DNA from: Candidatus Latescibacterota bacterium
GTDB lineage: Bacteria > Latescibacterota > UBA2968 > UBA8231
Reading direction: 5' to 3'
NCBI GenBank assembly: GCA_965221775.1
Contig: CBDCSU010000006.1
Coordinates: 1,312,001-1,376,000 of the forward strand
DNA length: 64,000 nt
Within the stretch, counting starts at the first letter, position 1. The number at the start of each line of letters is the position of its first letter. The position numbers and the translations under genes were made by a program. The notes below the pieces were generated by a model that saw only the letters and a list, made by a program, of their open reading frames with translations, was not told where the DNA came from and made no database searches. Of the stretch, positions 1 to 64,000 are shown piece by piece.

Positions 1-1
1 C

Positions 2-1066
2 TACCCCTGGCGTACCGCCTACGGCGAGGACGCCGACATCCACTCCGTCCTCGTCCGCTTCACCAGCGGCGGGCACGAGGCCTGGTCGGAGAGCACCCCC
101 TTCTTCGCCCCCACATATCTCAACGAGAGCGCCGGTTCCGTTTTCTACCACGTGTCGGAAGTGATGGGCCCGTGGGTGGTGGGGCGCGAGTACGACACCG
201 CGGCCGGGCTCAACGAGAGGCTGTCGATCTTCAAGGGCAACAGCTTCGCCAAGGCGGCGATCGAGATCGGCTGGTGGACGCTGCAGAGCCGCATCACCGG
301 GACGCCCCTGCACCGGCTGCTGGGCGGCCAGACCCGCGACGTGCCGGCGGGCGCCGACTTCGGCATCCAGGACTCGTACGACATGCTCCTCGGCAACATC
401 CAGAAGGCGGTGGACGCCGGCTTCCCGCGGGTCAAGCTGAAGGTGGCCCCGGGGTGGGACCTGGAGATGCTGCGCATCGTCACCGGCACCTTCCCGGATA
501 CCACCTTCCACATCGACTGCAACTCCGGGTACAGCCTCGACGACCTGCCCTTCTTCCGGGCCATCGACGGTCTGGGGCTGGCCTTCATCGAGCAGCCCCT
601 CCACTACAACGACGTCCTCGACCACGCCGAACTGGCCAAGCGGATCGAGACGCCCATCTGCCTCGACGAGAGCGTCGTCGACGTGCGCTCCGCCGAGCAG
701 GCGATCCGCGTCGGCGCCTGCCGCTACATCAACATCAAGCCAGGACGAATCGGCGGCCTCGCCAACGCCGTGGCCGTGCACGACATCGCCCGGGACGCCG
801 GCATTCCCGTTTGGATCGGGGGCATGTTGGAGAGCGCGGTGGGCGCCTCCATCTGCGTGGAGCTGGCGACGCTGGACAACTTCACCTACCCGGGGGACCT
901 CTTCCCCTCGTTCCGGTTCTACCGGCAGGACCTGTCGACGCCGCCCCTGGAGCTGGCCGAGGGCTGCGTCTTCAAGCCCTTCACCGGCGGCCTGCCGGCC
1001 CCCGACCCGGCGCTGCTGGAAGAGCGGACCCTGCGCCGCAAGAGGGTCACCCCGGGCCCGGCATGA
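2..1066 (+). CDS. menC: o-succinylbenzoate synthase / N-succinylamino acid racemase (enolase superfamily, MLE subgroup); 5' end lies outside the window
   Basis: Frame is open from base 2 (YPWRTAYGED...ESTPFFAPTY). Motifs VKLKV, DCN, EQP, DES, NIKPGR and GGMLES are typical of OSBS/NSAR. Confidence 0.8.
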   Translation, partial: YPWRTAYGEDADIHSVLVRFTSGGHEAWSESTPFFAPTYLNESAGSVFYHVSEVMGPWVVGREYDTAAGLNERLSIFKGNSFAKAAIEIGWWTLQSRITGTPLHRLLGGQTRDVPAGADFGIQDSYDMLLGNIQKAVDAGFPRVKLKVAPGWDLEMLRIVTGTFPDTTFHIDCNSGYSLDDLPFFRAIDGLGLAFIEQPLHYNDVLDHAELAKRIETPICLDESVVDVRSAEQAIRVGACRYINIKPGRIGGLANAVAVHDIARDAGIPVWIGGMLESAVGASICVELATLDNFTYPGDLFPSFRFYRQDLSTPPLELAEGCVFKPFTGGLPAPDPALLEERTLRRKRVTPGPA

Positions 1067-1182
1067 TCCGCGGGGGCGGAACCGGACATTGTGTGATCCA
1101 CCCTCGACGATACCTTAGCGCCCGACGGCCGCCACCCGGCGCTGTCGGTGGACCAACCCTTCTTGCAAGAGCGGAGACGAGC

Positions 1183-1851
1183 ATGTTCAAGCAGTTCCCC
1201 ATCGGTCTTGTGCTGATCCCCCTGCTGTCCCTCGGATGTGGTGAGGGCGGCGATCCGGCGGATTCCGAGTCGACGCCCGGCGCCGCGGCCGGCGCCATTC
1301 CATCACTTCTCAACCCCAACCTCGCTTCGGAAGACCAGCTCGCCTCGGTCGCCGGACTCACCCCGGAAGCGGCGGCGGCTCTCGCCGGCGGCCGTCCCTA
1401 CCTGACGGCTTCGGACTTCCACGCGGCGCTGTCGGACGCGGTCGGCGGAGACGCGGCGGTGGCCGCCTACGGTGCGCTGTGGCTGCCGATCAACCTCAAC
1501 GACGCGACCACCGCGGAGATCCTGCTGATCCCCGGCGTGGGCGAACGGCTGGCCCATGAGTTCGAGGAGTACCGCCCCTACGCGGACATGGAGCAGTTCC
1601 GCCGGGAGATCGGGAAGTACGTGGACGACGACGAGGTGGAGCGCCTGGCGGGATACGTGTACGTGCCCATCGACCTGAACAGCGCCACCCGCGAGCAGCT
1701 GATGGCAGTCCCGGGGATGACGGAACGGATGGCCCACGAGTTCGAGGAGTACCGCCCGTACACCGATCTCGACCAGTTCCGCCGCGAGATCGGGAAGTAC
1801 GTGGACGACGACGAAGTCGCCAGGTTCGAGCGCTACGTGACCCTGAACTGA
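1183..1851 (+). CDS. Helix-hairpin-helix (ComEA/PsbU-like) repeat lipoprotein
   Basis: ATG at 1183 after GGAG. Lipobox LSLGC. Repeated INLNxAT..L..IPG.G/T.R.A.EFEEYRPY HhH units. Confidence 0.8.
   Translation: MFKQFPIGLVLIPLLSLGCGEGGDPADSESTPGAAAGAIPSLLNPNLASEDQLASVAGLTPEAAAALAGGRPYLTASDFHAALSDAVGGDAAVAAYGALWLPINLNDATTAEILLIPGVGERLAHEFEEYRPYADMEQFRREIGKYVDDDEVERLAGYVYVPIDLNSATREQLMAVPGMTERMAHEFEEYRPYTDLDQFRREIGKYVDDDEVARFERYVTLN
1490..1845 (+). repeat. Intragenic tandem duplication with 180-bp period (60-aa unit)
   Basis: ggccca(t/c)gagttcgaggagtaccgccc...cagttccgccg.gagatcgggaagtacgtggacgacgacga occurs at ~1551 and ~1731. Confidence 0.9.
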
Positions 1852-1866
1852 GGGCGGCGGATCGGG

Positions 1867-3006
1867 ATGATCCGCACCATCGTCTTCTGGCTGCACCTCT
1901 CCGTGGCGTCGGCCGCCGGTGCGGTGGTCTTCATGCTGGCCGCCACCGGTGTCATCCTTTCACTGGAGGAGACGGTGACGGAGCTCGCCGAGTGGCGCCA
2001 CCGGATCGAGGTGCAGGATGGTTCCGCGCGGCTGCCGCCGGAGGCGATCGTCCTGGCGTCGGGGCTCTCGGCGACGTCGGTGCAGTATCGTTCGGACCCG
2101 CGCTCGCCAGTGCGGGTCTACGAAGGGCGGGAGCGCTACGCCCGCGTCGATCCCTGCACCGGGCAGGTGCTGGGTTTCGGACCTGGCGCCCTCGAGCGCT
2201 TCTTCGAAGACGTTCGCGGCTGGCACCGCTGGTTCAATCTCTCCGGGGGCTCGATCCGCAAGGGGCGCGCGGTTACGGGCGCCGTCAACGTGGCCTTCCT
2301 CTTCCTCCTGCTCACGGGGCCGGTTCTGTGGATCCCGCGGCCCATCTCCAGGAGGTCGCTCGCAGGCGTGCTCCTCCTGCGGCCAGGGGCGAGGGGCGCC
2401 CGGCGCAACCTCAACTGGCACCAGGTGGTGGGGATCTGGTCGGTCCTGCCCCTCGCGGTGATCGCGGCAAGCGGGATGACCACCTCCTACCCCTCGGTGG
2501 CCGATCGGCTCGACCCGTTCGTCGGGCGAGCGGTGCCCGTGGAGGCGTGGCCCGCCGGGATCGAGATAGCGGGGGATCCGGTGGTCCCGGAGGTGCCCGG
2601 TGCAGCCTCCCCGGGCGAAGACCTGGGGGCCGTCCTCGCCACCGCCGAGAGGTGGGCCCCGGGTTGGCGGACCCTGATCCTGAACCTGCCGCCCGCGGCG
2701 GATGGTGCGGTGAGGGTGGAGGTGCGGACGGGCCGCCGGGGTCAGCCCCACAAGACCGGCAGGCTCACCGTCGACGCGGCCACCGGGGCCGTGCAAGACT
2801 GGGAGTCCTTCAACGATGACCTGCCCCGCCGGCGGGCTCGCCAGTTCCTGCGCTACGCCCACACCGGGGAGTACTGGGGGCTCGGAGGTCAGTGGCTCGC
2901 GGGCCTGTTCTCGCTGGCGGCGACGCTGATGGTGTGGACCGGGCTCTCGCTGGCGGTCCGGCGGGCTCGGCGTTTCGTCAGGTCCCGGCGCTCGCCGCGA
3001 GGGTGA
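1867..3006 (+). CDS. PepSY-associated TM helix domain protein
   Basis: FWLHL, ATG, WHRWF, NWHQVVG, YAHTGE and WTG motifs with about four TM helices. Confidence 0.9.
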   Translation: MIRTIVFWLHLSVASAAGAVVFMLAATGVILSLEETVTELAEWRHRIEVQDGSARLPPEAIVLASGLSATSVQYRSDPRSPVRVYEGRERYARVDPCTGQVLGFGPGALERFFEDVRGWHRWFNLSGGSIRKGRAVTGAVNVAFLFLLLTGPVLWIPRPISRRSLAGVLLLRPGARGARRNLNWHQVVGIWSVLPLAVIAASGMTTSYPSVADRLDPFVGRAVPVEAWPAGIEIAGDPVVPEVPGAASPGEDLGAVLATAERWAPGWRTLILNLPPAADGAVRVEVRTGRRGQPHKTGRLTVDAATGAVQDWESFNDDLPRRRARQFLRYAHTGEYWGLGGQWLAGLFSLAATLMVWTGLSLAVRRARRFVRSRRSPRG

Positions 3007-3009
3007 TGC

Positions 3010-4164
3010 TCACCCCGGGCTCAGCATGATCCGCTGGTACACGTCCACCGCCCGGGTCACCTGCCGGCACTCGACCCACTCCACGGCGCCATGGGCCTGG
3101 TCGATGCTGCCCGGCCCGAGGATGATCGTCGGCACGCCGCGGTCGGCGAAGGGACTGCCGTCGGTGCCGTAGGGCACCCCGCCGATCTCCGCTTCTCCCA
3201 GGACCTCCCGGCAGGCGGCGACGGCGCTCTGGACGATCCCCGCCTCCTCGGCGGTACCGACGGCGGCGAGGGTGATGTAGGGATCCTCGAGAGCGGCATC
3301 GACCCCTTCCTCCTCGGCGATGACCGCGGCGAACTGCGCCGTCACGTCGTCGGTCGTCAGCCCCGGGATGGTGCGCACGTCGACGTCGATCCGGCAGCGG
3401 TCCGGCACGAAGTTGACCTGCATGCCCCCCTCGATGACGCCGATGTTCATCGTCGGATGGCCGAGGAGGGGGTCCTCCCGGGAGGCGTAGTCGGCGCCGA
3501 TCACCTCCTCGAGGCGGGTCACCAGCCGCGCCATGCCCGAGATGGCGTTTACCCCGAGATACGGCTTCGAGCTGTGGGCGGCCTTCCCCTCGACGGTGAC
3601 GTGGAAGCGGACCACCCCCTTGTGCCCGCGGATCACGGCGAGGTCCGTCGGCTCGGCGATGACAGCGGCCTCGACCTCGACCCGGGGGGCGAGGTGGCGC
3701 GCTCCCCGCATGAGGTACTCCTCGTCCACGGAGCCGGCGTAGAGGATCGTCCGCGGCGGCTTCACCCCTGCCTCCACGAGCCGTTTCATGGCGTGCATCA
3801 TGGCCACGCCCCCCGCCTTGGTATCGGCCGAGCCGCGTCCGTACATTAGCCCGCCGCGGATGTGGGGCTCGAAGGGCGGGATCGTCATCACCTCGACGGA
3901 GGCGGTGTCCATGTGGCACTCGAAGAGCACGGCCCGGTCCGGGTCCTGCCCCTCCAGCTTGGCCACAAGGTTGTGGCGTCCCGGCAGGGCCTCCGTCAGC
4001 TCGACGGGGAGTCCGATGCCCTCGAAGAAGGCGGACAGGTACTCCACCATGCCCGCCTCTCCCTCCTGCCCCCCCGGCAGCGAGGGGTTCACGCTCTCGA
4101 TGGCCACCACGTCCTGCAAGGTGGCGAGGACCTCGTCCTCGCTACGCTCCCAATCTGCTGTCAT
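3010..4164 (-). CDS. M20 family metallopeptidase (ArgE/DapE-like deacylase)
   Basis: ECHMDT, GRGSADTKAG, VDEE, AEPT, AAHSS and GPGSIDQAH motifs. Start taken at ATG 4164 (MTADWERS). Confidence 0.9.
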   Translation of the reverse strand: MTADWERSEDEVLATLQDVVAIESVNPSLPGGQEGEAGMVEYLSAFFEGIGLPVELTEALPGRHNLVAKLEGQDPDRAVLFECHMDTASVEVMTIPPFEPHIRGGLMYGRGSADTKAGGVAMMHAMKRLVEAGVKPPRTILYAGSVDEEYLMRGARHLAPRVEVEAAVIAEPTDLAVIRGHKGVVRFHVTVEGKAAHSSKPYLGVNAISGMARLVTRLEEVIGADYASREDPLLGHPTMNIGVIEGGMQVNFVPDRCRIDVDVRTIPGLTTDDVTAQFAAVIAEEEGVDAALEDPYITLAAVGTAEEAGIVQSAVAACREVLGEAEIGGVPYGTDGSPFADRGVPTIILGPGSIDQAHGAVEWVECRQVTRAVDVYQRIMLSPG

Positions 4165-4213
4165 TCGTACCTGTCCTGGTCTTGTTTCCGCTCCGGGAAT
4201 ATGACCCCGCCGG

Positions 4214-4624
4214 TTGAGGTTGATCAAACTGACCCGCCGTGACCTGGAATTGCGGATGACAGGAGATGAGCCCAAGTGGCTCTACCGGACGCTATCCTGC
4301 CTCAAGGAGTTGCTCGAGTTGCCTGAGGGTTGGGATTCCTACGATGCAAGCATCATCACCGACGAGGCCATCGCGGGGGCAGCTGATGTACTGGAAAGGC
4401 TGCAACTCCCTATGGAGGCACCGCAGCCGGATGTTGTTCCGGGTTCGTCGGGCAGCGTACAACTCGAATGGCACAGATCAGGTGCGGATGTGGAGATCCA
4501 CATTTCCTCCGCGGGTCACGCAACGGCCTTTCTGTCCGGTTCAGGTGAGTACGTCCAATTCGAGACGATTGATCAAGAGGCAAGGCTCCGGCTTTCCGGA
4601 GTGCTCTCTCCCATGGCTTCATGA
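4214..4624 (+). CDS. Hypothetical protein (LxELxxLPEGWDSY...P.VVP...G.VQLEWH type), lower GC than its neighbours; start uncertain (4214 or 4256)
   Basis: 136-aa ORF with a globular-looking sequence and codon usage that differs from the flanking genes. Confidence 0.6.
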   Translation: MRLIKLTRRDLELRMTGDEPKWLYRTLSCLKELLELPEGWDSYDASIITDEAIAGAADVLERLQLPMEAPQPDVVPGSSGSVQLEWHRSGADVEIHISSAGHATAFLSGSGEYVQFETIDQEARLRLSGVLSPMAS

Positions 4625-4759
4625 GTGGCAGCCAGAACGCATGGCCCAGTCACAGGCCCCACCAGGTCGGTGAATAGGCGCACTTGCGGGCTCCGCAATA
4701 GTCGTTGAGCCCTCCCGGGACTGAGCCCCAGAGCCCTTCGCCTCACCAGGCCCCAGCCT

Positions 4760-7231
4760 TTGGACCAGCCCACCCCTCTCCCCTCCCACGCCCGGGCCGT
4801 CGTCGTCGGCGGCGGCATCGCCGGATGCAGCGTGGCGTATCACCTGACCCGGCTCGGGTGGCGGGAGGTCGTCGTCCTCGACCAGGGGCCGCTCTTCGAG
4901 ACCGGCGGGTCGACCTCACACGCGCCGGGACTCGTCTTCCAGGTCAACCCCTCGAAGACGATGACCGCCTTCGCGCAGCGCACGGTGGAGCTCTTCACCG
5001 GCCTGGACCTCGACGGCGAGGCCTGCGCCCGGAGCGTGGGCAGCCTGGAGGTGGCCTGGACGCCGGAGCGGTTCACCGACCTCAAGCGCAGACATGGCTA
5101 CGCCATGAGCTGGGGCCTCGAGGCGCATCTCCTCGGCCCGGGCGAGACCCGCGAGCTGATCCCCATGCTCTCCGAGCGCATCCTCGGGGCGCTGTACGTC
5201 CCCTCCGACATCCAGACCCGGGCCACCCGGCCCGCCGAGGCGATGGCGCGCGAGGCGCAACGCAGCGGCGCCACCTTCCACGGCGGGGTGCAGGTCACCG
5301 GCTTCGGCACCTCCGGCGGGCGGATCACCGCCGTCCACACCAGTCATGGTGAGATCCGCACCGACGTGGTCGTCGCCGCCGCCGGGATCTGGGCCCCGAA
5401 GCTCGGAGGGATGGCCGGCGTCCCGATTCCGCTGTCGCCGATGCAGCACCTCTACGCCGTCACCACGCCCCTGCCGGAGCTGGCGGGCGCGGCCGAGGAG
5501 GTGTCCCAGCCGATCCTGCGCCACCAGGACGAGGACATGTACTTCCGCCAGGAGGGCGAGTGCTACGGCATCGGCTCGTACCAGCACGAGCCGCTCCTCG
5601 TCGACGCCGGCGACATCCCCGCCCACGGCGAGACCGCCGCGCCGCCGGCGGAGATGCCCTTCACCCCCCGTCACTTCGAGAAGGGCCTGGCGGCGGCGGG
5701 CGAGTTGCTGCCCTGCCTCAAGGGGGCGGAGCTGACCCGCAGGTTCAACGGCCTGTTCTCCTTCACCACCGACGGCTTCCCCGTCCTCGGCGAATCGCCC
5801 CGGGTGCCCGGCTTCTGGTCGGCCCAGGCGGTGTGGATCACCCACGCCGGGGGCGTCGGCCAGGCAGTGGCGGAGTGGCTGGTCCGCGGCGAGCCGGGCG
5901 TCGATCTGCGGGAGTGCGACATCCGGCGCTTCCACCCTCACGCGCACACTCGCCCCTACGTGCGGGCCCGGGCGGCGCAGCAGTACCGCGAGGTCTACGA
6001 CATCATCCATCCGCGGCAGCAGATCGCCAGTCCCCGGGACCTGCGGCTGACGCCCTTCCACCCGCGCCAGCGTGAGCTGGGCGCCGCTTTCTTCGAGAGC
6101 GCGGGATGGGAGCGCCCCCAGTGGTACGAGTCGAATGCAGGCCTCCTCGATTCCCTGGAAGTCAAGGGGACAGCGCGCTCCGGCTGGGAGGCGGTGGAGT
6201 GGTCCCCGGTCGTGGCGGCGGAGCATGTGGCGACGCGGGAGCGGGTCGCCCTCTTCGACCTGACCCCCTTCGCCAATTTCGAGATGACGGGGCCGGGCGC
6301 GCTGCGGGCGCTGCAGGGCCTCGCCGCCAACCAGATGGACCGCCCCCTCGGCGCCGTCACCTACACCGCCATGCTCACGCCCCGGGGCGGCATCAAGTGC
6401 GATCTGACGGTGACGCGCCTGGAGGAGGAGCGCTTCCTGGTGATCACCGGCGGCGCCATGGGCCTCCACGACCTCGGCTGGATCGAGGCGCATCTGCCGC
6501 GGGACGGCTCGGCGCGGCTCGAGGACGTCTCGTCGGCGTACTGCTGCATCGGCCTTTGGGGGCCGAGGGCCCGCGACCTGCTCGGCGGCCTCTGCGAGGA
6601 GGATCTGAGCGACGAGGGATTCCCCTACCTGAGCGCCCGGCGCCTGACCATCGCCGAGGTGCCCGCCCTCGCCCTGCGCATCTCCTATGTCGGCGAGTTG
6701 GGCTGGGAGATCTACGCCCCCTCCGAGCAGGGCCTGCGCCTGTGGGACCTGCTGTGGGAGGCGGGGCAGCCCCTCGGCGTGATCGCCGCCGGCGGCGGCG
6801 CCTTCGACTCGCTGCGCCTGGAGAAGGGCTACCGCCTCTGGGGCCAGGACATCCACACCGAGCACAACCCCTTCGAGGCGGGTCTCGGCTTCGCGGTGAA
6901 CATGAAGAAGGGAGACTTCACCGGCCGGGAGGCGCTGCGCCGGGTCCGCGCCCGGGGGGTGACGCGCCGGCTGTGCTGCATGACCCTGGACGACCCGTCC
7001 GCCGTGGTCACGGGCAAGGAGCCGATCCTCGACGGGGACGAGGTCCTCGGCTACGTGACCAGCGCCAACTACGGCCACTCCATCGGCCGCGGCATTGCCT
7101 GCGCCTATCTGCCCGGCCACTATTGGACGGTGGGGACGAAGGTCGAAGTGCTGTACTTCGGGGAGCGGCTGGCGGCGACGGTCGCCAGGGAACCGCTCTA
7201 CGACCCCGAGGGTTGGAAGATGAAGGGTTGA
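4760..7231 (+). CDS. dmg: Dimethylglycine oxidase/dehydrogenase-like protein (FAD oxidoreductase fused to a GcvT domain)
   Basis: GGGIAG; GGSTSHAPGLVFQxNPSKTM (covalent-FAD His); PILRHQD; GIGSY; WERP; ISYVGELGWEIY; SLRLEKGYRLWG. Closely resembles Arthrobacter DMGO. Confidence 0.9.
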   Translation: MDQPTPLPSHARAVVVGGGIAGCSVAYHLTRLGWREVVVLDQGPLFETGGSTSHAPGLVFQVNPSKTMTAFAQRTVELFTGLDLDGEACARSVGSLEVAWTPERFTDLKRRHGYAMSWGLEAHLLGPGETRELIPMLSERILGALYVPSDIQTRATRPAEAMAREAQRSGATFHGGVQVTGFGTSGGRITAVHTSHGEIRTDVVVAAAGIWAPKLGGMAGVPIPLSPMQHLYAVTTPLPELAGAAEEVSQPILRHQDEDMYFRQEGECYGIGSYQHEPLLVDAGDIPAHGETAAPPAEMPFTPRHFEKGLAAAGELLPCLKGAELTRRFNGLFSFTTDGFPVLGESPRVPGFWSAQAVWITHAGGVGQAVAEWLVRGEPGVDLRECDIRRFHPHAHTRPYVRARAAQQYREVYDIIHPRQQIASPRDLRLTPFHPRQRELGAAFFESAGWERPQWYESNAGLLDSLEVKGTARSGWEAVEWSPVVAAEHVATRERVALFDLTPFANFEMTGPGALRALQGLAANQMDRPLGAVTYTAMLTPRGGIKCDLTVTRLEEERFLVITGGAMGLHDLGWIEAHLPRDGSARLEDVSSAYCCIGLWGPRARDLLGGLCEEDLSDEGFPYLSARRLTIAEVPALALRISYVGELGWEIYAPSEQGLRLWDLLWEAGQPLGVIAAGGGAFDSLRLEKGYRLWGQDIHTEHNPFEAGLGFAVNMKKGDFTGREALRRVRARGVTRRLCCMTLDDPSAVVTGKEPILDGDEVLGYVTSANYGHSIGRGIACAYLPGHYWTVGTKVEVLYFGERLAATVAREPLYDPEGWKMKG

Positions 7232-7256
7232 CGCTCTGCTTACCCGGAGGAACGCC

Positions 7257-8498
7257 ATGCTGCAGACTCTGGTGATCGACGCTCTCAATCGCCGCGGGCT
7301 GCCCGTCAACTTGCGGCAGAGCGGGAACAGCGATGCCCGCATGCTGATCTCGACACGCGTGAGGAAGTCGCCCTGGTGGCACCTCTCCCGGGCGGCCGGC
7401 TGCTGGGCCTACACCACCTACAACCACATGTACCACCCGCGGGCCTATGTTCGGCCCGAGGACGGCGGGCTGCTGGAGGAGTACCGCTGCCTCACCGAGC
7501 ATGTCACCATGTGGGACGTGGCCGTGGAGCGGCAGATCCAGGTCAAGGGCCCGGACGCGGCGGCCTTCGTCGACCTCCTCATCACCCGCGACGTCCACGC
7601 CCTGCTGCCTCCGATGCAGGCCCGCTACGTGATCCTCTGCAACCAGCACGGCGGCCTCATCAACGACCCGGTGCTGCTGCGCGTGGCGGAGGACGAGTTC
7701 TGGTTCAGCATCTCCGACTCCGACCTGTTGCTGTGGGCGCAGGGTGTCAACTCCTCGGGCCGCTTCGACGTCGACATCCGGGAAATCGACGTCGCGCCGG
7801 TGCAGATCCAGGGGCCCAAGTCCGTCCTGCTCATGGAGAAGATCTTCGGCCCCCACGTGCGGGAGATCCCCTACTACCACCTGACCCGCGGCCGGCTCAA
7901 CGGCCATCCGGTCACCATCTCCCGCACCGGGTTCTCCGCCGAGGTGGGTTTCGAGATCTACCTCCACGACGCCACCCTCCACGCCGATGACGTCTGGCCG
8001 TACGTCCTGGAGCAGGGGGAGGAGTTCAACCTGCGGGTCATCGCCCCCAGCCACATCCGCCGGCTGGAGGCGGGCATCCTCTCGTACGGCCAGGACATGG
8101 ACATCGAGAACAACCCCTACGAGGTGCGCCTCGGATGGCAGGTGGACCTGACGAAGGAGACCTTCATCGGCAAGGAGGCGCTGGCGCGAATCGAGAGAGA
8201 GGGCGTCCGCCGGCGGCTGGTCGGCCTCAGGGTCGGCGGCGAGCCGATCCTCTGGTACAACGAGGACTTCTACCTGGTGAAGGACGGCGACGCCGGCGCC
8301 GACGTGGGCTACGTGACCAGCGCCTTCTGGTCTCCGAACGTGGGGTCCAACATCGCCCTGGCCATCCTGCCCCCCTCCCACTGGAAGCGGGGCACGCGGG
8401 TCCAGGTGCAGCTGCCGGAGGACGGCCTCGTGGACGCGCAGGTGGTGCGGGTGCCGTTCTTCGATCCCTCCAAGGAGCGGCCGAAGAGCCAGCTGTGA
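7257..8498 (+). CDS. GcvT-family THF-dependent aminomethyltransferase/demethylase (DmdA-like)
   Basis: RVRKSP, YNHMYHP, WDVAVERQIQVKGPDA, INDPVLL, SRTGFSAEVGFEIY, RRLEAGILSYGQD. RBS GGAGG. Confidence 0.88.
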   Translation: MLQTLVIDALNRRGLPVNLRQSGNSDARMLISTRVRKSPWWHLSRAAGCWAYTTYNHMYHPRAYVRPEDGGLLEEYRCLTEHVTMWDVAVERQIQVKGPDAAAFVDLLITRDVHALLPPMQARYVILCNQHGGLINDPVLLRVAEDEFWFSISDSDLLLWAQGVNSSGRFDVDIREIDVAPVQIQGPKSVLLMEKIFGPHVREIPYYHLTRGRLNGHPVTISRTGFSAEVGFEIYLHDATLHADDVWPYVLEQGEEFNLRVIAPSHIRRLEAGILSYGQDMDIENNPYEVRLGWQVDLTKETFIGKEALARIEREGVRRRLVGLRVGGEPILWYNEDFYLVKDGDAGADVGYVTSAFWSPNVGSNIALAILPPSHWKRGTRVQVQLPEDGLVDAQVVRVPFFDPSKERPKSQL

Positions 8499-9052
8499 AC
8501 GGGAGCAGGATGATCTGGATCTTCGTCGGGGTCCTCTTCGCCATGGGCAGCCTGGCGATCCACCACCAGGTGAAAGTGGAGGGAGTCGGCGGCGGATCGG
8601 CGATGGCCGGCCGGCTGCGCAACCTCGAGGTGGGGAGTCAGGCACCCGACTTCAGCGCCGCCGACCTGCAGGGCCGGCCGATCACGCTCTCGGAGCTGCG
8701 CGACAGCAAGGTGGTGGTGCTGGACTTCTGGGCCACCTGGTGCGGCCCCTGCCTGCTGGCCATGCCGGGGCTGCAGGAGGTGCACGAGGAGTTCAGCGGC
8801 CGCGGCGTCGAGATCCTGGCCGTCAACCTGGGGGAAGACCTCGAGCAGATCGAGAGCTTCCTGGACGAGACCGGCTACACCTTTCCCGTGGTGGCCGACC
8901 AGGACCTGACCATCGGCGAGCTCTTCGGGGTCAGCGGCATCCCGGCCCAGGTCGTGGTCAACCGGGAGGGTCTCGTGGAGTCGATCCAGGTCGGGTTCGG
9001 TCCGGACATCGAGGACGACCTGCGGCAAGTGCTGCAGCGGTTGACGCAGTAG
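8495..9052 (+). CDS. TlpA-family thiol:disulfide oxidoreductase (redoxin), membrane-anchored
   Basis: APDF and VVVLDFWATWCGPC motifs, N-terminal TM segment. GTG overlaps the upstream TGA; alternative ATG at 8510. Confidence 0.9.
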   Translation: MNGSRMIWIFVGVLFAMGSLAIHHQVKVEGVGGGSAMAGRLRNLEVGSQAPDFSAADLQGRPITLSELRDSKVVVLDFWATWCGPCLLAMPGLQEVHEEFSGRGVEILAVNLGEDLEQIESFLDETGYTFPVVADQDLTIGELFGVSGIPAQVVVNREGLVESIQVGFGPDIEDDLRQVLQRLTQ

Positions 9053-9064
9053 AGCCGGCCGGCC

Positions 9065-9976
9065 ATGGGCGTCATCCGCACCGAGAACCTCGGCAAGACC
9101 TACAAGGGCGGCACCGTCGCTCTCCGGGCCCTGGACCTGGAAGTGAAGGCCGGAGAGGTCTTCGGTTTCCTGGGGCCCAACGGCGCCGGCAAGTCCACCA
9201 CCATCCAGTTGCTGCTGAACTTCATCCGCCCCGACACCGGGTCCGCCTTCCTCTTCGACAGACCCGTCTCGTGCACCGAGGCGCGGCAGAGGCTCGGATA
9301 CCTGCCCGAGTCGGTGGACCTGCCGGGATTCCACAGCGGCCGCGGACTGCTCGAGTTCCACGGCCGCCTGCTGGGCCTGACGAGGGAGGACGCGGCGCGG
9401 CAGGCCGGCGAACGGCTGGAGAGGGTGGGACTGGGCGAGGCCGCCGGGCGCAGGATTTCCGAGTACTCCCAGGGCATGCTGCAGCGCCTGGGGCTGGGGC
9501 AGGCGCTGCTCGACGACCCCGAGTTGCTGATCCTCGACGAGCCCACCTCGAACCTCGATCCCGTGGCCCGGCGCGACTTCCGGGACATCCTCCTCGACCT
9601 CAAGGCCCGGGGGACGACGGTCTTCATCTGCTCCCACATCCTCTCCGAGGTGGAGTCGGTCTGCGACCGCGTGGCCATCCTGCAGCAGGGAGAGCTGAAG
9701 CGCGTCGGCACCCTGGAGGAGCTGTCGGAATCGGTAGGGTCCGTCGTCCGGGCGAGGGACCTGCCGGCGGCGGCCATGGAGGCGGTGGCCGCAGCCGGGG
9801 CGAGACTGACGGTGGAAGGCGGGGCGGCGACGATTTCGTGCGCCGACCGGGGGGTCCTGGAAGAGGTGGAGCGGATCCTCGGGAGATTCGGCGTCGAGGC
9901 CGAGAGGGTCGAGACCCGGAACCAGTCGCTGGAGGAGATCTTCTTCGGCGCCATCGAAGGGCAGCAGAAGCCGTGA
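9065..9976 (+). CDS. ABC transporter ATP-binding protein (exporter type)
   Basis: GPNGAGKST, YSQGM, LILDEPT and SHIL motifs. Confidence 0.95.
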   Translation: MGVIRTENLGKTYKGGTVALRALDLEVKAGEVFGFLGPNGAGKSTTIQLLLNFIRPDTGSAFLFDRPVSCTEARQRLGYLPESVDLPGFHSGRGLLEFHGRLLGLTREDAARQAGERLERVGLGEAAGRRISEYSQGMLQRLGLGQALLDDPELLILDEPTSNLDPVARRDFRDILLDLKARGTTVFICSHILSEVESVCDRVAILQQGELKRVGTLEELSESVGSVVRARDLPAAAMEAVAAAGARLTVEGGAATISCADRGVLEEVERILGRFGVEAERVETRNQSLEEIFFGAIEGQQKP

Positions 9977-10776
9977 GGACGACGCTCCTGATCGCCGGCG
10001 ACAGCCTGCGCGCCCTGCTGCACCAGCGCCTGCTGGTGGTCCTCGTCCTGGGCACGCTGGGCCTGGCATCGGCCGCCTCGGTGGCCATGAGCTACTTCAC
10101 GAACAAGGTGGTCCAGGCCTCGGAGAGCGCCTCCGAGGCGAGTGAGGGTGAGCTGGACGAGGCTCAGTTGGAGCAGATGCGCCAGGGTCTGGAAATGTCG
10201 GGAACCTTGGTCCTGGGCGGATTCTGCTGGTTCACCGCCCTCGCCGGCTCCCTGGTGACCCTGTTCATATGCTGCACCGCGGTGGCCGGCGACCTCCGCC
10301 GCGGCACGATCCGGATGATCCTCGCCAGACCGGTCTCTCGAGCGCAGTTCCTGCTGGGGCGTTTCTGCGGCGCCGCGGCGGTGATGCTCGCCTTTTCCGC
10401 GCTCTCCGCGGCCGCTTTCGTCATCTACTCCTACGGCCACGGTCTGGACCTGAAGCTGGCCCTCGCCTATGCCCCGTGGCTCATGCTCTGCCAGAACCTC
10501 ATGATCGGTTCCGCCGCCCTCCTGCTGTCGCTGCTGGTCCATCCGGCCATCGCCGGAGTGGTGGCTCTGTTCGCTTCCGCCAGCTTCTTCTCACCTCCCA
10601 ACCCCCTCTACTACATCCTTCCGAGCTACGACCGATTCAACCTGTTCTTCCTGTTCCTGCAGGGACGGATGATCAGCCTCGAGGAGATCTTCGTCCTCAC
10701 CCTCTACGCCCTGGACGTGACCGCCATCTTCGTGCTGCTGGCTTTGTGGAGGTTCCGTTCCAGGGACCTGCTGTAG
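9973..10776 (+). CDS. ABC-2 type transporter permease
   Basis: GTGA overlap with the ATPase stop. About six TM helices, DLRRGTIRMILARPVSRAQFLLGRF, C-terminal FRSRDL. Confidence 0.9.
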   Translation: MRTTLLIAGDSLRALLHQRLLVVLVLGTLGLASAASVAMSYFTNKVVQASESASEASEGELDEAQLEQMRQGLEMSGTLVLGGFCWFTALAGSLVTLFICCTAVAGDLRRGTIRMILARPVSRAQFLLGRFCGAAAVMLAFSALSAAAFVIYSYGHGLDLKLALAYAPWLMLCQNLMIGSAALLLSLLVHPAIAGVVALFASASFFSPPNPLYYILPSYDRFNLFFLFLQGRMISLEEIFVLTLYALDVTAIFVLLALWRFRSRDLL

Positions 10777-10787
10777 TACCCCCGCCA

Positions 10788-12116
10788 CTACCGGCTCAGC
10801 CGATCGAGGAGATTGCGGGTGATGCGGTCGACGGCCGCGTCTCCCTTGAGGCCGTGGGACCAGTCGGTCGTCCCGGCGGTGAAGACCGTGCCGCCGCGGG
10901 TATGGAGTCCCATGACCGCGGCGCCCTCCCGCCCTTTCTCCCAGCGCTCGTACCACTCGCTGTCGTCCGGGTGCCACCGCGCCGGGGCGGTGCACAGGAT
11001 GGTGAAGTCCGCCGGGGTGCCATGGGTCCCCTTCGGCACGGGCCGTCCGTCCTCCAGCGAGTACTCGCAGCCGTCGCACTCGTAGCCGACGACCGTGTGC
11101 TCGCCGCCGAAGGTGTCCCCGCGCCGCAGGCCCGTACCCTCGAGGGCCCAGTGCTCCGGGCGGTGGACGGTGAACGCCCCCGAGCCATCCATGTACTGGC
11201 CGTGGCTCAGGTGGTACCCCCCAAGAAGGAAGCCGACGCCGGTCAGCTCGTTTTCGGGCCGCCCCACGAGATGGTGACTCCACAAGGTGGAGAGGTTGGC
11301 GTGGTCCCCGGCGGCGTAGGCCGGGTCCTGGTTGAACCGCTGCTTCCAGCAGACCAGCGCCCGGCCCTCGTCCTCGCTCCGCACCTGCCAGCAGACGGAG
11401 TTGCCGCTGAAGAAGGCGGCGTGGCCGCCGGCGGCGATGAACGCCTCCAGATGGTCCCGCATCGGCCCCGACCAGTACTCGTCGTGGCCGACGCTGAGCA
11501 CGAGGCGGTAGTCGTCCAGCAGCCCGGGGTGCTGCTCCAGATCGGAGTTGGCGCAGTAGTCGATGGCGTACCCGGCGGCCTCCGCCCACTCGACGAAGTC
11601 GCGCTCCCAGCGGTCGAACAGGCCCTCCATGGGCCGGTCGAAGGAGACGCGGTGCCCCTGCAGGCCGCCGCGGCCGTGATAGGCGTAGAGGCTGAACCCG
11701 CCCCAGTTGTTGTAGGCGGCGTAGGTATTCGTGGACAGCTGCAGGAGGATGCGCGCCTCCGTCGGGCCTGACGGACGGACGATGAAGAATCCCCGGCTCT
11801 CGGCGGTGCGCCGCCCCCGGCGCACGAACTCGCCCCCGTGGTCCTCGGCGCGCAGGACGAACTCGTAGTAGCCGCTGCGCCAGTGGGCGGGGACTTCCGT
11901 GGAGTGGGAGACCGGCCAGCGGCAGCCGTGGGAGGAGGCGTCTTCCGGGATCGGGTGTTCCGCTCCCGGCAGCCGGTCCTGGCGGCATACGACTTCGCGG
12001 GCGGCGCCGATCCGCGCCACCTCCAGCGAGTACCCCGCCGCGCTGGTGGAGACGTGGAAGCGGACCGTGTCGCCGGCGCGGTAGCTCAGTTGATCGGTGT
12101 AACCTTCGACGAACAC
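10788..12116 (-). CDS. N,N-dimethylformamidase beta-subunit family (DUF6605-type) protein
   Basis: EGYTDQLSY, WRSGYY, TNTYAAYNNWGGFSLY, SFDRP, SVGHDEYWS, FFSGN, GYECDG, GTVFTAGTTDW, ITRNLLDRL. GTG start inferred. Confidence 0.85.
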   Translation of the reverse strand: MFVEGYTDQLSYRAGDTVRFHVSTSAAGYSLEVARIGAAREVVCRQDRLPGAEHPIPEDASSHGCRWPVSHSTEVPAHWRSGYYEFVLRAEDHGGEFVRRGRRTAESRGFFIVRPSGPTEARILLQLSTNTYAAYNNWGGFSLYAYHGRGGLQGHRVSFDRPMEGLFDRWERDFVEWAEAAGYAIDYCANSDLEQHPGLLDDYRLVLSVGHDEYWSGPMRDHLEAFIAAGGHAAFFSGNSVCWQVRSEDEGRALVCWKQRFNQDPAYAAGDHANLSTLWSHHLVGRPENELTGVGFLLGGYHLSHGQYMDGSGAFTVHRPEHWALEGTGLRRGDTFGGEHTVVGYECDGCEYSLEDGRPVPKGTHGTPADFTILCTAPARWHPDDSEWYERWEKGREGAAVMGLHTRGGTVFTAGTTDWSHGLKGDAAVDRITRNLLDRLSR

Positions 12117-12136
12117 GGCGGGAAGCCTGGCCCCCG

Positions 12137-13342
12137 CTAAGCCCCCAGCACCTCGCGCAGGCGCCGGCCCACCACCTCCGGCTCTCCGTCCTTCAGACAC
12201 ATGGGGCCGAAGGCGACGACGCCTTCGCGCACGTGGCTGGGGTTGGCGTGCACGCTCGGGTCGCCGTCCTGCAGGGCGCGGACCACGTCGAGGGCGGTAA
12301 GGCCGCAGGCGTCCTCGTCGAGCTGCACGTGGACGGCGGGGATCGCCGCCCGCTTGGGGTCGTCGCGCAGCTCGACGTCGGCGCCCGCCAGCGACCCGGC
12401 GCTCTCGGCGAGCTGCCTCATGTGCTCGAGCCAGCGGGCCCGCCTCGCTTCGTCGCCCTCTTCCACGAAGCGCTCCAGCGCCGTCAGCAGGCCGACGATC
12501 TCCTCCTTGCCGACCTTGCAGGGCCGCCCGATGCCGTGGTGCGGCGCGCCGGGCAGGCGGCTCTTGTCGATGAGGCCGGCCGGCGGGTTCCACTGGTCCC
12601 AGAGGATGTCGAGGTCGAGGTGCTGCAGGGCGGCGGCCTGGATCAGCTCCCGGCGCCCGGCGAGGATGCCGGAGGACTGGGGGCCGGCGATCGCCTTGCC
12701 GCCCGAGAAGGCGACGAGGTCGGCGCCCTCGGAAAGGAAGCGAGCAAGGTTGGAGGCCGGGGGCAGCTGTCCGGCGGCGTCGACGATGACGGGTACCGAG
12801 GCGGCGTGGGCGACCTCGACCACGGCGGCCAGCTCCGGCTGGGTGTGGGCATAGGCGACGTAGACCACGGCCGCCGTGTCGTCGTCGATGGCGGCGGCGT
12901 ACTCCCAGGGCTCGGCGTCGCGCACGCCGGCGCCGCTGTAGCGGTCGGCGATGCCGATCTCCACCAGCTCGATGCCGACGGAGCGCACGGCGTGGTCGTA
13001 GAAGTTGCGGTGGCTGCGGGCCATGACCACGCGGCGCTTCATGCCCGTCGTGTCGGGCAGCCGGTTCATGCGGGTCGGGTCGAGGCCGGTGACGCAGGCC
13101 GCCGTGCCCAGCAGCAGGCCGGCGGCGGCGCCGCTGGTGACGTACCCAGCCTCGGCGCCGGTGTGGCGGGCGATGACGTTGCTCGCCGCCGCCTGCAGCT
13201 CGGCGATGTCGACGCACGAACGGCCGGCCTCGGCCATGGCCTCCGCCACCTCCGGCGCCATGATCGAGCCGCTCAGACGGGTGGCGGGGCCGGAAGCGTT
13301 GATGATGGTGCGCACGCCGAAGCGTTCGTAGACGCCGCTCAT
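12137..13342 (-). CDS. SelA-related PLP-dependent enzyme (DgaE-like)
   Basis: INASGPATRLSGS, VTSGAAAGL, IVDAAG, FSGGK (PLP Lys), GPQSSG, IGRPCKVGKEEIVGL. Confidence 0.88.
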   Translation of the reverse strand: MSGVYERFGVRTIINASGPATRLSGSIMAPEVAEAMAEAGRSCVDIAELQAAASNVIARHTGAEAGYVTSGAAAGLLLGTAACVTGLDPTRMNRLPDTTGMKRRVVMARSHRNFYDHAVRSVGIELVEIGIADRYSGAGVRDAEPWEYAAAIDDDTAAVVYVAYAHTQPELAAVVEVAHAASVPVIVDAAGQLPPASNLARFLSEGADLVAFSGGKAIAGPQSSGILAGRRELIQAAALQHLDLDILWDQWNPPAGLIDKSRLPGAPHHGIGRPCKVGKEEIVGLLTALERFVEEGDEARRARWLEHMRQLAESAGSLAGADVELRDDPKRAAIPAVHVQLDEDACGLTALDVVRALQDGDPSVHANPSHVREGVVAFGPMCLKDGEPEVVGRRLREVLGA

Positions 13343-13348
13343 GGATCT

Positions 13349-14440
13349 CTATTCCTCTTCGTATACGAATCGGTTCACGAGGTAGCGGCCCACGGCATCT
13401 AGGTCGAGGGTGAATCCGAGGCCGGGCCGCGAAGGGACGACGAGGCCGCCGTCGACCAGCTCGAAGGGCTCGTTGGTCAGGTCGTGCTCCCAGACCCGGG
13501 GGCCGACCATGTCGTAGGGCTGGCTGAGATGGGCCATGCACGCGGCCACGTGGAGGGCCATGGCGGCGCCGGGGCCGTAGGCGACGCACTGGGACCAGCC
13601 TCCGAGCCCGAGCCGGTGGGAGAACTCCGAGAGCCGCAGCAACTCCAGGTGGCTGCCGCCGAGGATGGTGTAGTCCAGGGCCTCGGCGCGGGAGCGCTGG
13701 ATCAGGTCATCGGCTCCGCCCACGTGATCGGCCACCGGATGGCCGATGGAGTAGCGCAGCCGCCGCCACTCGGAGTGGGTCCCCCCGTGGGCGCTGCGTG
13801 CGATGGGGCTCTCCAACGACTCCATGGGCAGTCCCTCGAGCCGGCGGGACAGCTCCTGGGCCACCCACACCTCTTCGAGACGCCAGCGGATGTCGGGGCG
13901 GATGCCCATGCCGGGGACGGCTTCGTGGATCGCCCGGCAGCGGTCGACGATGTGACGGATGCGGGCCTCGGGGGTCGTGTCCCGGGAGGTGCAGCACTTC
14001 ATCTTGTACCAGCGGAACCCCTGCTCCCAGCCCCGCGCCGCCTGCTCGGCGGTGTTGGCCGGCGTCTTGTAGCCGGTGCACATGGTGATGGGGACGCGGC
14101 TGCGCCGCCTCCCTCCGAGAAGCTGGTGGACGGGCACGCCCAGGGCCTGGCCCCGCAGGTCGAGGACGGCCTGCTCGAAAGCGGTGATCAGGGGCCACGG
14201 GTCGGCCAGGTTCACCTCCAGCACGTCCAGGCCGAGCCAGCTGCGCATGCCTTCCTCGATCGCCTCGCGGGTGGTGTAGCGGCCGATCTGGGTCAGGCCG
14301 GTGAGCCCCTGGTCGGTCTCGACCTCGGCCACGGCGTGCTCGTCGCGCTGGTGGCCGGGCTGTCCGTGCTCGTCGTCCGACCACCACCAGTGGGTCTCGG
14401 GGACCTTGACCACGTGGACGACGATGCGGGTGATCTTCAT
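13349..14440 (-). CDS. Mandelate racemase/muconate lactonizing enzyme family protein
   Basis: MKITRI, VETDQGLTG, FEQAVLDLRGQALGVPVHQLLGG, YKMK, metal ligands D/E/D, PSRPGLG. Confidence 0.88.
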   Translation of the reverse strand: MKITRIVVHVVKVPETHWWWSDDEHGQPGHQRDEHAVAEVETDQGLTGLTQIGRYTTREAIEEGMRSWLGLDVLEVNLADPWPLITAFEQAVLDLRGQALGVPVHQLLGGRRRSRVPITMCTGYKTPANTAEQAARGWEQGFRWYKMKCCTSRDTTPEARIRHIVDRCRAIHEAVPGMGIRPDIRWRLEEVWVAQELSRRLEGLPMESLESPIARSAHGGTHSEWRRLRYSIGHPVADHVGGADDLIQRSRAEALDYTILGGSHLELLRLSEFSHRLGLGGWSQCVAYGPGAAMALHVAACMAHLSQPYDMVGPRVWEHDLTNEPFELVDGGLVVPSRPGLGFTLDLDAVGRYLVNRFVYEEE

Positions 14441-14445
14441 GGGGT

Positions 14446-15717
14446 TCAGACCTCGGCGAGGCCGGGGGCGGGAAAGCGGCTGCACAGGTCGCGGACCTCG
14501 GCGGCGATGCGCCGGTAGGCGGCGGAGCGCGCCTTGCGGTCGAGGCCCTCGTCGGCGCGGATGGCGGCCACGCGGTCCATCCACCCGGCGAGCTGCACCA
14601 TCTCGGCGGAGCCGAAACCGCGGCTGGTGACGGCCGGGGTCCCCAGGCGGATGCCGCTGGGCCGGCGCGCCGGCTTCGGGTCCCCCGGGATCAGGTTGTA
14701 GTTGCAGACGATGCCGGCCGCGTCCAGGGCCTTGGCCATCTGGTAGCCGGTGACCCCCTTGCCGCGCAGGTCGACGAGGAGCAGGTGGTTGTCGGTGCCC
14801 CCCGAGACCAGCTCGAAGCCGCGGCCGGCCAGGGCCTCGGCCAGGGTGCGGGCGTTGTCGACGATGGCCCGCGCGTAGGCCCGGAACTCCCCCGTGCCGG
14901 CCTCTTTGAGAGCCACGGCGATGGCCGCGGTCGTGTTGTTGTGGGGGCCCCCCTGCAGGCCGGGGAAGACGGCCTTGTCCAGGGCCTCGGCGTAGTCCCG
15001 CCGGCACAGGATCATGCCGCCCCGGGGGCCGCGCAGGGACTTGTGGGTGGTGGTGGTCACCACGTCCACGTGGGGCACCGGGCTCGGGTGCACCCCGGCG
15101 GCCACCAGTCCGCTGATGTGGGCCATGTCGGCCACCACCACGGCGCCGATTCGGCGGCCGATGGCGCCAAAGCGCTCGAAGTCGATGACGCGGGGATAGG
15201 CGGTGGCGCCGCAGAACAGCAGCTTCGGCCGGTACTGAAGGGCCAGGTCCTCGATGACCTCGTAGTCGAGGCGGCCCGTGGCGGGATCGACGCCGTACTG
15301 GACCGGCCGGTAGTGCCGCCCGGAGACGCTCACGGCGGCGCCGTGGGTGAGGTGGCCCCCCTGGTCGAGGGCCATGCCCATGACCGTGTCGCCCGGATCG
15401 GCCAGGGCCAGGTAGACGGCCTGGTTCGCCGGCGAGCCGGAGTAGGGCTGCACGTTGACGTGCTCGGCGCCGAACATCTCCCGGGCGCGGGCCACGGCCA
15501 GCTCCTCGAGGCGGTCGATCTCCTGCTGGCCCTCGTAATACCGTTGGCCGGCGTAGCCCTCGGAGTACTTGTTCGTGAGGATGGAGCCCGTCGCTTCGAG
15601 CACCGCCCGGCTGGCGTAGTTCTCCGAAGGGATCAGGCGGATCTTGGCGTGCTGGCGGGCGTTCTCGGCAGCGATGATCCCGGCGACCTCGGGATCGCAG
15701 TCGTGCAGCGCGGGCAT
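14446..15717 (-). CDS. glyA: Serine hydroxymethyltransferase
   Basis: LIPSEN, NKYSEGY, RYYEG, NVQPYSGSPAN, GGHLTHG, DMAH, TTTTHKSLRGPRGG, FPGLQGGP, GTDNH. Confidence 0.98.
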   Translation of the reverse strand: MPALHDCDPEVAGIIAAENARQHAKIRLIPSENYASRAVLEATGSILTNKYSEGYAGQRYYEGQQEIDRLEELAVARAREMFGAEHVNVQPYSGSPANQAVYLALADPGDTVMGMALDQGGHLTHGAAVSVSGRHYRPVQYGVDPATGRLDYEVIEDLALQYRPKLLFCGATAYPRVIDFERFGAIGRRIGAVVVADMAHISGLVAAGVHPSPVPHVDVVTTTTHKSLRGPRGGMILCRRDYAEALDKAVFPGLQGGPHNNTTAAIAVALKEAGTGEFRAYARAIVDNARTLAEALAGRGFELVSGGTDNHLLLVDLRGKGVTGYQMAKALDAAGIVCNYNLIPGDPKPARRPSGIRLGTPAVTSRGFGSAEMVQLAGWMDRVAAIRADEGLDRKARSAAYRRIAAEVRDLCSRFPAPGLAEV

Positions 15718-15795
15718 GGGCGGTTTTCCGGGATCCCGGGGCTGGACGTAGCTTGTCGATCGGATGGCGGCGCGAAACTAACCAGGGGTCGGTAC

Positions 15796-17364
15796 ATGGG
15801 CAACTTCCTCGGACTCGACTGCAGCACCCAGTCGATGACCGGCCTGGTCATCGACACCGACGCCGGCGCTCTCCTGGCCGAGGAGTCGATCGGCTTCGAC
15901 GAGCACTTCGCCGGCCGCTACGGCGTCGACAAGGGCGTCCTCGACCTCGGCGGCGGCCGCGTCCACTCGCCGCCGCTGATGTGGGCGGAAGCCCTGGAGC
16001 GGTTGTGCGCGCGCCTGCGCGACACCGGCGTCGATCTCGGCCGGATCGAGGCGATCGCCGGCAGCGGCCAGCAGCACGGCACCGTCTACCTCAACGAGGC
16101 AGCCGCGGGCGTTCTCGGCGGCCTCGACCCCGACCACGACCTGGCGGAGCAGCTGGCCGGGGTGTTCTCGCGGCCCACGGCGCCGATCTGGATGGATACC
16201 TCCACCGGCGAGCAGTGCCGCCAGATCGAGGCCGGCGTCGGCGGCCGCAGCCGGCTGCTGGAGCTGACCGGCAACACCGCCTTCGAGCGCTTCAGCGGCC
16301 CCCAGATCCGCCGCTTCTGGCAGGACGAGCCGGAGGCCTGGGAGCGCACCAGCTGCATCTGCCTGGTCAGCTCCTTCGTCGCCAGCCTTCTGGCCGGGCG
16401 GCTGGTCCCCGTCGATCCCGGGGACAGCAGCGGAACCAATTTGATGGACATCCGGACCCGCCGCTGGAGCCCGGCGGCTCTCGAGGCCACCGCTCCCGAC
16501 CTGGGGCGCCGCCTGCTGCCGGTCATCCCCTCCGACGCGGTAGCCGGCACCCTGAGCCCGTTCTGGAACGGCCGCTTCGGGTTCCCGCCCGGGTGCCGGG
16601 TGATTCCCTTCTCCGGCGACAACCCCTGCAGCCTCATCGGCCTCGGCCTGCTGCAGCCGGGCCAGGCGGCCCTGAGCCTGGGCACCAGCGACACCCTCTT
16701 CGCCTGCCTCGACGCGCCACGGCCGCCGGTCACCGGCGAGGGCGCCCTCTTCGCCTCCCCCGACGGCGCCCACTACATGGCGCTCATCTGTTTCCTCAAC
16801 GGCAGCCTGGCGCGGGAGGCCGTGCGCGACCTCTACCGCCTCGACTGGTCCGGCTTCTCCGCGGGGCTGGCGGCGACGCCCCCCGGCAACGGCGGCGCCC
16901 TCATGCTGCCCTGGTTCGACGAGGAGATCGTCCCCCGCGTGACCCGGCCCGGCGTCGTGCGCCAGGACCTCGACGAGAGCGATGCGGCCGCCAACGTCCG
17001 CGCCGTCATCGAGGCCCAGGCCCTGTCGTCGAGGATCCACTCCGAGTGGATGGGGGTGGAGATCCGCTCCCTGCGCGTCACCGGCGGCGCCTCGGAGAAC
17101 GAGCAGATCCTGCGCGTCTTCGCCGACGTCCACGGCTGCCCCGTGCAGCGGCTGGGCACAACGAACGCCGCGGCCCTGGGCGCGGCCCTGATGGCGGCCC
17201 ACGGTCACCCCGGGGCGTCAGGGGAGGAGCGGTCCTGGGAGGAGGTGACGGCGCCCTTCACCGGGGCGGGAACGCCGATCGAACCGGACCCGGCGAACCG
17301 GGGGATCTACGATGGATTGCTGGAGGGGTACCGGGAGTTGGAGGAGCGGTGCGCGGAGGGCTGA
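15796..17364 (+). CDS. xylB: Xylulokinase (FGGY family, eukaryote XKS1/XYLB-type)
   Basis: LGLDCSTQS, GSGQQHG, PIWMDTST, ERFSGPQI, LVSSF, GDNP, SLGTSDT, YMALICFLNGSLARE, TGGAS. Confidence 0.85.
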   Translation: MGNFLGLDCSTQSMTGLVIDTDAGALLAEESIGFDEHFAGRYGVDKGVLDLGGGRVHSPPLMWAEALERLCARLRDTGVDLGRIEAIAGSGQQHGTVYLNEAAAGVLGGLDPDHDLAEQLAGVFSRPTAPIWMDTSTGEQCRQIEAGVGGRSRLLELTGNTAFERFSGPQIRRFWQDEPEAWERTSCICLVSSFVASLLAGRLVPVDPGDSSGTNLMDIRTRRWSPAALEATAPDLGRRLLPVIPSDAVAGTLSPFWNGRFGFPPGCRVIPFSGDNPCSLIGLGLLQPGQAALSLGTSDTLFACLDAPRPPVTGEGALFASPDGAHYMALICFLNGSLAREAVRDLYRLDWSGFSAGLAATPPGNGGALMLPWFDEEIVPRVTRPGVVRQDLDESDAAANVRAVIEAQALSSRIHSEWMGVEIRSLRVTGGASENEQILRVFADVHGCPVQRLGTTNAAALGAALMAAHGHPGASGEERSWEEVTAPFTGAGTPIEPDPANRGIYDGLLEGYRELEERCAEG

Positions 17365-17422
17365 GGATCGCGTGGCGGTCTCGGAGGCGGATCGCTGGCA
17401 CATTGGCGAGGAGAAGCAACCA

Positions 17423-17605
17423 ATGAGCACCATCAACGTGATATCCAGGTGGGATGCCGAGGCCGAAGTGTGGGTAGCGACGAGCCCGGAGATTCCGGGA
17501 TTGATTCTGGAGGCTGAGACTTCGGAGGGTATTGTCGAGGAAGCTCAACGTATGGTCCCCGAATTGCTCCAGCTCAGGCGCGATGCGGGAGTGCAGGGTT
17601 TTTGA
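17423..17605 (+). CDS. hicB: DUF1902 / HicB-like antitoxin (short)
   Basis: WDAEAEVWVATSPEIPGLILEAET...PELL. RBS GAGGAG. Confidence 0.8.
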   Translation: MSTINVISRWDAEAEVWVATSPEIPGLILEAETSEGIVEEAQRMVPELLQLRRDAGVQGF

Positions 17606-17625
17606 GATAGCGTGAAGGGTCATCA

Positions 17626-17784
17626 ATGCCAGACTTCACGCGACTCACCATGCAAATGCTCCGCAGGGCAGGATGCTCAAAGCTGCGTGACGGCAAACAT
17701 GAGATCTGGCACAGTCCGAAGATACAATCGCGTCACACATCCAGTGAGGTCCTGAAATAGTCCGGACTGGAAAGAGCCTTCTGA
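17626..17784 (+). pseudogene. hicA: HicA-family toxin pseudogene
   Basis: Reads MPDFTRLTMQMLRRAGCSKLRDGKHEIWHSP-KIQSRHTSSEVLK*SGLERAF*. In-frame TAG at 17758-17760 where Gln is expected, plus an apparent internal deletion after SP. Confidence 0.8.
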
Positions 17785-17845
17785 GCCCCTTCGAGTTCCG
17801 TCAATCCTACTCAAGAGGTTCCGCTCCTCGTCCCAAAAAGGAGGA

Positions 17846-18718
17846 TCACCAAAACTCCTTGTAACAAGGGCGGCAGAGGGGCTTTGCGTAGGTCGTGTCC
17901 GTCTCTCTTCCGCAACCGTGACAGTACTTCTCCTCGTAGTCGAGGTTCTTGTACCTGCTCCACTTCATGTAGCAGCCATCGCACAGAGGCTCCTCCACGT
18001 TCAGTTCCACTGACCGGGCGCACCGCACACAGTAGCCCTTGGTCAGGAAATGATCCTTGATGCCCTGCACTATGCTGCCAAGCAACGTCGCGGGGCCCTC
18101 CTGTTCCTTGCGCTCCCCCCTGCTTCGGCTTCCTCGCGCCGCCGGTGCACTGAGCAATCTCGGGTCGATGGGCGGGTCAGCCGGGTGTCTTTCCTGCTGC
18201 GGCAAGTAACGGGCGTGTTCCCTCCTGAACTCAATGTCGGTACTCGTGCCTTTGGCTCGGTTGCAAACGCCACAGGCCAACTGGAGATTTCGGATGTTGT
18301 CCTGGCCGCCGCTGGCCTTCGGAATCATGTGCTCCATCTGGAGTTGGTTGTACGGGTACACATTCCCGCAGTAGACGCACTTTTCTTGTTGCTGGTCGAA
18401 CAACTGCCGCTTGTCTTGCGCCTTCGGGTCATCTTCCAGTAGAGCCTTGCGTTCGTCAAAGGTTCTTGCTCCGGCCAAATCGTACCTGCGGGGCTCCTGC
18501 GTATCTGCCGTGGGCTTCGTGGTGCTCTTGTGCATCGCTTTGGCCTTCTTGTTACACTCGATGCAGAGGGGGTAATTCGAGTCCTTGTACAGGCCACACT
18601 GTGGACACTCATCGATAACCCCTTCTTCGCTTTCCTCCCAGTGTTCTCGGCACAGATGATGGCCTCTCCGTATTTCTTGATTGCAGGATTGTTCCTTGCA
18701 GATGTTCGGTGTCGGCAT
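17846..18718 (-). CDS. HNH endonuclease with N- and C-terminal Cys-rich (Zn-binding) domains
   Basis: CVYCG...EHMIPKASGG..NIRNLQLACGVCNRAKG, with further CxxC pairs at both ends. Confidence 0.88.
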   Translation of the reverse strand: MPTPNICKEQSCNQEIRRGHHLCREHWEESEEGVIDECPQCGLYKDSNYPLCIECNKKAKAMHKSTTKPTADTQEPRRYDLAGARTFDERKALLEDDPKAQDKRQLFDQQQEKCVYCGNVYPYNQLQMEHMIPKASGGQDNIRNLQLACGVCNRAKGTSTDIEFRREHARYLPQQERHPADPPIDPRLLSAPAARGSRSRGERKEQEGPATLLGSIVQGIKDHFLTKGYCVRCARSVELNVEEPLCDGCYMKWSRYKNLDYEEKYCHGCGRETDTTYAKPLCRPCYKEFW

Positions 18719-18771
18719 AGGTAGTCTCTAGTCTTGGAGTGGTGTAGTCGTCAACGCGACCTGCCCCCGGC

Positions 18772-18996
18772 TCAGTCCAACTCCACCGTCAGCAGGCTCG
18801 CCGGCCAAGGGTGCCCCTCCAGGGAGATGGCGGACTCCTCGGCGAAGTGCAGCAGGGAGCAGACGCAGTTGCTCGCACTCTCGCCCGGCCAGGGGCCGCC
18901 CGCGAGCGTCCACGAGGGGTCGCGGGCCACGTGGCCAGCCCGGGTGAAGCGGGCCTCCATTACCGGCAGCTTTTCGTCGTAGGGCGGTGGTTGGCG
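18772..18996 (-). pseudogene. Degenerate duplicate of the 3' end of the gene at 20232-20834
   Basis: PPYDEKLPVMEARFTRAGHVARDPSWT/AGPWPGESASNCVCSLLHFAEESAISLEG/SLLTVELD aligns with the C-terminus of that gene, with two deletions. Confidence 0.9.
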
Positions 18997-19000
18997 CGTT

Positions 19001-20107
19001 CTATCGATGGGAACGGGGATGGAGTCCGCCGCCATATTCGCGATCCAGATCGCGGTAGATCGTGTGCACATGATCCGCAGGGTTACCACTACTGCTGCCG
19101 CCTCGCGCGTCATTCGCATATTCGATGATGATCGACGGCCCCTGTATGGAGTAGGAAACATCGCTTCCGGCTACAAGCGGGCCGTTCCAGGCGAACCATG
19201 TCTCATCAAGCGCATCGAGGAACCGCTCCTTCTGCGCTCGTGCATGGTCCGGTGGCATGAGATCGAACCACTGCGCTGCCAAGGCCAGGATCTTTCCCTT
19301 CTGCTCCTCATTCAGCGATTTGCAGCGTATGCCGACAGGCTCTGGGACGGTGCCATTCCACCTGGCCCCGACCCGCATGGCACCGCGCTGCCCGCTGATC
19401 ACGGCCAGAGTCCGTTGCTCTGGCGTAAGGTTGCCCACGAACTCAAACGCAAGTTCCGTCTCTTTGGCCATGGGTCGCATCTCTACGCCCGCGACGGTGA
19501 ATTCCTGGGGAAACGTGCCGATGAAACTCGGCGATATGGAATACGCTTCGCCATCAAGCGTAATGTTTAGCGCGACATGATGCCCGTCCAGTTGCACCGC
19601 CCATCGCGACGCTGCCGATGGCACGCCGAAGACCGAAAAGCGGAATGCCTCGATTCCGACCCCCGTGTTTATCTTGCCGTCGATATAGGCGCGCAGATCG
19701 TCCCCCAGCATGACATCTCGTATCTTGTTGTAGCCCTTCTCGCTGAGCATGGCCATGAGAAGTTCCAGGAGTGCGCGGATCTGGTCATCCTTCAGATCGC
19801 CCAGGGCAATACCTCCGACATCCCCGCGTGCCGGGGCATTGGTCCACCTGGTTCTCTCGACACTCATCAATTCGTATTGCGCGGATCGTCTCTGTGTGTC
19901 GTTCAGCGTCACAAGGAAACGGTTCGCCCTGCGCGCCATATTCTCGGGCGAGTGATCCGGCCGGTTCGGCCGATAGGTGCCCAGGATGGCGCCGGCACGG
20001 GATTCATATCCCGAAGCATGCACGGCGGTGCCAACTCCAATGCCGCCTATCGCGACTGTCACCGAAAAGACCATGCAAGAACAAGCCAATGCGAGTGAAA
20101 GCCTCAT
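19001..20107 (-). CDS. DUF3500 domain secreted protein
   Basis: RBS GGAGG, signal peptide, RWTN.P, LSEKGY.K, FGVPS, QLDGHHVALN, P.FIG, TWFAW.G, Y.IQGP.IIIEY, HVHTIYRD...YG. Confidence 0.88.
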   Translation of the reverse strand: MRLSLALACSCMVFSVTVAIGGIGVGTAVHASGYESRAGAILGTYRPNRPDHSPENMARRANRFLVTLNDTQRRSAQYELMSVERTRWTNAPARGDVGGIALGDLKDDQIRALLELLMAMLSEKGYNKIRDVMLGDDLRAYIDGKINTGVGIEAFRFSVFGVPSAASRWAVQLDGHHVALNITLDGEAYSISPSFIGTFPQEFTVAGVEMRPMAKETELAFEFVGNLTPEQRTLAVISGQRGAMRVGARWNGTVPEPVGIRCKSLNEEQKGKILALAAQWFDLMPPDHARAQKERFLDALDETWFAWNGPLVAGSDVSYSIQGPSIIIEYANDARGGSSSGNPADHVHTIYRDLDREYGGGLHPRSHR

Positions 20108-20231
20108 TGCACCTCCGTCGGTTCGCCGGGCGTCGCCGGCTCCGTGCGCCAACAGCCGGCGCCCTCGCTGCTGCCGGCCACTCACGCCGTCCCCCCAGGC
20201 TCCAGGCTTGGCGGCAGATAGACCGCCCCGC

Positions 20232-20834
20232 TCAGTCCAGCTCCACCGTCAGCAGGCTCTCCGAGATGGCGAAGACGCAGGAGCTGCGGTCGCCGCCGAT
20301 GGAGGGCCGCCAGATGTCCCGCAGATAGGGCTCGCCGGCCACGGCGCGTCCGTCCAGGGTGATGGAGGACTCGTCGGCGAAGTGCAGCAGGGAGCAGACG
20401 TAGTTGCTGGCGCTGTCGCCCGGCCAGGGGCCGGCGGCGATCACCACCGGGTGGATCCGCCCCCAACTTGCCGTGATCTGGCGGCCGGCGGCGGCGATCG
20501 TCCACGAGGGGTCGCGGGTCACGTGGCCGGCCTGGGTGAAGCGAGCCTCCACCACGGGCAACTCTTCATCATAGGGCGGGTGGCTGGCCCCTTGGACGAC
20601 CCGGTCGCGGACGAAGGCGGCCAGCTCGCGGTTGTCCGTGCACAGGCCCTTGAAAGCGGGACCACCGCCGTCGTCGATGACGACGAAGGCGACGAAGCCG
20701 TGGCCGGCCTCGGTGTAGCGCATGTTGTAGAGGCTGACCATGCCGCAGTCCGCCGCGGCGCCGGGCCGGCGCAGATAGCTGATCCAGTGCTCGCCGGACC
20801 AGTTGACTCTTCCCTGCAGAACCAGGTCGGTCAT
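20232..20834 (-). CDS. Hypothetical protein (about 200 aa)
   Basis: ATG overlaps the cupin stop (ATGA). High-GC coding codon bias. Confidence 0.8.
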   Translation of the reverse strand: MTDLVLQGRVNWSGEHWISYLRRPGAAADCGMVSLYNMRYTEAGHGFVAFVVIDDGGGPAFKGLCTDNRELAAFVRDRVVQGASHPPYDEELPVVEARFTQAGHVTRDPSWTIAAAGRQITASWGRIHPVVIAAGPWPGDSASNYVCSLLHFADESSITLDGRAVAGEPYLRDIWRPSIGGDRSSCVFAISESLLTVELD

Positions 20835-21499
20835 GGGTCGATGAAGTCGTCCACGAAACGGGTGTACTGCTGCGGCTTCGGTTTGTCCGCGTCCTCGGCC
20901 TTCACGTAGGTGATTGTGGTGCGCCCCTTGTAGGCACGGGGCACCGCCATGGCGCGCACGAAGCTCGTCGGCTCGTCGGAAGCGCGGGCGTAGATCGGGT
21001 CGGGACCGCGCTCGAACCAGGTCTCCCCGGGCCGCACCATCCACTCCTGGCTGTCCTCCACCCGCACCATCAGCTCGCCCCGCAGCAGGCAGCGCAGCCC
21101 CGGCCCTGAGTGGACGTGGGTGTAGGCGATGCCGCCGGGCGGGAAGTCGACGCGGTCGCAGCGCATCATCCACTCCTCTGCCGGGTCCAGCTCCAGGCCG
21201 TGGGACGCCTTGAGGACGCAGGTCGCCTCCTCGCCCTCGGCTCGCCATCCGCCCTCGCCGCGCACCATCTCCCAGCGCCACAGGGTGGCCCCGCCGGCGC
21301 CGGCCCTCACGGCGCAGGCCTCGGCCCCGAAGCGCGCCGAGTTCTCCTCCAGCTCCTGGCGGCCGCCGCCCGATGGCGCGACCTCCGCGCCGCCATGGGC
21401 CACGTAAGTGACGCGGAACCCGGCCAGCGCCGGGACGGCGATCCGGGCGCCGGGGGCCAGCTCGTCCTCCACCAGCCGCAGGTCGTAGTCCTTGATCAT
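20831..21499 (-). CDS. Cupin domain protein (bicupin-like)
   Basis: RVDFPPGGIAYTHVHSGPGLRCLLRG...GETWFE. Confidence 0.85.
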   Translation of the reverse strand: MIKDYDLRLVEDELAPGARIAVPALAGFRVTYVAHGGAEVAPSGGGRQELEENSARFGAEACAVRAGAGGATLWRWEMVRGEGGWRAEGEEATCVLKASHGLELDPAEEWMMRCDRVDFPPGGIAYTHVHSGPGLRCLLRGELMVRVEDSQEWMVRPGETWFERGPDPIYARASDEPTSFVRAMAVPRAYKGRTTITYVKAEDADKPKPQQYTRFVDDFIDP

Positions 21500-21502
21500 C
21501 GG

Positions 21503-22636
21503 TTACTCCACTGAAACCCTGGCCCAGCGGGCGCTCGCGACCTCGTGATCGCCCGCGTACCAGACGACGAAGACCTCCCCGTTGGGCAGCAGCGCCGCGC
21601 GGGGATGGCCGAAACGCCAGCTCTCCATGTCGCTCCACAGATCGGCATCGGACCGCCGGACCCCGACCCCTGATTCGGTGCCCTCGCTGCTGTCGTAGAC
21701 CACCAGGTCGCGGGAGCGGTCCCAGCCCCGGCCGAAGTCCTCGCTGATGGAGAGGACGATCCCGGGCGGGTCCCGGCGGCGCGGGTACGCCACCAGCAGG
21801 CGGTCGCCGCCGAGGGAGAGGGGCTGGCTGTGCTGTCCGGGCAGGCCCGTGGACCGCGGCTCCGACCACTCGCGGCCGTCCGCCGATCCCCAGGCGATGT
21901 GGCTGTCCACGTCCTGGCCGGCGTCGAAGTCGTGGGTCCAGAACATGGCCACCAGTCGGCCGCTCTCCGGGTGCGTCTCCAGCCGCTGGTCCCAGTAGGC
22001 CATGCGGTGCTCCGGGTGGCGGCCCACGGTGGCATACTCGGGCCAGGTGGCGCCGCCGTCGAAGGAGAACCGCAGGAGGGCGCCGGGCTTCCCCGGCGTG
22101 GGGTCGTCGTACTCCTTCCAGTGCTCGTACGGCTGGGCCAGGACGCCGCCGGGCAGGGGCATCACCGCGTGGGTGCAGGTCGACGCCCCCGGATGGGGGC
22201 TCGTCTCCATCGCCCGCGGCGGGCTCCAGGTGCGCGCCCCATCGGTGGAGGTGGCGTGCACGACGCGCATGGGCAGCAGCCCCTGGGTCCGCGGGTTGAC
22301 GAAGGGCCGCTCCGGCCGCGAGCGGTCGACGAGCAGGGAGGTGGAGATGAACTCGCCCGGGGCCAGCTCGGTGAGGGCCAGGCACTTGTTCTCGCCGGGA
22401 CCGCCGTCCCAGTCCCAGCGGCCGTGGCCGTCGTGGCGCATCTCCCAGGTCTCGCCGAGGTCGCGGCTGGCGAAGATGCAGGGATGGCCGTCGAGGGACT
22501 CGCGCTGGCTGCCCCAGCGTCCGGTGACGTAGAGGGTGCCGTCCCGGGCGAGGTAGGCCGTGGTGAAGGCGCAGGACCTTCGGTGCGGCGGCCCTGCGCG
22601 GCCGTCGTGGACGCAGCCTGACGCGGTGATCTTCAT
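21503..22636 (-). CDS. Sialidase-fold / BNR Asp-box protein (no signal peptide)
   Basis: Five Asp-boxes (SRDLGETW, STDGARTW, SFDGGATW, SADGREW, SEDFGRGW). C-terminal FGHP..LPNGEVFVVWY. Confidence 0.88.
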   Translation of the reverse strand: MKITASGCVHDGRAGPPHRRSCAFTTAYLARDGTLYVTGRWGSQRESLDGHPCIFASRDLGETWEMRHDGHGRWDWDGGPGENKCLALTELAPGEFISTSLLVDRSRPERPFVNPRTQGLLPMRVVHATSTDGARTWSPPRAMETSPHPGASTCTHAVMPLPGGVLAQPYEHWKEYDDPTPGKPGALLRFSFDGGATWPEYATVGRHPEHRMAYWDQRLETHPESGRLVAMFWTHDFDAGQDVDSHIAWGSADGREWSEPRSTGLPGQHSQPLSLGGDRLLVAYPRRRDPPGIVLSISEDFGRGWDRSRDLVVYDSSEGTESGVGVRRSDADLWSDMESWRFGHPRAALLPNGEVFVVWYAGDHEVASARWARVSVE

Positions 22637-22705
22637 CGACAACAACGCTCCGCAGTTAGGCCGGTGGGCTCAACGTAGATGCAACGTCGACACCAAGCCA
22701 AATGG

Positions 22706-22993
22706 CTAATTCTCATCCCTCTTGGTGACTGTGGCTAGAAACTCATCCAGCAGCCGTACTCGGGCGGGGATCACCCCCGCTATTCTACTTGCGGGCACGC
22801 AACGCCTAAAGCGGCGCTGGAGACCGGCCCCCTTATAGGGGACCTCTTGCAGCACACCTCCGTCAATCATCTTGGGCAACATGAGTTCGATGAACTGATG
22901 GGCATCATTTCCGAATTTCTGCCTCAAGACACCCCCGTTCAACTGCGTAGACCTGATCGACGAACCGCTCTGCATGCAAGGTCGCCAGCACAC
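22706..22993 (-). pseudogene. Probable orphan C-terminal fragment of a larger protein
   Basis: The lower-GC segment STQLNGGVLRQKFG...GVLQEVPYKGAGLQRRFR looks winged-helix-like. No credible start or RBS. Confidence 0.35.
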
Positions 22994-23206
22994 AGTCGCG
23001 CTCGGCCGGCGCCAGGGCGCGAGGCGAACGGCGCGGCGACGGGGCCAGCCGCGCCCTTGGCGGCTGACGCTGCCGGTAGACCGAGGCGTGGGCCGCCCCC
23101 AGAGCGCGGCTGTCCTCCCCTTGGGTTACGGTTTAGGCAGATGGGCGGTACGAAGGTAGATGCGTAGGCGCCTGCCGGGGTTGCGGCGTTCGACTTTATC
23201 CTCAAG

Positions 23207-24223
23207 TCACCTATCCTTGACAGCAACTTTAGCGGACAGGAACCCCATCGTATCGTAGTACTTCAGGGCAATAGTCACATGACCATGTGTAGTCTGTGCT
23301 TCGCCTTCTGAGATGGCCGTCTGTACGTTCTCCTTCAGCCAGTCCATCCCCTCCACTTGCCAAGTCGGAACGGCGTGACCCACGAGCAAGATTAGGCTCA
23401 TGACGTTCAGAGCAGCCACATCCTTTGCGTCACCCGGGAGTCCCACGCTGATATAGGCACTCTCAAGATTCTCTGGAGGTCCGATCAATTCAATGGTCGC
23501 TGCTCTTTCCTCCAAATGGGAGGTGACTCTAGGTCTTCCGTCATGGAGACGCGAGAACTCAAAGGTCCAGCCTAGCTCTTCAAAGGACGACTGTATCTCA
23601 TGCCGACTGACGCCTATACCTGAAGTCGGTTGCCTTGCTGCGTCCCTGCTGCTAACTGACCTCGATAGAGGTTCGTTCAGACTATCCTCGGTAACCGCCG
23701 GGAGACTAGTACTAGTAGCTTCCTGAGGGAGGGCGCCCAAGAGGGAGGCGTGGTACTTCAGATCCTTTACGGCCTTTTGCGCCTCCATTGCCCGGCCGAC
23801 AGCTTCGAGGGCGCGCTCGTGGGCTTGGTCGGCTCGTTGGGCCGCTTGATTGACGGCCTTCGGTTGCGCCTCCCGGGCGCGGGCCAAGTCCTCAACGCTG
23901 CCGTGTGCGGCCCATGCGGCGGCGGCCTCGTCCTCGGCCTTCCGGGCATAGCGCCCGGCCAGTTGAAGAGCCCGGCCCGCCTCGCGGCCGTGTCTATCGA
24001 GATCCAAGCCCACCGGCCGGAAGGTCTCGAAGTCCCCCACGTTGAGCCGGCTGAACGCCTCGCGGCAACTATCCGCGGCAGCGACCACTTGATCGGCATA
24101 GTTGCTGGCGCGGTCGGCGTAGGTGACCGCGCGGTCGGCGGCGGCGATGGTGCGGTCTGCCCGTTCGCCGGCGATCACCGGGACCGTCAGGGCGACGGCG
24201 AGGGCGAAGACAAGGGCGTTCAT
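23207..24223 (-). CDS. Secreted hypothetical protein (Ala-rich coiled-coil N-half, globular C-domain)
   Basis: ATG at 24223 with GGGAG RBS. Signal peptide MNALVFALAVALTVPVIA. Confidence 0.7.
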   Translation of the reverse strand: MNALVFALAVALTVPVIAGERADRTIAAADRAVTYADRASNYADQVVAAADSCREAFSRLNVGDFETFRPVGLDLDRHGREAGRALQLAGRYARKAEDEAAAAWAAHGSVEDLARAREAQPKAVNQAAQRADQAHERALEAVGRAMEAQKAVKDLKYHASLLGALPQEATSTSLPAVTEDSLNEPLSRSVSSRDAARQPTSGIGVSRHEIQSSFEELGWTFEFSRLHDGRPRVTSHLEERAATIELIGPPENLESAYISVGLPGDAKDVAALNVMSLILLVGHAVPTWQVEGMDWLKENVQTAISEGEAQTTHGHVTIALKYYDTMGFLSAKVAVKDR

Positions 24224-24258
24224 CGAGGCGGTTCTCCCTATGATGGGGTCCGGGAAAC

Positions 24259-25273
24259 CGGAATGTGTCAATGCGAATGAGACACTTCGGGTGAGTTTAG
24301 TGTCCTCCTCGGGCGCGCATTCGATGGTGTTGGGAGGGCGGGTTGATCCACACCTCGGCCGGGATTCTAGGTGCCTGCGGTTGCCCCTTGACGAAGCGCT
24401 CGGGATGGCGTGCGTGGGCGTCCTCGAGGACGCGCTGCCGCTCGGCCTGGAGGACGCCGGCGCGCCCTTGATGGACCGCATCCGGGGTGAGCAGGTCCAG
24501 TCCGCTATGGCGATGCCGGGTGTTGTACCATCGGAAATAGGTCCGCGCCTGCTCCGGGTCGGCAAAGCGGCCCGGGTAGGAGCGGGCGCATTTGACCGTC
24601 TTGAACTGGCTCTCCGAGTACGGGTTGTCGTCGGCGGTTCGCAACCGGCTGTAGCTGGCGAGGATGTCGAGAGGAGCAACTGCGAGAAGCTCTTGGCCGT
24701 CATCTCCTCGCCCCGGTCCTCGTGCAGGCTCAGCTGCCCCGGCTGGATGGCCTGCTTGTGGCAGGCGGCCTGGATCAGGCGCTGGGCGCGACTGGCGTTT
24801 GGCGTTTTCCCGGGGGGCCACCATCCAGGCGACGACATAGCGCGAAAACAGATCCAGCACCACGCAGAGCGGATACGTCACCCATCGACGCGGCCCCGCC
24901 AAGCGGGTGATGTCCCACGTCCAGACCTGATGGGGGCCCGTGGCCACCAGCCGCGGCGGCTCGGCCCGAGGGTGGCGGCGTTGGCGACGACGTTCCCGTA
25001 CCTCGCCAGCGCCGTGGAGCAGGCGATACATGGTGCGCACAGAGCACAGGTAGCGGCCTTCCTCCAGCAGGGTGGCGTAGACGGCGACCGGGGCCTGATC
25101 GACGAACCGGTCTTCGTGCAGGTCGCCAGCACCTGGGCGCGTTCGGCCGGGGCCAGACGGCGGGTGGGCCTGTCGACCAGAGTCCGTGCTCATCCTCAAG
25201 CTCCTCCTTTCCGCCTTCCAGACAATACTAAACTCCGATGGCAAAGTGTCTCACTCTAAATTGGCACGTAGGG
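24259..25273 (-). mobile_element. Decayed IS3-family insertion sequence (about 1 kb, internally deleted)
   Basis: Imperfect terminal inverted repeats CTAAACTC..AAGTGTCTCA..TTG(A/G)CAC at 24259-24300 (reverse complement) and 25228-25273 enclose integrase-core remnants. Confidence 0.85.
24297..25130 (-). pseudogene. IS3-family transposase OrfB (DDE/rve), frameshifted; OrfA largely missing
   Basis: YATLLEEGRYLCSVRTMYRLL, VWTWDIT, DLFSRYVVAW, (other frame) LHEDRG, DNPYSESQFKT, WYN..HRHSGL, PERFV, VWINPP. 7-bp duplication tggcgtt at 24793-24806. Confidence 0.88.
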
Positions 25274-25470
25274 ATGCCCGCCTCCTCTTCCAACTCGCGG
25301 AAGACAGCAGCATCGGGATGCTCACCCCACTCAATCCCGCCGCCTGGAATAGTCCGCCTTCCTTGATCCGGTCCGCTAGCCATGCGGACCAAGAGCACCC
25401 GGCCTGAAGGATCCCGGCAAAGCCCATAGGGCACCGACATAACGCGCGGACAACCCGAGACGGAAGACAT
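25274..25470 (-). pseudogene. NUDIX hydrolase 5' fragment truncated by the IS
   Basis: YGLCRD..GRVLLVR...PGGGIEWGEHPDAAVFRELEEEAGI (complete Nudix box) runs directly into the IS end. Frameshift near the N-terminus (RYVGA/YGLC). Confidence 0.82.
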
Positions 25471-25671
25471 TTCCGTTCCCTTTTCTATACTCCAACTTAG
25501 TCATGTCCAATGTCCCATAGAGAGTCCCTGGGGTGCAGACGCCTCCTGTCCCGAAGGGTTGACCTGAGGGCTGCACAAGCAGGCGGCGTGCGAGAAAGGC
25601 ATGTGTACCGATGGCCGGGGCAACCGGAGGGACCGGAACTGCAACCCGTCTCTTGGCCGGAGTCCACGGAC

Positions 25672-26478
25672 CTAAGGCAGTCGCACAAGTGTAATTCGGA
25701 TTCCGGCTGCCCTCGCTGCTAGCCTCAGAGATTCATCATAGTCACCTGTCACAATCCACCCACTTACCTCCTGGCCATCTTCTGCGACGTTTTCCTGCAG
25801 GTATCCTATGTATCTGAGTATCTGGCCAACCACTTCATCAGAGCTGTGACCCCTCTTGAGTTCGATCACGACCAAGTTTCCGTCACTGTCTAAGTAGACC
25901 AAGTCACTTCGTCCGACATCTGGGCCCATTGAATACTGCTGACCTACCTCATCTGCCGGAGTAAGTCCCAGTCGCGCAAGATTCGGTTTGATCGCCTCTT
26001 CAAGTCCCTCTTCAAGTAGGATGATCTCCCTATCAGATGATCCGAACCCGAGTCTCTCATAGATCTTGGCAGCTGTGTCAATCCGTACGATGTCCGATTC
26101 CTCGATTCTCACAATTCTGCTGCGCACGTCGCCATTTGTTAAGTCTCTCATGATGAGGCCCTGAGGAACCGGACTAGGAAAGAGGAACACCTCGTCCATA
26201 GGGAAGTGTCCGGCCTTGCATTCGTGCTTCTTCTCAGCTTCTAGATCGGGCTTCCAGTCGTCAGAAACTCGGAATGTTCCAACGTAGGATTCTCCATAGA
26301 TTCTCATGGCAACCACATCACCAGATCGGACATATGCCCGATTCCTCTCTGACTCTTGGAGATAGTACTGGCTTCGGTCCAATATCGCACTCATGTCCCA
26401 GTCACTATTGCCGTAGTAGCCGCTACTCCGGTTGGAGAACACCCAATAGCCGTTATGCTCGACACTATCTTCCGACAT
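25672..26478 (-). CDS. Endonuclease NucS-like PD-(D/E)XK nuclease with an N-terminal EVE/PUA-like domain
   Basis: LEEGLEEAI, GRSDLVYLD..GNLVVIELKRG, VVGQILRY. N-terminus YWVF...VRSGDVV. RBS GAGGAG, low GC. Confidence 0.8.
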   Translation of the reverse strand: MSEDSVEHNGYWVFSNRSSGYYGNSDWDMSAILDRSQYYLQESERNRAYVRSGDVVAMRIYGESYVGTFRVSDDWKPDLEAEKKHECKAGHFPMDEVFLFPSPVPQGLIMRDLTNGDVRSRIVRIEESDIVRIDTAAKIYERLGFGSSDREIILLEEGLEEAIKPNLARLGLTPADEVGQQYSMGPDVGRSDLVYLDSDGNLVVIELKRGHSSDEVVGQILRYIGYLQENVAEDGQEVSGWIVTGDYDESLRLAARAAGIRITLVRLP

Positions 26479-26737
26479 GATTGCTTCTCCTCGTAGGTTG
26501 GAACCGGGTTGATGTGCACCAGCCGATCGCACTTCGGCAGGCTCTTCTCCCGGACCCCCATCTCTTCGTCGATGGTGCTACAGGCAACCTTGGCTGAAGA
26601 TAGATGGTCCAAATACCATCATCGTCCTCCTAGGGGCAACGCAAGAATCAAGTACCTTGATCTCATTCAACTCCCTTGGCGGCCTGATTGGGGGATCGCC
26701 CAAATCATCGTACGGAACCCCCTGCGGGGCAACCGCA

Positions 26738-29521
26738 TCAGTGTCCTCCCACCTGCGGCAGGTGCTCCAGGAGGCGGCGGCGCTCGCGGAAGGGACCCTC
26801 CAGCTCCTCCCGGAAGTGGCGCGCCGTCAGCTCCCGGGGGTTCGCCTCCAGGGCCTGCGCGTAGGCGGCCACGGCCCCGGACCAGTCCTCGCTCAGGCGC
26901 AGGATGTCCCCCTTCAGCACGTGGCGCTTGCCCTCGAACCAGATCCGCAGAAACGACTCCATCTCCAGGCGCGCGACCTCGTCCGGGTAAGCCAGCCACG
27001 GTCCCAGCGCCGGCGGATGCTCGTCCAGGTGGCGGTCGAGGTCGGCCAGCACGCGCCACACGTCGGCGGTGTAGCCGCGCCTGCTGGCGAAGCTCAAGTG
27101 CGGGTGGTCGTCGCTGTTGACGGGACCCTCCCCCACGTAGGCGGCGAAGGAGTCCTGGTCGAGGAGGAAGCAGCTCAGCACGTCGAGGGGGCTCCCCAGG
27201 TCCGCCTCCTCGAGGCTGTCGCGCACCTCGCGGCGGTCGTACCTCGCCTCCAGCTCCGCCAGGTCGACGCGCAGGGGCCCGGTGGTACCGACCATGATGG
27301 AGTAGTGGTTGGTGCGCCACAGGGTGGCGTGCTCGAAGACGCTCCCGAAGGTGCGCAGGACGGTCTTGAAGTCGTCGACCTGCAGGCCGTGGAAGGGCAG
27401 CCACTGCACGAAGATGCCGTCCTCTTTCAGACGCGACCGGCACAGCTCGTAGAAGTCGCGGGTGTAGAGGATCCAGCTGTCGGTGCTGGTGGGATGGGTG
27501 GCGTCGCCGGTGATCACGTCGTACCGGCGCCCCGAGGCCAGCAGGTGGTTGCGGCCGTCGTCGAGGGAGATGTGGACGCGGTGCTCCTTCAGACGGTCGA
27601 GGACGCGGTGGTTGAAGCTCCCGTACTCCTGGCGGGCGGCGGCCACCATGTCGGGCACGATCTCGACGCACTCGACGCGGGTCAGGTCGTGCTGGGCCAC
27701 GGCCCCCAGGGCGATGCCGCCTCCGAGAGCGACGACCAGGACCTCCCGCGGGCCTTCGTGCAACAGCAGCGGCAGGTGGCCCAGAAGCCGGAAGACCTGG
27801 AAGGAGCCGTAGTCGGTGGGCACCTGGCTGCCGCGGTTGAACCTCATCTCGCGGTACCCGGGCTCGGCCGCGACGGTGACCACCCCCTCGCGGCCCTCGC
27901 GGTAGAACACCAGCTCGGCCCCCGGCCGGCGCGGCTCCACGATCCCGCGCAGGACGTCTTCCGGGGCCAGGGCCACGGCGGCGACGGAGAGAGCCAGCGC
28001 GCCGGCGGCCACCGCCTTGTTGCGCCGCAGGGGCCGGTGGCGCTGGTGCAGCCCCAGGACCACGAGGCCGGCGGCGACGTTGACGAGGCCCAGGAGCTTG
28101 AAGGCTCCCTCGGTGCCGAAGGCGGGAACGAGGGCGAAACCGGTGGCGGCGGCGCCGGCGATGGCGCCGAGACTGTTGACCGCGTAGGCGTCCCCGACGC
28201 CGCGGCCGAGGCGCCCGAGGCCGGGGGTGTTGATGCGGCTCACCACCGGGAAGAGGGCGCCCATTAGCAGGGTGGGCCCGAGCATGATGGCGAAGGCGAC
28301 GGCGAAGATGCCAAGGCGATGGCTCCACCAGGTGTCGGCTTGCTGGATCCAGCCGATCCACTGCGGCCACCAGGCGAAGAGGAAGACCGAGCAGAGACCC
28401 ACGAGGCCGATGAGGACCTCCATCGTCCCGAAGAGGGCGGGCAGGTCCCGCTCCGCCCGCAGGAAGCGGCTGCAGGCGAGGCTGCCCAGGGAGATCCCCA
28501 GGAGGAAGGCGATGAGGATGATGCTGAACTCGTAGTGGGTGTTGACCCCGAAGGAGACGATGAAGAGGCGCAGCCAGGCGACCTCGTAGCCGAGAGCGGC
28601 GAAGCCGGAGAGGCCGAAGGCGGCGATGACGGCGGTGACGATGTGGCGCGGGACCGGTTCGGCGGCCGACGCCGGATCCGCGGCCATCCCATGCTCCCCC
28701 GGCGGTGCGGGCGCGGCTGTCTCCGGCGTCCCGGCGGGTTCGAGGCCGGTGTCGGGAGATGGGTCCGTTGCGGGGGCCGGCGGGGGAGTGGCCTCGGGGT
28801 CTCCGGACGGTTCGAGGCCGATGCCGGCAGGCTGATCCTGCGCAGGGGACGCGGCCCTCCGGTCGACCAGCAGGGCGAGGGCGGCGACGGTGAAGTTGAC
28901 GGCAGCCACCGTCCAGGTGCTGCCCTTCAGCCCGAGGGCTTCCATCAGGAGGAAGGTGACCAGGACGACGCCGGCCACGGCGCCCAGGGTGTTGATCCCG
29001 TAGAGCAGGCCCACCCCCGGGCCGGCGCCCGCCAGCCGGCGCACGACGAACTTCGACAGCACCGGCAGGGTGGCGCCCATCAGCGTCGTCGGCACGAGCA
29101 GCAGCAGGAAGGTGATGACGAAGCGCAGGACCGGGCCGAGGGCCCCGCCCTCCGGGCCGAGAGCCTGCACCAGAACCGCCGAGGATCCGATCCCGCCGGC
29201 CAGGGCGGGAAAGAGCAGGGCGTAGAGACCGACGCCGGCTTCGAGGAGGGCGAAGATGCGCAGCGGCCGGCCGAGGCCCGCGCCGGCGCCGCCGCCGTCG
29301 ACGTAGCGCCCGCAGAGGAAGCTGCCGAGGGCGAGGCCCGCCATGAAGGCGCTCAGCACCGTGCTCACGGCGAGCATGGTGGCGCCGAAGACGACGACGA
29401 GCATGCGCGCCCAGACGACCTGGTAGACGAGGCCGCAGGCGCCGGAGAGGAAGAACAGGCACGGGACGATCAGAAGCGTCCGCGGCGCCAGGTCGCGACG
29501 GGGAGGTCCGTCAGCGGTCAC
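26738..29521 (-). CDS. Fused MFS/spermidine synthase with a C-terminal TPR
   Basis: FFLSGACGLVYQVVWAR, LMGATLP, LYGINTLGA, SGFAALGYEVAW, YREG, VLVVALGGG, VEIVP, DDGRN, YDVITGD, LYTRDFY, GIFVQWLP. Confidence 0.92.
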   Translation of the reverse strand: MTADGPPRRDLAPRTLLIVPCLFFLSGACGLVYQVVWARMLVVVFGATMLAVSTVLSAFMAGLALGSFLCGRYVDGGGAGAGLGRPLRIFALLEAGVGLYALLFPALAGGIGSSAVLVQALGPEGGALGPVLRFVITFLLLLVPTTLMGATLPVLSKFVVRRLAGAGPGVGLLYGINTLGAVAGVVLVTFLLMEALGLKGSTWTVAAVNFTVAALALLVDRRAASPAQDQPAGIGLEPSGDPEATPPPAPATDPSPDTGLEPAGTPETAAPAPPGEHGMAADPASAAEPVPRHIVTAVIAAFGLSGFAALGYEVAWLRLFIVSFGVNTHYEFSIILIAFLLGISLGSLACSRFLRAERDLPALFGTMEVLIGLVGLCSVFLFAWWPQWIGWIQQADTWWSHRLGIFAVAFAIMLGPTLLMGALFPVVSRINTPGLGRLGRGVGDAYAVNSLGAIAGAAATGFALVPAFGTEGAFKLLGLVNVAAGLVVLGLHQRHRPLRRNKAVAAGALALSVAAVALAPEDVLRGIVEPRRPGAELVFYREGREGVVTVAAEPGYREMRFNRGSQVPTDYGSFQVFRLLGHLPLLLHEGPREVLVVALGGGIALGAVAQHDLTRVECVEIVPDMVAAARQEYGSFNHRVLDRLKEHRVHISLDDGRNHLLASGRRYDVITGDATHPTSTDSWILYTRDFYELCRSRLKEDGIFVQWLPFHGLQVDDFKTVLRTFGSVFEHATLWRTNHYSIMVGTTGPLRVDLAELEARYDRREVRDSLEEADLGSPLDVLSCFLLDQDSFAAYVGEGPVNSDDHPHLSFASRRGYTADVWRVLADLDRHLDEHPPALGPWLAYPDEVARLEMESFLRIWFEGKRHVLKGDILRLSEDWSGAVAAYAQALEANPRELTARHFREELEGPFRERRRLLEHLPQVGGH

Positions 29522-29631
29522 GGGAGTTGCGGCCGGCCGATGACGACCACCTTCGAGCCGGAGGCCTTGCGCCTTGCAGCCCCCCGTGGGCAGCCCCTCT
29601 TTACTCCCGACCTATTCAAGGAAGGCGCGCC

Positions 29632-31764
29632 GTGAACCTGAATTCCCTCTTCGCAGAGTTGCCCCCCGGCCACGTCACCAGCATCGCGGGGGCGCCCCAC
29701 GAGACCGGCGTGCCGGCGAAAGAGGCCCACGTGGGCTGGCCCATCGGCGTCGTCCGCCGCGCCGACGGCGACCTGATCGTCGCCGACTGGCACGCCAACC
29801 GCCTCTGGCGCATCGACGGGGACGGCATCCTGCACGCCTTCGCCGGCGACGGCGTCCCGGGGAACCGCGGCGACGGCGGGCCGGCGCTGGAGGCGCGGCT
29901 TCGCGGGCCCCACAGCCTGACCCTGGACCGCCACGGCAACATCTACACCGCCGACCTGGCGAACCGCACGATCCGCCGCATCGACGCGGAGACCGGCATC
30001 ATCACCCGGGTGGCCGGCTCCGGCCGGGCCGGCCGCGGCGGCGACGGGGGTCCCGCCCTCGAGGCGGAGCTGGACGTCCACTGCGGCATCGCCGTCGATG
30101 GGGCGGACAACCTCTACCTGTCCAGCGAGTGGCAGAACACGATTCGGAAGGTCGACGCGAGGACCGGTGTCATCGAGCTCTTCGCCGGCCACGACGCCCG
30201 TCACTATCCGTCGGAGAAAGGAAGGAGCCGGCCCTACCTGGGCAAGGGGCTGGAAGACTGGGGCGGCCTCAACTGGGGCGGCTACCACGGCGACGGCGGC
30301 CCCGCCGCGGACGCCTCCTTCTACCATCCCGAGCACCTGGCCTTCGACTCCCGGGGCGATCTCTACGTCTGCGACAACTCGAACCACCGCATCCGCAAGA
30401 TCGACATGGCCACCGGCATCATCACCACCGTGCTCGGCAACGGCATGCCCGCCTCCAACGGCGACGGCGGACCCGCCACCGAGGCCAGCACGCTGATGCC
30501 GGACGCCATCTGCCTGGACGCCCGCGACAACCTCTTCGTGGGCGAGAAGTACGGCTACCGCGTCCGCCGGGTCGACGCCGCCACCGGCATCGTGACGACG
30601 CTGGTGGGCACCGGCGTTCCCGGCTGGGGTGACGAGGGGGTGCACGGCTCCGAGGCGGTCTGCAACTCGGTGGAGGCCGGCATTCTCGCCGACCCGGACG
30701 GGACCCTGTTCTGGTGCGACTGCTCCGGCCGGATGCGCCGCTACGACGGGGAGACGGGCATCGTCACCACGGCCCTCGGCGGCACCAGCATCCACGACGG
30801 CGAGCCGGCGCAGCAGGGCTTCCTGGCGGCCCCCGCGGGAATCGCCGCGGGACCGGACGGCCACATCTACTTCGCCGACTTCTTCAATCAGCGGATCCGG
30901 GCGATCGACCCGTCCAGCGGCCTCATCCGCACCGTCGCCGGCAACGGCGCCAGGGCCTGCGGCGGCGACGGCGGACCCGCCCCCGACGCCTACCTGAGCA
31001 ATCCCCGCGACGTCTCCGTCGACGCCCGGGGACGCGCGGTCATCGCCGACACCCGTCACGGCTACGTCCGCCGCGTAGAGGAGAGCGGGACCATCCAGAC
31101 CATCGCCGGCACCGGCCTGCAGTGGGACAAGGGGGACGGCGGACCCGCGGCCGGCGCCTGCATGCTGTCGGTGACCGCCGTGGCCCACGGACCGGGCGGC
31201 GACGTCTTCCTCGCCGACGGCACCATCGGCCGGGTGCGCCGCATCGACGCGAAGACCGGCATCATCACCACCGTCGCCGGCATCGGGGAGCCCGGGTACT
31301 CCGGGGACGGAGGGCCCGCCACCGCCGCCCGCATCGGCTCGGTGAACGCCATCCGCTTCGACGGGCGCGGCCGCATGTACCTGGCCGACAGCTCCAACCA
31401 CGCCGTCCGCAGGGTCGATGCGGGCGGGACCATCGCCACCATCGTTGGCACCGGCGAACCCGGGTGCTCCCCCGAAGGCACCCGCCCCGAGGAGGCCCGC
31501 CTGAACACCCCCAACGGCATCGCCGTCACCGCCGGCGGGGTCCTCTACGTATGCGACTCCATGAACAACCGCCTCCTCCGCTGCGCCCCGGGGAGGGCGC
31601 TGGAGGTGGTCGCGGGCGGGGAGGGCCAGGGATTCGCGGGAGACGGCGGGCCGGCGAGGCAGGCGCTCTTCAACGAACCGTACGGCATCTGCCTGTACGG
31701 GGATGATCTGCTGCTGGTCACCGACTACTTCAACAACCGCATCCGGGCGATCAGGCTGAAGTAG
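29632..31764 (+). CDS. NHL-repeat (teneurin-like) beta-propeller protein
   Basis: About 12 repeats of the form P..l.vD..GnlYiaD..N.RIRkID..tGiItTvAG.G..g..GDGGPA. GTG start after AAGGAAGG. Confidence 0.92.
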   Translation: MNLNSLFAELPPGHVTSIAGAPHETGVPAKEAHVGWPIGVVRRADGDLIVADWHANRLWRIDGDGILHAFAGDGVPGNRGDGGPALEARLRGPHSLTLDRHGNIYTADLANRTIRRIDAETGIITRVAGSGRAGRGGDGGPALEAELDVHCGIAVDGADNLYLSSEWQNTIRKVDARTGVIELFAGHDARHYPSEKGRSRPYLGKGLEDWGGLNWGGYHGDGGPAADASFYHPEHLAFDSRGDLYVCDNSNHRIRKIDMATGIITTVLGNGMPASNGDGGPATEASTLMPDAICLDARDNLFVGEKYGYRVRRVDAATGIVTTLVGTGVPGWGDEGVHGSEAVCNSVEAGILADPDGTLFWCDCSGRMRRYDGETGIVTTALGGTSIHDGEPAQQGFLAAPAGIAAGPDGHIYFADFFNQRIRAIDPSSGLIRTVAGNGARACGGDGGPAPDAYLSNPRDVSVDARGRAVIADTRHGYVRRVEESGTIQTIAGTGLQWDKGDGGPAAGACMLSVTAVAHGPGGDVFLADGTIGRVRRIDAKTGIITTVAGIGEPGYSGDGGPATAARIGSVNAIRFDGRGRMYLADSSNHAVRRVDAGGTIATIVGTGEPGCSPEGTRPEEARLNTPNGIAVTAGGVLYVCDSMNNRLLRCAPGRALEVVAGGEGQGFAGDGGPARQALFNEPYGICLYGDDLLLVTDYFNNRIRAIRLK

Positions 31765-31781
31765 CCGGCGACCCTCCGACG

Positions 31782-33815
31782 CTACTCGACGGGGACCGTC
31801 CCGCCGTGCCAGGGGAAGGCGTAGGTAGGGTCGTTGGCGAACCGCTTCATGCCGCAGGTCAGGCGCACCGAGGTCATGGGCGGCAGGGCCACGGTGAAGT
31901 GCCGGCCGTCCACCTGGAGGCTGCCGCTGGTGGCCGTCTTCTCGGCGCGCACGCGGGTGTTGGGGTTGGGATCGTCGCTGTCGATGGCCGTCCCCGTGAA
32001 CCCCACCTGGGTGAAGGAGTGCTCGCCGAAGGCCCCTGACTGGACGATCAGGCTCCGGCTCTCGCTGTGGCTGGTGTTCACCAGCTGGATCCCGCAGCCG
32101 TCGGCGGAGAGGTCGTCCACGAGGGCGGCCACGTCCGGCGGCAGGCCGGGGCGGGTGGCGTCGGCGTCGAAGTAGCGCACCGTGGCGCGCAGGATGCCGC
32201 CGTTGTAGAGCTGGCCCGGGCAGCCCATGGTGGTCTGCACCAGGCCCTTGACGATCACCGGGTTCGGCGGCCAGGCGTTGTCGTCGATGATCTGCTGCAC
32301 GCTGCGGTCGTCGCGGTTCATGCCCTCGAGGAAGGCGGCGGCCTGCTGGTAGTCGGACTGCAGGCACTGCACCGGCCAGCCCGGGTTCCTGCCGTCGTAG
32401 TACTGGAAGCGGGCGAACTCGGTGCGGGCGCCGCCGCGGTCGCCGATGGCGGGCAGCTCGTTCCAGTCGGTGCCGCCGCCGTCGCGCACGCGCATGACCA
32501 GCTCGTAGTCGCCCTGTGACATCGACTCGTGCCACAGGTTGACCAGGTGGGCGGGGCCGCCGCGGATGGTGAACTCGTCGTACCCGAACCAGCCCGAAGG
32601 GCCGTGGCTCTTGGGCACCACCAGGCGGCCGTCCTCCATGCGGCCGCGGTCGAGGAGGGCGACGACCTGCGAGCGCAGGACCTCCAGGTAGCCGTCGTCG
32701 CCGCCGCTGAGCAGGTGGGCGCACTGGGCCCCCACGATGAGCCCGAGGAAGAGCCGGTCGGCGGCGCTCTCGCTGCTGCTCCAGCCGTGCAGCCCTCCCC
32801 ACCACTGGCCGTCGCGGTGCTCGCCGACCTGGCCGGTGGGGCCGACGTTGTCGGGGATGACGCCGCCGTTGGCGCGGATGCGCTCGATCCAGCTGCCCAC
32901 GTAGTCGAGGACCCACCTCTTGTACTTCTCGTCGCCGGTGTAGAGGTAGGCGTTGGTCACCAGGGCGGTGGCGCAGAGGCCGGCCGGCTCGTCGCCCTGG
33001 AGCGCCATCTTGTCGAAGAGGTCGAGGATCTCCTCGCGGCGGGCCTCGTCCTCGTACCAGCGCGACTCCAGCTCCTTGATCTTCGGGTAGAGGAAGTGGG
33101 GGGTCAGCGGCCCGGGGCTCGGGTTGTCCTGGATCACGTTGCGGTGTCCGAAGTCGCCGATGGAACCGCGGTCGAGCCAGTGGCGCACGAGGTGGACGTA
33201 GTTGGAGACGCCTCCCTCCCTGTGGATGATCTCCTTGTGCTGGCGCACGGAGGTCATTGGGCCGGCGCCGCCGTGGAGGGGCGAGCGGAATATGCCGCGC
33301 TCGGCGTCGAAGTTGGGGGCTGCCGGGTCCTCGCCGATGTACATGGCCGCGAACCTGCGGGCCCGCTCGCGGTTGGAGGGGTTCGTCGGGTCGGCGACGC
33401 CGAAGTCGTAGAGCATCTGGTTGCCCTCGCCCATGTGGAACCAGTCGGCGTTGAAGGGCACGTTGAGGTTCCAGTACTCGTTGCGCAGCTGGGGCATGTA
33501 CATGGGGTGCATCGGCTCGTCGTCGGTGAGCTTGCGCTCCTCGCTGTAGAGCCAGGTGATGGCGTCCCACTCGCGCTTGGCGATGTGCAGGAAGCGCTCG
33601 TGGCCGCCGAGGGCGTAGAGCATGCCCCGCATGGAGCGGCTCTCGTAGGCGTCGTCCACGTCGAAGAAGTGGTAGACCCGGCCGTCGGAGCGGGCGTAGC
33701 CCTCGGTGGCGGCGTCGCCGGCGGTTTCCAGGATGTTGAAGAGGCGGCGCTGCAGCAGGGCCCACTCGGGAGGGGGGACGATGTCGGTGGCGACGATGGC
33801 CGGCGTGGATGCCAT
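31782..33815 (-). CDS. Conserved hypothetical protein (677 aa; possible (alpha/alpha) barrel plus beta-sandwich enzyme)
   Basis: ATG at 33815 with AGGAG RBS. Motifs PPEWALLQR, DDAYES, DWFHMGEG, RARRFAAMY.GEDP.APN, PDNVGP.G, WWGG, RPGLPPDVAALV, GAFGEH. Confidence 0.85.
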   Translation of the reverse strand: MASTPAIVATDIVPPPEWALLQRRLFNILETAGDAATEGYARSDGRVYHFFDVDDAYESRSMRGMLYALGGHERFLHIAKREWDAITWLYSEERKLTDDEPMHPMYMPQLRNEYWNLNVPFNADWFHMGEGNQMLYDFGVADPTNPSNRERARRFAAMYIGEDPAAPNFDAERGIFRSPLHGGAGPMTSVRQHKEIIHREGGVSNYVHLVRHWLDRGSIGDFGHRNVIQDNPSPGPLTPHFLYPKIKELESRWYEDEARREEILDLFDKMALQGDEPAGLCATALVTNAYLYTGDEKYKRWVLDYVGSWIERIRANGGVIPDNVGPTGQVGEHRDGQWWGGLHGWSSSESAADRLFLGLIVGAQCAHLLSGGDDGYLEVLRSQVVALLDRGRMEDGRLVVPKSHGPSGWFGYDEFTIRGGPAHLVNLWHESMSQGDYELVMRVRDGGGTDWNELPAIGDRGGARTEFARFQYYDGRNPGWPVQCLQSDYQQAAAFLEGMNRDDRSVQQIIDDNAWPPNPVIVKGLVQTTMGCPGQLYNGGILRATVRYFDADATRPGLPPDVAALVDDLSADGCGIQLVNTSHSESRSLIVQSGAFGEHSFTQVGFTGTAIDSDDPNPNTRVRAEKTATSGSLQVDGRHFTVALPPMTSVRLTCGMKRFANDPTYAFPWHGGTVPVE

Positions 33816-34038
33816 GGGGGAGCGTCTCCTCTGATTTCGATGGACTTGCGGTGACCCCGGGGCGGGTCCATTGGGACCGCTCGGGCCGGGTGCCTGGCCG
33901 GACGGGGGCGGCAAGTATAGGCCGGCTCCCTCGCCGGAGGAAGCGTTCCCGCGCCGGCGGTGGACAGGTCCGGGCGGCCAGATCCGGCCATGTTCACTAC
34001 CTTCGGACCCCGACCCCCAGACCTTGCGGAGAGCCTGC

Positions 34039-35181
34039 ATGATCATCGATTCACACGTCTACTGCTTCGAGCCGGCCACCAGCCCCGCCGGCCACGCCAC
34101 CGGCGAGGACCACATGAAGTGGCTGCAACTGGCCCACGCCGCCCATCATCAGCCGGCGATCCGCATCCGCGACCGCTCGCCGGGACCGTCGGCGCCGCTC
34201 AATCCCTCGGGCCGCTGGGACCCCGGCGCCGCGCCGGACGTGAACTTCCGGATCAACTCCGCCAGGGGCCGGGTGGTGTGGAACCACGAGGGCGAGGAGT
34301 ACACCAAGCACTTCTATCCCCCGGACATGGGAGAGCTGGACTACACCCACTTCAGCCTGACCTGCGAGATGGACTACGCCGGCGTCGACATGGCCCTGCT
34401 CCACGTCGACCCCATACTGGGGCGGGACAGCGCCTTCCAGGCCGCCTGCGTCGAGCGCTTCCCCGACCGCCTGCGCTCCATGGCGCCGGTGGACGAGTGG
34501 CGCATCGTCCCGGAGACCGACGCCGTCATCGGCGAGCTGCAGCGGGCGATCGGCGAGCTCGGCCTGCACGCCGTCAAGTTCTGTCCGCCCCACGCCTACC
34601 TGGGCAACCAGGAGCCCTGGGACGACGGCCCCTTCCGCCCCTTCTGGGAGGCGGCCACGGCCCTGGGCGTGCCGGTCTTCTTCACCTTGGGATCGGGTCC
34701 CGCCGGGATGGCCGGCGAGGATCCGCCCGGCGGGCAGCGGCAGGAGTACCTGGACGAGCTGCGCATCCTCACCCGCTGGATGGAGCGCTACCCCGACACC
34801 GTCTGCTCCCTCACCCACGGCTTCCCGTGGCGGCTCTTCCTCGAGGGCGGCCGCATCGTCCTGCCGGAGGAGGTCTGGGAACCCTTCGCGAGCCCGAGCT
34901 GCCACCTCGAGGTCTGCTTCCCCGTGCGGCTGGGCGACCTCTTCGACTTCCCCTGGCGGGAGGTCTGGCCGACGCTGGAGGAGATGGTCGCCCGCGTCGG
35001 CTCCGACCGCCTGCTGTGGGGGACGGACATGCCCTTCCAGAACCGGTTCTGCACCTACCGGCAGTCGCGCCGGTGGATCGAGCACTACTGCGACTTTCTG
35101 ACCGACGCTGACAGGGACGCCATCATGGGCCTTACCGCGGCGCGCATCCTGGGGATCGAGACCGGGGGCGGCCGGGTATGA
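34039..35181 (+). CDS. Amidohydrolase family protein (Amidohydro_2-like)
   Basis: MIIDSH, EMDYAGVD.A, PDRL, FWEAA..LGVPV, THGFP, RLLWGTDMP, IMG.TAARIL. Confidence 0.88.
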   Translation: MIIDSHVYCFEPATSPAGHATGEDHMKWLQLAHAAHHQPAIRIRDRSPGPSAPLNPSGRWDPGAAPDVNFRINSARGRVVWNHEGEEYTKHFYPPDMGELDYTHFSLTCEMDYAGVDMALLHVDPILGRDSAFQAACVERFPDRLRSMAPVDEWRIVPETDAVIGELQRAIGELGLHAVKFCPPHAYLGNQEPWDDGPFRPFWEAATALGVPVFFTLGSGPAGMAGEDPPGGQRQEYLDELRILTRWMERYPDTVCSLTHGFPWRLFLEGGRIVLPEEVWEPFASPSCHLEVCFPVRLGDLFDFPWREVWPTLEEMVARVGSDRLLWGTDMPFQNRFCTYRQSRRWIEHYCDFLTDADRDAIMGLTAARILGIETGGGRV

Positions 35182-35342
35182 GCAGCCGGTATTTCCACAT
35201 ATATTGGAGCCCCGGAGCCCTCGCCCCCCGGCTGACCCGGCCGGCGGCGCAAGCCTCGCCCGCCGCCACGGGGAGGCCCCGCAGCCGCTCACTCCTCCGG
35301 TCCCTGGTGGCCGGGCCGAAGGCGCTCCCCATGCAGATGGCC

Positions 35343-37046
35343 ATGCCGATTCCGAAGGCCCCCGCCCGCCGCTTGTCCATCCCCTCCTCCACCCGGGTGC
35401 GCTTCCTCGCGCCCGCCCTCCTCGCCGCCCTCCTCGCCGGCTGCGGTCCCGACGAACTGGTCCTGGCCCGGGTCGGGGATTCCGAGATCACCGACTCCGG
35501 ACTGCAGAGGTTCGTCGACCGGTTGCCCGACCACCTGGTGAGCGACCAGCAGGGGGTCGCAGCCGACCGGGACCACCTGGAGAGCCTGGTCGACCAGGAG
35601 CTGCTGCTGCTGGAGGCCCGCAGCCGGGGGCTGGACACCACCTCGGCGCTGGCCCGGCAGATGGAGGACGCGGAGCGGGCCTGGCTCTCCCGGCGCTACC
35701 AGCGCCAGGTGATCGCCCCCAAGGTCGAGATCGGCCCCAAGGAGGTGGAGCGCGCCTTCCACGACATGGGCTTCGACCGCGAGCGGCTGCTGCAGCGCAT
35801 CGTCCTCAAGGGGAGCGAGGCCGAGGCCCGCGCCGTCTTCGAGCAGCTCGAGTCGCGAACCGACTACGACGAGCTGGCCAGGGAGTACGCCCCCAACGAC
35901 CCCAGCACCGACTCGACCGGAACCATCGGCTGGGTCGGCGTGCCCGGACTCAAGCGCCTGCGGGTGCCGCAGGGCGAGTTCCTCTCCCTGCCGGTGGGAA
36001 CGCCGGCCCTGCTCCCCCTCTCGCAGCTGGTGTGGCAGATCATCCGCTTCGCCGAAGACCGCGAGGCGCCGATCCAGCTCTACGCCGAGGACGTCCGCAA
36101 GCTCCTCTACATGGAACAGTGGTGGCGCCGCACGGAGGAGGAGATCGAGCTGCTCCGGCGGGACCAGGACGTGCGCCCCCACCCGGAGGGGGTGCGGGCC
36201 CTCATCGAGCGCACCGAAGCGCGCCAGCCGGAGCTGACCCCGGAGCAGGCCCGCCAGCCGCTGTTCACCTGGGCCGGCGGCGGCCCCATCACCGCCGCCG
36301 ACTTCGTCGACCGGGTCCGCAAGATGGCCAAGAGCTCGGCCCTGTCGGACAGCGCCCTCATCCTCTCCATCGCCGAGCGGGAGCTCCTCTACCCCCGTCT
36401 CTTCGCCTTCGCGGCGCGGCAACGAGGATGGCACCAGGACGAGGCCTTCGACGAGTGGCGGGCCCACACCCGCGACGGGCTCCTGGTGGACCACCTGATG
36501 CAGACCGAGGTGGAGGACCACCTGGTGTTCTCGGAGGAGGAGGTTCGGGGCTACTTCGAGGCGAACCGCGAGTTGTTCAGCGCCGGCGACAGGGCCCGCA
36601 TCGAGGAAGTGCACACGGAGGACGAGGACGAGGCCCGGGGGTGGCGCGGCGAGATCGAGGGGGGAGCAACCTTCGCCGAGATCCTCCGGCGTCCGGGCGC
36701 GGCCTCCCACGGCATCCACAGGAGGGGCGGGGAGATGGTCCTGCAGCGCCATCTCGCCGAGGGCTTTCCGGAGCTGGTGGAGGCCGCCTTCTCGGCGCCC
36801 GTGGGCGAGGTGCTGGGTCCTCTGTACCTGGAGAAGGTCGACAGCCATGCGATCCTGCGGGTCCTGGAGCGGGAGGGCAGCCGCCTCCTGACCTTCGAGG
36901 AGGCGAGCGCCGCCGTGGCGCAACACCTGCGCGCCAAGGAGCGGGACACCCGGGTCTCCGCCCTCTTCGAGTCCCTGCGGAGCAGATACGGGGATCGCAT
37001 ACAGGTCTTCGAGGACCGCCTGGAACAACGGCACGCAAAGGGGTAA
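35343..37046 (+). CDS. PpiC/SurA/PrsA-type peptidyl-prolyl isomerase lipoprotein (two SurA-N plus rotamase modules); start uncertain (35178-35397)
   Basis: Lipobox ALLAGC; LARVGDSEIT; LESLVDQELLLLEARSRGLD; YDELAREY..D...G.IGW; EEEVRGYFEAN; GATFAE; AAFSAPVGEV.GP; TFEEA. Confidence 0.85.
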   Translation: MPIPKAPARRLSIPSSTRVRFLAPALLAALLAGCGPDELVLARVGDSEITDSGLQRFVDRLPDHLVSDQQGVAADRDHLESLVDQELLLLEARSRGLDTTSALARQMEDAERAWLSRRYQRQVIAPKVEIGPKEVERAFHDMGFDRERLLQRIVLKGSEAEARAVFEQLESRTDYDELAREYAPNDPSTDSTGTIGWVGVPGLKRLRVPQGEFLSLPVGTPALLPLSQLVWQIIRFAEDREAPIQLYAEDVRKLLYMEQWWRRTEEEIELLRRDQDVRPHPEGVRALIERTEARQPELTPEQARQPLFTWAGGGPITAADFVDRVRKMAKSSALSDSALILSIAERELLYPRLFAFAARQRGWHQDEAFDEWRAHTRDGLLVDHLMQTEVEDHLVFSEEEVRGYFEANRELFSAGDRARIEEVHTEDEDEARGWRGEIEGGATFAEILRRPGAASHGIHRRGGEMVLQRHLAEGFPELVEAAFSAPVGEVLGPLYLEKVDSHAILRVLEREGSRLLTFEEASAAVAQHLRAKERDTRVSALFESLRSRYGDRIQVFEDRLEQRHAKG

Positions 37047-37057
37047 GGAGCCAGTCG

Positions 37058-39730
37058 ATGAACCTGCACGGCAATCCGGCAGCCGCTCTCGGTCTCCTGG
37101 GGCTGCTCGCCCTGGGCCTGCTGCCCGCCTCGGCGCAGCAGGACTACGGTGCGCGGCTGGGCCTCCGCCAGGGGGAGGAGTACAGCCTCGCTCCCCAGGG
37201 GCCGGGAGTGATGCTCAACGCCGTCGACCCGGCCATGCGCAAGTGGTACGTGCCCCAGGAGCTCTACCTGGACTACCGCTGGCGCCAGTGGGACTACACC
37301 AACTACGCCCGCGACCACTACCAGCGCTACATCGACACCACCCTCGAGGGCGAGCACTTCTACGACATCTACGGCAACTTCCTCACCCGGGGCTGGTTGA
37401 TCTACAACAACTCGCAGACCACGCCGGAACAGTTCGGGAACTCGCTGCTCAAGTCCAACCGCTTCCGGGACTGGTTCTCCGGCGTCGTGGTGACTCACGA
37501 CCAGAAGGGCCAGTACCACTTCTCCCTCACCGTGAGCAATCAGCTGCGCACGGTGCTGACGCCCATGGTGTTCTCCAAGCCGCGTTTCGACGGGCTGCAG
37601 TTCGACCTGGCCACCGACCGCGCCGAGGCTACCCTGCTCTATTCGCGCATCAGCAGCCCCGGCGGCAGCAGCACCCTCGACCGGGAGTTCCTGAGCACCA
37701 ACAACACCAGCCTCGTGGGCGGGCGGCTGGCCGCCCAGATCGGCGACTACCTCAAGCTCGGGGTCCACGGCGTCAACGCCCACCAGTCCAACACGCTGCG
37801 GGACAAGACCAGCTGGAACCCCTTCGCCGGCGAACTGACGGTGGCCCAGAACGAGGCGATCTCCTCCATCGAGATCGTCCTGCGCGACGACTCCCCCGGG
37901 GACGGGGAGGGCGGCGCCGCCTGGTTCCCCGCCGGGTCCGACATCTTCATCACCTACCAGGACGGTACGCAGGAGCGCGGCCGGGAGATCGGATTCCAGC
38001 CGGTGGTGGAGGGCGGCATCGTCCGCCAGGGCTTCATCGCCGCCGACGGCACCGAGGAGATCCGGCTGATCTACAACTTCGACAGCCCCGGATTCCTCGA
38101 CCGCGCGAAGTACACCAAGACCGAGATCGTCGAGGTCGAGTTCCAGCTGCAGATGGGCAACGACTACCAGGTCTGGATGACCTCCGACAGCCAGACCGAC
38201 TTCCACGGGCAGCCGGTGCTGCTCCTGGTGGCCCAGGCCGAGGGCAACGTCCGCGACATCACCAACCTGCGCACCCTGCGCTTCCACTACGGCCTGCCCA
38301 CGGCGACCCACGTGGCCGGCGGCAGCCTGGAGATCCGCGCCCCCTTCGGCCTCGACGTGTACGGCGAGTACGACCGCAGCTGGAGCTACCGCAAGTACCC
38401 CAACGCCGCCGAGGAGATCCACCACTCCAGCTCGGGGATCGAGGGCGCCGAGAGCGCGCCGGCGTGGATGCTGAACGTCTCCCGGAGGAAGGCCCCCTGG
38501 TTCCTCTTCGGCGAGGCCTACAGCATGGACCCGTTCTACAACACGCGATCCCTCCTGTGCACCCGGGTCGGGGAGATCTACTACGGCGACACCCGCCGGA
38601 GCGGGTACGAGCTGGTGGAGGACAACGACGACCACGACCGCATCCCCGACACGGTGCGCTCGGACTGGTTGAGGGGCGACACGGAGGTCTATCCCGGCTG
38701 GGACCAGAATAATGACTTCGTGCCCGACTTCAACCAGAACGACAACAGGGTCCGAACCAATGCCGTGCCCGACTACGAGGAGGCCTTCCTGCGCTTCGGC
38801 GTGGACCCGCCGGAGTTCCTCTTCGGCGTCGACATGAACCACAACTTCTGGGTCGACCAGTACGAGAACGACGAGGCTCCCGACTTCCCGTACCGCAAGG
38901 ACCACGAGGGGTTCAACATCTACGGCGGCGCCGAGGTCGCCCCGGGGATGAAGTTGATGGCGGGCGTGCTGCGCGAGGAGCTGATCTCCAGCGACCGCAG
39001 GAATCACAGCAACTACGCCCTGGCGACCATCGACTCGGACTCGCCCCGCTTCGGCCGCCTGCGCCTCTTCCTCATGACCCAGTGGGTCCAGGACGACATC
39101 CCCGACCCCCTGTTGCAGTGGGCTCCGGACAACTCCCTGCGCGGCGGCGAGCTCGTCCTCATCGAGGATCCCCTGCTTGGGCAGGACACCTGGATCAACC
39201 AGGTCTTCCTCGGCCACTCCCTGGAGTCGGGGCCGTGGCTGGTGGTCAACAAGGTGAACCACCTCCTCTACGACCAGCGCATGTCCGGCGAGCGCCGCCG
39301 GGAGCTCGGCCTGGCCGGCGAGGACTACTTCTTCGGCCTCATCGACAAGGTCAGCTACCGGCACCGGATCGGGCCTTTCCTCCTGGAGCCGCGGTGGAAG
39401 AGCGAGTACACCCGCCAGAGCCGCGGTCTCTTCGGCGCCGGACGGCGGTCGCGCCTCACCGAGATGGCGGGGATCATCGCCCAGACCCGGGTCCTGAGCT
39501 CCTCCAAGGTCCAGACCGGTGTCGAGTACCTGTACCTCAACGATCTCGACGACGACGAGCAGGACTTCGACGCCTTCACGGTGGCCGTGCAGTTCACCAC
39601 CGACTCCACCTACCTGGGCTACCGCCTGCGCTCGCTCCTGGGCGTCTCGGTCGAGCACCGCGCCTTCGAGGAGCGCGAGTCCCGGACCACCAACCAGTTC
39701 TTCGTCACCATCTACGCCGGTCTGGAGTAG
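37058..39730 (+). CDS. Large exported protein, putative outer-membrane beta-barrel (paralog A)
   Basis: AAGGAG RBS. Signal peptide ending ASA-QQ. Asp/Asn-rich loops, alternating beta-strand pattern in the C-terminal third, ends FFVTIYAGLE. Confidence 0.8.
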   Translation: MNLHGNPAAALGLLGLLALGLLPASAQQDYGARLGLRQGEEYSLAPQGPGVMLNAVDPAMRKWYVPQELYLDYRWRQWDYTNYARDHYQRYIDTTLEGEHFYDIYGNFLTRGWLIYNNSQTTPEQFGNSLLKSNRFRDWFSGVVVTHDQKGQYHFSLTVSNQLRTVLTPMVFSKPRFDGLQFDLATDRAEATLLYSRISSPGGSSTLDREFLSTNNTSLVGGRLAAQIGDYLKLGVHGVNAHQSNTLRDKTSWNPFAGELTVAQNEAISSIEIVLRDDSPGDGEGGAAWFPAGSDIFITYQDGTQERGREIGFQPVVEGGIVRQGFIAADGTEEIRLIYNFDSPGFLDRAKYTKTEIVEVEFQLQMGNDYQVWMTSDSQTDFHGQPVLLLVAQAEGNVRDITNLRTLRFHYGLPTATHVAGGSLEIRAPFGLDVYGEYDRSWSYRKYPNAAEEIHHSSSGIEGAESAPAWMLNVSRRKAPWFLFGEAYSMDPFYNTRSLLCTRVGEIYYGDTRRSGYELVEDNDDHDRIPDTVRSDWLRGDTEVYPGWDQNNDFVPDFNQNDNRVRTNAVPDYEEAFLRFGVDPPEFLFGVDMNHNFWVDQYENDEAPDFPYRKDHEGFNIYGGAEVAPGMKLMAGVLREELISSDRRNHSNYALATIDSDSPRFGRLRLFLMTQWVQDDIPDPLLQWAPDNSLRGGELVLIEDPLLGQDTWINQVFLGHSLESGPWLVVNKVNHLLYDQRMSGERRRELGLAGEDYFFGLIDKVSYRHRIGPFLLEPRWKSEYTRQSRGLFGAGRRSRLTEMAGIIAQTRVLSSSKVQTGVEYLYLNDLDDDEQDFDAFTVAVQFTTDSTYLGYRLRSLLGVSVEHRAFEERESRTTNQFFVTIYAGLE

Positions 39731-39732
39731 GG

Positions 39733-41718
39733 ATGAGCCTCGGGGAGAAGGGCCGGAGCGCCGCCGCGCAGGCGGCTGCCATCTTCGCCGCCGCCCTGGC
39801 GGCCCGGTGGATCTACGTCCACCAGTCGGGCAGCCACCCTGTGCGCGACGTCCCGCTGGGGTCCGCCATCGCCCACCTGGAGCGGAGCTCGGGCGAGGCG
39901 GCCGGTTTCGCCTCCCTCTACGACGCCTTTCTCGCCATCCTCCCCGGGGACCTCGACCTGGTTCGCGGAGTCCAGGTGGTCCTCGGAGCCGTCAACTGCG
40001 TCCTGCTCTGGTGGCTGGCCAGGTCCGTCCTCCCGCCGAGGGCGGCTCTCGGGGCCGGCCTGGCCCTCGCCTTCTTCGGACCGGCCATCTACTTCTCCGG
40101 CGAGATCCTGCCCCCGGTGCCGGCCACGTGCCTGGTGCTGCTCGCCCTGATCACCCTGTCGCGGGCCCTCGCCTCTTCCGGGAAGCGGCCGTTCTGGCTG
40201 CCGGGGCTGCTGCTGGGGCTCGCCGCCCTCGCCGAGTGGTGGATCTGCCTCTTCGCCCTCGCCCTGGCCCTCTGGCTGCTGCGGAGCCACCGTGGCGCGG
40301 CCCTGCCTCTGGCCTTGGGGACCGCCGCCGTCCTGCTGCCCGCTTGGCTGCTGTCGGCCTGGTCGCCGGAGGCGGCCCCGGGGCTGGTGGAGGGGGTCCG
40401 ACGGGTCCACGCCCTGTGGCAGGGAGGCGAGTTCCTCGGGGAGCTGGATCCCTACTTCGGGAGCCGCAACTCCAGCCTGCTGTCGGTGTTGATGTGGGAC
40501 GAGGGGCTGGCCTTCCCCTTCGGCGTGGCGGCGCCGCTGGCGCTGGTGGGCATCCTCTCGCGCCTGCGCGGCGGGCGAGAGCCGCTGGAGACCGCCCTGC
40601 TCCTCTTCGCCGGCTGCTTCACCGTGCAGGCCCTGCTCCTGCCGTCCGCCGACTCGGCGGTACGCGCCCCGGTGGTGCCGGTCCTGCTGATCTTCGCCGC
40701 CGCCGGGGTGACGGCCATGGCCGCCCTTCCGAGGCTACCGGCCCTGGCAGCGGCGGCCGCCTGCCTACTGCTGGCCGTCGGCCTCAACGCCGGCGATGCG
40801 GGCGCCGAGGGCCGGGCCCGGCAGCACTACTGGCTCGGCCATGGCTTCGGCCAACTCGGACTGCGCGCCAACGCCGTCCGCGAGTACGAGACGGCCCTGG
40901 CCCTCGACCCCGCGAGGCTGGAGACCTACCAGGCCCTGGCCGGGCACTACCGGGCCCAGCAGGATGACATCCGCGCCGCCGGCCTCTACGAGAGCCTGCT
41001 TGAGCGCTGGCCGGAGATGCACGGGGCCCGCATGGCCCTCGCCAAGGTCTACCTGACCTCGGGACGGGCCGCCGAGGCGGCCAGATGCTACCGGGATCTG
41101 ATCGCGGCGCAGGCTGGCCCCGCGGACTCGCTGCTGACCCTGCTGGGCGACGCCCTGTTCCGCAGCGGCGACCTGGAGGGGGGCCTGGGCGCCTATGAGC
41201 AGGCGTTGGCGGCGGACCCGGAAAACGCCCGGGCCCGCGGCATGCTGGCGCTGCTCTACTCGGCCGCCGACCGGCTGCCCGAGGCGGAGGAGGCCTGCCG
41301 CGCGCTCTACGAGGGGGGACTGGTGGCCGAGTACGGTCCCGTCCTGGCCGAGGTGCTGATCCGCCGCGGCCGGGACGAGGAGGCGGCGGAGGTGCTGGAG
41401 CATGTCCTGGAGACGGCGCCGGACTCGGGCGCAGCCCTCGGCTTGAGGGGCCGGCAGCTCCACGAGCAGGGCCGCCACCGGGAGGCCGCGGCCCTCTTCG
41501 AGCGCCTGCGCGCGGTCTGGCCCGAGGACCACCGGGTCCACTACTACCTCGCCCTGATCTACGAGCGCCTCGGCGACGAGGCCCGGGCCGAGGAGTCCCG
41601 CCTCGCCTACGTCCGCCATCAGAGGAACCGCGAGCGCGAGGATCTGCAGGGGCACCTGACGATGGTGACGAGCATGATGACCGACCAGCTCCAGTCCCGC
41701 CTGGGGGTGGGGCCGTGA
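39733..41718 (+). CDS. GT-C (PMT/GT39-like) multi-pass membrane protein with C-terminal TPRs, shortened
   Basis: About 11 TM helices, VRGVQVVLG, FFGPAIYFSGEILP, about eight TPR-like repeats. Paralog of 53865-55793. Confidence 0.8.
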   Translation: MSLGEKGRSAAAQAAAIFAAALAARWIYVHQSGSHPVRDVPLGSAIAHLERSSGEAAGFASLYDAFLAILPGDLDLVRGVQVVLGAVNCVLLWWLARSVLPPRAALGAGLALAFFGPAIYFSGEILPPVPATCLVLLALITLSRALASSGKRPFWLPGLLLGLAALAEWWICLFALALALWLLRSHRGAALPLALGTAAVLLPAWLLSAWSPEAAPGLVEGVRRVHALWQGGEFLGELDPYFGSRNSSLLSVLMWDEGLAFPFGVAAPLALVGILSRLRGGREPLETALLLFAGCFTVQALLLPSADSAVRAPVVPVLLIFAAAGVTAMAALPRLPALAAAAACLLLAVGLNAGDAGAEGRARQHYWLGHGFGQLGLRANAVREYETALALDPARLETYQALAGHYRAQQDDIRAAGLYESLLERWPEMHGARMALAKVYLTSGRAAEAARCYRDLIAAQAGPADSLLTLLGDALFRSGDLEGGLGAYEQALAADPENARARGMLALLYSAADRLPEAEEACRALYEGGLVAEYGPVLAEVLIRRGRDEEAAEVLEHVLETAPDSGAALGLRGRQLHEQGRHREAAALFERLRAVWPEDHRVHYYLALIYERLGDEARAEESRLAYVRHQRNREREDLQGHLTMVTSMMTDQLQSRLGVGP

Positions 41719-43796
41719 GGGCCGGGGTCCTGATCCGCCTGGCCCTGGCGGCGCTCACGGGGCTGGCCTCCGCCGGCGCCCAGGAGCTGCGCTTCGGCCG
41801 GGACGGCAACATCACCTGGGAAGGGGAGGTCTCCGGGTTGGAGGGGGTGGCCACCATCCAACCCGAGTTCCGCCCCTCTCTCACGCCGGGGGTCACCGCC
41901 ATCGGGGTCGCCCCGGACGGCCGCGTCGAGCTGGCCCATGCCGACCATCCGCAGGCCATCCTGCCGGTGGAGCTGGACGCGGGCGAGAACCTGTCCGCCA
42001 GCCTCGTGGCCAACGGCGGCAACATCGTTTCCGAGACGTCCCTCGAGCTCGACAGGAGACTGCTGGCCGAGATCCTGCAGGGTCTGCTCACCCCCGAGAA
42101 GACGGGCACCGCCTTCGAGCGCAAGGGGGACAAGATCCAGGGCACCCTGCTGACCGTGGACCTGGGAGCCATCGTCGGCGTCAACCGCCTCCGCTTCTTC
42201 CCGCGCAACACCCTCCTGCCCTCGCCGACGACCCCCTTCCAGGACGACTTCCTGCGCAACTTCGAGGTGCGGATCCACGACGGTCTGCTCCTCAACGAGG
42301 CCGGACTTCCGGCCCTGGGCACCTGGGAGTCCTTCCTCACCGTGGAGGACAACTCGGAGCCGGTGACGGTGGTTGAGATCGATCCGCCCCGGTACCTGCG
42401 CTTCGTGCGCCTGCGGGCCACCTCCGCCATTCCCTACGAGGTCGAGAAGTTCCAGATCTTCGGCGAGGGGTTCTTCCCCTTCGCCCGCTACCTCTCGCCC
42501 GTGGTCGATCTGGGCACGCCCAGCAACTGGGGGCAGATCCGCTGGGACAGGAGCGTGACGGGAGACGAGGCTCTCACCGGTCTCGTCGTCCGCACCCGCA
42601 CCGGCAGCGACGACACCCCCTTCGTCTACAACCGCCGGGAGGTGGGCAACCCCAACGCCGAGGACATCCCCCGGTCCGTCGACAATCCGGGCGAGCCCCT
42701 CTCCCGCAAGGAGTTCCTCGACCTGCCCGCCGACGGCACGGCCGCCGACATCTGGGAGCGCGGCGCGATCGGGGACGACGTGGAGAACTGGAGCCCCTGG
42801 TCGCCGCCCTACCCGGTGGCCGAGGGCCTGAGCGCCGCGGGCACCCGCAACGTCTCCCCGGCGCCGCGGACCTACTTGCAGTTCCAGGTCGAGTTCCTCA
42901 GCCGGGGGCTGCATTCGAGCCAGATCCTCGAGGGCCTCTCCTTCGAGTTCACCCGGCCGGCCCTGGCCGACGCCCTCGTGGCCGAGATCTTCCCCCGCGA
43001 CGTGGAGGCCGCTCTGCCCACCGAGTTCCTGTACGCGGTGCGGGCCGACATGAGGCGCGCCGAGGTGCAGGGCTTCAACAGTTTCGAGCTGACCACCCAG
43101 GGCCGGGCCGAACGGGTCGAGGGGCTGGAGATCGTCGCCGCCGACGGGGCGGCGATCCTCGATCACGTCTTCGAGACGCAGGACGCGGTGACCGACGAAG
43201 GCGAGGCGGCCATCACCTCCTTCACCGACGAGGGGTTCACCGTCCGCTTCCCGCGGATCACCGAGGACGGCACGGTGCTCAAGATCCGCTTCGTCAACCA
43301 GGTCCTGGCCTACAGCAGCGACTTCGCGGGCCGGGCCCTCGTGGAGGGAACGGACGCCTTCCAGTGGGTGGAGGGCGGCGACGCCGGCTCCCTCGACGAG
43401 ACCGACGCGGCTTTCGAATCGGGCATCACCGTGCTCAGTCCGGGGGTGACCCGCGGCGGGCTCATCGGCGGCTTCTCCCTCGAGGCGCCCGTCCTCACCC
43501 CCAACGGCGACGGGGTGAACGACCGGCTGCGGCTGAGCTTCGAGGTGCTCACGGTGGTGGGCGAGGCCGATATCCAGGTAGCCCTCTTCGACCTCAGCGG
43601 CCGCCGGCTGGCGACGATCTTCGAGCACCAGGGCGGCAACGGCACCTACACCAGCGCCGGCTTCGCCGGCCTCGACTGGGAGGGCCGCGACGACCGGGGG
43701 AACCCGCTGCCGCCCGGACTCTACCTGGTGCAGCTGAAGGTGGACGGCGACGCGCGCTCCACCTCGGCGGCGCGCGCCGTGGGGGTCGCCTACTAG
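41715..43796 (+). CDS. Secreted discoidin-like / FlgD-Ig C-terminal domain protein (paralog 1)
   Basis: Signal peptide; VDLG..VNRLRFFPR; RTRTG; WSPWS; AEIFP; TPNGDGVND...FDLSGR...WEGRDDRG..LPPGLY; ends VGVAY. Confidence 0.85.
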   Translation: MRAGVLIRLALAALTGLASAGAQELRFGRDGNITWEGEVSGLEGVATIQPEFRPSLTPGVTAIGVAPDGRVELAHADHPQAILPVELDAGENLSASLVANGGNIVSETSLELDRRLLAEILQGLLTPEKTGTAFERKGDKIQGTLLTVDLGAIVGVNRLRFFPRNTLLPSPTTPFQDDFLRNFEVRIHDGLLLNEAGLPALGTWESFLTVEDNSEPVTVVEIDPPRYLRFVRLRATSAIPYEVEKFQIFGEGFFPFARYLSPVVDLGTPSNWGQIRWDRSVTGDEALTGLVVRTRTGSDDTPFVYNRREVGNPNAEDIPRSVDNPGEPLSRKEFLDLPADGTAADIWERGAIGDDVENWSPWSPPYPVAEGLSAAGTRNVSPAPRTYLQFQVEFLSRGLHSSQILEGLSFEFTRPALADALVAEIFPRDVEAALPTEFLYAVRADMRRAEVQGFNSFELTTQGRAERVEGLEIVAADGAAILDHVFETQDAVTDEGEAAITSFTDEGFTVRFPRITEDGTVLKIRFVNQVLAYSSDFAGRALVEGTDAFQWVEGGDAGSLDETDAAFESGITVLSPGVTRGGLIGGFSLEAPVLTPNGDGVNDRLRLSFEVLTVVGEADIQVALFDLSGRRLATIFEHQGGNGTYTSAGFAGLDWEGRDDRGNPLPPGLYLVQLKVDGDARSTSAARAVGVAY

Positions 43797-43806
43797 CGGG
43801 CCGGCC

Positions 43807-46551
43807 ATGGGGAATCTTGTGAGCCAGAGAGGCGGCCGGGCGACGTGGAAGCGCTGGACGGGGATTCCGCGCCTGGTCTGCGTGCTCCTGGCAACCGGGG
43901 CCCTGGTCCCGCAAGCGGCGCCGGGCCAGGTCGACTACGGGGGCCGCCTCGGCCAGGCGCAGGCGGGGGTGCGCGGCTTCGAGCCCCGCGGACCCATGGT
44001 CCTGATGGAGGCCGTCGATCCGGTGGTGCGCAAGTGGTACGTGCCGCAGGAGCTCTACTCGCAGGCCGGGCTCTGGCAGTGGGAGACCACCTCCTACGCC
44101 CGCCAGCCGTACGAGCGTTACGTGGACACCGCCCTCGAGGGCGACTTGTTCTACGATCTCTACGGCAACCTGCTCACCCGGGGGTGGCTGCTCTACAACA
44201 CCAGCCAGACGACCCCGCTCGAGAGCGGGCACGTCTTCTTCGAGGCCCAGAGGATGGCGGAGTGGTTCTCCAACGTCGCCGTCGCCTCCGAGAGCAAGGG
44301 CCAGTACCACTTCGCCCTCACCGCGGGCCGGGACCTGCGCACCACCCTGACGCCGCTGGTGTTCTCCAAACCCCGGTTCAGCGGCGTGCAGCTCGACTTC
44401 GCCACCGACAAGTACATGGCGACCCTGCTCTACTCGCAGGGCGGCATCGGCGGCCAGTCGGACCTCAGGCCCCGCACCGACGTGACCACCATCATGGGCG
44501 GCCGCTTCCTGACCCAGGTGGGCGACTTCGTCGAGGTGGGGGTCCACATGGCCAACGCCCACCAGTCCAACAGCCTCAACAGCCGGCTCATGGACAACCT
44601 GCTCTCCGGCTCGCTGCAGCAATCGAAGAACGACCTGGTCTCCTCCATCGAGATCGTCCTGCGCGACGACTCCCCCGAGGATCCCGCCAGCGGCGCCGCC
44701 TGGTTCCCGGCCGGTTCGGACATCCTCATCACCTATCTCGACGGCAGCACCGACAGCGGCAGGGACATCCGCTTCGAACCCGTCGTCTCGGGAGGGACCC
44801 CCCGCGAGGGCTTCCTCACCGCCGCCGGCAGCAACGAGATCCGCCTCACCTGGGACTTCACCGATCCCGCCTTCGTCGGCCGGGCGCGGGCGGACCGCAG
44901 CGAGATCGCCAAGGTCGAGTTCCACCTGACCCTGGCCAACGACTACCAGATCTGGATGACCTCCGACCGCCAGACCGGCCGCCAGGGCACGCCCGTGCTG
45001 CTCATGGTGGAGCGGGCCGAGGGCAACGTCAGCGACGGCTCCAACCTGCGCGTGGTGCGCTTCCAGTACGGGCTGCCCACCGCCACCCACCTCGTGGGCA
45101 GCACCCTGAAGGTGAGCGACCTGTGGGGCCTCGACCTCTACGGCGAGTACGACCTGGGGTGGAGCTACCGCAAGTACCCCAACCCCCTCGCCGAGAAACA
45201 CGAGGTCTCCTCCGGCATCGCCGGCAAGGCGGCGCGGCCGGCGTGGATGCTCAACCTGGGCCGGACGGCCGCCCCCTTCTTCTTCTATGGCGAGGCGTAC
45301 TCCATCGACCCGCTTTACAACACCCAGACCTTCGTCACCTCCGCCGACGGCAGCGTGTCCTACGATGACGACCGCCTGAAGATGGAACTGGTGGACGACA
45401 ACGACGACCAGGACCGGCTGCCCGACCTGTTCCGCTTCGACACCGTGGCCCAGGGCGCGGTCGGTCCCTTCTCCAGGGGGGAAGGCGGCGTCGACTACCG
45501 CGTCTTCCCCGGCTGGGACCTCAACAATGACTTCATCCCCGACTACAACCAGAACGACAACCGGATCCGCCCGAACATCGTCCCCGACTACGAGGAGCCC
45601 TTCCTGCGCTTCGCCTCGGACCGGCCGGAGTTTCTCCTCGGCGTCGACATGAACCACAACTTCTGGGTCGACCGCTTCGAGAACGACGACGAGCCCGACT
45701 ACCCCTACCGCCGCGACCGCAGGGGGTTCAACCTCTTCGGCGGGATCCGCCCGGCCCCGGGCCTGGAGGTCAAGGCCGGAACCCTCCGCGAGGAGTCGAT
45801 CGCATCGGCCCGGAGCAACCACAGCGACTACGCGGTCATCGGATACGACCGGATCTCCGCGCGCTGGGGACGGCTCCGGCTCTTCCAGACCCTGGAGTCG
45901 GTCCGCGACGACATCCCCGATCCGCTGCTGCAGTGGACGCCCGACAACACCCTCAACGGCGGGCGGGTGACGCCGGTGGAGGACCCGCTGCTGGCCCGGG
46001 ACACCTGGATCCACCGGTCCTTCCTCGGCCACCACCACCAGGCGGGCGGCCTCTTCCTGCAGAGCAAGCTCAGCTACCTGCGCTACGTGCAGCGGCTCGA
46101 GGAGGAGGAGCGGCTGCGTCACGGCCTCGGCGAGTCCGACCACTTCCTCGGCCTCGTCAACAAGGCCGCCTACAGCTACCGCCTGGGGGCGCTGGAGCTG
46201 GTGCCGCGCTGGAAGAGCGAGTACATCAGCCAGAGCCGCGATCTCTTCAGCGACGCGCGGCGGACCACCCTGACCCAGCTGCTCTCCGGACTGGTGGTGG
46301 TTCCCCTGCTGCGCGCCACCACCCTTCAGGGCGGGATCGAGTACCTCCTCTCCCGCGACCTGGAGGGCCGGGCCGGCGACTTCACCGGCGTATCCACGGG
46401 CCTGCAGCTGACCAGCACCTCGGCCTACCAGGGCTACCAGGTGTGGTTCATCACCGGTTTCGTGGTAGAGCGCACCACCCCCCGCGAGGAGGAAGCCTTC
46501 ACCCGGGTGCAGTCCTTCATCACCGTGTACGCCGGACTGGGGAGATCGTGA
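43807..46551 (+). CDS. Large exported protein, putative outer-membrane beta-barrel (paralog B)
   Basis: Collinear with 37058-39730 (DYGxRLG, DPxxRKWYVPQELY, YGNxLTRGWL, SIEIVLRDDSP, DMNHNFWVD, PRWKSEY). Ends FITVYAGLGRS. Confidence 0.8.
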   Translation: MGNLVSQRGGRATWKRWTGIPRLVCVLLATGALVPQAAPGQVDYGGRLGQAQAGVRGFEPRGPMVLMEAVDPVVRKWYVPQELYSQAGLWQWETTSYARQPYERYVDTALEGDLFYDLYGNLLTRGWLLYNTSQTTPLESGHVFFEAQRMAEWFSNVAVASESKGQYHFALTAGRDLRTTLTPLVFSKPRFSGVQLDFATDKYMATLLYSQGGIGGQSDLRPRTDVTTIMGGRFLTQVGDFVEVGVHMANAHQSNSLNSRLMDNLLSGSLQQSKNDLVSSIEIVLRDDSPEDPASGAAWFPAGSDILITYLDGSTDSGRDIRFEPVVSGGTPREGFLTAAGSNEIRLTWDFTDPAFVGRARADRSEIAKVEFHLTLANDYQIWMTSDRQTGRQGTPVLLMVERAEGNVSDGSNLRVVRFQYGLPTATHLVGSTLKVSDLWGLDLYGEYDLGWSYRKYPNPLAEKHEVSSGIAGKAARPAWMLNLGRTAAPFFFYGEAYSIDPLYNTQTFVTSADGSVSYDDDRLKMELVDDNDDQDRLPDLFRFDTVAQGAVGPFSRGEGGVDYRVFPGWDLNNDFIPDYNQNDNRIRPNIVPDYEEPFLRFASDRPEFLLGVDMNHNFWVDRFENDDEPDYPYRRDRRGFNLFGGIRPAPGLEVKAGTLREESIASARSNHSDYAVIGYDRISARWGRLRLFQTLESVRDDIPDPLLQWTPDNTLNGGRVTPVEDPLLARDTWIHRSFLGHHHQAGGLFLQSKLSYLRYVQRLEEEERLRHGLGESDHFLGLVNKAAYSYRLGALELVPRWKSEYISQSRDLFSDARRTTLTQLLSGLVVVPLLRATTLQGGIEYLLSRDLEGRAGDFTGVSTGLQLTSTSAYQGYQVWFITGFVVERTTPREEEAFTRVQSFITVYAGLGRS

Positions 46552-49500
46552 TGACCGCATGGCGGAGGGCCGCGGGCTCCCTTTGGGGCCTTCTCCCGCT
46601 CTGGGGCCTGCTCGGGAGCGGCCCCCTCCTCGCGCAGAACGGCTACGACGTGCGCGGCGGCCAGGTCGTCGTCGACCGGGCGCGGCACTGGGAGGCCTGG
46701 ACCATGCCCACCCACCTGGTCCGCCTGGAGCGGGACGGCACGGTGCGCTCCCGGGAGTTCCGCACCGTCTACGAGCTGCTGTCGGACCAGTCCTTCGGCC
46801 GCCCCGTGGTCCTCACCCGCGATGCTCCCCGCATCGCCAACATGGACAGCACCGTCCGGCGGGACTTCCGCGGAGATCCGGTCCGCGATCTGACCGACAA
46901 CCTCGTCTACGACCACGTGGTCCGCCCCGGGGCGAGCCGTGCCGGATCCAACCCGCACCTGATGCACTACCTCGTCGACGGCGATCCGACGACGTTCTGG
47001 GAGCCCGACCTCGACGACCCGCCCGAGGACTGGTGGGTCGAGGTGGGCCTGGGCCGCCCGGTGCCCCTCGAGAGGCTCCGCCTGTCCTTCGCCGAGGAGG
47101 GGCTGGGGGATCCCTTCTACCGGTTCCTCATCCTCCTGGGGCCGGCCCAGGGCTCCTACGTGGACGACATGCCGCGCAACACGGATGTCTTCATCCCCTT
47201 CGACGGGGTGAACACCGACCGGCGCACATTCGTCTTCGACGCCGAACGAGTCAGCGAATACCTGCCCGCTGACCCCTGGACCGACCCCGACCGGCGCCTG
47301 CCCATCCACGACAGCTACAAGGGGTCGAGCACCTACCTGGGGGTCGGCGAGCCCAGTCCGGATTGGGACGGCAAGCTGGTGGAGATGATCCGCATCGTCG
47401 TCACCGACACCCGGGGCGGCCGGGCCGAGGAGATCGGGGAGGATGAATGGCAGGCCCTGCCGGCGGCCGAGCGCGGCGACATCGTCCACTTCCTGAGGGA
47501 TGGAGACTTCGAGGAGCCCGTCTCCGAGGAGACTTGGCTCTCCCTGCCAGAGGACCGCCGGGGAGGACGGGTCCACTACCGCCGCGAGCTGCCGAGGCTG
47601 GCCGAGGTCGAGGGCTGGGGCCAGGGCGACGACCTGGGAATCGAGTTCCTCTCCGGGGGCGGCAGCGTGGTGGAGACCTCCACCTCCGGCCAGCCGGGTT
47701 TCATGTTCGACGGGAGCTACGGGAGCCACAACCATGTGAGCACCTACATCGTTTCCGAGCCCGGCCGGAACACGATCACCATCGACCTCGGCGGCACGGT
47801 GTGGCTGAAGGAGGTCCGCACCGTCGGCTTCAACCCGCCCCGGGGCTACCGCCTGCGCAGCTCCATCGGGGCCCGCGACGCCCAGGGCAACCTCCAGTGG
47901 GACCAGTTCTCCTCCGCCGAGCGGGAGGCCAACCTGCACAATGGCCACTTCCGCCTCCTGGCGGACCTCCTGGAACCCTCGCGCCGCGTGCGCTTCCTCG
48001 AGCTGATCGCCTTCGCCCTTCCCGACGACGCCGGCGAGCTGACCTCGCGCTACTGGCCGCGGATCCGGCTGATATGGCTCTTCGCCGAGGGCCCTGCCGC
48101 GGAGGCGGTCCTCGAGTCCGACCTCATCGAGCTGCCCGGAGAGGTCACCCTCGGGGCGGTCCGCTGGGAGGCCGACGAGCCCCCCGGGGCCGAGGTACAG
48201 ATCCGCACCCGCACCGGCGACCAGCTGCTGGAGCGCATCCGCTACTTCGACACCGACGGCAACGAGAAGACGGCGTCCCAGTACAAGCGGCTCTCCTTCA
48301 CCCGCAAGGGCCCGGTCGACACCTCGTACGTGGCCGGTCCCGGATGGAGTTCCTGGAGCCGCAAGTACGAACGCCCGGGCGATCCGGCCACCTCTCCCGG
48401 GCTGCGCCGGTTCATGAGGATCCAGGCGCGCCTGGTCAATCACGACCGCGCGTCGGTACCCGCCATCCGGCGGATCAGCGTCGATCTGAAGACACCCGTG
48501 GCCCAGCGCCTGGGGGCCGAGGTCTGGCCCGACCTGGCCGCCGCCGGCCGGCCCGACACCTTCGAGGTCTTCCTGCAGCCCGGCTTCCTCGAGGGGGCCT
48601 CCGGCAGCCAGAGCCCCGGCTTCGACGAGCTCCTCCTGCGGGCGGACCCGCCCATCGACCTGCGCCTGATCGACCTGGCGGCCGGCACCGAGGAGGAGCT
48701 CTCCCGAAACGAGCCCGACCTGCTCTTCGACCGACCCCACGCCGACGGCCTCCAGGACGCCGAGGGGCGGCTCCTGCGGGTCCTCGGCCAGAGGGACTCC
48801 CTCTGGCTGCGGCTGCCCGAGCCGGTCCGGAGCGCCCCCGAGGATCTGCTCCCCCGGACCTTCTACCGCCGTCTCGCGCCCGGCGACGAGGTCCCCGCCG
48901 GTCTCGACGGGCACCTGCTGACGCAGAACGGCTACAACGAGCTGCCCGAGGACGAGCAGGGCGCGATCCGCTGGTTCCGGCGCGACGGCGATGAGCTGGA
49001 GGAGGTGGACGCCGCCGCCTGGGAGGAGCTGCCCGAGGAGGAGAGGGGCCCCGTGCGGTTCTACAGAGTCGTCACCAGCCTCGGCGAGCAGACGGTGTAC
49101 ACCGCCCTCGGAGACTCGCTGAGCGATCGCCAGTACGGTCGTCTGAGGGCCGCGGACCGCGGCCGGGTGATCGGTCCCGGGAGGCTGTTGCGGGTGCGCT
49201 TCGCCTCCGCCGTCTACCTGCCCAGCACGCTGCTGGATCTGGCGGTCCGCAACAGCGGCCTGGACACCCCCTGGCAGGGGGCCGCCGGGGAGGACGTCAC
49301 CGGCCTGCGGCCGGCCAACTCCCTGGCCATCCGCGCCGACGAGATCGGCCGCATCGTCGACGATCTCGCCATCGCCCCCAACCCCTTCACGCCCAACGGC
49401 GACGGCATCAACGACGAGGCCGAGATCCGCTTTTCCCTGCTGTCCTTGGCCGCCGCCCGCCCGGTGCAGGTGCGCATTTACTCCCTGGGCGGCCGGCTCG

Positions 49501-49673
49501 TCCGCCGCCTGGAACTCGACCTGCTGGGAGGGCCGCAGACCGTCGTCTGGGACGGCCGCGAGGACGGCGGCGCCCTGGCGCCCCCCGGTCTCTATCTCTG
49601 CCAGGTGGGCGCCCTGGCGGACTCCGAGGCCGGGAGGCGGAAGCGATCCCGCGTGATCGCCCTGGCCTATTGA
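46551..49673 (+). CDS. Secreted discoidin-like / FlgD-Ig C-terminal domain protein (paralog 2, about 1040 aa)
   Basis: ATG overlaps the upstream TGA. Signal peptide; VDGDPTTFWEP, WVEVGLG; RTRTG; WSSWS; AEVWP; PNPFTPNGDGIND...WDGRED.G.LAPPGLY; ends IALAY. Confidence 0.85.
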   Translation: MTAWRRAAGSLWGLLPLWGLLGSGPLLAQNGYDVRGGQVVVDRARHWEAWTMPTHLVRLERDGTVRSREFRTVYELLSDQSFGRPVVLTRDAPRIANMDSTVRRDFRGDPVRDLTDNLVYDHVVRPGASRAGSNPHLMHYLVDGDPTTFWEPDLDDPPEDWWVEVGLGRPVPLERLRLSFAEEGLGDPFYRFLILLGPAQGSYVDDMPRNTDVFIPFDGVNTDRRTFVFDAERVSEYLPADPWTDPDRRLPIHDSYKGSSTYLGVGEPSPDWDGKLVEMIRIVVTDTRGGRAEEIGEDEWQALPAAERGDIVHFLRDGDFEEPVSEETWLSLPEDRRGGRVHYRRELPRLAEVEGWGQGDDLGIEFLSGGGSVVETSTSGQPGFMFDGSYGSHNHVSTYIVSEPGRNTITIDLGGTVWLKEVRTVGFNPPRGYRLRSSIGARDAQGNLQWDQFSSAEREANLHNGHFRLLADLLEPSRRVRFLELIAFALPDDAGELTSRYWPRIRLIWLFAEGPAAEAVLESDLIELPGEVTLGAVRWEADEPPGAEVQIRTRTGDQLLERIRYFDTDGNEKTASQYKRLSFTRKGPVDTSYVAGPGWSSWSRKYERPGDPATSPGLRRFMRIQARLVNHDRASVPAIRRISVDLKTPVAQRLGAEVWPDLAAAGRPDTFEVFLQPGFLEGASGSQSPGFDELLLRADPPIDLRLIDLAAGTEEELSRNEPDLLFDRPHADGLQDAEGRLLRVLGQRDSLWLRLPEPVRSAPEDLLPRTFYRRLAPGDEVPAGLDGHLLTQNGYNELPEDEQGAIRWFRRDGDELEEVDAAAWEELPEEERGPVRFYRVVTSLGEQTVYTALGDSLSDRQYGRLRAADRGRVIGPGRLLRVRFASAVYLPSTLLDLAVRNSGLDTPWQGAAGEDVTGLRPANSLAIRADEIGRIVDDLAIAPNPFTPNGDGINDEAEIRFSLLSLAAARPVQVRIYSLGGRLVRRLELDLLGGPQTVVWDGREDGGALAPPGLYLCQVGALADSEAGRRKRSRVIALAY

Positions 49674-49689
49674 CGAGGGGCCTGTAACC

Positions 49690-51855
49690 ATGATCAACCG
49701 CATCGGATTCGCCGCCGCCGCCCTGCTGCTCTCCCTGGCCGGCACCCTCTGGGCACGGGCGGAGTTCCACCTGGGATCCGGAGCGAACGACTGGCAGCGC
49801 TTCGCCGTCCCCGAGGAGGAGGAACCCGCGGGAGCCTATGTGACGGTGGACTCGGCCGGGAACGTGCTCCAGGAGCACCCGGTGAGGTCCATCGAGGAGG
49901 AAGGGGGCGGGACCTTCCTCCTGGAATACAACTACCGAGGGCCTGATCTGCCCGACATGGAGGGTGGCATGCTCCGGGCGGAATGGATCGATCCCATGGT
50001 GAACCTCGCCCGGGACAGCGTCCTCTTCGCGCGGGGGGGCAACGTCTACCACGGCCACAACACCAGCCGATTCCCCACCGGGGACCTGCTGCTGCCCCTC
50101 GACGGAGACCCCACCACCGCGCGCCTGATCCTGCTCGAGGACAACCCCCTCCTGGCGGTGCCCCTGGTCCGCGGCGGGGTGTACCTGGGGGCCCAGTCCT
50201 CGGCGGTGATCCTCAATCTGGGCAAGCAGACACCCATCAACCGGGTCCGCGTCTACCCGCGGCTGGGCCGCCTCGACGACGCCGCCGCCATCGCCGCCAT
50301 GGCGGAGCCGAAGCCCGACCCCGAGTTGTTCGGGGAGACCAGTTTCGCCGACAACTACCTCGAGTGGTACGAGATCGCGGTGACCGACAACGACGCCCCC
50401 ATCAAGGAGTTTCCCGGCGGCGGCATGGGGGCCCGCCCGGGCCAGGGGCAGTTCAAGCGCTACTCCGAGACCACCGGGTACGTCGACTCGGCCGCCACCG
50501 ACCCGAACTTCGACGCCCTGATCCAGACCCGGGAGAACCTCGAGCCGGTGATCGATCTCCGGTTCCCCGTGCGCCACGAGCGCTTCGTCTCGGTGCGCCC
50601 CTATATCCCGGAGCGGACCTGGGAGATGGCGGAGATCGAGGTCTACGGCGAGGGCTACGTGCGCCGCTCCGTCTACCGCTCGCAGATCCTGGACTTCGGC
50701 CAGCCCGTCTCCTGGAGCAAGATCCGCTGGAGGTCGGAGCGCCCCCCGGGCACCGGGATCGAGGTGCGCACCCGCACCGGGAACACCCCGAGCCCCGACA
50801 TCTTCCTGCGGCGCGGCGTGAGCGGGCGGTACCAGCCCATCGACTGGCTCAGCTTTCAGCAGAAGCTGACCTCGGGAGAGGTCCGGCGCGTCACCGACGT
50901 GGAGAACTGGAGCTTCTGGTCGGCCACCTACGACTTTGCGTCGGGCGAGCGCGGCGACGGTCCCGCCGCCGCCTGGACCGACGGCACGCCGCTGCTCTCT
51001 CCCGGTCCGAGCCGCTATTTCCAGTTCGAGGTCGTGCTGCTGGCCGCCAGCGACCGAACCCCGGTACTCCACGATCTGTCCCTGCTGTTCTCCGAGGCGC
51101 CCGCGGCCTCCCAGGTGATCGCCGAGATCTGGCCCATCGAGGTGGACGGCTTCGAGCCCCATGCTTTCACCTACGTGGTCAAGCCCATCCTCCGCGACGG
51201 CAACCGCGGCTTCGACCGCCTGGAGATTCTCACCGGCGGGCCCGCCGTGGCGGTGACCTCGGTGCGCGTGGGCGGGGAGGAGGTCATGGACCGGTTTCCG
51301 CCCGAGGTCCTGGAGGACCGGATCCTCCTCTCCTTCGACCGGCTGGAGGACCCGGGGCGCGACAGCGAGAAGCGCATCGAGGTGGAGTTCAGGGCCCGCG
51401 TCCTGCGTTTCGGGGCCGAGTTCAGCGGCTGGGTCTACGACAGCCGCGAGCCGGACCTGAAGCAGAGCGTGACCCCCGGCAACGCCACGGTCCGCTTCGT
51501 CGGCGACGGGCTCTCGGTGCGCACCCCCACCGACGGCGGCCTGCTGCAGCGGCTCCACATCCGGCCCGCCGTCTTCACCCCCAACGGGGACGGCATCAAC
51601 GATGAGGCGATCCTCTCCTTCGACCTGCGGGACCTCACCGAGGCCCGCCCCGTGGAGGTCCGGATCCTGACCCTGGACGGCCGCCTGGTGCGGCGGCTGC
51701 AAGCCTCGATGGCCAGCGGCCACTTCGTCCACCGTTGGAACGGCCGCGACGATGCCGGCAGCCCGGCGCCGCCGGGGGTATACCTTGCCCAGGTCCGGCT
51801 GGAGAGCGACGAGGGGCGCAGGACGGCCACCCGCCTCCTCTCCCTGGCCTACTGA
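49690..51855 (+). CDS. Secreted discoidin-like / FlgD-Ig C-terminal domain protein (paralog 3)
   Basis: Signal peptide; LDGDPTT; LNLG..INRVRVYPR; AEIEVYGEG; RTRTG; WSFWS; AEIWP; FTPNGDGIND...WNGRDDAG..PPGVY; ends LSLAY. Confidence 0.85.
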   Translation: MINRIGFAAAALLLSLAGTLWARAEFHLGSGANDWQRFAVPEEEEPAGAYVTVDSAGNVLQEHPVRSIEEEGGGTFLLEYNYRGPDLPDMEGGMLRAEWIDPMVNLARDSVLFARGGNVYHGHNTSRFPTGDLLLPLDGDPTTARLILLEDNPLLAVPLVRGGVYLGAQSSAVILNLGKQTPINRVRVYPRLGRLDDAAAIAAMAEPKPDPELFGETSFADNYLEWYEIAVTDNDAPIKEFPGGGMGARPGQGQFKRYSETTGYVDSAATDPNFDALIQTRENLEPVIDLRFPVRHERFVSVRPYIPERTWEMAEIEVYGEGYVRRSVYRSQILDFGQPVSWSKIRWRSERPPGTGIEVRTRTGNTPSPDIFLRRGVSGRYQPIDWLSFQQKLTSGEVRRVTDVENWSFWSATYDFASGERGDGPAAAWTDGTPLLSPGPSRYFQFEVVLLAASDRTPVLHDLSLLFSEAPAASQVIAEIWPIEVDGFEPHAFTYVVKPILRDGNRGFDRLEILTGGPAVAVTSVRVGGEEVMDRFPPEVLEDRILLSFDRLEDPGRDSEKRIEVEFRARVLRFGAEFSGWVYDSREPDLKQSVTPGNATVRFVGDGLSVRTPTDGGLLQRLHIRPAVFTPNGDGINDEAILSFDLRDLTEARPVEVRILTLDGRLVRRLQASMASGHFVHRWNGRDDAGSPAPPGVYLAQVRLESDEGRRTATRLLSLAY

Positions 51856-51892
51856 GCCCCCCGGGGCCGGCCACGGAAGAGCCACTATTTTC

Positions 51893-51921
51893 TTGTATGG
51901 TGACCCGGGATTGGTTACCTT
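51893..51921 (+). promoter_or_regulatory. Putative sigma70-type promoter for the gene at 52009
   Basis: TTGTAT-17 bp-TACCTT in an AT-richer intergenic patch. Confidence 0.5.
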
Positions 51922-52008
51922 GGATCGCTATCCGGTTCACGAACCTCCGGCGCCGCGGAGCGCCAGCTTCAGATTCCTTCCCCATCTCCCATGCAAGGAG
52001 AGAGAACC

Positions 52009-52935
52009 ATGTTCAGATGCGCGCAGATGATCGTCGTCGGCGTTCTCGCCGTTTCCACGGCGGTCTTCGCCCACATCCCCGAGGATGAGGTTCGGAACAC
52101 GGTGCAGTTCCCGGCCGGCGCCGAGCCCACCATCGACGGTGACTGCTCCGATTGGGACGCGGTCCCCGCCGATCAGTACTGGCTCACCAACGCCGATCTC
52201 TATCCCTTCAACGACTGGCAGCCCGAAGGGACTCAGAAGGGCGACGCCGATCCCAGTTCCTTCGATGCCACCATCCGGGTCGGCTGGAGCGCCAGCACGG
52301 GGCAGATCTACTACTGCAACTCGATCTTCGATGACGTCCATGTCATCGACCGCCCCGATTCCTACGACTGGTACAACGACGACTGCAGCGAGTACTTCTT
52401 CACCACCCGCCACCTCTCCGAGCAGGAAGTGAGAGACCTGGCCGGCGAGAACGTCAACACCTACTGGGGCTTCAACTATGCCCTGCCGCGGCTGCCCGAT
52501 CCCGACGCCTTCTGGATGGTCATCGGCATCTGCATCGGCTGCGACTGGCTCGACAGCGGCGACAACGAGTTCTACACCCTGGTGCACAGCTTTGATGGTG
52601 AGGAGTTCGGCGAGAGCACCTACCATTACGAGCACCGAGTGGCCCCCATCGACTCGTGGGTCGGCGGTCTCGACGCTGAGGACAAGTCTCCAGACATGAT
52701 CACCACCACCACCCTCAGCGAGGGTCAGACGATCCACATCACCTTCTTCAACACCGACGACGACGCCAACCTGCCTGACAACGCCCAGGGAGGCCCCGCG
52801 TGGTCCACCAGGCCAGGCGGCTCGGGAACATGGCTGGGACAGGGCGACTTCTTCCTGGAGCCCGTCAACCCCTCCATCAACTTCCCGACGGCTGTCGAAT
52901 CGAAGAGCTGGGGCAGGATCAAGGCTCAGTTCTGA
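52009..52935 (+). CDS. Secreted CBM9/DOMON-like acidic protein with a C-terminal TAVESKSWGRIKAQF tag
   Basis: AAGGAG RBS; signal peptide AVFA-H; PTIDGDCSDW, VGWS...IY, DD, W.DDCSE, YEHRV; terminal SWGRIK motif. Confidence 0.8.
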   Translation: MFRCAQMIVVGVLAVSTAVFAHIPEDEVRNTVQFPAGAEPTIDGDCSDWDAVPADQYWLTNADLYPFNDWQPEGTQKGDADPSSFDATIRVGWSASTGQIYYCNSIFDDVHVIDRPDSYDWYNDDCSEYFFTTRHLSEQEVRDLAGENVNTYWGFNYALPRLPDPDAFWMVIGICIGCDWLDSGDNEFYTLVHSFDGEEFGESTYHYEHRVAPIDSWVGGLDAEDKSPDMITTTTLSEGQTIHITFFNTDDDANLPDNAQGGPAWSTRPGGSGTWLGQGDFFLEPVNPSINFPTAVESKSWGRIKAQF

Positions 52936-52968
52936 GGCTTCGCAGTTCAGAAGTCTCCCTTTAACTCG

Positions 52969-53007
52969 CGCTGGGCAGGTCTGACGACCTGTCCAGCGTT
53001 TTTTTTT
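52969..53007 (+). terminator. Rho-independent terminator
   Basis: Stem cgctgggcaggtc / loop tgac / gacctgtccagcg, followed by a T9 tract. Confidence 0.92.
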
Positions 53008-53008
53008 C

Positions 53009-53518
53009 TCACAGCCCGAGTCGTTCGAACGTTCGAAGCGGCAGGAACAAGCGTCGGGGCTCCGACGGGAAGGGTGTGAACCCATAGCGTTCGTAGAAGG
53101 CGCTGGCGCGGTCGTGAAGAGCATCGACGACGACGGCATAGACGCCGATCGTGTCGGCCGCTCGGACGATACGATGGATCGCATCGAGCAGGAGGGTTTC
53201 GCCGAGCCCGCGCCCCTGGCTGCGAAGGTCGACCGCCAGCCGACCCACCACCGCCGCCGGCACGGGATAGTGGGGCAGGCGCCTGGCGAGCTCTTCCGGC
53301 AGATCGTCCTTCTCGAAGTTCGCCGCGCTCAGCGTGTAGTAGCCGGCAATCTGTCCGGGAGCCCCGCCCGGGGCGACGAAGACCCGGGCGACACGCCGCC
53401 GGGAATCCTGGGAGGCCTGCCGGCGAATGTAGGTGTCGAGGGACGGTTCCCCACAGGAAAAGGACGCCCGGTCGTGATGCGGACCGAGCGGCTCGACCGT
53501 GAGCGGGTGTTCACCCAC
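53009..53518 (-). CDS. tacT: GNAT-family acetyltransferase toxin (TacT/AtaT type)
   Basis: HDRASFSCGEPSLD.Y, GYYTL, LPHYPVPA..GRLAVD...GRGLGETLLLDA, VVDA, FYERYGF. Confidence 0.92.
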   Translation of the reverse strand: MGEHPLTVEPLGPHHDRASFSCGEPSLDTYIRRQASQDSRRRVARVFVAPGGAPGQIAGYYTLSAANFEKDDLPEELARRLPHYPVPAAVVGRLAVDLRSQGRGLGETLLLDAIHRIVRAADTIGVYAVVVDALHDRASAFYERYGFTPFPSEPRRLFLPLRTFERLGL

Positions 53519-53795
53519 CGATGCGCTGGCGGTAGCGCCGGGCGGCCCTCCTCAGGGCCGCGTTCGGGGCGGGGGGGTTGAGCAGAGCGTCGTGGAAGGC
53601 GTCCCAGTCCGTCTCAGGGAGCACGATCCGCTCGCGCTCCTCGATCACCCGCTCCGCCGCCGCCACGGCGTTGCTCAGCACGAAGCGGCTGACCGTGGTT
53701 TCCTCGTAAGACGCCGCCCGTTCGAGCTTGCGCTTGCTCTTGGGGTCGAGGCGCAAATGCACCCGTTCGTGCTTCGTTTCGGCGATCTTGGCCAT
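53511..53795 (-). CDS. tacA: DUF1778 RHH antitoxin (TacA/AtaR type)
   Basis: ERVHLRL..K..LERAA....VSRFVL..A..AAERVI...I.L...DWDAF..AL.NPPAPN.ALRRA. Overlaps the toxin start. Confidence 0.93.
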   Translation of the reverse strand: MAKIAETKHERVHLRLDPKSKRKLERAASYEETTVSRFVLSNAVAAAERVIEERERIVLPETDWDAFHDALLNPPAPNAALRRAARRYRQRIGG

Positions 53796-53829
53796 CAGGG
53801 GGGTCTCCAGTGTGAGATTCCGATGGAAA

Positions 53830-53850
53830 CATGCGCCAATATGGCGTACA
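53830..53850. promoter_or_regulatory. Palindromic operator upstream of tacAT
   Basis: TGCGCCA-ATA-TGGCGTA inverted repeat about 35 bp upstream of the tacA start. Confidence 0.65.
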
Positions 53851-53864
53851 CTGCAAGAGTGACC

Positions 53865-55793
53865 ATGGAACGCCGGCACTGGATCAGCCTGAGCCTGCTG
53901 GCCCTGGTAGCACTTGCCGTGCGGGTGATCTACCTGCTCCAGGCGGACGACAGTCCCCTGTTCTACCACCCCATCGTCGATGCCCGCACCTATGTGCGCA
54001 CGGCTCTGCACCTGGCCGAGGGGCAGTGGCTGGGTCCGCCCCAGCCGTTCTGGCAGCCGCCCCTGTATCCCTACTTTCTCGCCGGGTCTTTCGCCCTCTT
54101 CGGAGAGAGCTACCACCTGCCCCGGCTCGTGCAGGCCCTCTCCGGGACGGCGGTCTGCCTGCTGGTCTTCCACCTGGGACGCCGCGCCTTCTCTCCCGCC
54201 GCTGGCTGGATCGCCACCGGCGCCGCCGCCCTCTACGGCCCCTTCCTCTACTTCGAGGGCGAGTTGCTGCCCGCCGCCCTGGCCGTCTTCCTCAACGCCC
54301 TGGCACTGGCCGCCCTGCTGTGGGCCGGCGGGGGCCGTTCCACTTGGCGCTGGCTGGCCGCGGGTCTGCTCCTGGGCCTGGCCGCCCTGAACGTGCCCAG
54401 CGTGCTCCTCTTCATACCCCTTGCTCTCGCCTGGGCCCGGCTCCGGGCGCGGGCGTCCCTGCCCGCCCTCGGTGCCCTTGTCCTGGGCGTCATCCTGGCC
54501 GTCTCGCCGGTCACCCTTCGCAACCGCATCGTCGGCGGCGAGTGGGTGCCGATCTCCTACAACGCCGGGATCAACTTCTACATCGGCAACAACCCCGACT
54601 CCGGGCGCACCACGAGAATCCGCCCCGGCCGCGACTGGCAGGAGCTGACGGCCATGCCGGAGCGGGAAGCCGGGATCACCGAAAAGGGAGCCTCCTCGAG
54701 ATACTTCTTCGGGCGCTCGCTGGAGTACCTCGCAGGTGATCCCGGGGGCTATCTGCTCCTGCAGCTGCGCAAGCTCCACCAATTCTGGCGCGGCGACGAG
54801 ATCCCCCGGAACCTGGACCCCTACTTCGCCCGGAGCGGATCCTGGCTGCTGCAGGGACTGCTGTGGATACGGGGGCTGGCCTTCCCCTTCGGCCTGGTGG
54901 GGCCACTCGCCCTGACCGGGCTGGTCCTGTATCTGCGGAGTCCCCCGGCGCGGTCGCCGGCGGGGGACCTGCTGCTGCTCTTCGCCGCGGCCTACATGCT
55001 GGCCGTGGTCCTGTTCTTCGTCACCGGACGCTACCGGCTGCCGATGATCCCCTCACTGCTGCTCTTCGCAGGGTACGGGGTGACGCGGCTGTCCCAGCTG
55101 CGGGGGCGGCGGCTGGCCCTGGGGCTCGCCCTGCCGGCCGTCCTGGGGCTCGCCCTCAACACCGGGGTCCCGGCCATGGAGATGGAGGGAGGCAGCCAGG
55201 AGCACCTCTACCTGGCGTCGGCCTACGCCGAGCAGGGCCTGCAGGCCAACGCGCTCCGCCATTACGACGAGGCCCTGAAGCGCGAGCCGGACCACGAGAT
55301 CGCCCTCCACGACGCCGGCGCCCTGCTCGCCCGGCGCGGCGACGTCCGCCGGGCGGCGGAGACCTGGGAGCGCCTGCTGCATCACTACCCCGACCGCTCC
55401 GACGTCCGCTTCCGGTTGGCCGCCATGAGCCAGGACACGGGCGATCATGCCGCGGCGATCCCGCATCTGGAGCGGCTGGCCGCCGATGAGCCGGGGCGCG
55501 CCGTCTTCCACGCGCGGCTGGCCTGGTCCCGCCGCGAGGTCGGCGATCTGGAGGGGGCCGCCCGCGCCTACCGCCGCGCCCTGGAGCTGGATCCCGCGGC
55601 GCTGTCCCTGCACCGGCAACTGGCGCGGCTGGAGATCCGCCGCGGCAACGCGGACGCGGCCATGCCCCACGTGCGGGCCCTGGAACGCCACGCCGGCGAG
55701 GACCCCGCCGCCCGGCGGGAGGTGGAGGAACTCCACCGGCTTCTGGCCACGGCGGCCGGACCGCCGGCGGCCTCCGGGACGGGGCGTCCGTGA
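53865..55793 (+). CDS. GT-C (PMT/GT39-like) glycosyltransferase with C-terminal TPRs
   Basis: PIVDARTY, PFWQPPLYPYFLA, RLVQAL, YGPFLYFEGELL, PVTLRN, SYNAGINFYIGNNP, EIPRNLDPYF, FFVTGRYRLP, followed by TPRs. Confidence 0.88.
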   Translation: MERRHWISLSLLALVALAVRVIYLLQADDSPLFYHPIVDARTYVRTALHLAEGQWLGPPQPFWQPPLYPYFLAGSFALFGESYHLPRLVQALSGTAVCLLVFHLGRRAFSPAAGWIATGAAALYGPFLYFEGELLPAALAVFLNALALAALLWAGGGRSTWRWLAAGLLLGLAALNVPSVLLFIPLALAWARLRARASLPALGALVLGVILAVSPVTLRNRIVGGEWVPISYNAGINFYIGNNPDSGRTTRIRPGRDWQELTAMPEREAGITEKGASSRYFFGRSLEYLAGDPGGYLLLQLRKLHQFWRGDEIPRNLDPYFARSGSWLLQGLLWIRGLAFPFGLVGPLALTGLVLYLRSPPARSPAGDLLLLFAAAYMLAVVLFFVTGRYRLPMIPSLLLFAGYGVTRLSQLRGRRLALGLALPAVLGLALNTGVPAMEMEGGSQEHLYLASAYAEQGLQANALRHYDEALKREPDHEIALHDAGALLARRGDVRRAAETWERLLHHYPDRSDVRFRLAAMSQDTGDHAAAIPHLERLAADEPGRAVFHARLAWSRREVGDLEGAARAYRRALELDPAALSLHRQLARLEIRRGNADAAMPHVRALERHAGEDPAARREVEELHRLLATAAGPPAASGTGRP

Positions 55794-57697
55794 GCTCCCT
55801 GCGGGCCACGTACAGGGCCCTCTTTCTGGGCGCCCTCGGGTGCCTGCTGGTGGGGGCGGGCTCCCAGTACACGGACATGATGCTCAAGCGCTCCGGCTTC
55901 ACCGGCTGGTACTACACGCCCGGCGCGCTGATCATCCTCTTCACGATCATCCTCGTCTTCAACCCCCTCACCGGCCTCATGCGCCGGCGGTGGATGCTGT
56001 CACCCGCCGAGCTGGCGCAGATGTACGTCATGTGGATCGTCGGCTCGGCGGTGGCCACCTGCGGCATCGTCTCGTACCTGCTGCCCATACTGACGTCCGC
56101 CGTCTACTACGCCAGCCCGGAGAACAACTGGGGCTACGAGTTGCTGCCCCTGATCCCGGACTGGGCGATCCCCACCAAGGAGTTCGGCGAGATCAAGGAC
56201 TTCTACGAGGGCGCCCCCGGGGGAGGCGTGCCCTGGGGGCTGTGGCTGCCGCCCCTGCTCCACTGGCTGCCGCTGGCCCTCTCCCTGCACCTGGCCATGA
56301 TCGCCATCATGGTCATCCTGCGAAGGCAATGGGTCCACCACGAGCGCCTGATCTTCCCCATGACCCAGCTGCCGATCTCCATGATCGACGACGGCGACTC
56401 CCCGGGGCTGATCAAGCCGCTCTTCAAGAGCTGGCTGTTCTGGCTCGGTTTCGCCATCCCCTTCCTCATCCAGTGCTACAACGGCATAAACCGCCACTTC
56501 TGGTTCCTGCCCATCATCCCCATCGGCGGCTACTACCTCCACTTCTTCGAAGACCAGCTGCGCCTGCGCATCGGCATCAACTTCATGATGATCGGCTTCA
56601 CCTACCTGGTGCGGCGCGAGGTCTCCCTCGGCTTCTGGGTCTTCGCCATCCTCAACTTCGCCCAGGAAGCGCTGATGATCACCCTGGGGGTGGAGCGTAT
56701 CGATCCCCTCTTCAGCCCCTGGTCGCGGGGCGGCACCATCGCCTCCCACCAGGGGTTCGGCGCCTTCCTGGTCCTCGCCCTCTTCAGCCTGTGGAACGGC
56801 CGCCGCCACATCCGCAGGGTCTTCGCCCATGCCTTCGGCCGGGGCCCGCGGATGGACGACGGCGACGAGATTCTCTCCTACCGGGGGGCGGTGCTGCTGC
56901 TGTTGGGTTGCCTCGGCTTCATGTGCTTCTGGCTGTGGCAGGCGGGGATGCCGGCGTGGATCACGGTGGTCTTCCTCTTCCTGGCCTTCATCCTCTTCCT
57001 CGGCATCACCCGCATCATCTCCGAGGGAGGACTGCCCTACTTGGTGACGCCCATGGTGGCCTCCGACGTGGTCATCGGGGGGATCGGCACCCGGGCCCTG
57101 GGGCTGACCGGCATCGCCGCCCTCTCCCTAACCTACATGTGGGCCAGCGACATCATCACCTTCGTCATGGTCTCCTGCTCCAACGGGCTCAAGATCGTCG
57201 AGGAGCACGTGAAGAAGGGACGGCGGCTGATCTTCCCCAGCATGGTGGTGGCCCTCGTCGTCTCCATGGGCGGCTCCGCCTGGGTGATGCTGAGCATCGC
57301 CTACGAGCACGGCGGGCTGAACACCTCCCACTACTTCCTCGAGCAGACCCAGTATCCGTGGCAGGACGCGCTGGCGCGGGTGCGCTCCTCGGTGGGGCCG
57401 AAGTGGGAGTACTGGGGCTACATGACCATCGGCGGCAGCATCATGGCCGGACTCATGCTTCTGCGCCAGCAGCTCGTCTGGTGGCCCCTGCACCCCATCG
57501 GTTTCCCCATCAGCCTGGTGATCCACAAGATGTTCTTCACCGTGCTGTTGGCCTGGCTGCTGAAGACGATCATCCTCAACTACGGCGGCCCCCGCCTGTT
57601 CACGCGGATGCGGCCCTTCTTCCTGGGGCTGATCCTCGGCGACTTCCTGCCCCTGGGGGTTCTGCTGCTCCTCGACCAGATCGCCTTACGCCTGTAG
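55790..57697 (+). CDS. DUF6785/DUF6784-type polytopic membrane protein (putative OPT-like transporter)
   Basis: GTGA overlap with the upstream gene. About 16 TM helices; YYASPENNW, FYEG, PW..W..PL, RRQWVHHERLIFP, DE.LSYR, RIISEGG, WWPLHPIGF, YGG.RL...PFFLGLILG. Confidence 0.82.
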   Translation: MSSLRATYRALFLGALGCLLVGAGSQYTDMMLKRSGFTGWYYTPGALIILFTIILVFNPLTGLMRRRWMLSPAELAQMYVMWIVGSAVATCGIVSYLLPILTSAVYYASPENNWGYELLPLIPDWAIPTKEFGEIKDFYEGAPGGGVPWGLWLPPLLHWLPLALSLHLAMIAIMVILRRQWVHHERLIFPMTQLPISMIDDGDSPGLIKPLFKSWLFWLGFAIPFLIQCYNGINRHFWFLPIIPIGGYYLHFFEDQLRLRIGINFMMIGFTYLVRREVSLGFWVFAILNFAQEALMITLGVERIDPLFSPWSRGGTIASHQGFGAFLVLALFSLWNGRRHIRRVFAHAFGRGPRMDDGDEILSYRGAVLLLLGCLGFMCFWLWQAGMPAWITVVFLFLAFILFLGITRIISEGGLPYLVTPMVASDVVIGGIGTRALGLTGIAALSLTYMWASDIITFVMVSCSNGLKIVEEHVKKGRRLIFPSMVVALVVSMGGSAWVMLSIAYEHGGLNTSHYFLEQTQYPWQDALARVRSSVGPKWEYWGYMTIGGSIMAGLMLLRQQLVWWPLHPIGFPISLVIHKMFFTVLLAWLLKTIILNYGGPRLFTRMRPFFLGLILGDFLPLGVLLLLDQIALRL

Positions 57698-57721
57698 GGA
57701 GGCCCGAGCCGGGCGGACACG

Positions 57722-58603
57722 TCAGCTCCCCGGATTCGCCATTCCTTCGGCCTCCCAGCCCTCGGACAAGGCCTTGCACTCGGCGGCGACCTGTTCCGCC
57801 GTCGCCTCCGTGCTCGACGTCATTGCCTCTATCGTCCACGCACCATCGAAGCCGATCGCCGCGAGGGCCTCCCCCACGGCGGACCAGTCGATGACGCCGC
57901 GCCCCGGGACCCAGTGGCAGTCCTCCTGACCATCGACGTCCTGTATGTGCAGGGCGCAGAGCCTCTCCGAGGCGATGCGCGCCTGCTCGGCCGGATCGAG
58001 GCCGCTGATGCAGGCGTGCCCCGTGTCCAGGCAGAGCCCCACGTGCTCGGGGGGAAAGCCGGCGATGAAGGCGCGCAGTTCCGCCATCGACGACAGGGGG
58101 CGGAAGGGGTTCCTCGTCTTGCTCCCCAGGTTCTCCAGGGCCATGCGCACCCCGGTCTCCTCCGCCACCGCGACCAGCTCGCTCACGGAGCGGTGGCTGC
58201 GCTCCATCACCGCCCCCCGGTTCTCCAACGCATACGGTTCCTCATCGGGGGTGGGGTGGCCCGTGGGATGGACGATGGCGGTCCGTCCGCCGACCTCCCC
58301 CAGGTACCGCATCGCATCCGAGATGCGCGCGATGCTGTCGCGCCGGATCTCCTCGATCGAGCTGGCCAGGTTCACGGCCGTCAGCGGTGTGTGGATCGTG
58401 TGCGGGTAGATCCCCGTTCGCTCCAGGGCTTCGCGGCAGGGTCCCGCGTCGTGGGCCCCCGGTTTCTCCCACTCGGCGCCCTCGGCCATCAGTTCCACTT
58501 CGCCGAAGCCGGCGGCGGCGATCGCCTCGAGGGTTGCCGCGAGATCCCTTGGTTCGCCCTCGTCCAGGGAGAAGAGCCCTGCCGTCAAGCTGTACCTGGC
58601 CAT
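57722..58603 (-). CDS. Sugar phosphate isomerase/epimerase (AP endonuclease 2 TIM barrel)
   Basis: GFGEVEL, H, IVHP, GVRMALEN, LCLDTGH, LHIQD, HWVPGRGVIDW, IGFDGAWTIE. Confidence 0.9.
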   Translation of the reverse strand: MARYSLTAGLFSLDEGEPRDLAATLEAIAAAGFGEVELMAEGAEWEKPGAHDAGPCREALERTGIYPHTIHTPLTAVNLASSIEEIRRDSIARISDAMRYLGEVGGRTAIVHPTGHPTPDEEPYALENRGAVMERSHRSVSELVAVAEETGVRMALENLGSKTRNPFRPLSSMAELRAFIAGFPPEHVGLCLDTGHACISGLDPAEQARIASERLCALHIQDVDGQEDCHWVPGRGVIDWSAVGEALAAIGFDGAWTIEAMTSSTEATAEQVAAECKALSEGWEAEGMANPGS

Positions 58604-58622
58604 GATGAACCTCCTTGTCGGG

Positions 58623-60614
58623 TTAGTAGTGATGCGAGAAGACGGGGACCTTGTTGCCGGTGCCCCCGGCGATGAGATCGACGACGAGCCAGAAGGCGGA
58701 GCACGAGATCTGGCCCAGGATGAAGCCCAGGAAGAGGGGGCGCAGCGAGCGGTAGAGGCGGACCCCGCCGTACCTGAGGATGAAGGCCTTGAAGACCGAG
58801 CCCAGGAAGATGCTGAACCAGCTCGCCGAGGTCATGTTGGTGGCGCTCACGGCGAAGCCGATGTAGTGCACGGGCCACCACAGCAGGTGATGGCGGGCCC
58901 AGATGAGGGCGGTCATGACGGCGCCGCCGACGCCGGTGAAGAGCAGCCGCGGCCCCATGACGTCGAAGGGATCCAGCAGGCTCACGGGGTTCAGGATCTT
59001 GTAGGCGGTGAAGTTGGCGGGGCTCTTGGCCATGGCCTGGTAGGCCCACAACTCCAGGTTGATGCCGCCGCGGTCGTAGGCCAGGTAGATGACCAGCCAG
59101 ACCGAGGAGAGCAGGCTCACCAGCATGGCCACCGCCATGGCCCAGAACAGGGGCCGGCGCATGGCGCCGACGCGCTCGGCCAGCTTCATGCCGTTGATCG
59201 CCGAGGCCATGAGCAGGATGCGCAGGTTGCCGGCCCAGCTGAAGGTCATGGCCAGGCTGAAGAGGCCCGAGGCGGTGACGTTGTGGGTGCCGAGGAAGTT
59301 GATGACGATCGTCTGGGCCGTCATCTGGGGCCGGATGAAGCCCAGGCCGCTCTCGGCGATGAGGCGCGCCATGAAGAGGAAGACGCCGAAGGCGACGAGC
59401 AGAAAGACGACGGTCACCCACAGGGGCACCCCCGACAGCGTCAGCCAGACCGTCACGTACAGACTGCAGACGCCCAGGATGGCGGCGGCGGCCCGGTAGG
59501 AGAGCATCTCGCCGCTGTCGTCGATGGCCCCGGGCCCGGAGCGCCAGACCTTGCGGGCCACCTCCCTCAGGTGGCCGCGGGCGGTCCAGATGCCGTAGCC
59601 GATGACGGCGAGCATCGCCCCCATGCCCTGGTGGGCCAGCATGAGCGTCCCCTCCATGAACTTCTCGATCTCCCCCGACAGCCGGTAGCCGATGGTGTAC
59701 TGGATCCCCATCTGCACGTCGGCTAGCAGGTGGAACACCCACAGGCTGGAGGAGAGGGCGAAACTGAGGAAGTAGGAGAGGCCGAGGACGGTGAAGCTCA
59801 GGAGGATCTCCATGGCGCCCCAGTCGCGGAAGGGCACGATGATGGTGTAGAGATCGACCTTGGGAACGACGGGGAAGTAGTAGTTGAGACCGTAGGTGCT
59901 GAGCAGGCAGAAGGGCACCAGGAACCCCACCCACATGAGAGGGCTCTTCAGGAAGGGGCCGAAGCGGTCGCCGGGGCGGCCCTCCTCGATCATCTGCAGG
60001 GGCAGCTGCACGAGGGGGAAGAGGAGGCGCTCGTGCTCCACCCACTGGCGGCGCAGCAGCACCATGAGGGTGATCATCATCAAGTAGATGGCGACGATGA
60101 AGGTGAGCCAGGCGGCCAGGGGCACGCCCCACGCTTCCCAGGGGATGGAGGCGCCCTCGGGCAGGCCCTCGAAGAAGTAGGTGACGGCGTCCTCGTCGTC
60201 GACCAGCATCCAGCTGTGGAGATGGGGATGGACCAGCTCGGCCCACTCGTTCTCGCGGGTGGCGAAGTAGTAGACCGCCGGCAGCATGGGGATCAGGTTG
60301 GCCGAGAAACCCCAGGTGGGGATTGTCGAGGCGATGATGAGCATCACGTAGACGACGGCCAGCTCGCCCCGGGTGAAGGCCCAGGGCCGGTGCACCAGCT
60401 TTAGGAAGGGGTTGAGGAAGGCGGTTAGGAGGAAGAAGACGGCCACCGCGCCGGCGGTGATGTAGTCGGAGTTCATGCCGGCCGTGGACAGGGCCAGCCG
60501 GCAGTAGGCGAAGCCGACGCTGATGATCGGGGAGAGCAGCGCCCCGGCGACGATGCTGCGGGCGAAGCGCAGCCGCGGCTCGCCGACGGCCTGAGGGCCG
60601 CTGGATTCTTCCAT
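58623..60614 (-). CDS. DUF6785/DUF6784-type polytopic membrane protein (second paralog)
   Basis: YYFATRENEW, FFEG, IPW.AW..PL, RRQWVEHERLLFP, EMLSYR, RLIAESG, WWPVHYIGF, YGGVRLY...PLFLGFILG. Confidence 0.82.
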   Translation of the reverse strand: MEESSGPQAVGEPRLRFARSIVAGALLSPIISVGFAYCRLALSTAGMNSDYITAGAVAVFFLLTAFLNPFLKLVHRPWAFTRGELAVVYVMLIIASTIPTWGFSANLIPMLPAVYYFATRENEWAELVHPHLHSWMLVDDEDAVTYFFEGLPEGASIPWEAWGVPLAAWLTFIVAIYLMMITLMVLLRRQWVEHERLLFPLVQLPLQMIEEGRPGDRFGPFLKSPLMWVGFLVPFCLLSTYGLNYYFPVVPKVDLYTIIVPFRDWGAMEILLSFTVLGLSYFLSFALSSSLWVFHLLADVQMGIQYTIGYRLSGEIEKFMEGTLMLAHQGMGAMLAVIGYGIWTARGHLREVARKVWRSGPGAIDDSGEMLSYRAAAAILGVCSLYVTVWLTLSGVPLWVTVVFLLVAFGVFLFMARLIAESGLGFIRPQMTAQTIVINFLGTHNVTASGLFSLAMTFSWAGNLRILLMASAINGMKLAERVGAMRRPLFWAMAVAMLVSLLSSVWLVIYLAYDRGGINLELWAYQAMAKSPANFTAYKILNPVSLLDPFDVMGPRLLFTGVGGAVMTALIWARHHLLWWPVHYIGFAVSATNMTSASWFSIFLGSVFKAFILRYGGVRLYRSLRPLFLGFILGQISCSAFWLVVDLIAGGTGNKVPVFSHHY

Positions 60615-60685
60615 CCCGCAAAGAAAGGGGCTGGTTGTGTACCCTGTCGATATCCCCGTCCTTACCGGGCAGGAAGGAGGAGACT

Positions 60686-61798
60686 ATGACCACGAAGGAC
60701 GCGATCTACCGCGCCGCCCTCATCGGCTGCGGCCGCAAGGGGCACGGCCACGCCCGCGGATACGCGGGCAACCCGCGCACCGAGGTGGTGGCCGCCGCCG
60801 ATCCGGACGCGGACAACTTGGGGATCTTCCTGGAGCACTTCCCGGTGCCGGGATACGCCGACTACCAGGAGCTGCTCGCCAAGGAACAGATCGACATCGC
60901 CGCGCCGATCCTGCCGGTGCGGCCGAACCCCGGAGTCGTCATCGCCTGCGCCGAGGCGGGCGTCAAGGCCGTCTACTGCGAGAAGCCGATGGCCGCGAGC
61001 CTGGAGGAGGCCGACGCCATGGTCGAGGCCTGCGAGTCGCGGGGCATCGCCTTCGCCTCGGGCGACGCCTACCGCAACATGCCCCAGCACTGGAAGGTGA
61101 AGCGCCTCATCGACGCCGGCGGCCTGGGGGAGCTGTGCAGCATCAACCTCTACCAGTCGACCAACGAGATCTCCGGGGGCGGCTGCCAGGGCCTCAGCGT
61201 CCTGCGCCTCTTCGCCGGCGACGCCGACGTGGAGTGGCTCACCGGCTGGTGCCTCGGCGACCCCTTCTCGGACGACGATCAGTGCATGGGCGGGGCGATC
61301 CGCTTCGCCAACGGCGTCGACGCCTTCATCCACACCCGGCGCTCGCCGATGGAGGGGATCGAGGTCGTGTGCAGCGAGGGCGTCTACCACTCCAACTGGA
61401 TGAGCGGCCATCTCTGGCGGGGCGAGGCCCACGGGAAGCTGGTGGAGGAGGAGGACTTCTTCAACGAGTTCGGCGATCCCGAGGACTGGATCACCCCGAG
61501 CGGCACCCGCCAGCGCGGCGGCATCCAGTCGATCGTCGAGTCCCTCGACCAGGGCATCGAGCCGCGCTGCAGCGGCCAGAACATGCGCAAGGTCCTCGAG
61601 ATCTCCATCGGCCTGCGCCAGTCCCACCGCCAGGGCCACGCCCCCGTCCGCTTCCCCATCGAGGACCGGAGCCTGAAGATCGTCCCCAACATGAGCCGCT
61701 ATCTCAACAAGAAGGAGACCTTCGGCGAGGAGCACTACGCCGAGCAGATCAAGTCCGCCGCCGGCCGGCCCATCGGCGGCGCCGAGGCCGGTGGGTGA
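60686..61798 (+). CDS. Gfo/Idh/MocA family oxidoreductase
   Basis: GGAGG RBS; ALIGCGRKG..H, AAADP, YADYQELL, CEKPMA. Confidence 0.93.
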   Translation: MTTKDAIYRAALIGCGRKGHGHARGYAGNPRTEVVAAADPDADNLGIFLEHFPVPGYADYQELLAKEQIDIAAPILPVRPNPGVVIACAEAGVKAVYCEKPMAASLEEADAMVEACESRGIAFASGDAYRNMPQHWKVKRLIDAGGLGELCSINLYQSTNEISGGGCQGLSVLRLFAGDADVEWLTGWCLGDPFSDDDQCMGGAIRFANGVDAFIHTRRSPMEGIEVVCSEGVYHSNWMSGHLWRGEAHGKLVEEEDFFNEFGDPEDWITPSGTRQRGGIQSIVESLDQGIEPRCSGQNMRKVLEISIGLRQSHRQGHAPVRFPIEDRSLKIVPNMSRYLNKKETFGEEHYAEQIKSAAGRPIGGAEAGG

Positions 61799-61802
61799 CC
61801 GG

Positions 61803-62975
61803 ATGACCGCCGACTCCTTCCTCGTATCCCTCTACACCTATCCGTGGGACCTGTCCGACGACGGCCTGGACGTCTCCCTCGACCGCATCGCCGACCTGGC
61901 CGCCTGCGGTGAGGTCCTGCTGACGCCGTGCTACCACCGTTCCGAGTACTACCTGCCCCACAACCCGCGGCGCCCCGTCTACTACGGCGAGAACGGCGCC
62001 GTGTACTTCTCCCCGGACATCTCCCGCTACCAGGGCACGAGCATCTCCCCCCGGGTGAGCCGGGAGGTGACCGACCCCGCCTGGTTCGACCGCATGGTCG
62101 AGGCGATCCGCGGGCGCGGCCTCGGGTTCTCGGCCTGGATGGTCTACACCTTCCAGAACCACCTCTCCGAGCGCTACCCGGAGTTCGCCCGCCACGACGC
62201 CTTCGGGACCCCCCACGTGGGCGCCCTGAGCACGGCCCCGCGGGACGTGAGGGACTACTTCGCGGCCCTCACCGCCGAGGTCCTGGAGCGCTTCCGGCCC
62301 GACGCCGTGTGGGTGGAATCGCTCTGCCGGCGCGGGTTCTCCATGCCCGGCAAGCGGCGGGCCCAGATGCCGGAGCGCTGCCGGTGGCTCCTGTCCCTTT
62401 GCTTCAACCCGGCCTCCATGGCCTGCGCCGACGCCGCCGGCCTGGAGGCCGAGCCCCTGCGGCGGGACCTGGTGGAGTGGATGCGTCCCCGGCTCGCGGC
62501 CGGCGCCGACCCGGACGCGGACGAGCCGGCCACCGCCCACTGGATCGCCGAGGCCTTCGACGGGCGGCTGCAACGCTACATGGAGATCTCTCGCCGGCAG
62601 ACGACGGATCTCTGGCTCGATGTGGTGAAGCTGATCCGCGGCAGCGGCGCCAAGGTCCAGGCCGACCTGGCCAGCCCGGAGCGGGCCCTGACCAACGATC
62701 TCGACCCGGCCGTCAACCGGCAGGTGGACCGTCTCGGCTACACCCTGCGCGAAGGGGAGGATCCCGCCGAGCGAATCCCCGAGTTGGAGGGGATGATCGC
62801 CGAAGGCGGGACCGTGTTCCTGAGCCCCACCGGCGACATGCGGCAGGCGGAGCCGATCCGCGAGCAGCTGGCCGCCGCCCGCGAGGCCGGCGCCGGCGGC
62901 GTCACCTTCTACAACTACGGCCTGCTGACGCTGGAGCAGTTGGGCAACATCGGCCGCGCCGTGCGGTCCACCTAG
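61803..62975 (+). CDS. Putative glycoside-hydrolase-like TIM-barrel protein
   Basis: YTYPWD, YH...PHNP, GAVYF.PD..RY, AW...N, DAFG, W.ES, LCF, FYNYG. Alternative GTG start at 61791. Confidence 0.7.
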   Translation: MTADSFLVSLYTYPWDLSDDGLDVSLDRIADLAACGEVLLTPCYHRSEYYLPHNPRRPVYYGENGAVYFSPDISRYQGTSISPRVSREVTDPAWFDRMVEAIRGRGLGFSAWMVYTFQNHLSERYPEFARHDAFGTPHVGALSTAPRDVRDYFAALTAEVLERFRPDAVWVESLCRRGFSMPGKRRAQMPERCRWLLSLCFNPASMACADAAGLEAEPLRRDLVEWMRPRLAAGADPDADEPATAHWIAEAFDGRLQRYMEISRRQTTDLWLDVVKLIRGSGAKVQADLASPERALTNDLDPAVNRQVDRLGYTLREGEDPAERIPELEGMIAEGGTVFLSPTGDMRQAEPIREQLAAAREAGAGGVTFYNYGLLTLEQLGNIGRAVRST

Positions 62976-63033
62976 GCGCTTCGCCACCGCGCCGGGCTCG
63001 ACTCGACCGGCCCGGTCGCGCGCAGGCTACCTC

Positions 63034-63390
63034 TCACGGTCTCTCGACAGGCCTGAGCAGGGCGTGGATTCCCCGCAGCACCTCGTTGAAGCGGGCGCGG
63101 CCCAACGACCCGATGCGGCCGTCGAGCATCGACCGGTCCACTGTTGCGATCTGGGAGATGTTGACCACGGATCTCTTCGGGAGGCCGGCTTCCCCCATCC
63201 GCAGGGTCACGTTTCCGAAGGCCTGGCCGAGCCGCAGGTTGCCGGTGATCGAGGCAACCACAACGGTGGAGATTCTGCTTGCGTTGAAGGCATTGTTCTG
63301 GATGACGACGCAGGGGCGCCTGAATCCCGGCTCCGAGCCTTTCGGGATCCCGAAATCGACCCAGTGAACCTCTCCCTGGGAGACTACCAT
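63034..63390 (-). CDS. mazF: PemK/MazF family toxin
   Basis: QGEVHWVDF..PKGSEPGFRRPCVVIQNN.FN.SRISTVVV..IT, GNV, GLPKRSVVNISQI.TVDR. Confidence 0.93.
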   Translation of the reverse strand: MVVSQGEVHWVDFGIPKGSEPGFRRPCVVIQNNAFNASRISTVVVASITGNLRLGQAFGNVTLRMGEAGLPKRSVVNISQIATVDRSMLDGRIGSLGRARFNEVLRGIHALLRPVERP

Positions 63391-63632
63391 TCCTCTTCTT
63401 GCGCCAGATCCCGAAAGTGGGACAGGGCCGCACGGCGGAAGGAGATCTCCTCAGGCGTCTCCTCACCTCCGTACACCTGGTCGAGGTTGGCGACGATCGC
63501 CTTGGCATAGCCCTTTTCCATGTAGGCTCTCGCCGCCCTCTGGTGGAATTCACTGCGCGTCATCCTGGTGGCCTGGATGAATGTCTCGATGCTCTCATTC
63601 AGGGCATCGGGAACCGAGATCGCGGTTTTCAC
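63384..63632 (-). CDS. mazE: RHH (CopG-like) antitoxin partner of MazF
   Basis: GTG start after GGGAGG; MKTAISVPD...MTRSE...A...Y...I...LDQVY...EEW. Overlaps the toxin start. Confidence 0.85.
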   Translation of the reverse strand: MKTAISVPDALNESIETFIQATRMTRSEFHQRAARAYMEKGYAKAIVANLDQVYGGEETPEEISFRRAALSHFRDLAQEEEW

Positions 63633-63648
63633 GAGGTTTCCTCCCTTC

Positions 63649-63669
63649 GGTAATACCTCAGGTATAACC
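63649..63669. promoter_or_regulatory. Palindromic operator/promoter of mazEF
   Basis: GGTAATACC-TCA-GGTATAACC inverted repeat 16 bp upstream of the antitoxin start. Confidence 0.7.
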
Positions 63670-63763
63670 GAAGACATGTCGGTCGTCAAGTCCCGGCGCC
63701 CCTCCTTTACGGACGGGGACCCCGATCCTGTGGGGCGGCGGCACGGAGCCGAGGCGCCTGCTC

Positions 63764-64000
63764 TCAGAAGTGCGAATCGCCGAGGTGCCCCTTCACTTCC
63801 AGCTGCAGGGCTGCGGCCAGCCGCTCCGCAAAGACCCGGACTCCCGGCAGCTCGGTATGGTTGTGCGAGTAGACCAGGACGCTGATGCCGCGGTGGGCGG
63901 CATACTCCAGCAGGTACAGGCTGGTTTCCCCCGTCACGTACAGATCGATGTCATGGGGCATGGCGTCCTTGAGGTAACCCGTGTAGACGCCGGCCCCGGT
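63764..64000 (-). CDS. Nif3-like dinuclear metal centre protein (YbgI family), 3' part only
   Basis: TGAG...DLYVTGE......A...GI.V....H.HTE.PGV..FAE.L. Confidence 0.8.
   Translation of the reverse strand, partial: TGAGVYTGYLKDAMPHDIDLYVTGETSLYLLEYAAHRGISVLVYSHNHTELPGVRVFAERLAAALQLEVKGHLGDSHF

What the first reader, a model, noticed from the sequence alone, without database searches (positions are those of the whole stretch)
35343..57697. Candidate undescribed cell-envelope system: chaperone, paired outer-membrane proteins, three '-AY' FlgD-tailed proteins, GT-C/TPR pair and DUF6785-type transporter
Seen: seven co-oriented genes from 35343 to 51855 have overlaps or gaps of 16 bp or less (11, 2, -4, 10, -1, 16). 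Their order is PpiC lipoprotein, OM-like A, GT-C/TPR, FlgD-1, OM-like B, FlgD-2, FlgD-3. A CBM9-like SWGRIK protein follows, then (after a TA module) a second GT-C/TPR gene coupled to a polytopic transporter. Every product is exported or membrane-bound. I recognise no TonB-dependent receptor, SusD, secretin, Omp85, T9SS core gene or ATPase. Known: SurA/PrsA chaperones fold exported proteins, GT-C/TPR enzymes (TMTC/PMT-like) glycosylate proteins outside the cytoplasm, and C-terminal Ig-like domains act as sorting signals in FCB bacteria. Inference: this is either a dedicated export and surface-assembly pathway for glycosylated surface proteins, or a SusCD-independent capture-and-import apparatus analogous to a PUL.
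Basis: partly seen in the sequence, partly recalled or inferred. Interest (0 to 1): 0.9.

Follow-up and report, generated by a model that had tools for sequence, protein, structure and literature searches.

The report
Repeated surface-lectin cassette with new barrel
This is one of about ten copies in the genome of a conserved gene cassette that pairs lectin-like surface proteins, which carry a type IX secretion tail, with large outer-membrane barrels of an undescribed family.

Summary
They form an eight-gene unit, 35343-52935, closed by a terminator-like hairpin.

The cassette is conserved:
- About 11 paralogous loci occur in this genome.
- In 46 related loci with full flanks, 40 hold the five core parts.
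- The OM-like family was found in 94 of 151 sampled genomes of the phylum.

The '-AY FlgD tails' are type IX secretion (T9SS) type-B-like C-terminal domains:
- Pfam CHU_C matches 73 of 73 tails.
- The modelled tail has the PorU/PorZ C-terminal-domain fold.
- The genome has SprA, PorU and a PorV-like gene but no PorP/SprF.

The tails track the barrels. In this genome 27 of 28 tailed genes lie within 7 kb of an OM-like gene. Across genomes, all 83 tail-positive genomes are barrel-positive. The 51 genomes of three SprA-positive families (f2-f4) had neither.

The barrels (about 24-26 strands) match no Pfam or NCBIfam family. Flg3 has a CBM32-like module.

Best reading: T9SS type-B-like lectin cargo held on new cognate barrels, a PUL-like surface module. 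Binding and function are inferred. The 'TA module' was not confirmed, and the second GT-C/DUF6785 pair is a separate accessory unit.

The parts
35343..37046 (+). PpiC/SurA-like peptidyl-prolyl isomerase lipoprotein (cassette chaperone)
   Evidence: Pfam Rotamase_2 at 40.9 bits (cut-off 27) and weak SurA_N_3. Weak match to the EpsD-family PPIase model. The lipobox LLAGC is visible in the translation. Relatives lie in 42 of 46 full-flank cassettes, and all 7 tblastn hits in this genome fall inside the cassette-containing clusters.
37058..39730 (+). OM-like A: large outer-membrane beta-barrel of an undescribed family
39733..41718 (+). GT-C (PMT_2) glycosyltransferase with C-terminal TPR domain, core cassette member
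   Evidence: PMT_2 at 31.6 bits (cut-off 26.1) plus many TPR families. Only the TPR part matches solved structures. A GT-C/TPR gene follows the barrel in 42 of 46 full-flank loci.
41715..43796 (+). Flg1: F13-class surface protein with type-B-like T9SS C-terminal domain (CTD 43479-43793)
   Evidence: CHU_C 22.9 bits and FlgD_ig 19.1 bits on the whole protein. Scores 149 bits on the tail HMM. Ends -VAY and carries an NGDG motif. Aligns with Flg3 over 552 residues at 27% identity.
43807..46551 (+). OM-like B: paralogue of OM-like A
   Evidence: 52% identity over 898 aligned positions. No Pfam or NCBIfam match.
46551..49673 (+). Flg2: F2-class 1040-aa surface protein with a weak F5/8 type C match and a type-B-like T9SS CTD (49356-49670)
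   Evidence: F5_F8_type_C E 6.4e-6, FlgD_ig 27.4 bits, CHU_C 22.8 bits. A PDB profile search matches only the tail. An F2-class gene is present in 46 of 46 full-flank loci.
49690..51855 (+). Flg3: F13-class protein with a CBM32-like module, Ig-like sandwiches and a type-B-like T9SS CTD (51538-51852)
51991..52935 (+). CBM9-like secreted protein with a conserved C-terminal ...SWGRIKAQF motif
   Evidence: No Pfam match for the window protein; 9 of 38 relatives match CBM9_1 weakly. W307, K311 and nearby residues at the C-terminus are conserved. Present in 35 of 46 full-flank loci. Contigs from RNA libraries cover the whole gene.
52968..52999 (+). Terminator-like hairpin followed by a T run: 3' end of the cassette unit
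   Evidence: 14-pair stem with 9 G-C pairs, followed by TTTTTTTT.
53865..55793 (+). Second GT-C (PMT_2)/TPR gene: accessory, separate unit
   Evidence: PMT_2 at 36.6 bits. 39-43% identical to the GT-C genes of five other cassette-containing clusters in this genome. Lies beyond the terminator-like site and a convergent GNAT gene.
55790..57697 (+). DUF6785+DUF6784 polytopic membrane protein: accessory neighbour, overlaps the GT-C stop by 4 bp
   Evidence: DUF6785 at 381 bits and DUF6784 at 87 bits. 21 tblastn hits in the genome, about 8 of them in cassette clusters. Present in 20 of 46 full-flank loci. The nearest named Atlas clusters are peptide/OPT transporters at 0.78-0.80, which is only a lead.

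Best explanation
The region holds one copy of a modular surface cassette found in this phylum (records titled Candidatus Latescibacterota).

Proposed mechanism:
1. Three Sec-exported multi-domain proteins (Flg1-3) carry lectin-like (CBM32/F5-8C-type) and Ig-like domains and end in a type-B-like T9SS sorting domain (FTPNGDGxND motif, last residues -AY).
2. They are folded in the periplasm, helped by the cassette's PpiC/SurA-like lipoprotein. They may be glycosylated by the cassette's GT-C/TPR enzyme.
3. They cross the outer membrane through the genome's single SprA translocon.
4. They are then received and held at the cell surface by the cassette's own large barrels (OM-like A and B).

The barrels belong to a new family. 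They occupy the genomic and, I infer, the functional place that PorP/SprF carriers hold for type-B cargo in Bacteroidota. The many paralogous cassettes would give the cell a set of surface binding modules of differing specificity, analogous to PULs.

Shown: the cassette and its conservation, the nature and fold of the tails, the presence of T9SS genes, and the strict linkage and co-occurrence of tail and barrel.

Inferred: export through SprA, physical tail-barrel binding, glycosylation of the cargo, and the ligand.
For: - Conservation. About 11 paralogous loci in this genome. The core five parts are present in 40 of 46 full-flank loci from related genomes.
- T9SS is present. SprA is over its cut-off. 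There are two PorU genes over the cut-off, one of them next to a PorV-like gene. There are 68 type-A CTD matches, none in Flg1-3.
- No PorP/SprF. The best match is 20 bits against a cut-off of 90.55.
- Linkage in this genome. 28 ORFs score at least 74 bits on the tail HMM, and 27 of them lie within 7 kb of an OM-like gene. Only 3 of the 63 lower-scoring (type-A-like) ORFs do.
- Co-occurrence across genomes. The tail was found in 83 of 151 genomes, all of them among the 94 barrel-positive genomes. In families f2, f3 and f4, 0 of 30, 0 of 19 and 0 of 2 genomes have either, although all of them have SprA.
- Published precedent. Type-B substrates have dedicated carriers encoded next to them, to which they stay bound (PMC9143113 abstract; PMC12618676 abstract; PMC12635249 introduction passage).
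- Contigs from RNA libraries of two studies cover parts of five of the eight genes and all of the CBM9-like gene.
Against: - The barrels show no sequence likeness to PorP/SprF. At 890-914 residues and about 24-26 strands they look more like conduits (usher, LptD, MtrB, SlpA) than small carriers.
- GldL and GldM models found nothing in this genome, and GldK gave only sub-threshold FGE-type hits. The GldL and GldM controls rang nowhere, so that result is inconclusive.
- The window's own whole proteins score below the CHU_C and TIGR04131 cut-offs (22.8-23.6 bits against 27; 17.5 bits against 35).
- One 96%-complete genome (G015) has barrel and tail matches but no SprA match.
- Genes that duplicate as a block stay linked whether or not their products touch. 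Linkage alone therefore does not show binding.
- No carbohydrate-active enzyme was seen in the cassette itself.
Confidence: 0.5

Rival explanations
1. SusCD-independent uptake machine. The barrels are substrate import channels (SusC analogues). The Flg and CBM9-like proteins are surface glycan-binding proteins. DUF6785 is the inner-membrane importer. T9SS is used only to deliver the binding proteins. This overlaps the best explanation, since the barrel could be both anchor and channel.
For: - The Flg3 model has a CBM32-like module. Flg2 has a weak F5/8 type C match. There are weak CBM9_1 matches.
- DUF6785 lies beside 20 of 46 full-flank cassettes. Its nearest named Atlas clusters are peptide/OPT transporters (0.78-0.80).
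- A sugar-type TIM barrel and a Gfo/Idh/MocA gene lie downstream in the window.
Against: - No glycoside hydrolase in the cassette.
- DUF6785 mostly lies elsewhere: about 13 of 21 copies are outside cassette clusters.
- Flanking catabolic genes do not recur near cassettes (Gfo 3 of 31).
- A GT-C/TPR enzyme and a PPIase are not expected parts of an uptake locus.
Confidence: 0.2
2. Self-contained secretion or assembly system. The 24-26-strand barrels are themselves the translocons or ushers for the tail-bearing proteins, independent of SprA. The PpiC lipoprotein acts as the periplasmic chaperone.
For: - The tail occurs only where the barrel occurs, whereas SprA also occurs without either.
- G015 has barrel and tail matches but no SprA match.
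- A dedicated chaperone gene sits first in the unit.
Against: - The tail is a recognisable T9SS CTD by sequence and fold.
- 90 of 94 barrel-positive genomes have SprA. Three of the four exceptions are 64-80% complete.
- No Usher, POTRA or PapD-like domain was found.
- The fold matches are generic for large barrels (TM about 0.2).
Confidence: 0.12
3. Structural surface coat, adhesion or motility apparatus. The barrels are envelope anchors like the Deinococcus SlpA S-layer base. The tail-bearing proteins form a coat or act as gliding-type adhesins like SprB. The paralogues provide variation.
For: - Known type-B cargo includes the SprB adhesin bound to SprF (PMC9143113 abstract).
Against: - An S-layer usually needs one or a few genes, not about 11 cassettes that each have their own chaperone and glycosyltransferase.
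- The SlpA match aligns 405 of 890 residues at rmsd 6.8.
- No GldL or GldM match and only sub-threshold GldK-type hits. This is inconclusive.
Confidence: 0.1

Closest known systems
T9SS type-B cargo with cognate PorP/SprF-like carrier (Bacteroidota; e.g. SprB-SprF, PG1035-PorP)
   Same: The cargo ends in a CHU_C/TIGR04131-type CTD with a PorU/PorZ-like Ig fold. The cargo genes sit next to genes for outer-membrane barrels (27 of 28; 71 of 72 loci). Many cargo/barrel sets occur per genome. A T9SS translocon is present.
   Different: The partner barrel is about three times the size I recall for PorP/SprF, and it has no match to TIGR03519. No conserved cysteine appears among the invariant or nearly invariant columns of the barrel alignment, unlike the Cys-bearing SprF tail (PMC12635249, figure 1 legend). 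The cassette has fixed extra parts: a PpiC lipoprotein, GT-C/TPR and a CBM9-like protein. It lies in a phylum for which my three literature searches found no T9SS paper. GldL and GldM were not detected (inconclusive).
Polysaccharide utilisation loci (SusC/SusD with SusE/F-like surface glycan-binding proteins)
   Different: No TonB-dependent receptor domains, no SusD, no lipoprotein-type binding proteins and no glycoside hydrolases in the cassette. The binding proteins carry T9SS tails instead of lipid anchors.
Large outer-membrane conduit barrels (FimD/PapC ushers, LptD, MtrB, Deinococcus SlpA)
   Different: 7-12% sequence identity and no family-level sequence match. There is a distinctive invariant Asp/Asn-rich segment (residues 520-612) and a conserved N-terminal ~90-residue region that AF2 does not fold.
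GT-C/TPR protein O-glycosyltransferases (PMT/TMTC type)
   Same: A PMT_2 membrane domain over its cut-off plus a TPR domain on the non-cytoplasmic side. This fits periplasmic glycosylation of exported proteins (recalled knowledge of PMT and TMTC).
   Different: No solved relative for the membrane domain at E <= 0.01. Donor and acceptor are unknown. The gene is fixed inside a T9SS cargo cassette.

Membership tests
T9SS type-B CTD cargo (Pfam CHU_C PF13585 / NCBIfam TIGR04131) | C-terminal domain matching the type-B sorting-domain models | tested here: met
   Tails scanned alone: CHU_C 73 of 73 at E <= 0.01 (best 1.2e-14). The window's Flg3 tail gives 27.6 bits against a cut-off of 27. TIGR04131 matches 66 of 73. 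Most homologues carry precomputed PF13585. Caveat: the whole window proteins score 22.8-23.6 bits (CHU_C) and at most 17.5 bits (TIGR04131), below the cut-offs.
T9SS type-B CTD cargo (Pfam CHU_C PF13585 / NCBIfam TIGR04131) | Ig-like beta-sandwich CTD fold as in solved T9SS CTDs | tested here: met
T9SS type-B CTD cargo (Pfam CHU_C PF13585 / NCBIfam TIGR04131) | T9SS translocon and attachment genes in the same genome | tested here: met
   SprA at 286, 204 and 116 bits in one 2192-aa frame, over the cut-off. Two PorU genes at 580 and 542 bits, over the cut-off. A PorV-like gene at 148 bits is below the 250 cut-off. GldL and GldM: no match, with silent controls. GldK: only sub-cut-off hits.
T9SS type-B CTD cargo (Pfam CHU_C PF13585 / NCBIfam TIGR04131) | Adjacent gene for a PorP/SprF-family carrier | tested here: not met
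   No TIGR03519 match over the cut-off anywhere in the genome; the best is 20.2 bits, in the PorV-like ORF. The adjacent barrels are of another family.
T9SS type-B CTD cargo (Pfam CHU_C PF13585 / NCBIfam TIGR04131) | Secretion depends on the T9SS | not testable with these tools
   Needs genetics or heterologous secretion assays.
PorP/SprF carrier family (for OM-like A and B) | Sequence match to TIGR03519 | tested here: not met
   No NCBIfam match for either barrel. The genome-wide search gave only 20.2 bits, elsewhere.
PorP/SprF carrier family (for OM-like A and B) | Encoded beside type-B CTD genes | tested here: met
   27 of 28 tail genes lie within 7 kb of an OM-like gene. 71 of 72 related loci have a tail gene beside the barrel.
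PorP/SprF carrier family (for OM-like A and B) | Binds its cargo's CTD | not testable with these tools
   Needs co-purification, cross-linking or a structure.
TonB-dependent transporter / SusC | Plug and TonB_dep_Rec domains | tested here: not met
   No Pfam or NCBIfam families for OM-like A, OM-like B or seven distant paralogues.
TonB-dependent transporter / SusC | 22-strand barrel with an N-terminal plug fold | tested here: inconclusive
Chaperone-usher pathway | Usher domains, a PapD-like chaperone and pilin subunits | tested here: not met
   Only the barrel fold resembles FimD/PapC. No Usher, PapD or fimbrial Pfam match in the ten products.
GT-C glycosyltransferase, PMT_2 type, with TPR | PMT_2 domain over the gathering score plus TPR repeats | tested here: met
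   31.6 and 36.6 bits against 26.1, with multiple TPR families over their cut-offs.
   The GNAT domains are present. The only minus-strand ORF upstream (53614-53883) has third-position GC of 0.45, against about 0.9 in genes here. Its product was not scanned against Pfam.

The most novel reading that the evidence does not exclude
The barrels are a new class of outer-membrane dock-and-channel proteins. Each cassette would build a SusCD-independent, T9SS-assembled capture-and-import machine. Lectin cargo stays bound by its type-B-like tail to a 24-26-strand barrel. The barrel's invariant acidic calcium-type loop and conserved N-terminal region gate substrate passage. OPT-like DUF6785 proteins complete import across the inner membrane. 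This would be a second, independent invention of the PUL principle in the FCB group.
Probability: 0.22. Interest if true: 0.88.

Novelty: new variant of a known kind. Interest (0 to 1): 0.72.

Why it matters
T9SS biology rests almost wholly on Bacteroidota. This cassette suggests a variant in another, uncultured phylum that several runs place in sponge and marine samples. There, a distinct large-barrel family, not PorP/SprF, is tied one-to-one with type-B-like cargo, and the set has multiplied into about ten or more cassettes per genome.

If the barrels are the carriers, the carrier role is not bound to one protein family. That gives a natural comparison for how the tail is recognised.

If the barrels also conduct substrates, this would be a PUL-like nutrient-capture system without SusC/SusD. 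That bears on how these bacteria feed on glycans or glycoproteins.

The work also defines a large barrel family that has no Pfam or NCBIfam model: 679 clusters passed E <= 1e-3 among the candidates scored, and 544 stretches were confirmed in species-representative genomes. It gives testable roles to a GT-C/TPR enzyme, a SurA-like lipoprotein and two DUF families.

Tried and rejected
- Complex prediction of OM-like A (residues 23-890) with the Flg2 tail (residues 936-1040) returned 'no answer' (score 0.00, controls not run). I do not count it either way.
- Sequence searches of solved structures matched only the tails of Flg2 and Flg3, singly or as profiles. They found nothing for the CBM9-like protein or DUF6785, and only the TPR part of GT-C.
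- The Atlas search for OM-like A gave only unnamed clusters. The nearest named one was DUF6029 at 0.89, a lead I did not pursue.
- PorP/SprF, SusC/TBDT and usher membership were considered for the barrels and rejected on the tests listed under Membership tests.
- GldL and GldM searches found nothing, but the controls were silent, so absence of a T9SS motor cannot be claimed.
- A first literature search (Latescibacterota, outer membrane, FlgD) returned only unrelated papers.
- Searches found 0 papers for DUF6785, 0 for Latescibacter* with T9SS and 0 for Latescibacter* with 'type IX'. None of the 12 papers listed mentions Latescibacter*. My statement that the cassette is undescribed rests on these searches of open-access text only.
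- I could not compare the five type-B motifs of PMC12618676. Its figure 5A and supplementary figures are not held, and supplements are closed.
- Recurrence of flanking genes was tested as a control and rejected as part of the system: amidohydrolase 1 of 6, NHL 1 of 4, the unknown 758-aa protein 2 of 9, Gfo 3 of 31.
- RNA run X18 gave only 25-54-base pieces and is not used. Stretches of the cassette without RNA-library contigs are not interpreted.
- I did not build a mirror-tree or co-evolution test, because cassettes that duplicate as blocks give congruent trees without any binding.

Full report
**Observation**

ORF listing and translation place seven co-oriented genes at 35343-37046, 37058-39730, 39733-41718, 41715-43796, 43807-46551, 46551-49673 and 49690-51855.

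The Pfam and NCBIfam scans give:
- A PpiC/SurA-like protein (Rotamase_2, 40.9 bits) with a lipobox.
- Two products of about 900 aa with no match at all. They are 52% identical to each other.
- A PMT_2 (31.6 bits) plus TPR protein.
- Three proteins with weak FlgD_ig and CHU_C matches at the C-terminus, all ending -AY.

A 314-aa secreted protein without a Pfam match follows at 51991-52935. Only 9 of 38 of its relatives touch CBM9_1 (best E 9e-4).

A terminator-like hairpin sits at 52968-52999: a 14-pair stem followed by T8.

Next comes a convergent GNAT gene (53009-53518, minus strand). I found no antitoxin-like ORF beside it, so the 'TA module' is not confirmed.

A second PMT_2/TPR gene (53865-55793) overlaps by 4 bp a DUF6785+DUF6784 gene (55790-57697). 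A second DUF6785 gene, a xylose-isomerase-like TIM barrel and a Gfo/Idh/MocA gene follow. The first 23 kb of the window holds ordinary metabolic genes.

**The set is a conserved, multi-copy cassette**

I ran tblastn with the ten products against the window's own genome (5.36 Mb, 6 contigs, 96.8% complete). It finds about 11 clusters. Each combines OM-like genes (20 ORFs in all: 12 close, 8 distant) with Flg1/3-class and usually Flg2-class genes. Several clusters also hold PpiC-like (7 hits), GT-C/TPR and CBM9-like (8 hits) genes.

A scan of species-representative genomes confirmed 544 stretches that encode relatives of the barrel. I examined the 72 loci that were kept.
- The usual order is (DUF6785) PpiC, F2, OM, GT-C/TPR, F13, F13, OM, CBM9-like.
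- The window's order (PpiC, OM, GT-C, F13, OM, F2, F13, CBM9-like) is shared, as far as their flanks reach (to F2), by L013 (99% identical) and L015.

Among the 46 loci with full 10-kb flanks:

| Part | Loci with it (of 46) |
|---|---|
| F2 class | 46 |
| PpiC | 42 |
| F13 class | 42 |
| GT-C/TPR | 42 |
| CBM9-like | 35 |
| A second barrel | 21 |
| DUF6785 | 20 |
| All five core parts together | 40 |

As a control, the window's other flanking genes do not recur near cassettes in this genome, for example Gfo 3 of 31 and the unknown 758-aa protein 2 of 9.

**What the tails are**

An HMM built from the last 105 residues of Flg1-3 was searched against all six-frame ORFs of the genome. It splits the hits cleanly.
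- 28 ORFs score at least 74 bits. All end in -Y or -W, mostly -AY or -VY, and 24 of the 28 carry an NGDG motif. Where printed (Flg2, Flg3 and the tail consensus) the motif reads FTPNGDGxND.
- 63 ORFs score at most 50 bits. Most end -LLK or -LLR. These are the type-A tails.

A broader profile of 73 tails (A5) gives the same 28.

Scanned alone, the 73 tails match as follows:

| Model | Tails matched (of 73) |
|---|---|
| Pfam CHU_C (type-B T9SS signal) | 73 (best E 1.2e-14) |
| FlgD_ig | 71 |
| Pfam Por_Secre_tail (type A) | 1 |
| NCBIfam TIGR04131 (type B) | 66 |
| NCBIfam TIGR04183 (type A) | 53 |

In the 72 related loci, 177 of 178 F-class genes end in Y, and 148 of 178 have NGDG in the last 120 residues.

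The AF2 model of Flg3 (pLDDT 82.9) has three parts:
- Ig- or FN3-like sandwiches in between.

Most database homologues carry precomputed PF13585. Two NCBI records call them 'gliding motility-associated C-terminal domain-containing protein'.

**The T9SS context**

The genome encodes:
- SprA, over its cut-off.
- Two PorU genes over the cut-off, one next to a PorV-like gene (148 bits, below the cut-off).
- 68 type-A tail matches, none in Flg1-3.

It has no PorP/SprF match (best 20 bits).

GldL and GldM models found nothing, but their controls were silent. GldK gave only FGE-type sub-threshold hits. The motor is therefore unresolved.

**Tail and barrel go together, not tail and T9SS**

In this genome, 27 of the 28 tail genes lie within 7 kb of an OM-like gene. 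Only 3 of the 63 lower-scoring ORFs do.

In a sample of 151 genomes of the phylum:

| Feature | Genomes with it (of 151) | Family f1 (without G000) | f2 | f3 | f4 |
|---|---|---|---|---|---|
| Barrel | 94 | 63 of 63 | 0 of 30 | 0 of 19 | 0 of 2 |
| Tail (E <= 1e-21) | 83 | 63 of 63 | 0 of 30 | 0 of 19 | 0 of 2 |
| SprA | 146 | 63 of 63 | 30 of 30 | 19 of 19 | 2 of 2 |

- All 83 tail-positive genomes are barrel-positive.
- Eleven barrel-positive genomes (families f7 and f10, with only distant barrel matches) lack a tail at that cut-off.
- Four barrel-positive genomes lack a SprA match. One of them is 96% complete.
- These genomes are related to one another, so the counts are descriptive, not statistical.

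Three loci titled 'Gemmatimonadetes' lie in genomes whose SprA matches sit at the same contig coordinates as handles in the window's own family. The Gemmatimonadota labels seen therefore look like naming differences. The Woeseia- and Bryobacterales-labelled hits are short contigs in genomes without a SprA match.

**The barrels**

The AF2 model of OM-like A (90-row alignment, pLDDT 73.7, pTM 0.73) shows:
- A barrel that I count at about 24-26 strands from the DSSP string.
- A beta-sandwich inserted at about residues 250-400.
- A long Asp/Asn-rich region at about 500-612.
- A conserved N-terminal stretch (about 25-115) that is not folded confidently.

From strand parity I infer that both inserts face outward and the N-terminal region faces the periplasm or the lumen. 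This is inference only.

In the alignment, 36 of 113 invariant columns fall in residues 520-612. This is a calcium-site-like acidic segment and the most conserved part of the protein.

No Pfam model matches the close or the distant paralogues.

**Mechanism proposed**

In Bacteroidota, type-B cargo is encoded next to PorP/SprF-like carriers, needs them for secretion and stays bound to them at the surface. My sources are the abstract of PMC9143113, the abstract and section 10 of PMC12618676, and an introduction passage of PMC12635249.

Here the same kind of tail is tied, by position and by phyletic pattern, to a different and much larger barrel, and PorP/SprF is not found. I therefore read the barrels as the cognate carriers or anchors of the cassette's lectin-like cargo.
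- The PpiC lipoprotein would fold cargo or barrel.
- The GT-C/TPR enzyme would glycosylate an exported cassette protein.
- SprA would be the export route.

The multiplicity and the CBM-type modules suggest PUL-like capture of glycans or particles. Whether the barrel also conducts substrate, and whether DUF6785 (nearest named Atlas clusters are peptide/OPT transporters at 0.78-0.80) completes import, remains open.

Three rivals are kept with lower weight: a pure uptake channel, a self-contained usher-like translocon, and a surface coat or adhesin system.

**Expression**

Ten DNA runs labelled sponge metagenome, from three studies, hold 68-83% of the sampled words.

Contigs from RNA libraries of two studies give this cover:
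- Study P6 (runs X15, X17), at 99% identity or more: parts of PpiC, OM-like A, OM-like B and Flg2, and the whole CBM9-like gene.
- Study P7 (run X16), at 95-99% identity: parts of PpiC, OM-like A and OM-like B, and the OM-A/GT-C junction (39428-39936).

The CBM9-like contigs have k-mer depths of 180-206 (X15) and 105 (X17), against 3-19 for the other pieces listed. The tool warns that contig depth cannot rank genes and that DNA can be present in RNA libraries, so this is a weak hint only. It fits a separate start in the 135-bp gap before that gene.

**Comparison and novelty**

The tails are members, or near-members, of the type-B CTD family. The barrels fail the PorP/SprF, TBDT and usher membership tests. 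The system is best filed as a new variant of the T9SS type-B cargo/carrier principle, with a new barrel family and a fixed accessory set.

I found no paper on it in the open-access library. A review passage lists other FCB phyla with possible T9SSs but not this one (PMC11285876, introduction passage).

Noticed in passing
window 58623-60683 (-), 57722-58831 (-), 60527-61798 (+): A second DUF6785+DUF6784 gene (409 bits) lies beside a xylose-isomerase-like TIM barrel gene and a Gfo/Idh/MocA oxidoreductase gene. The genome has 21 tblastn hits for DUF6785, often in tandem pairs. The nearest named Atlas clusters are peptide/OPT transporters at 0.78-0.80. No paper in the library mentions DUF6785.
   Followed up: partly
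window 51991-52935 (+): The CBM9-like protein family ends in a conserved ...SWGRIKAQ[FY] motif with alternating hydrophobic residues, like an outer-membrane beta-signal. Its RNA-library contigs have k-mer depths of 105-206, against 3-19 for neighbouring genes. I speculate it could donate a strand to the barrel.
   Followed up: partly
G000:C6:6819-19841 (L085), G000:C5:358547-374621 (L086), G000:C3:5260-11825: There are divergent cassettes. In L085 and L086 three OM-like genes (~25% identical to OM-like A) stand in tandem, preceded by one -AY tail protein and one protein with a -TLLK tail. The C3 cluster has the same two tail proteins before one OM-like ORF, and the 12.7-kb contig ends there. 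The -TLLK tails score between the two tail classes (55-71 bits on the A5 profile). They may link type-A and -AY tails.
   Followed up: partly
G000:C6:2592830-2593570 (+): A 331-aa ORF with sub-threshold GldK/FGE-sulfatase-type matches lies directly after the last gene of the cassette at C6:2574764-2592753.
   Followed up: no
window 53009-53518 (-): A lone GNAT acetyltransferase is convergent with the cassette. No antitoxin-like ORF lies beside it.
   Followed up: yes
L016, L024, L042 (records titled Gemmatimonadetes): The SprA matches of these genomes sit at the same contig coordinates as handles G094, G138 and G081, which the tool places in the window's own family. The Gemmatimonadota labels for this protein family therefore look like naming differences, not a second phylum.
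   Followed up: partly
window 31782-34058 (-) and 26738-29611 (-): A 758-aa product with no Pfam match has 9 tblastn hits in the genome. A 957-aa product combines an MFS-like membrane region with a spermine/spermidine synthase domain.
   Followed up: no
window 18001-20000 and 22001-28000: G+C content falls to 0.60-0.65, against about 0.70 elsewhere. ORFs there lack the strong third-position GC bias. This may be foreign or non-coding DNA.
   Followed up: no
   Followed up: no
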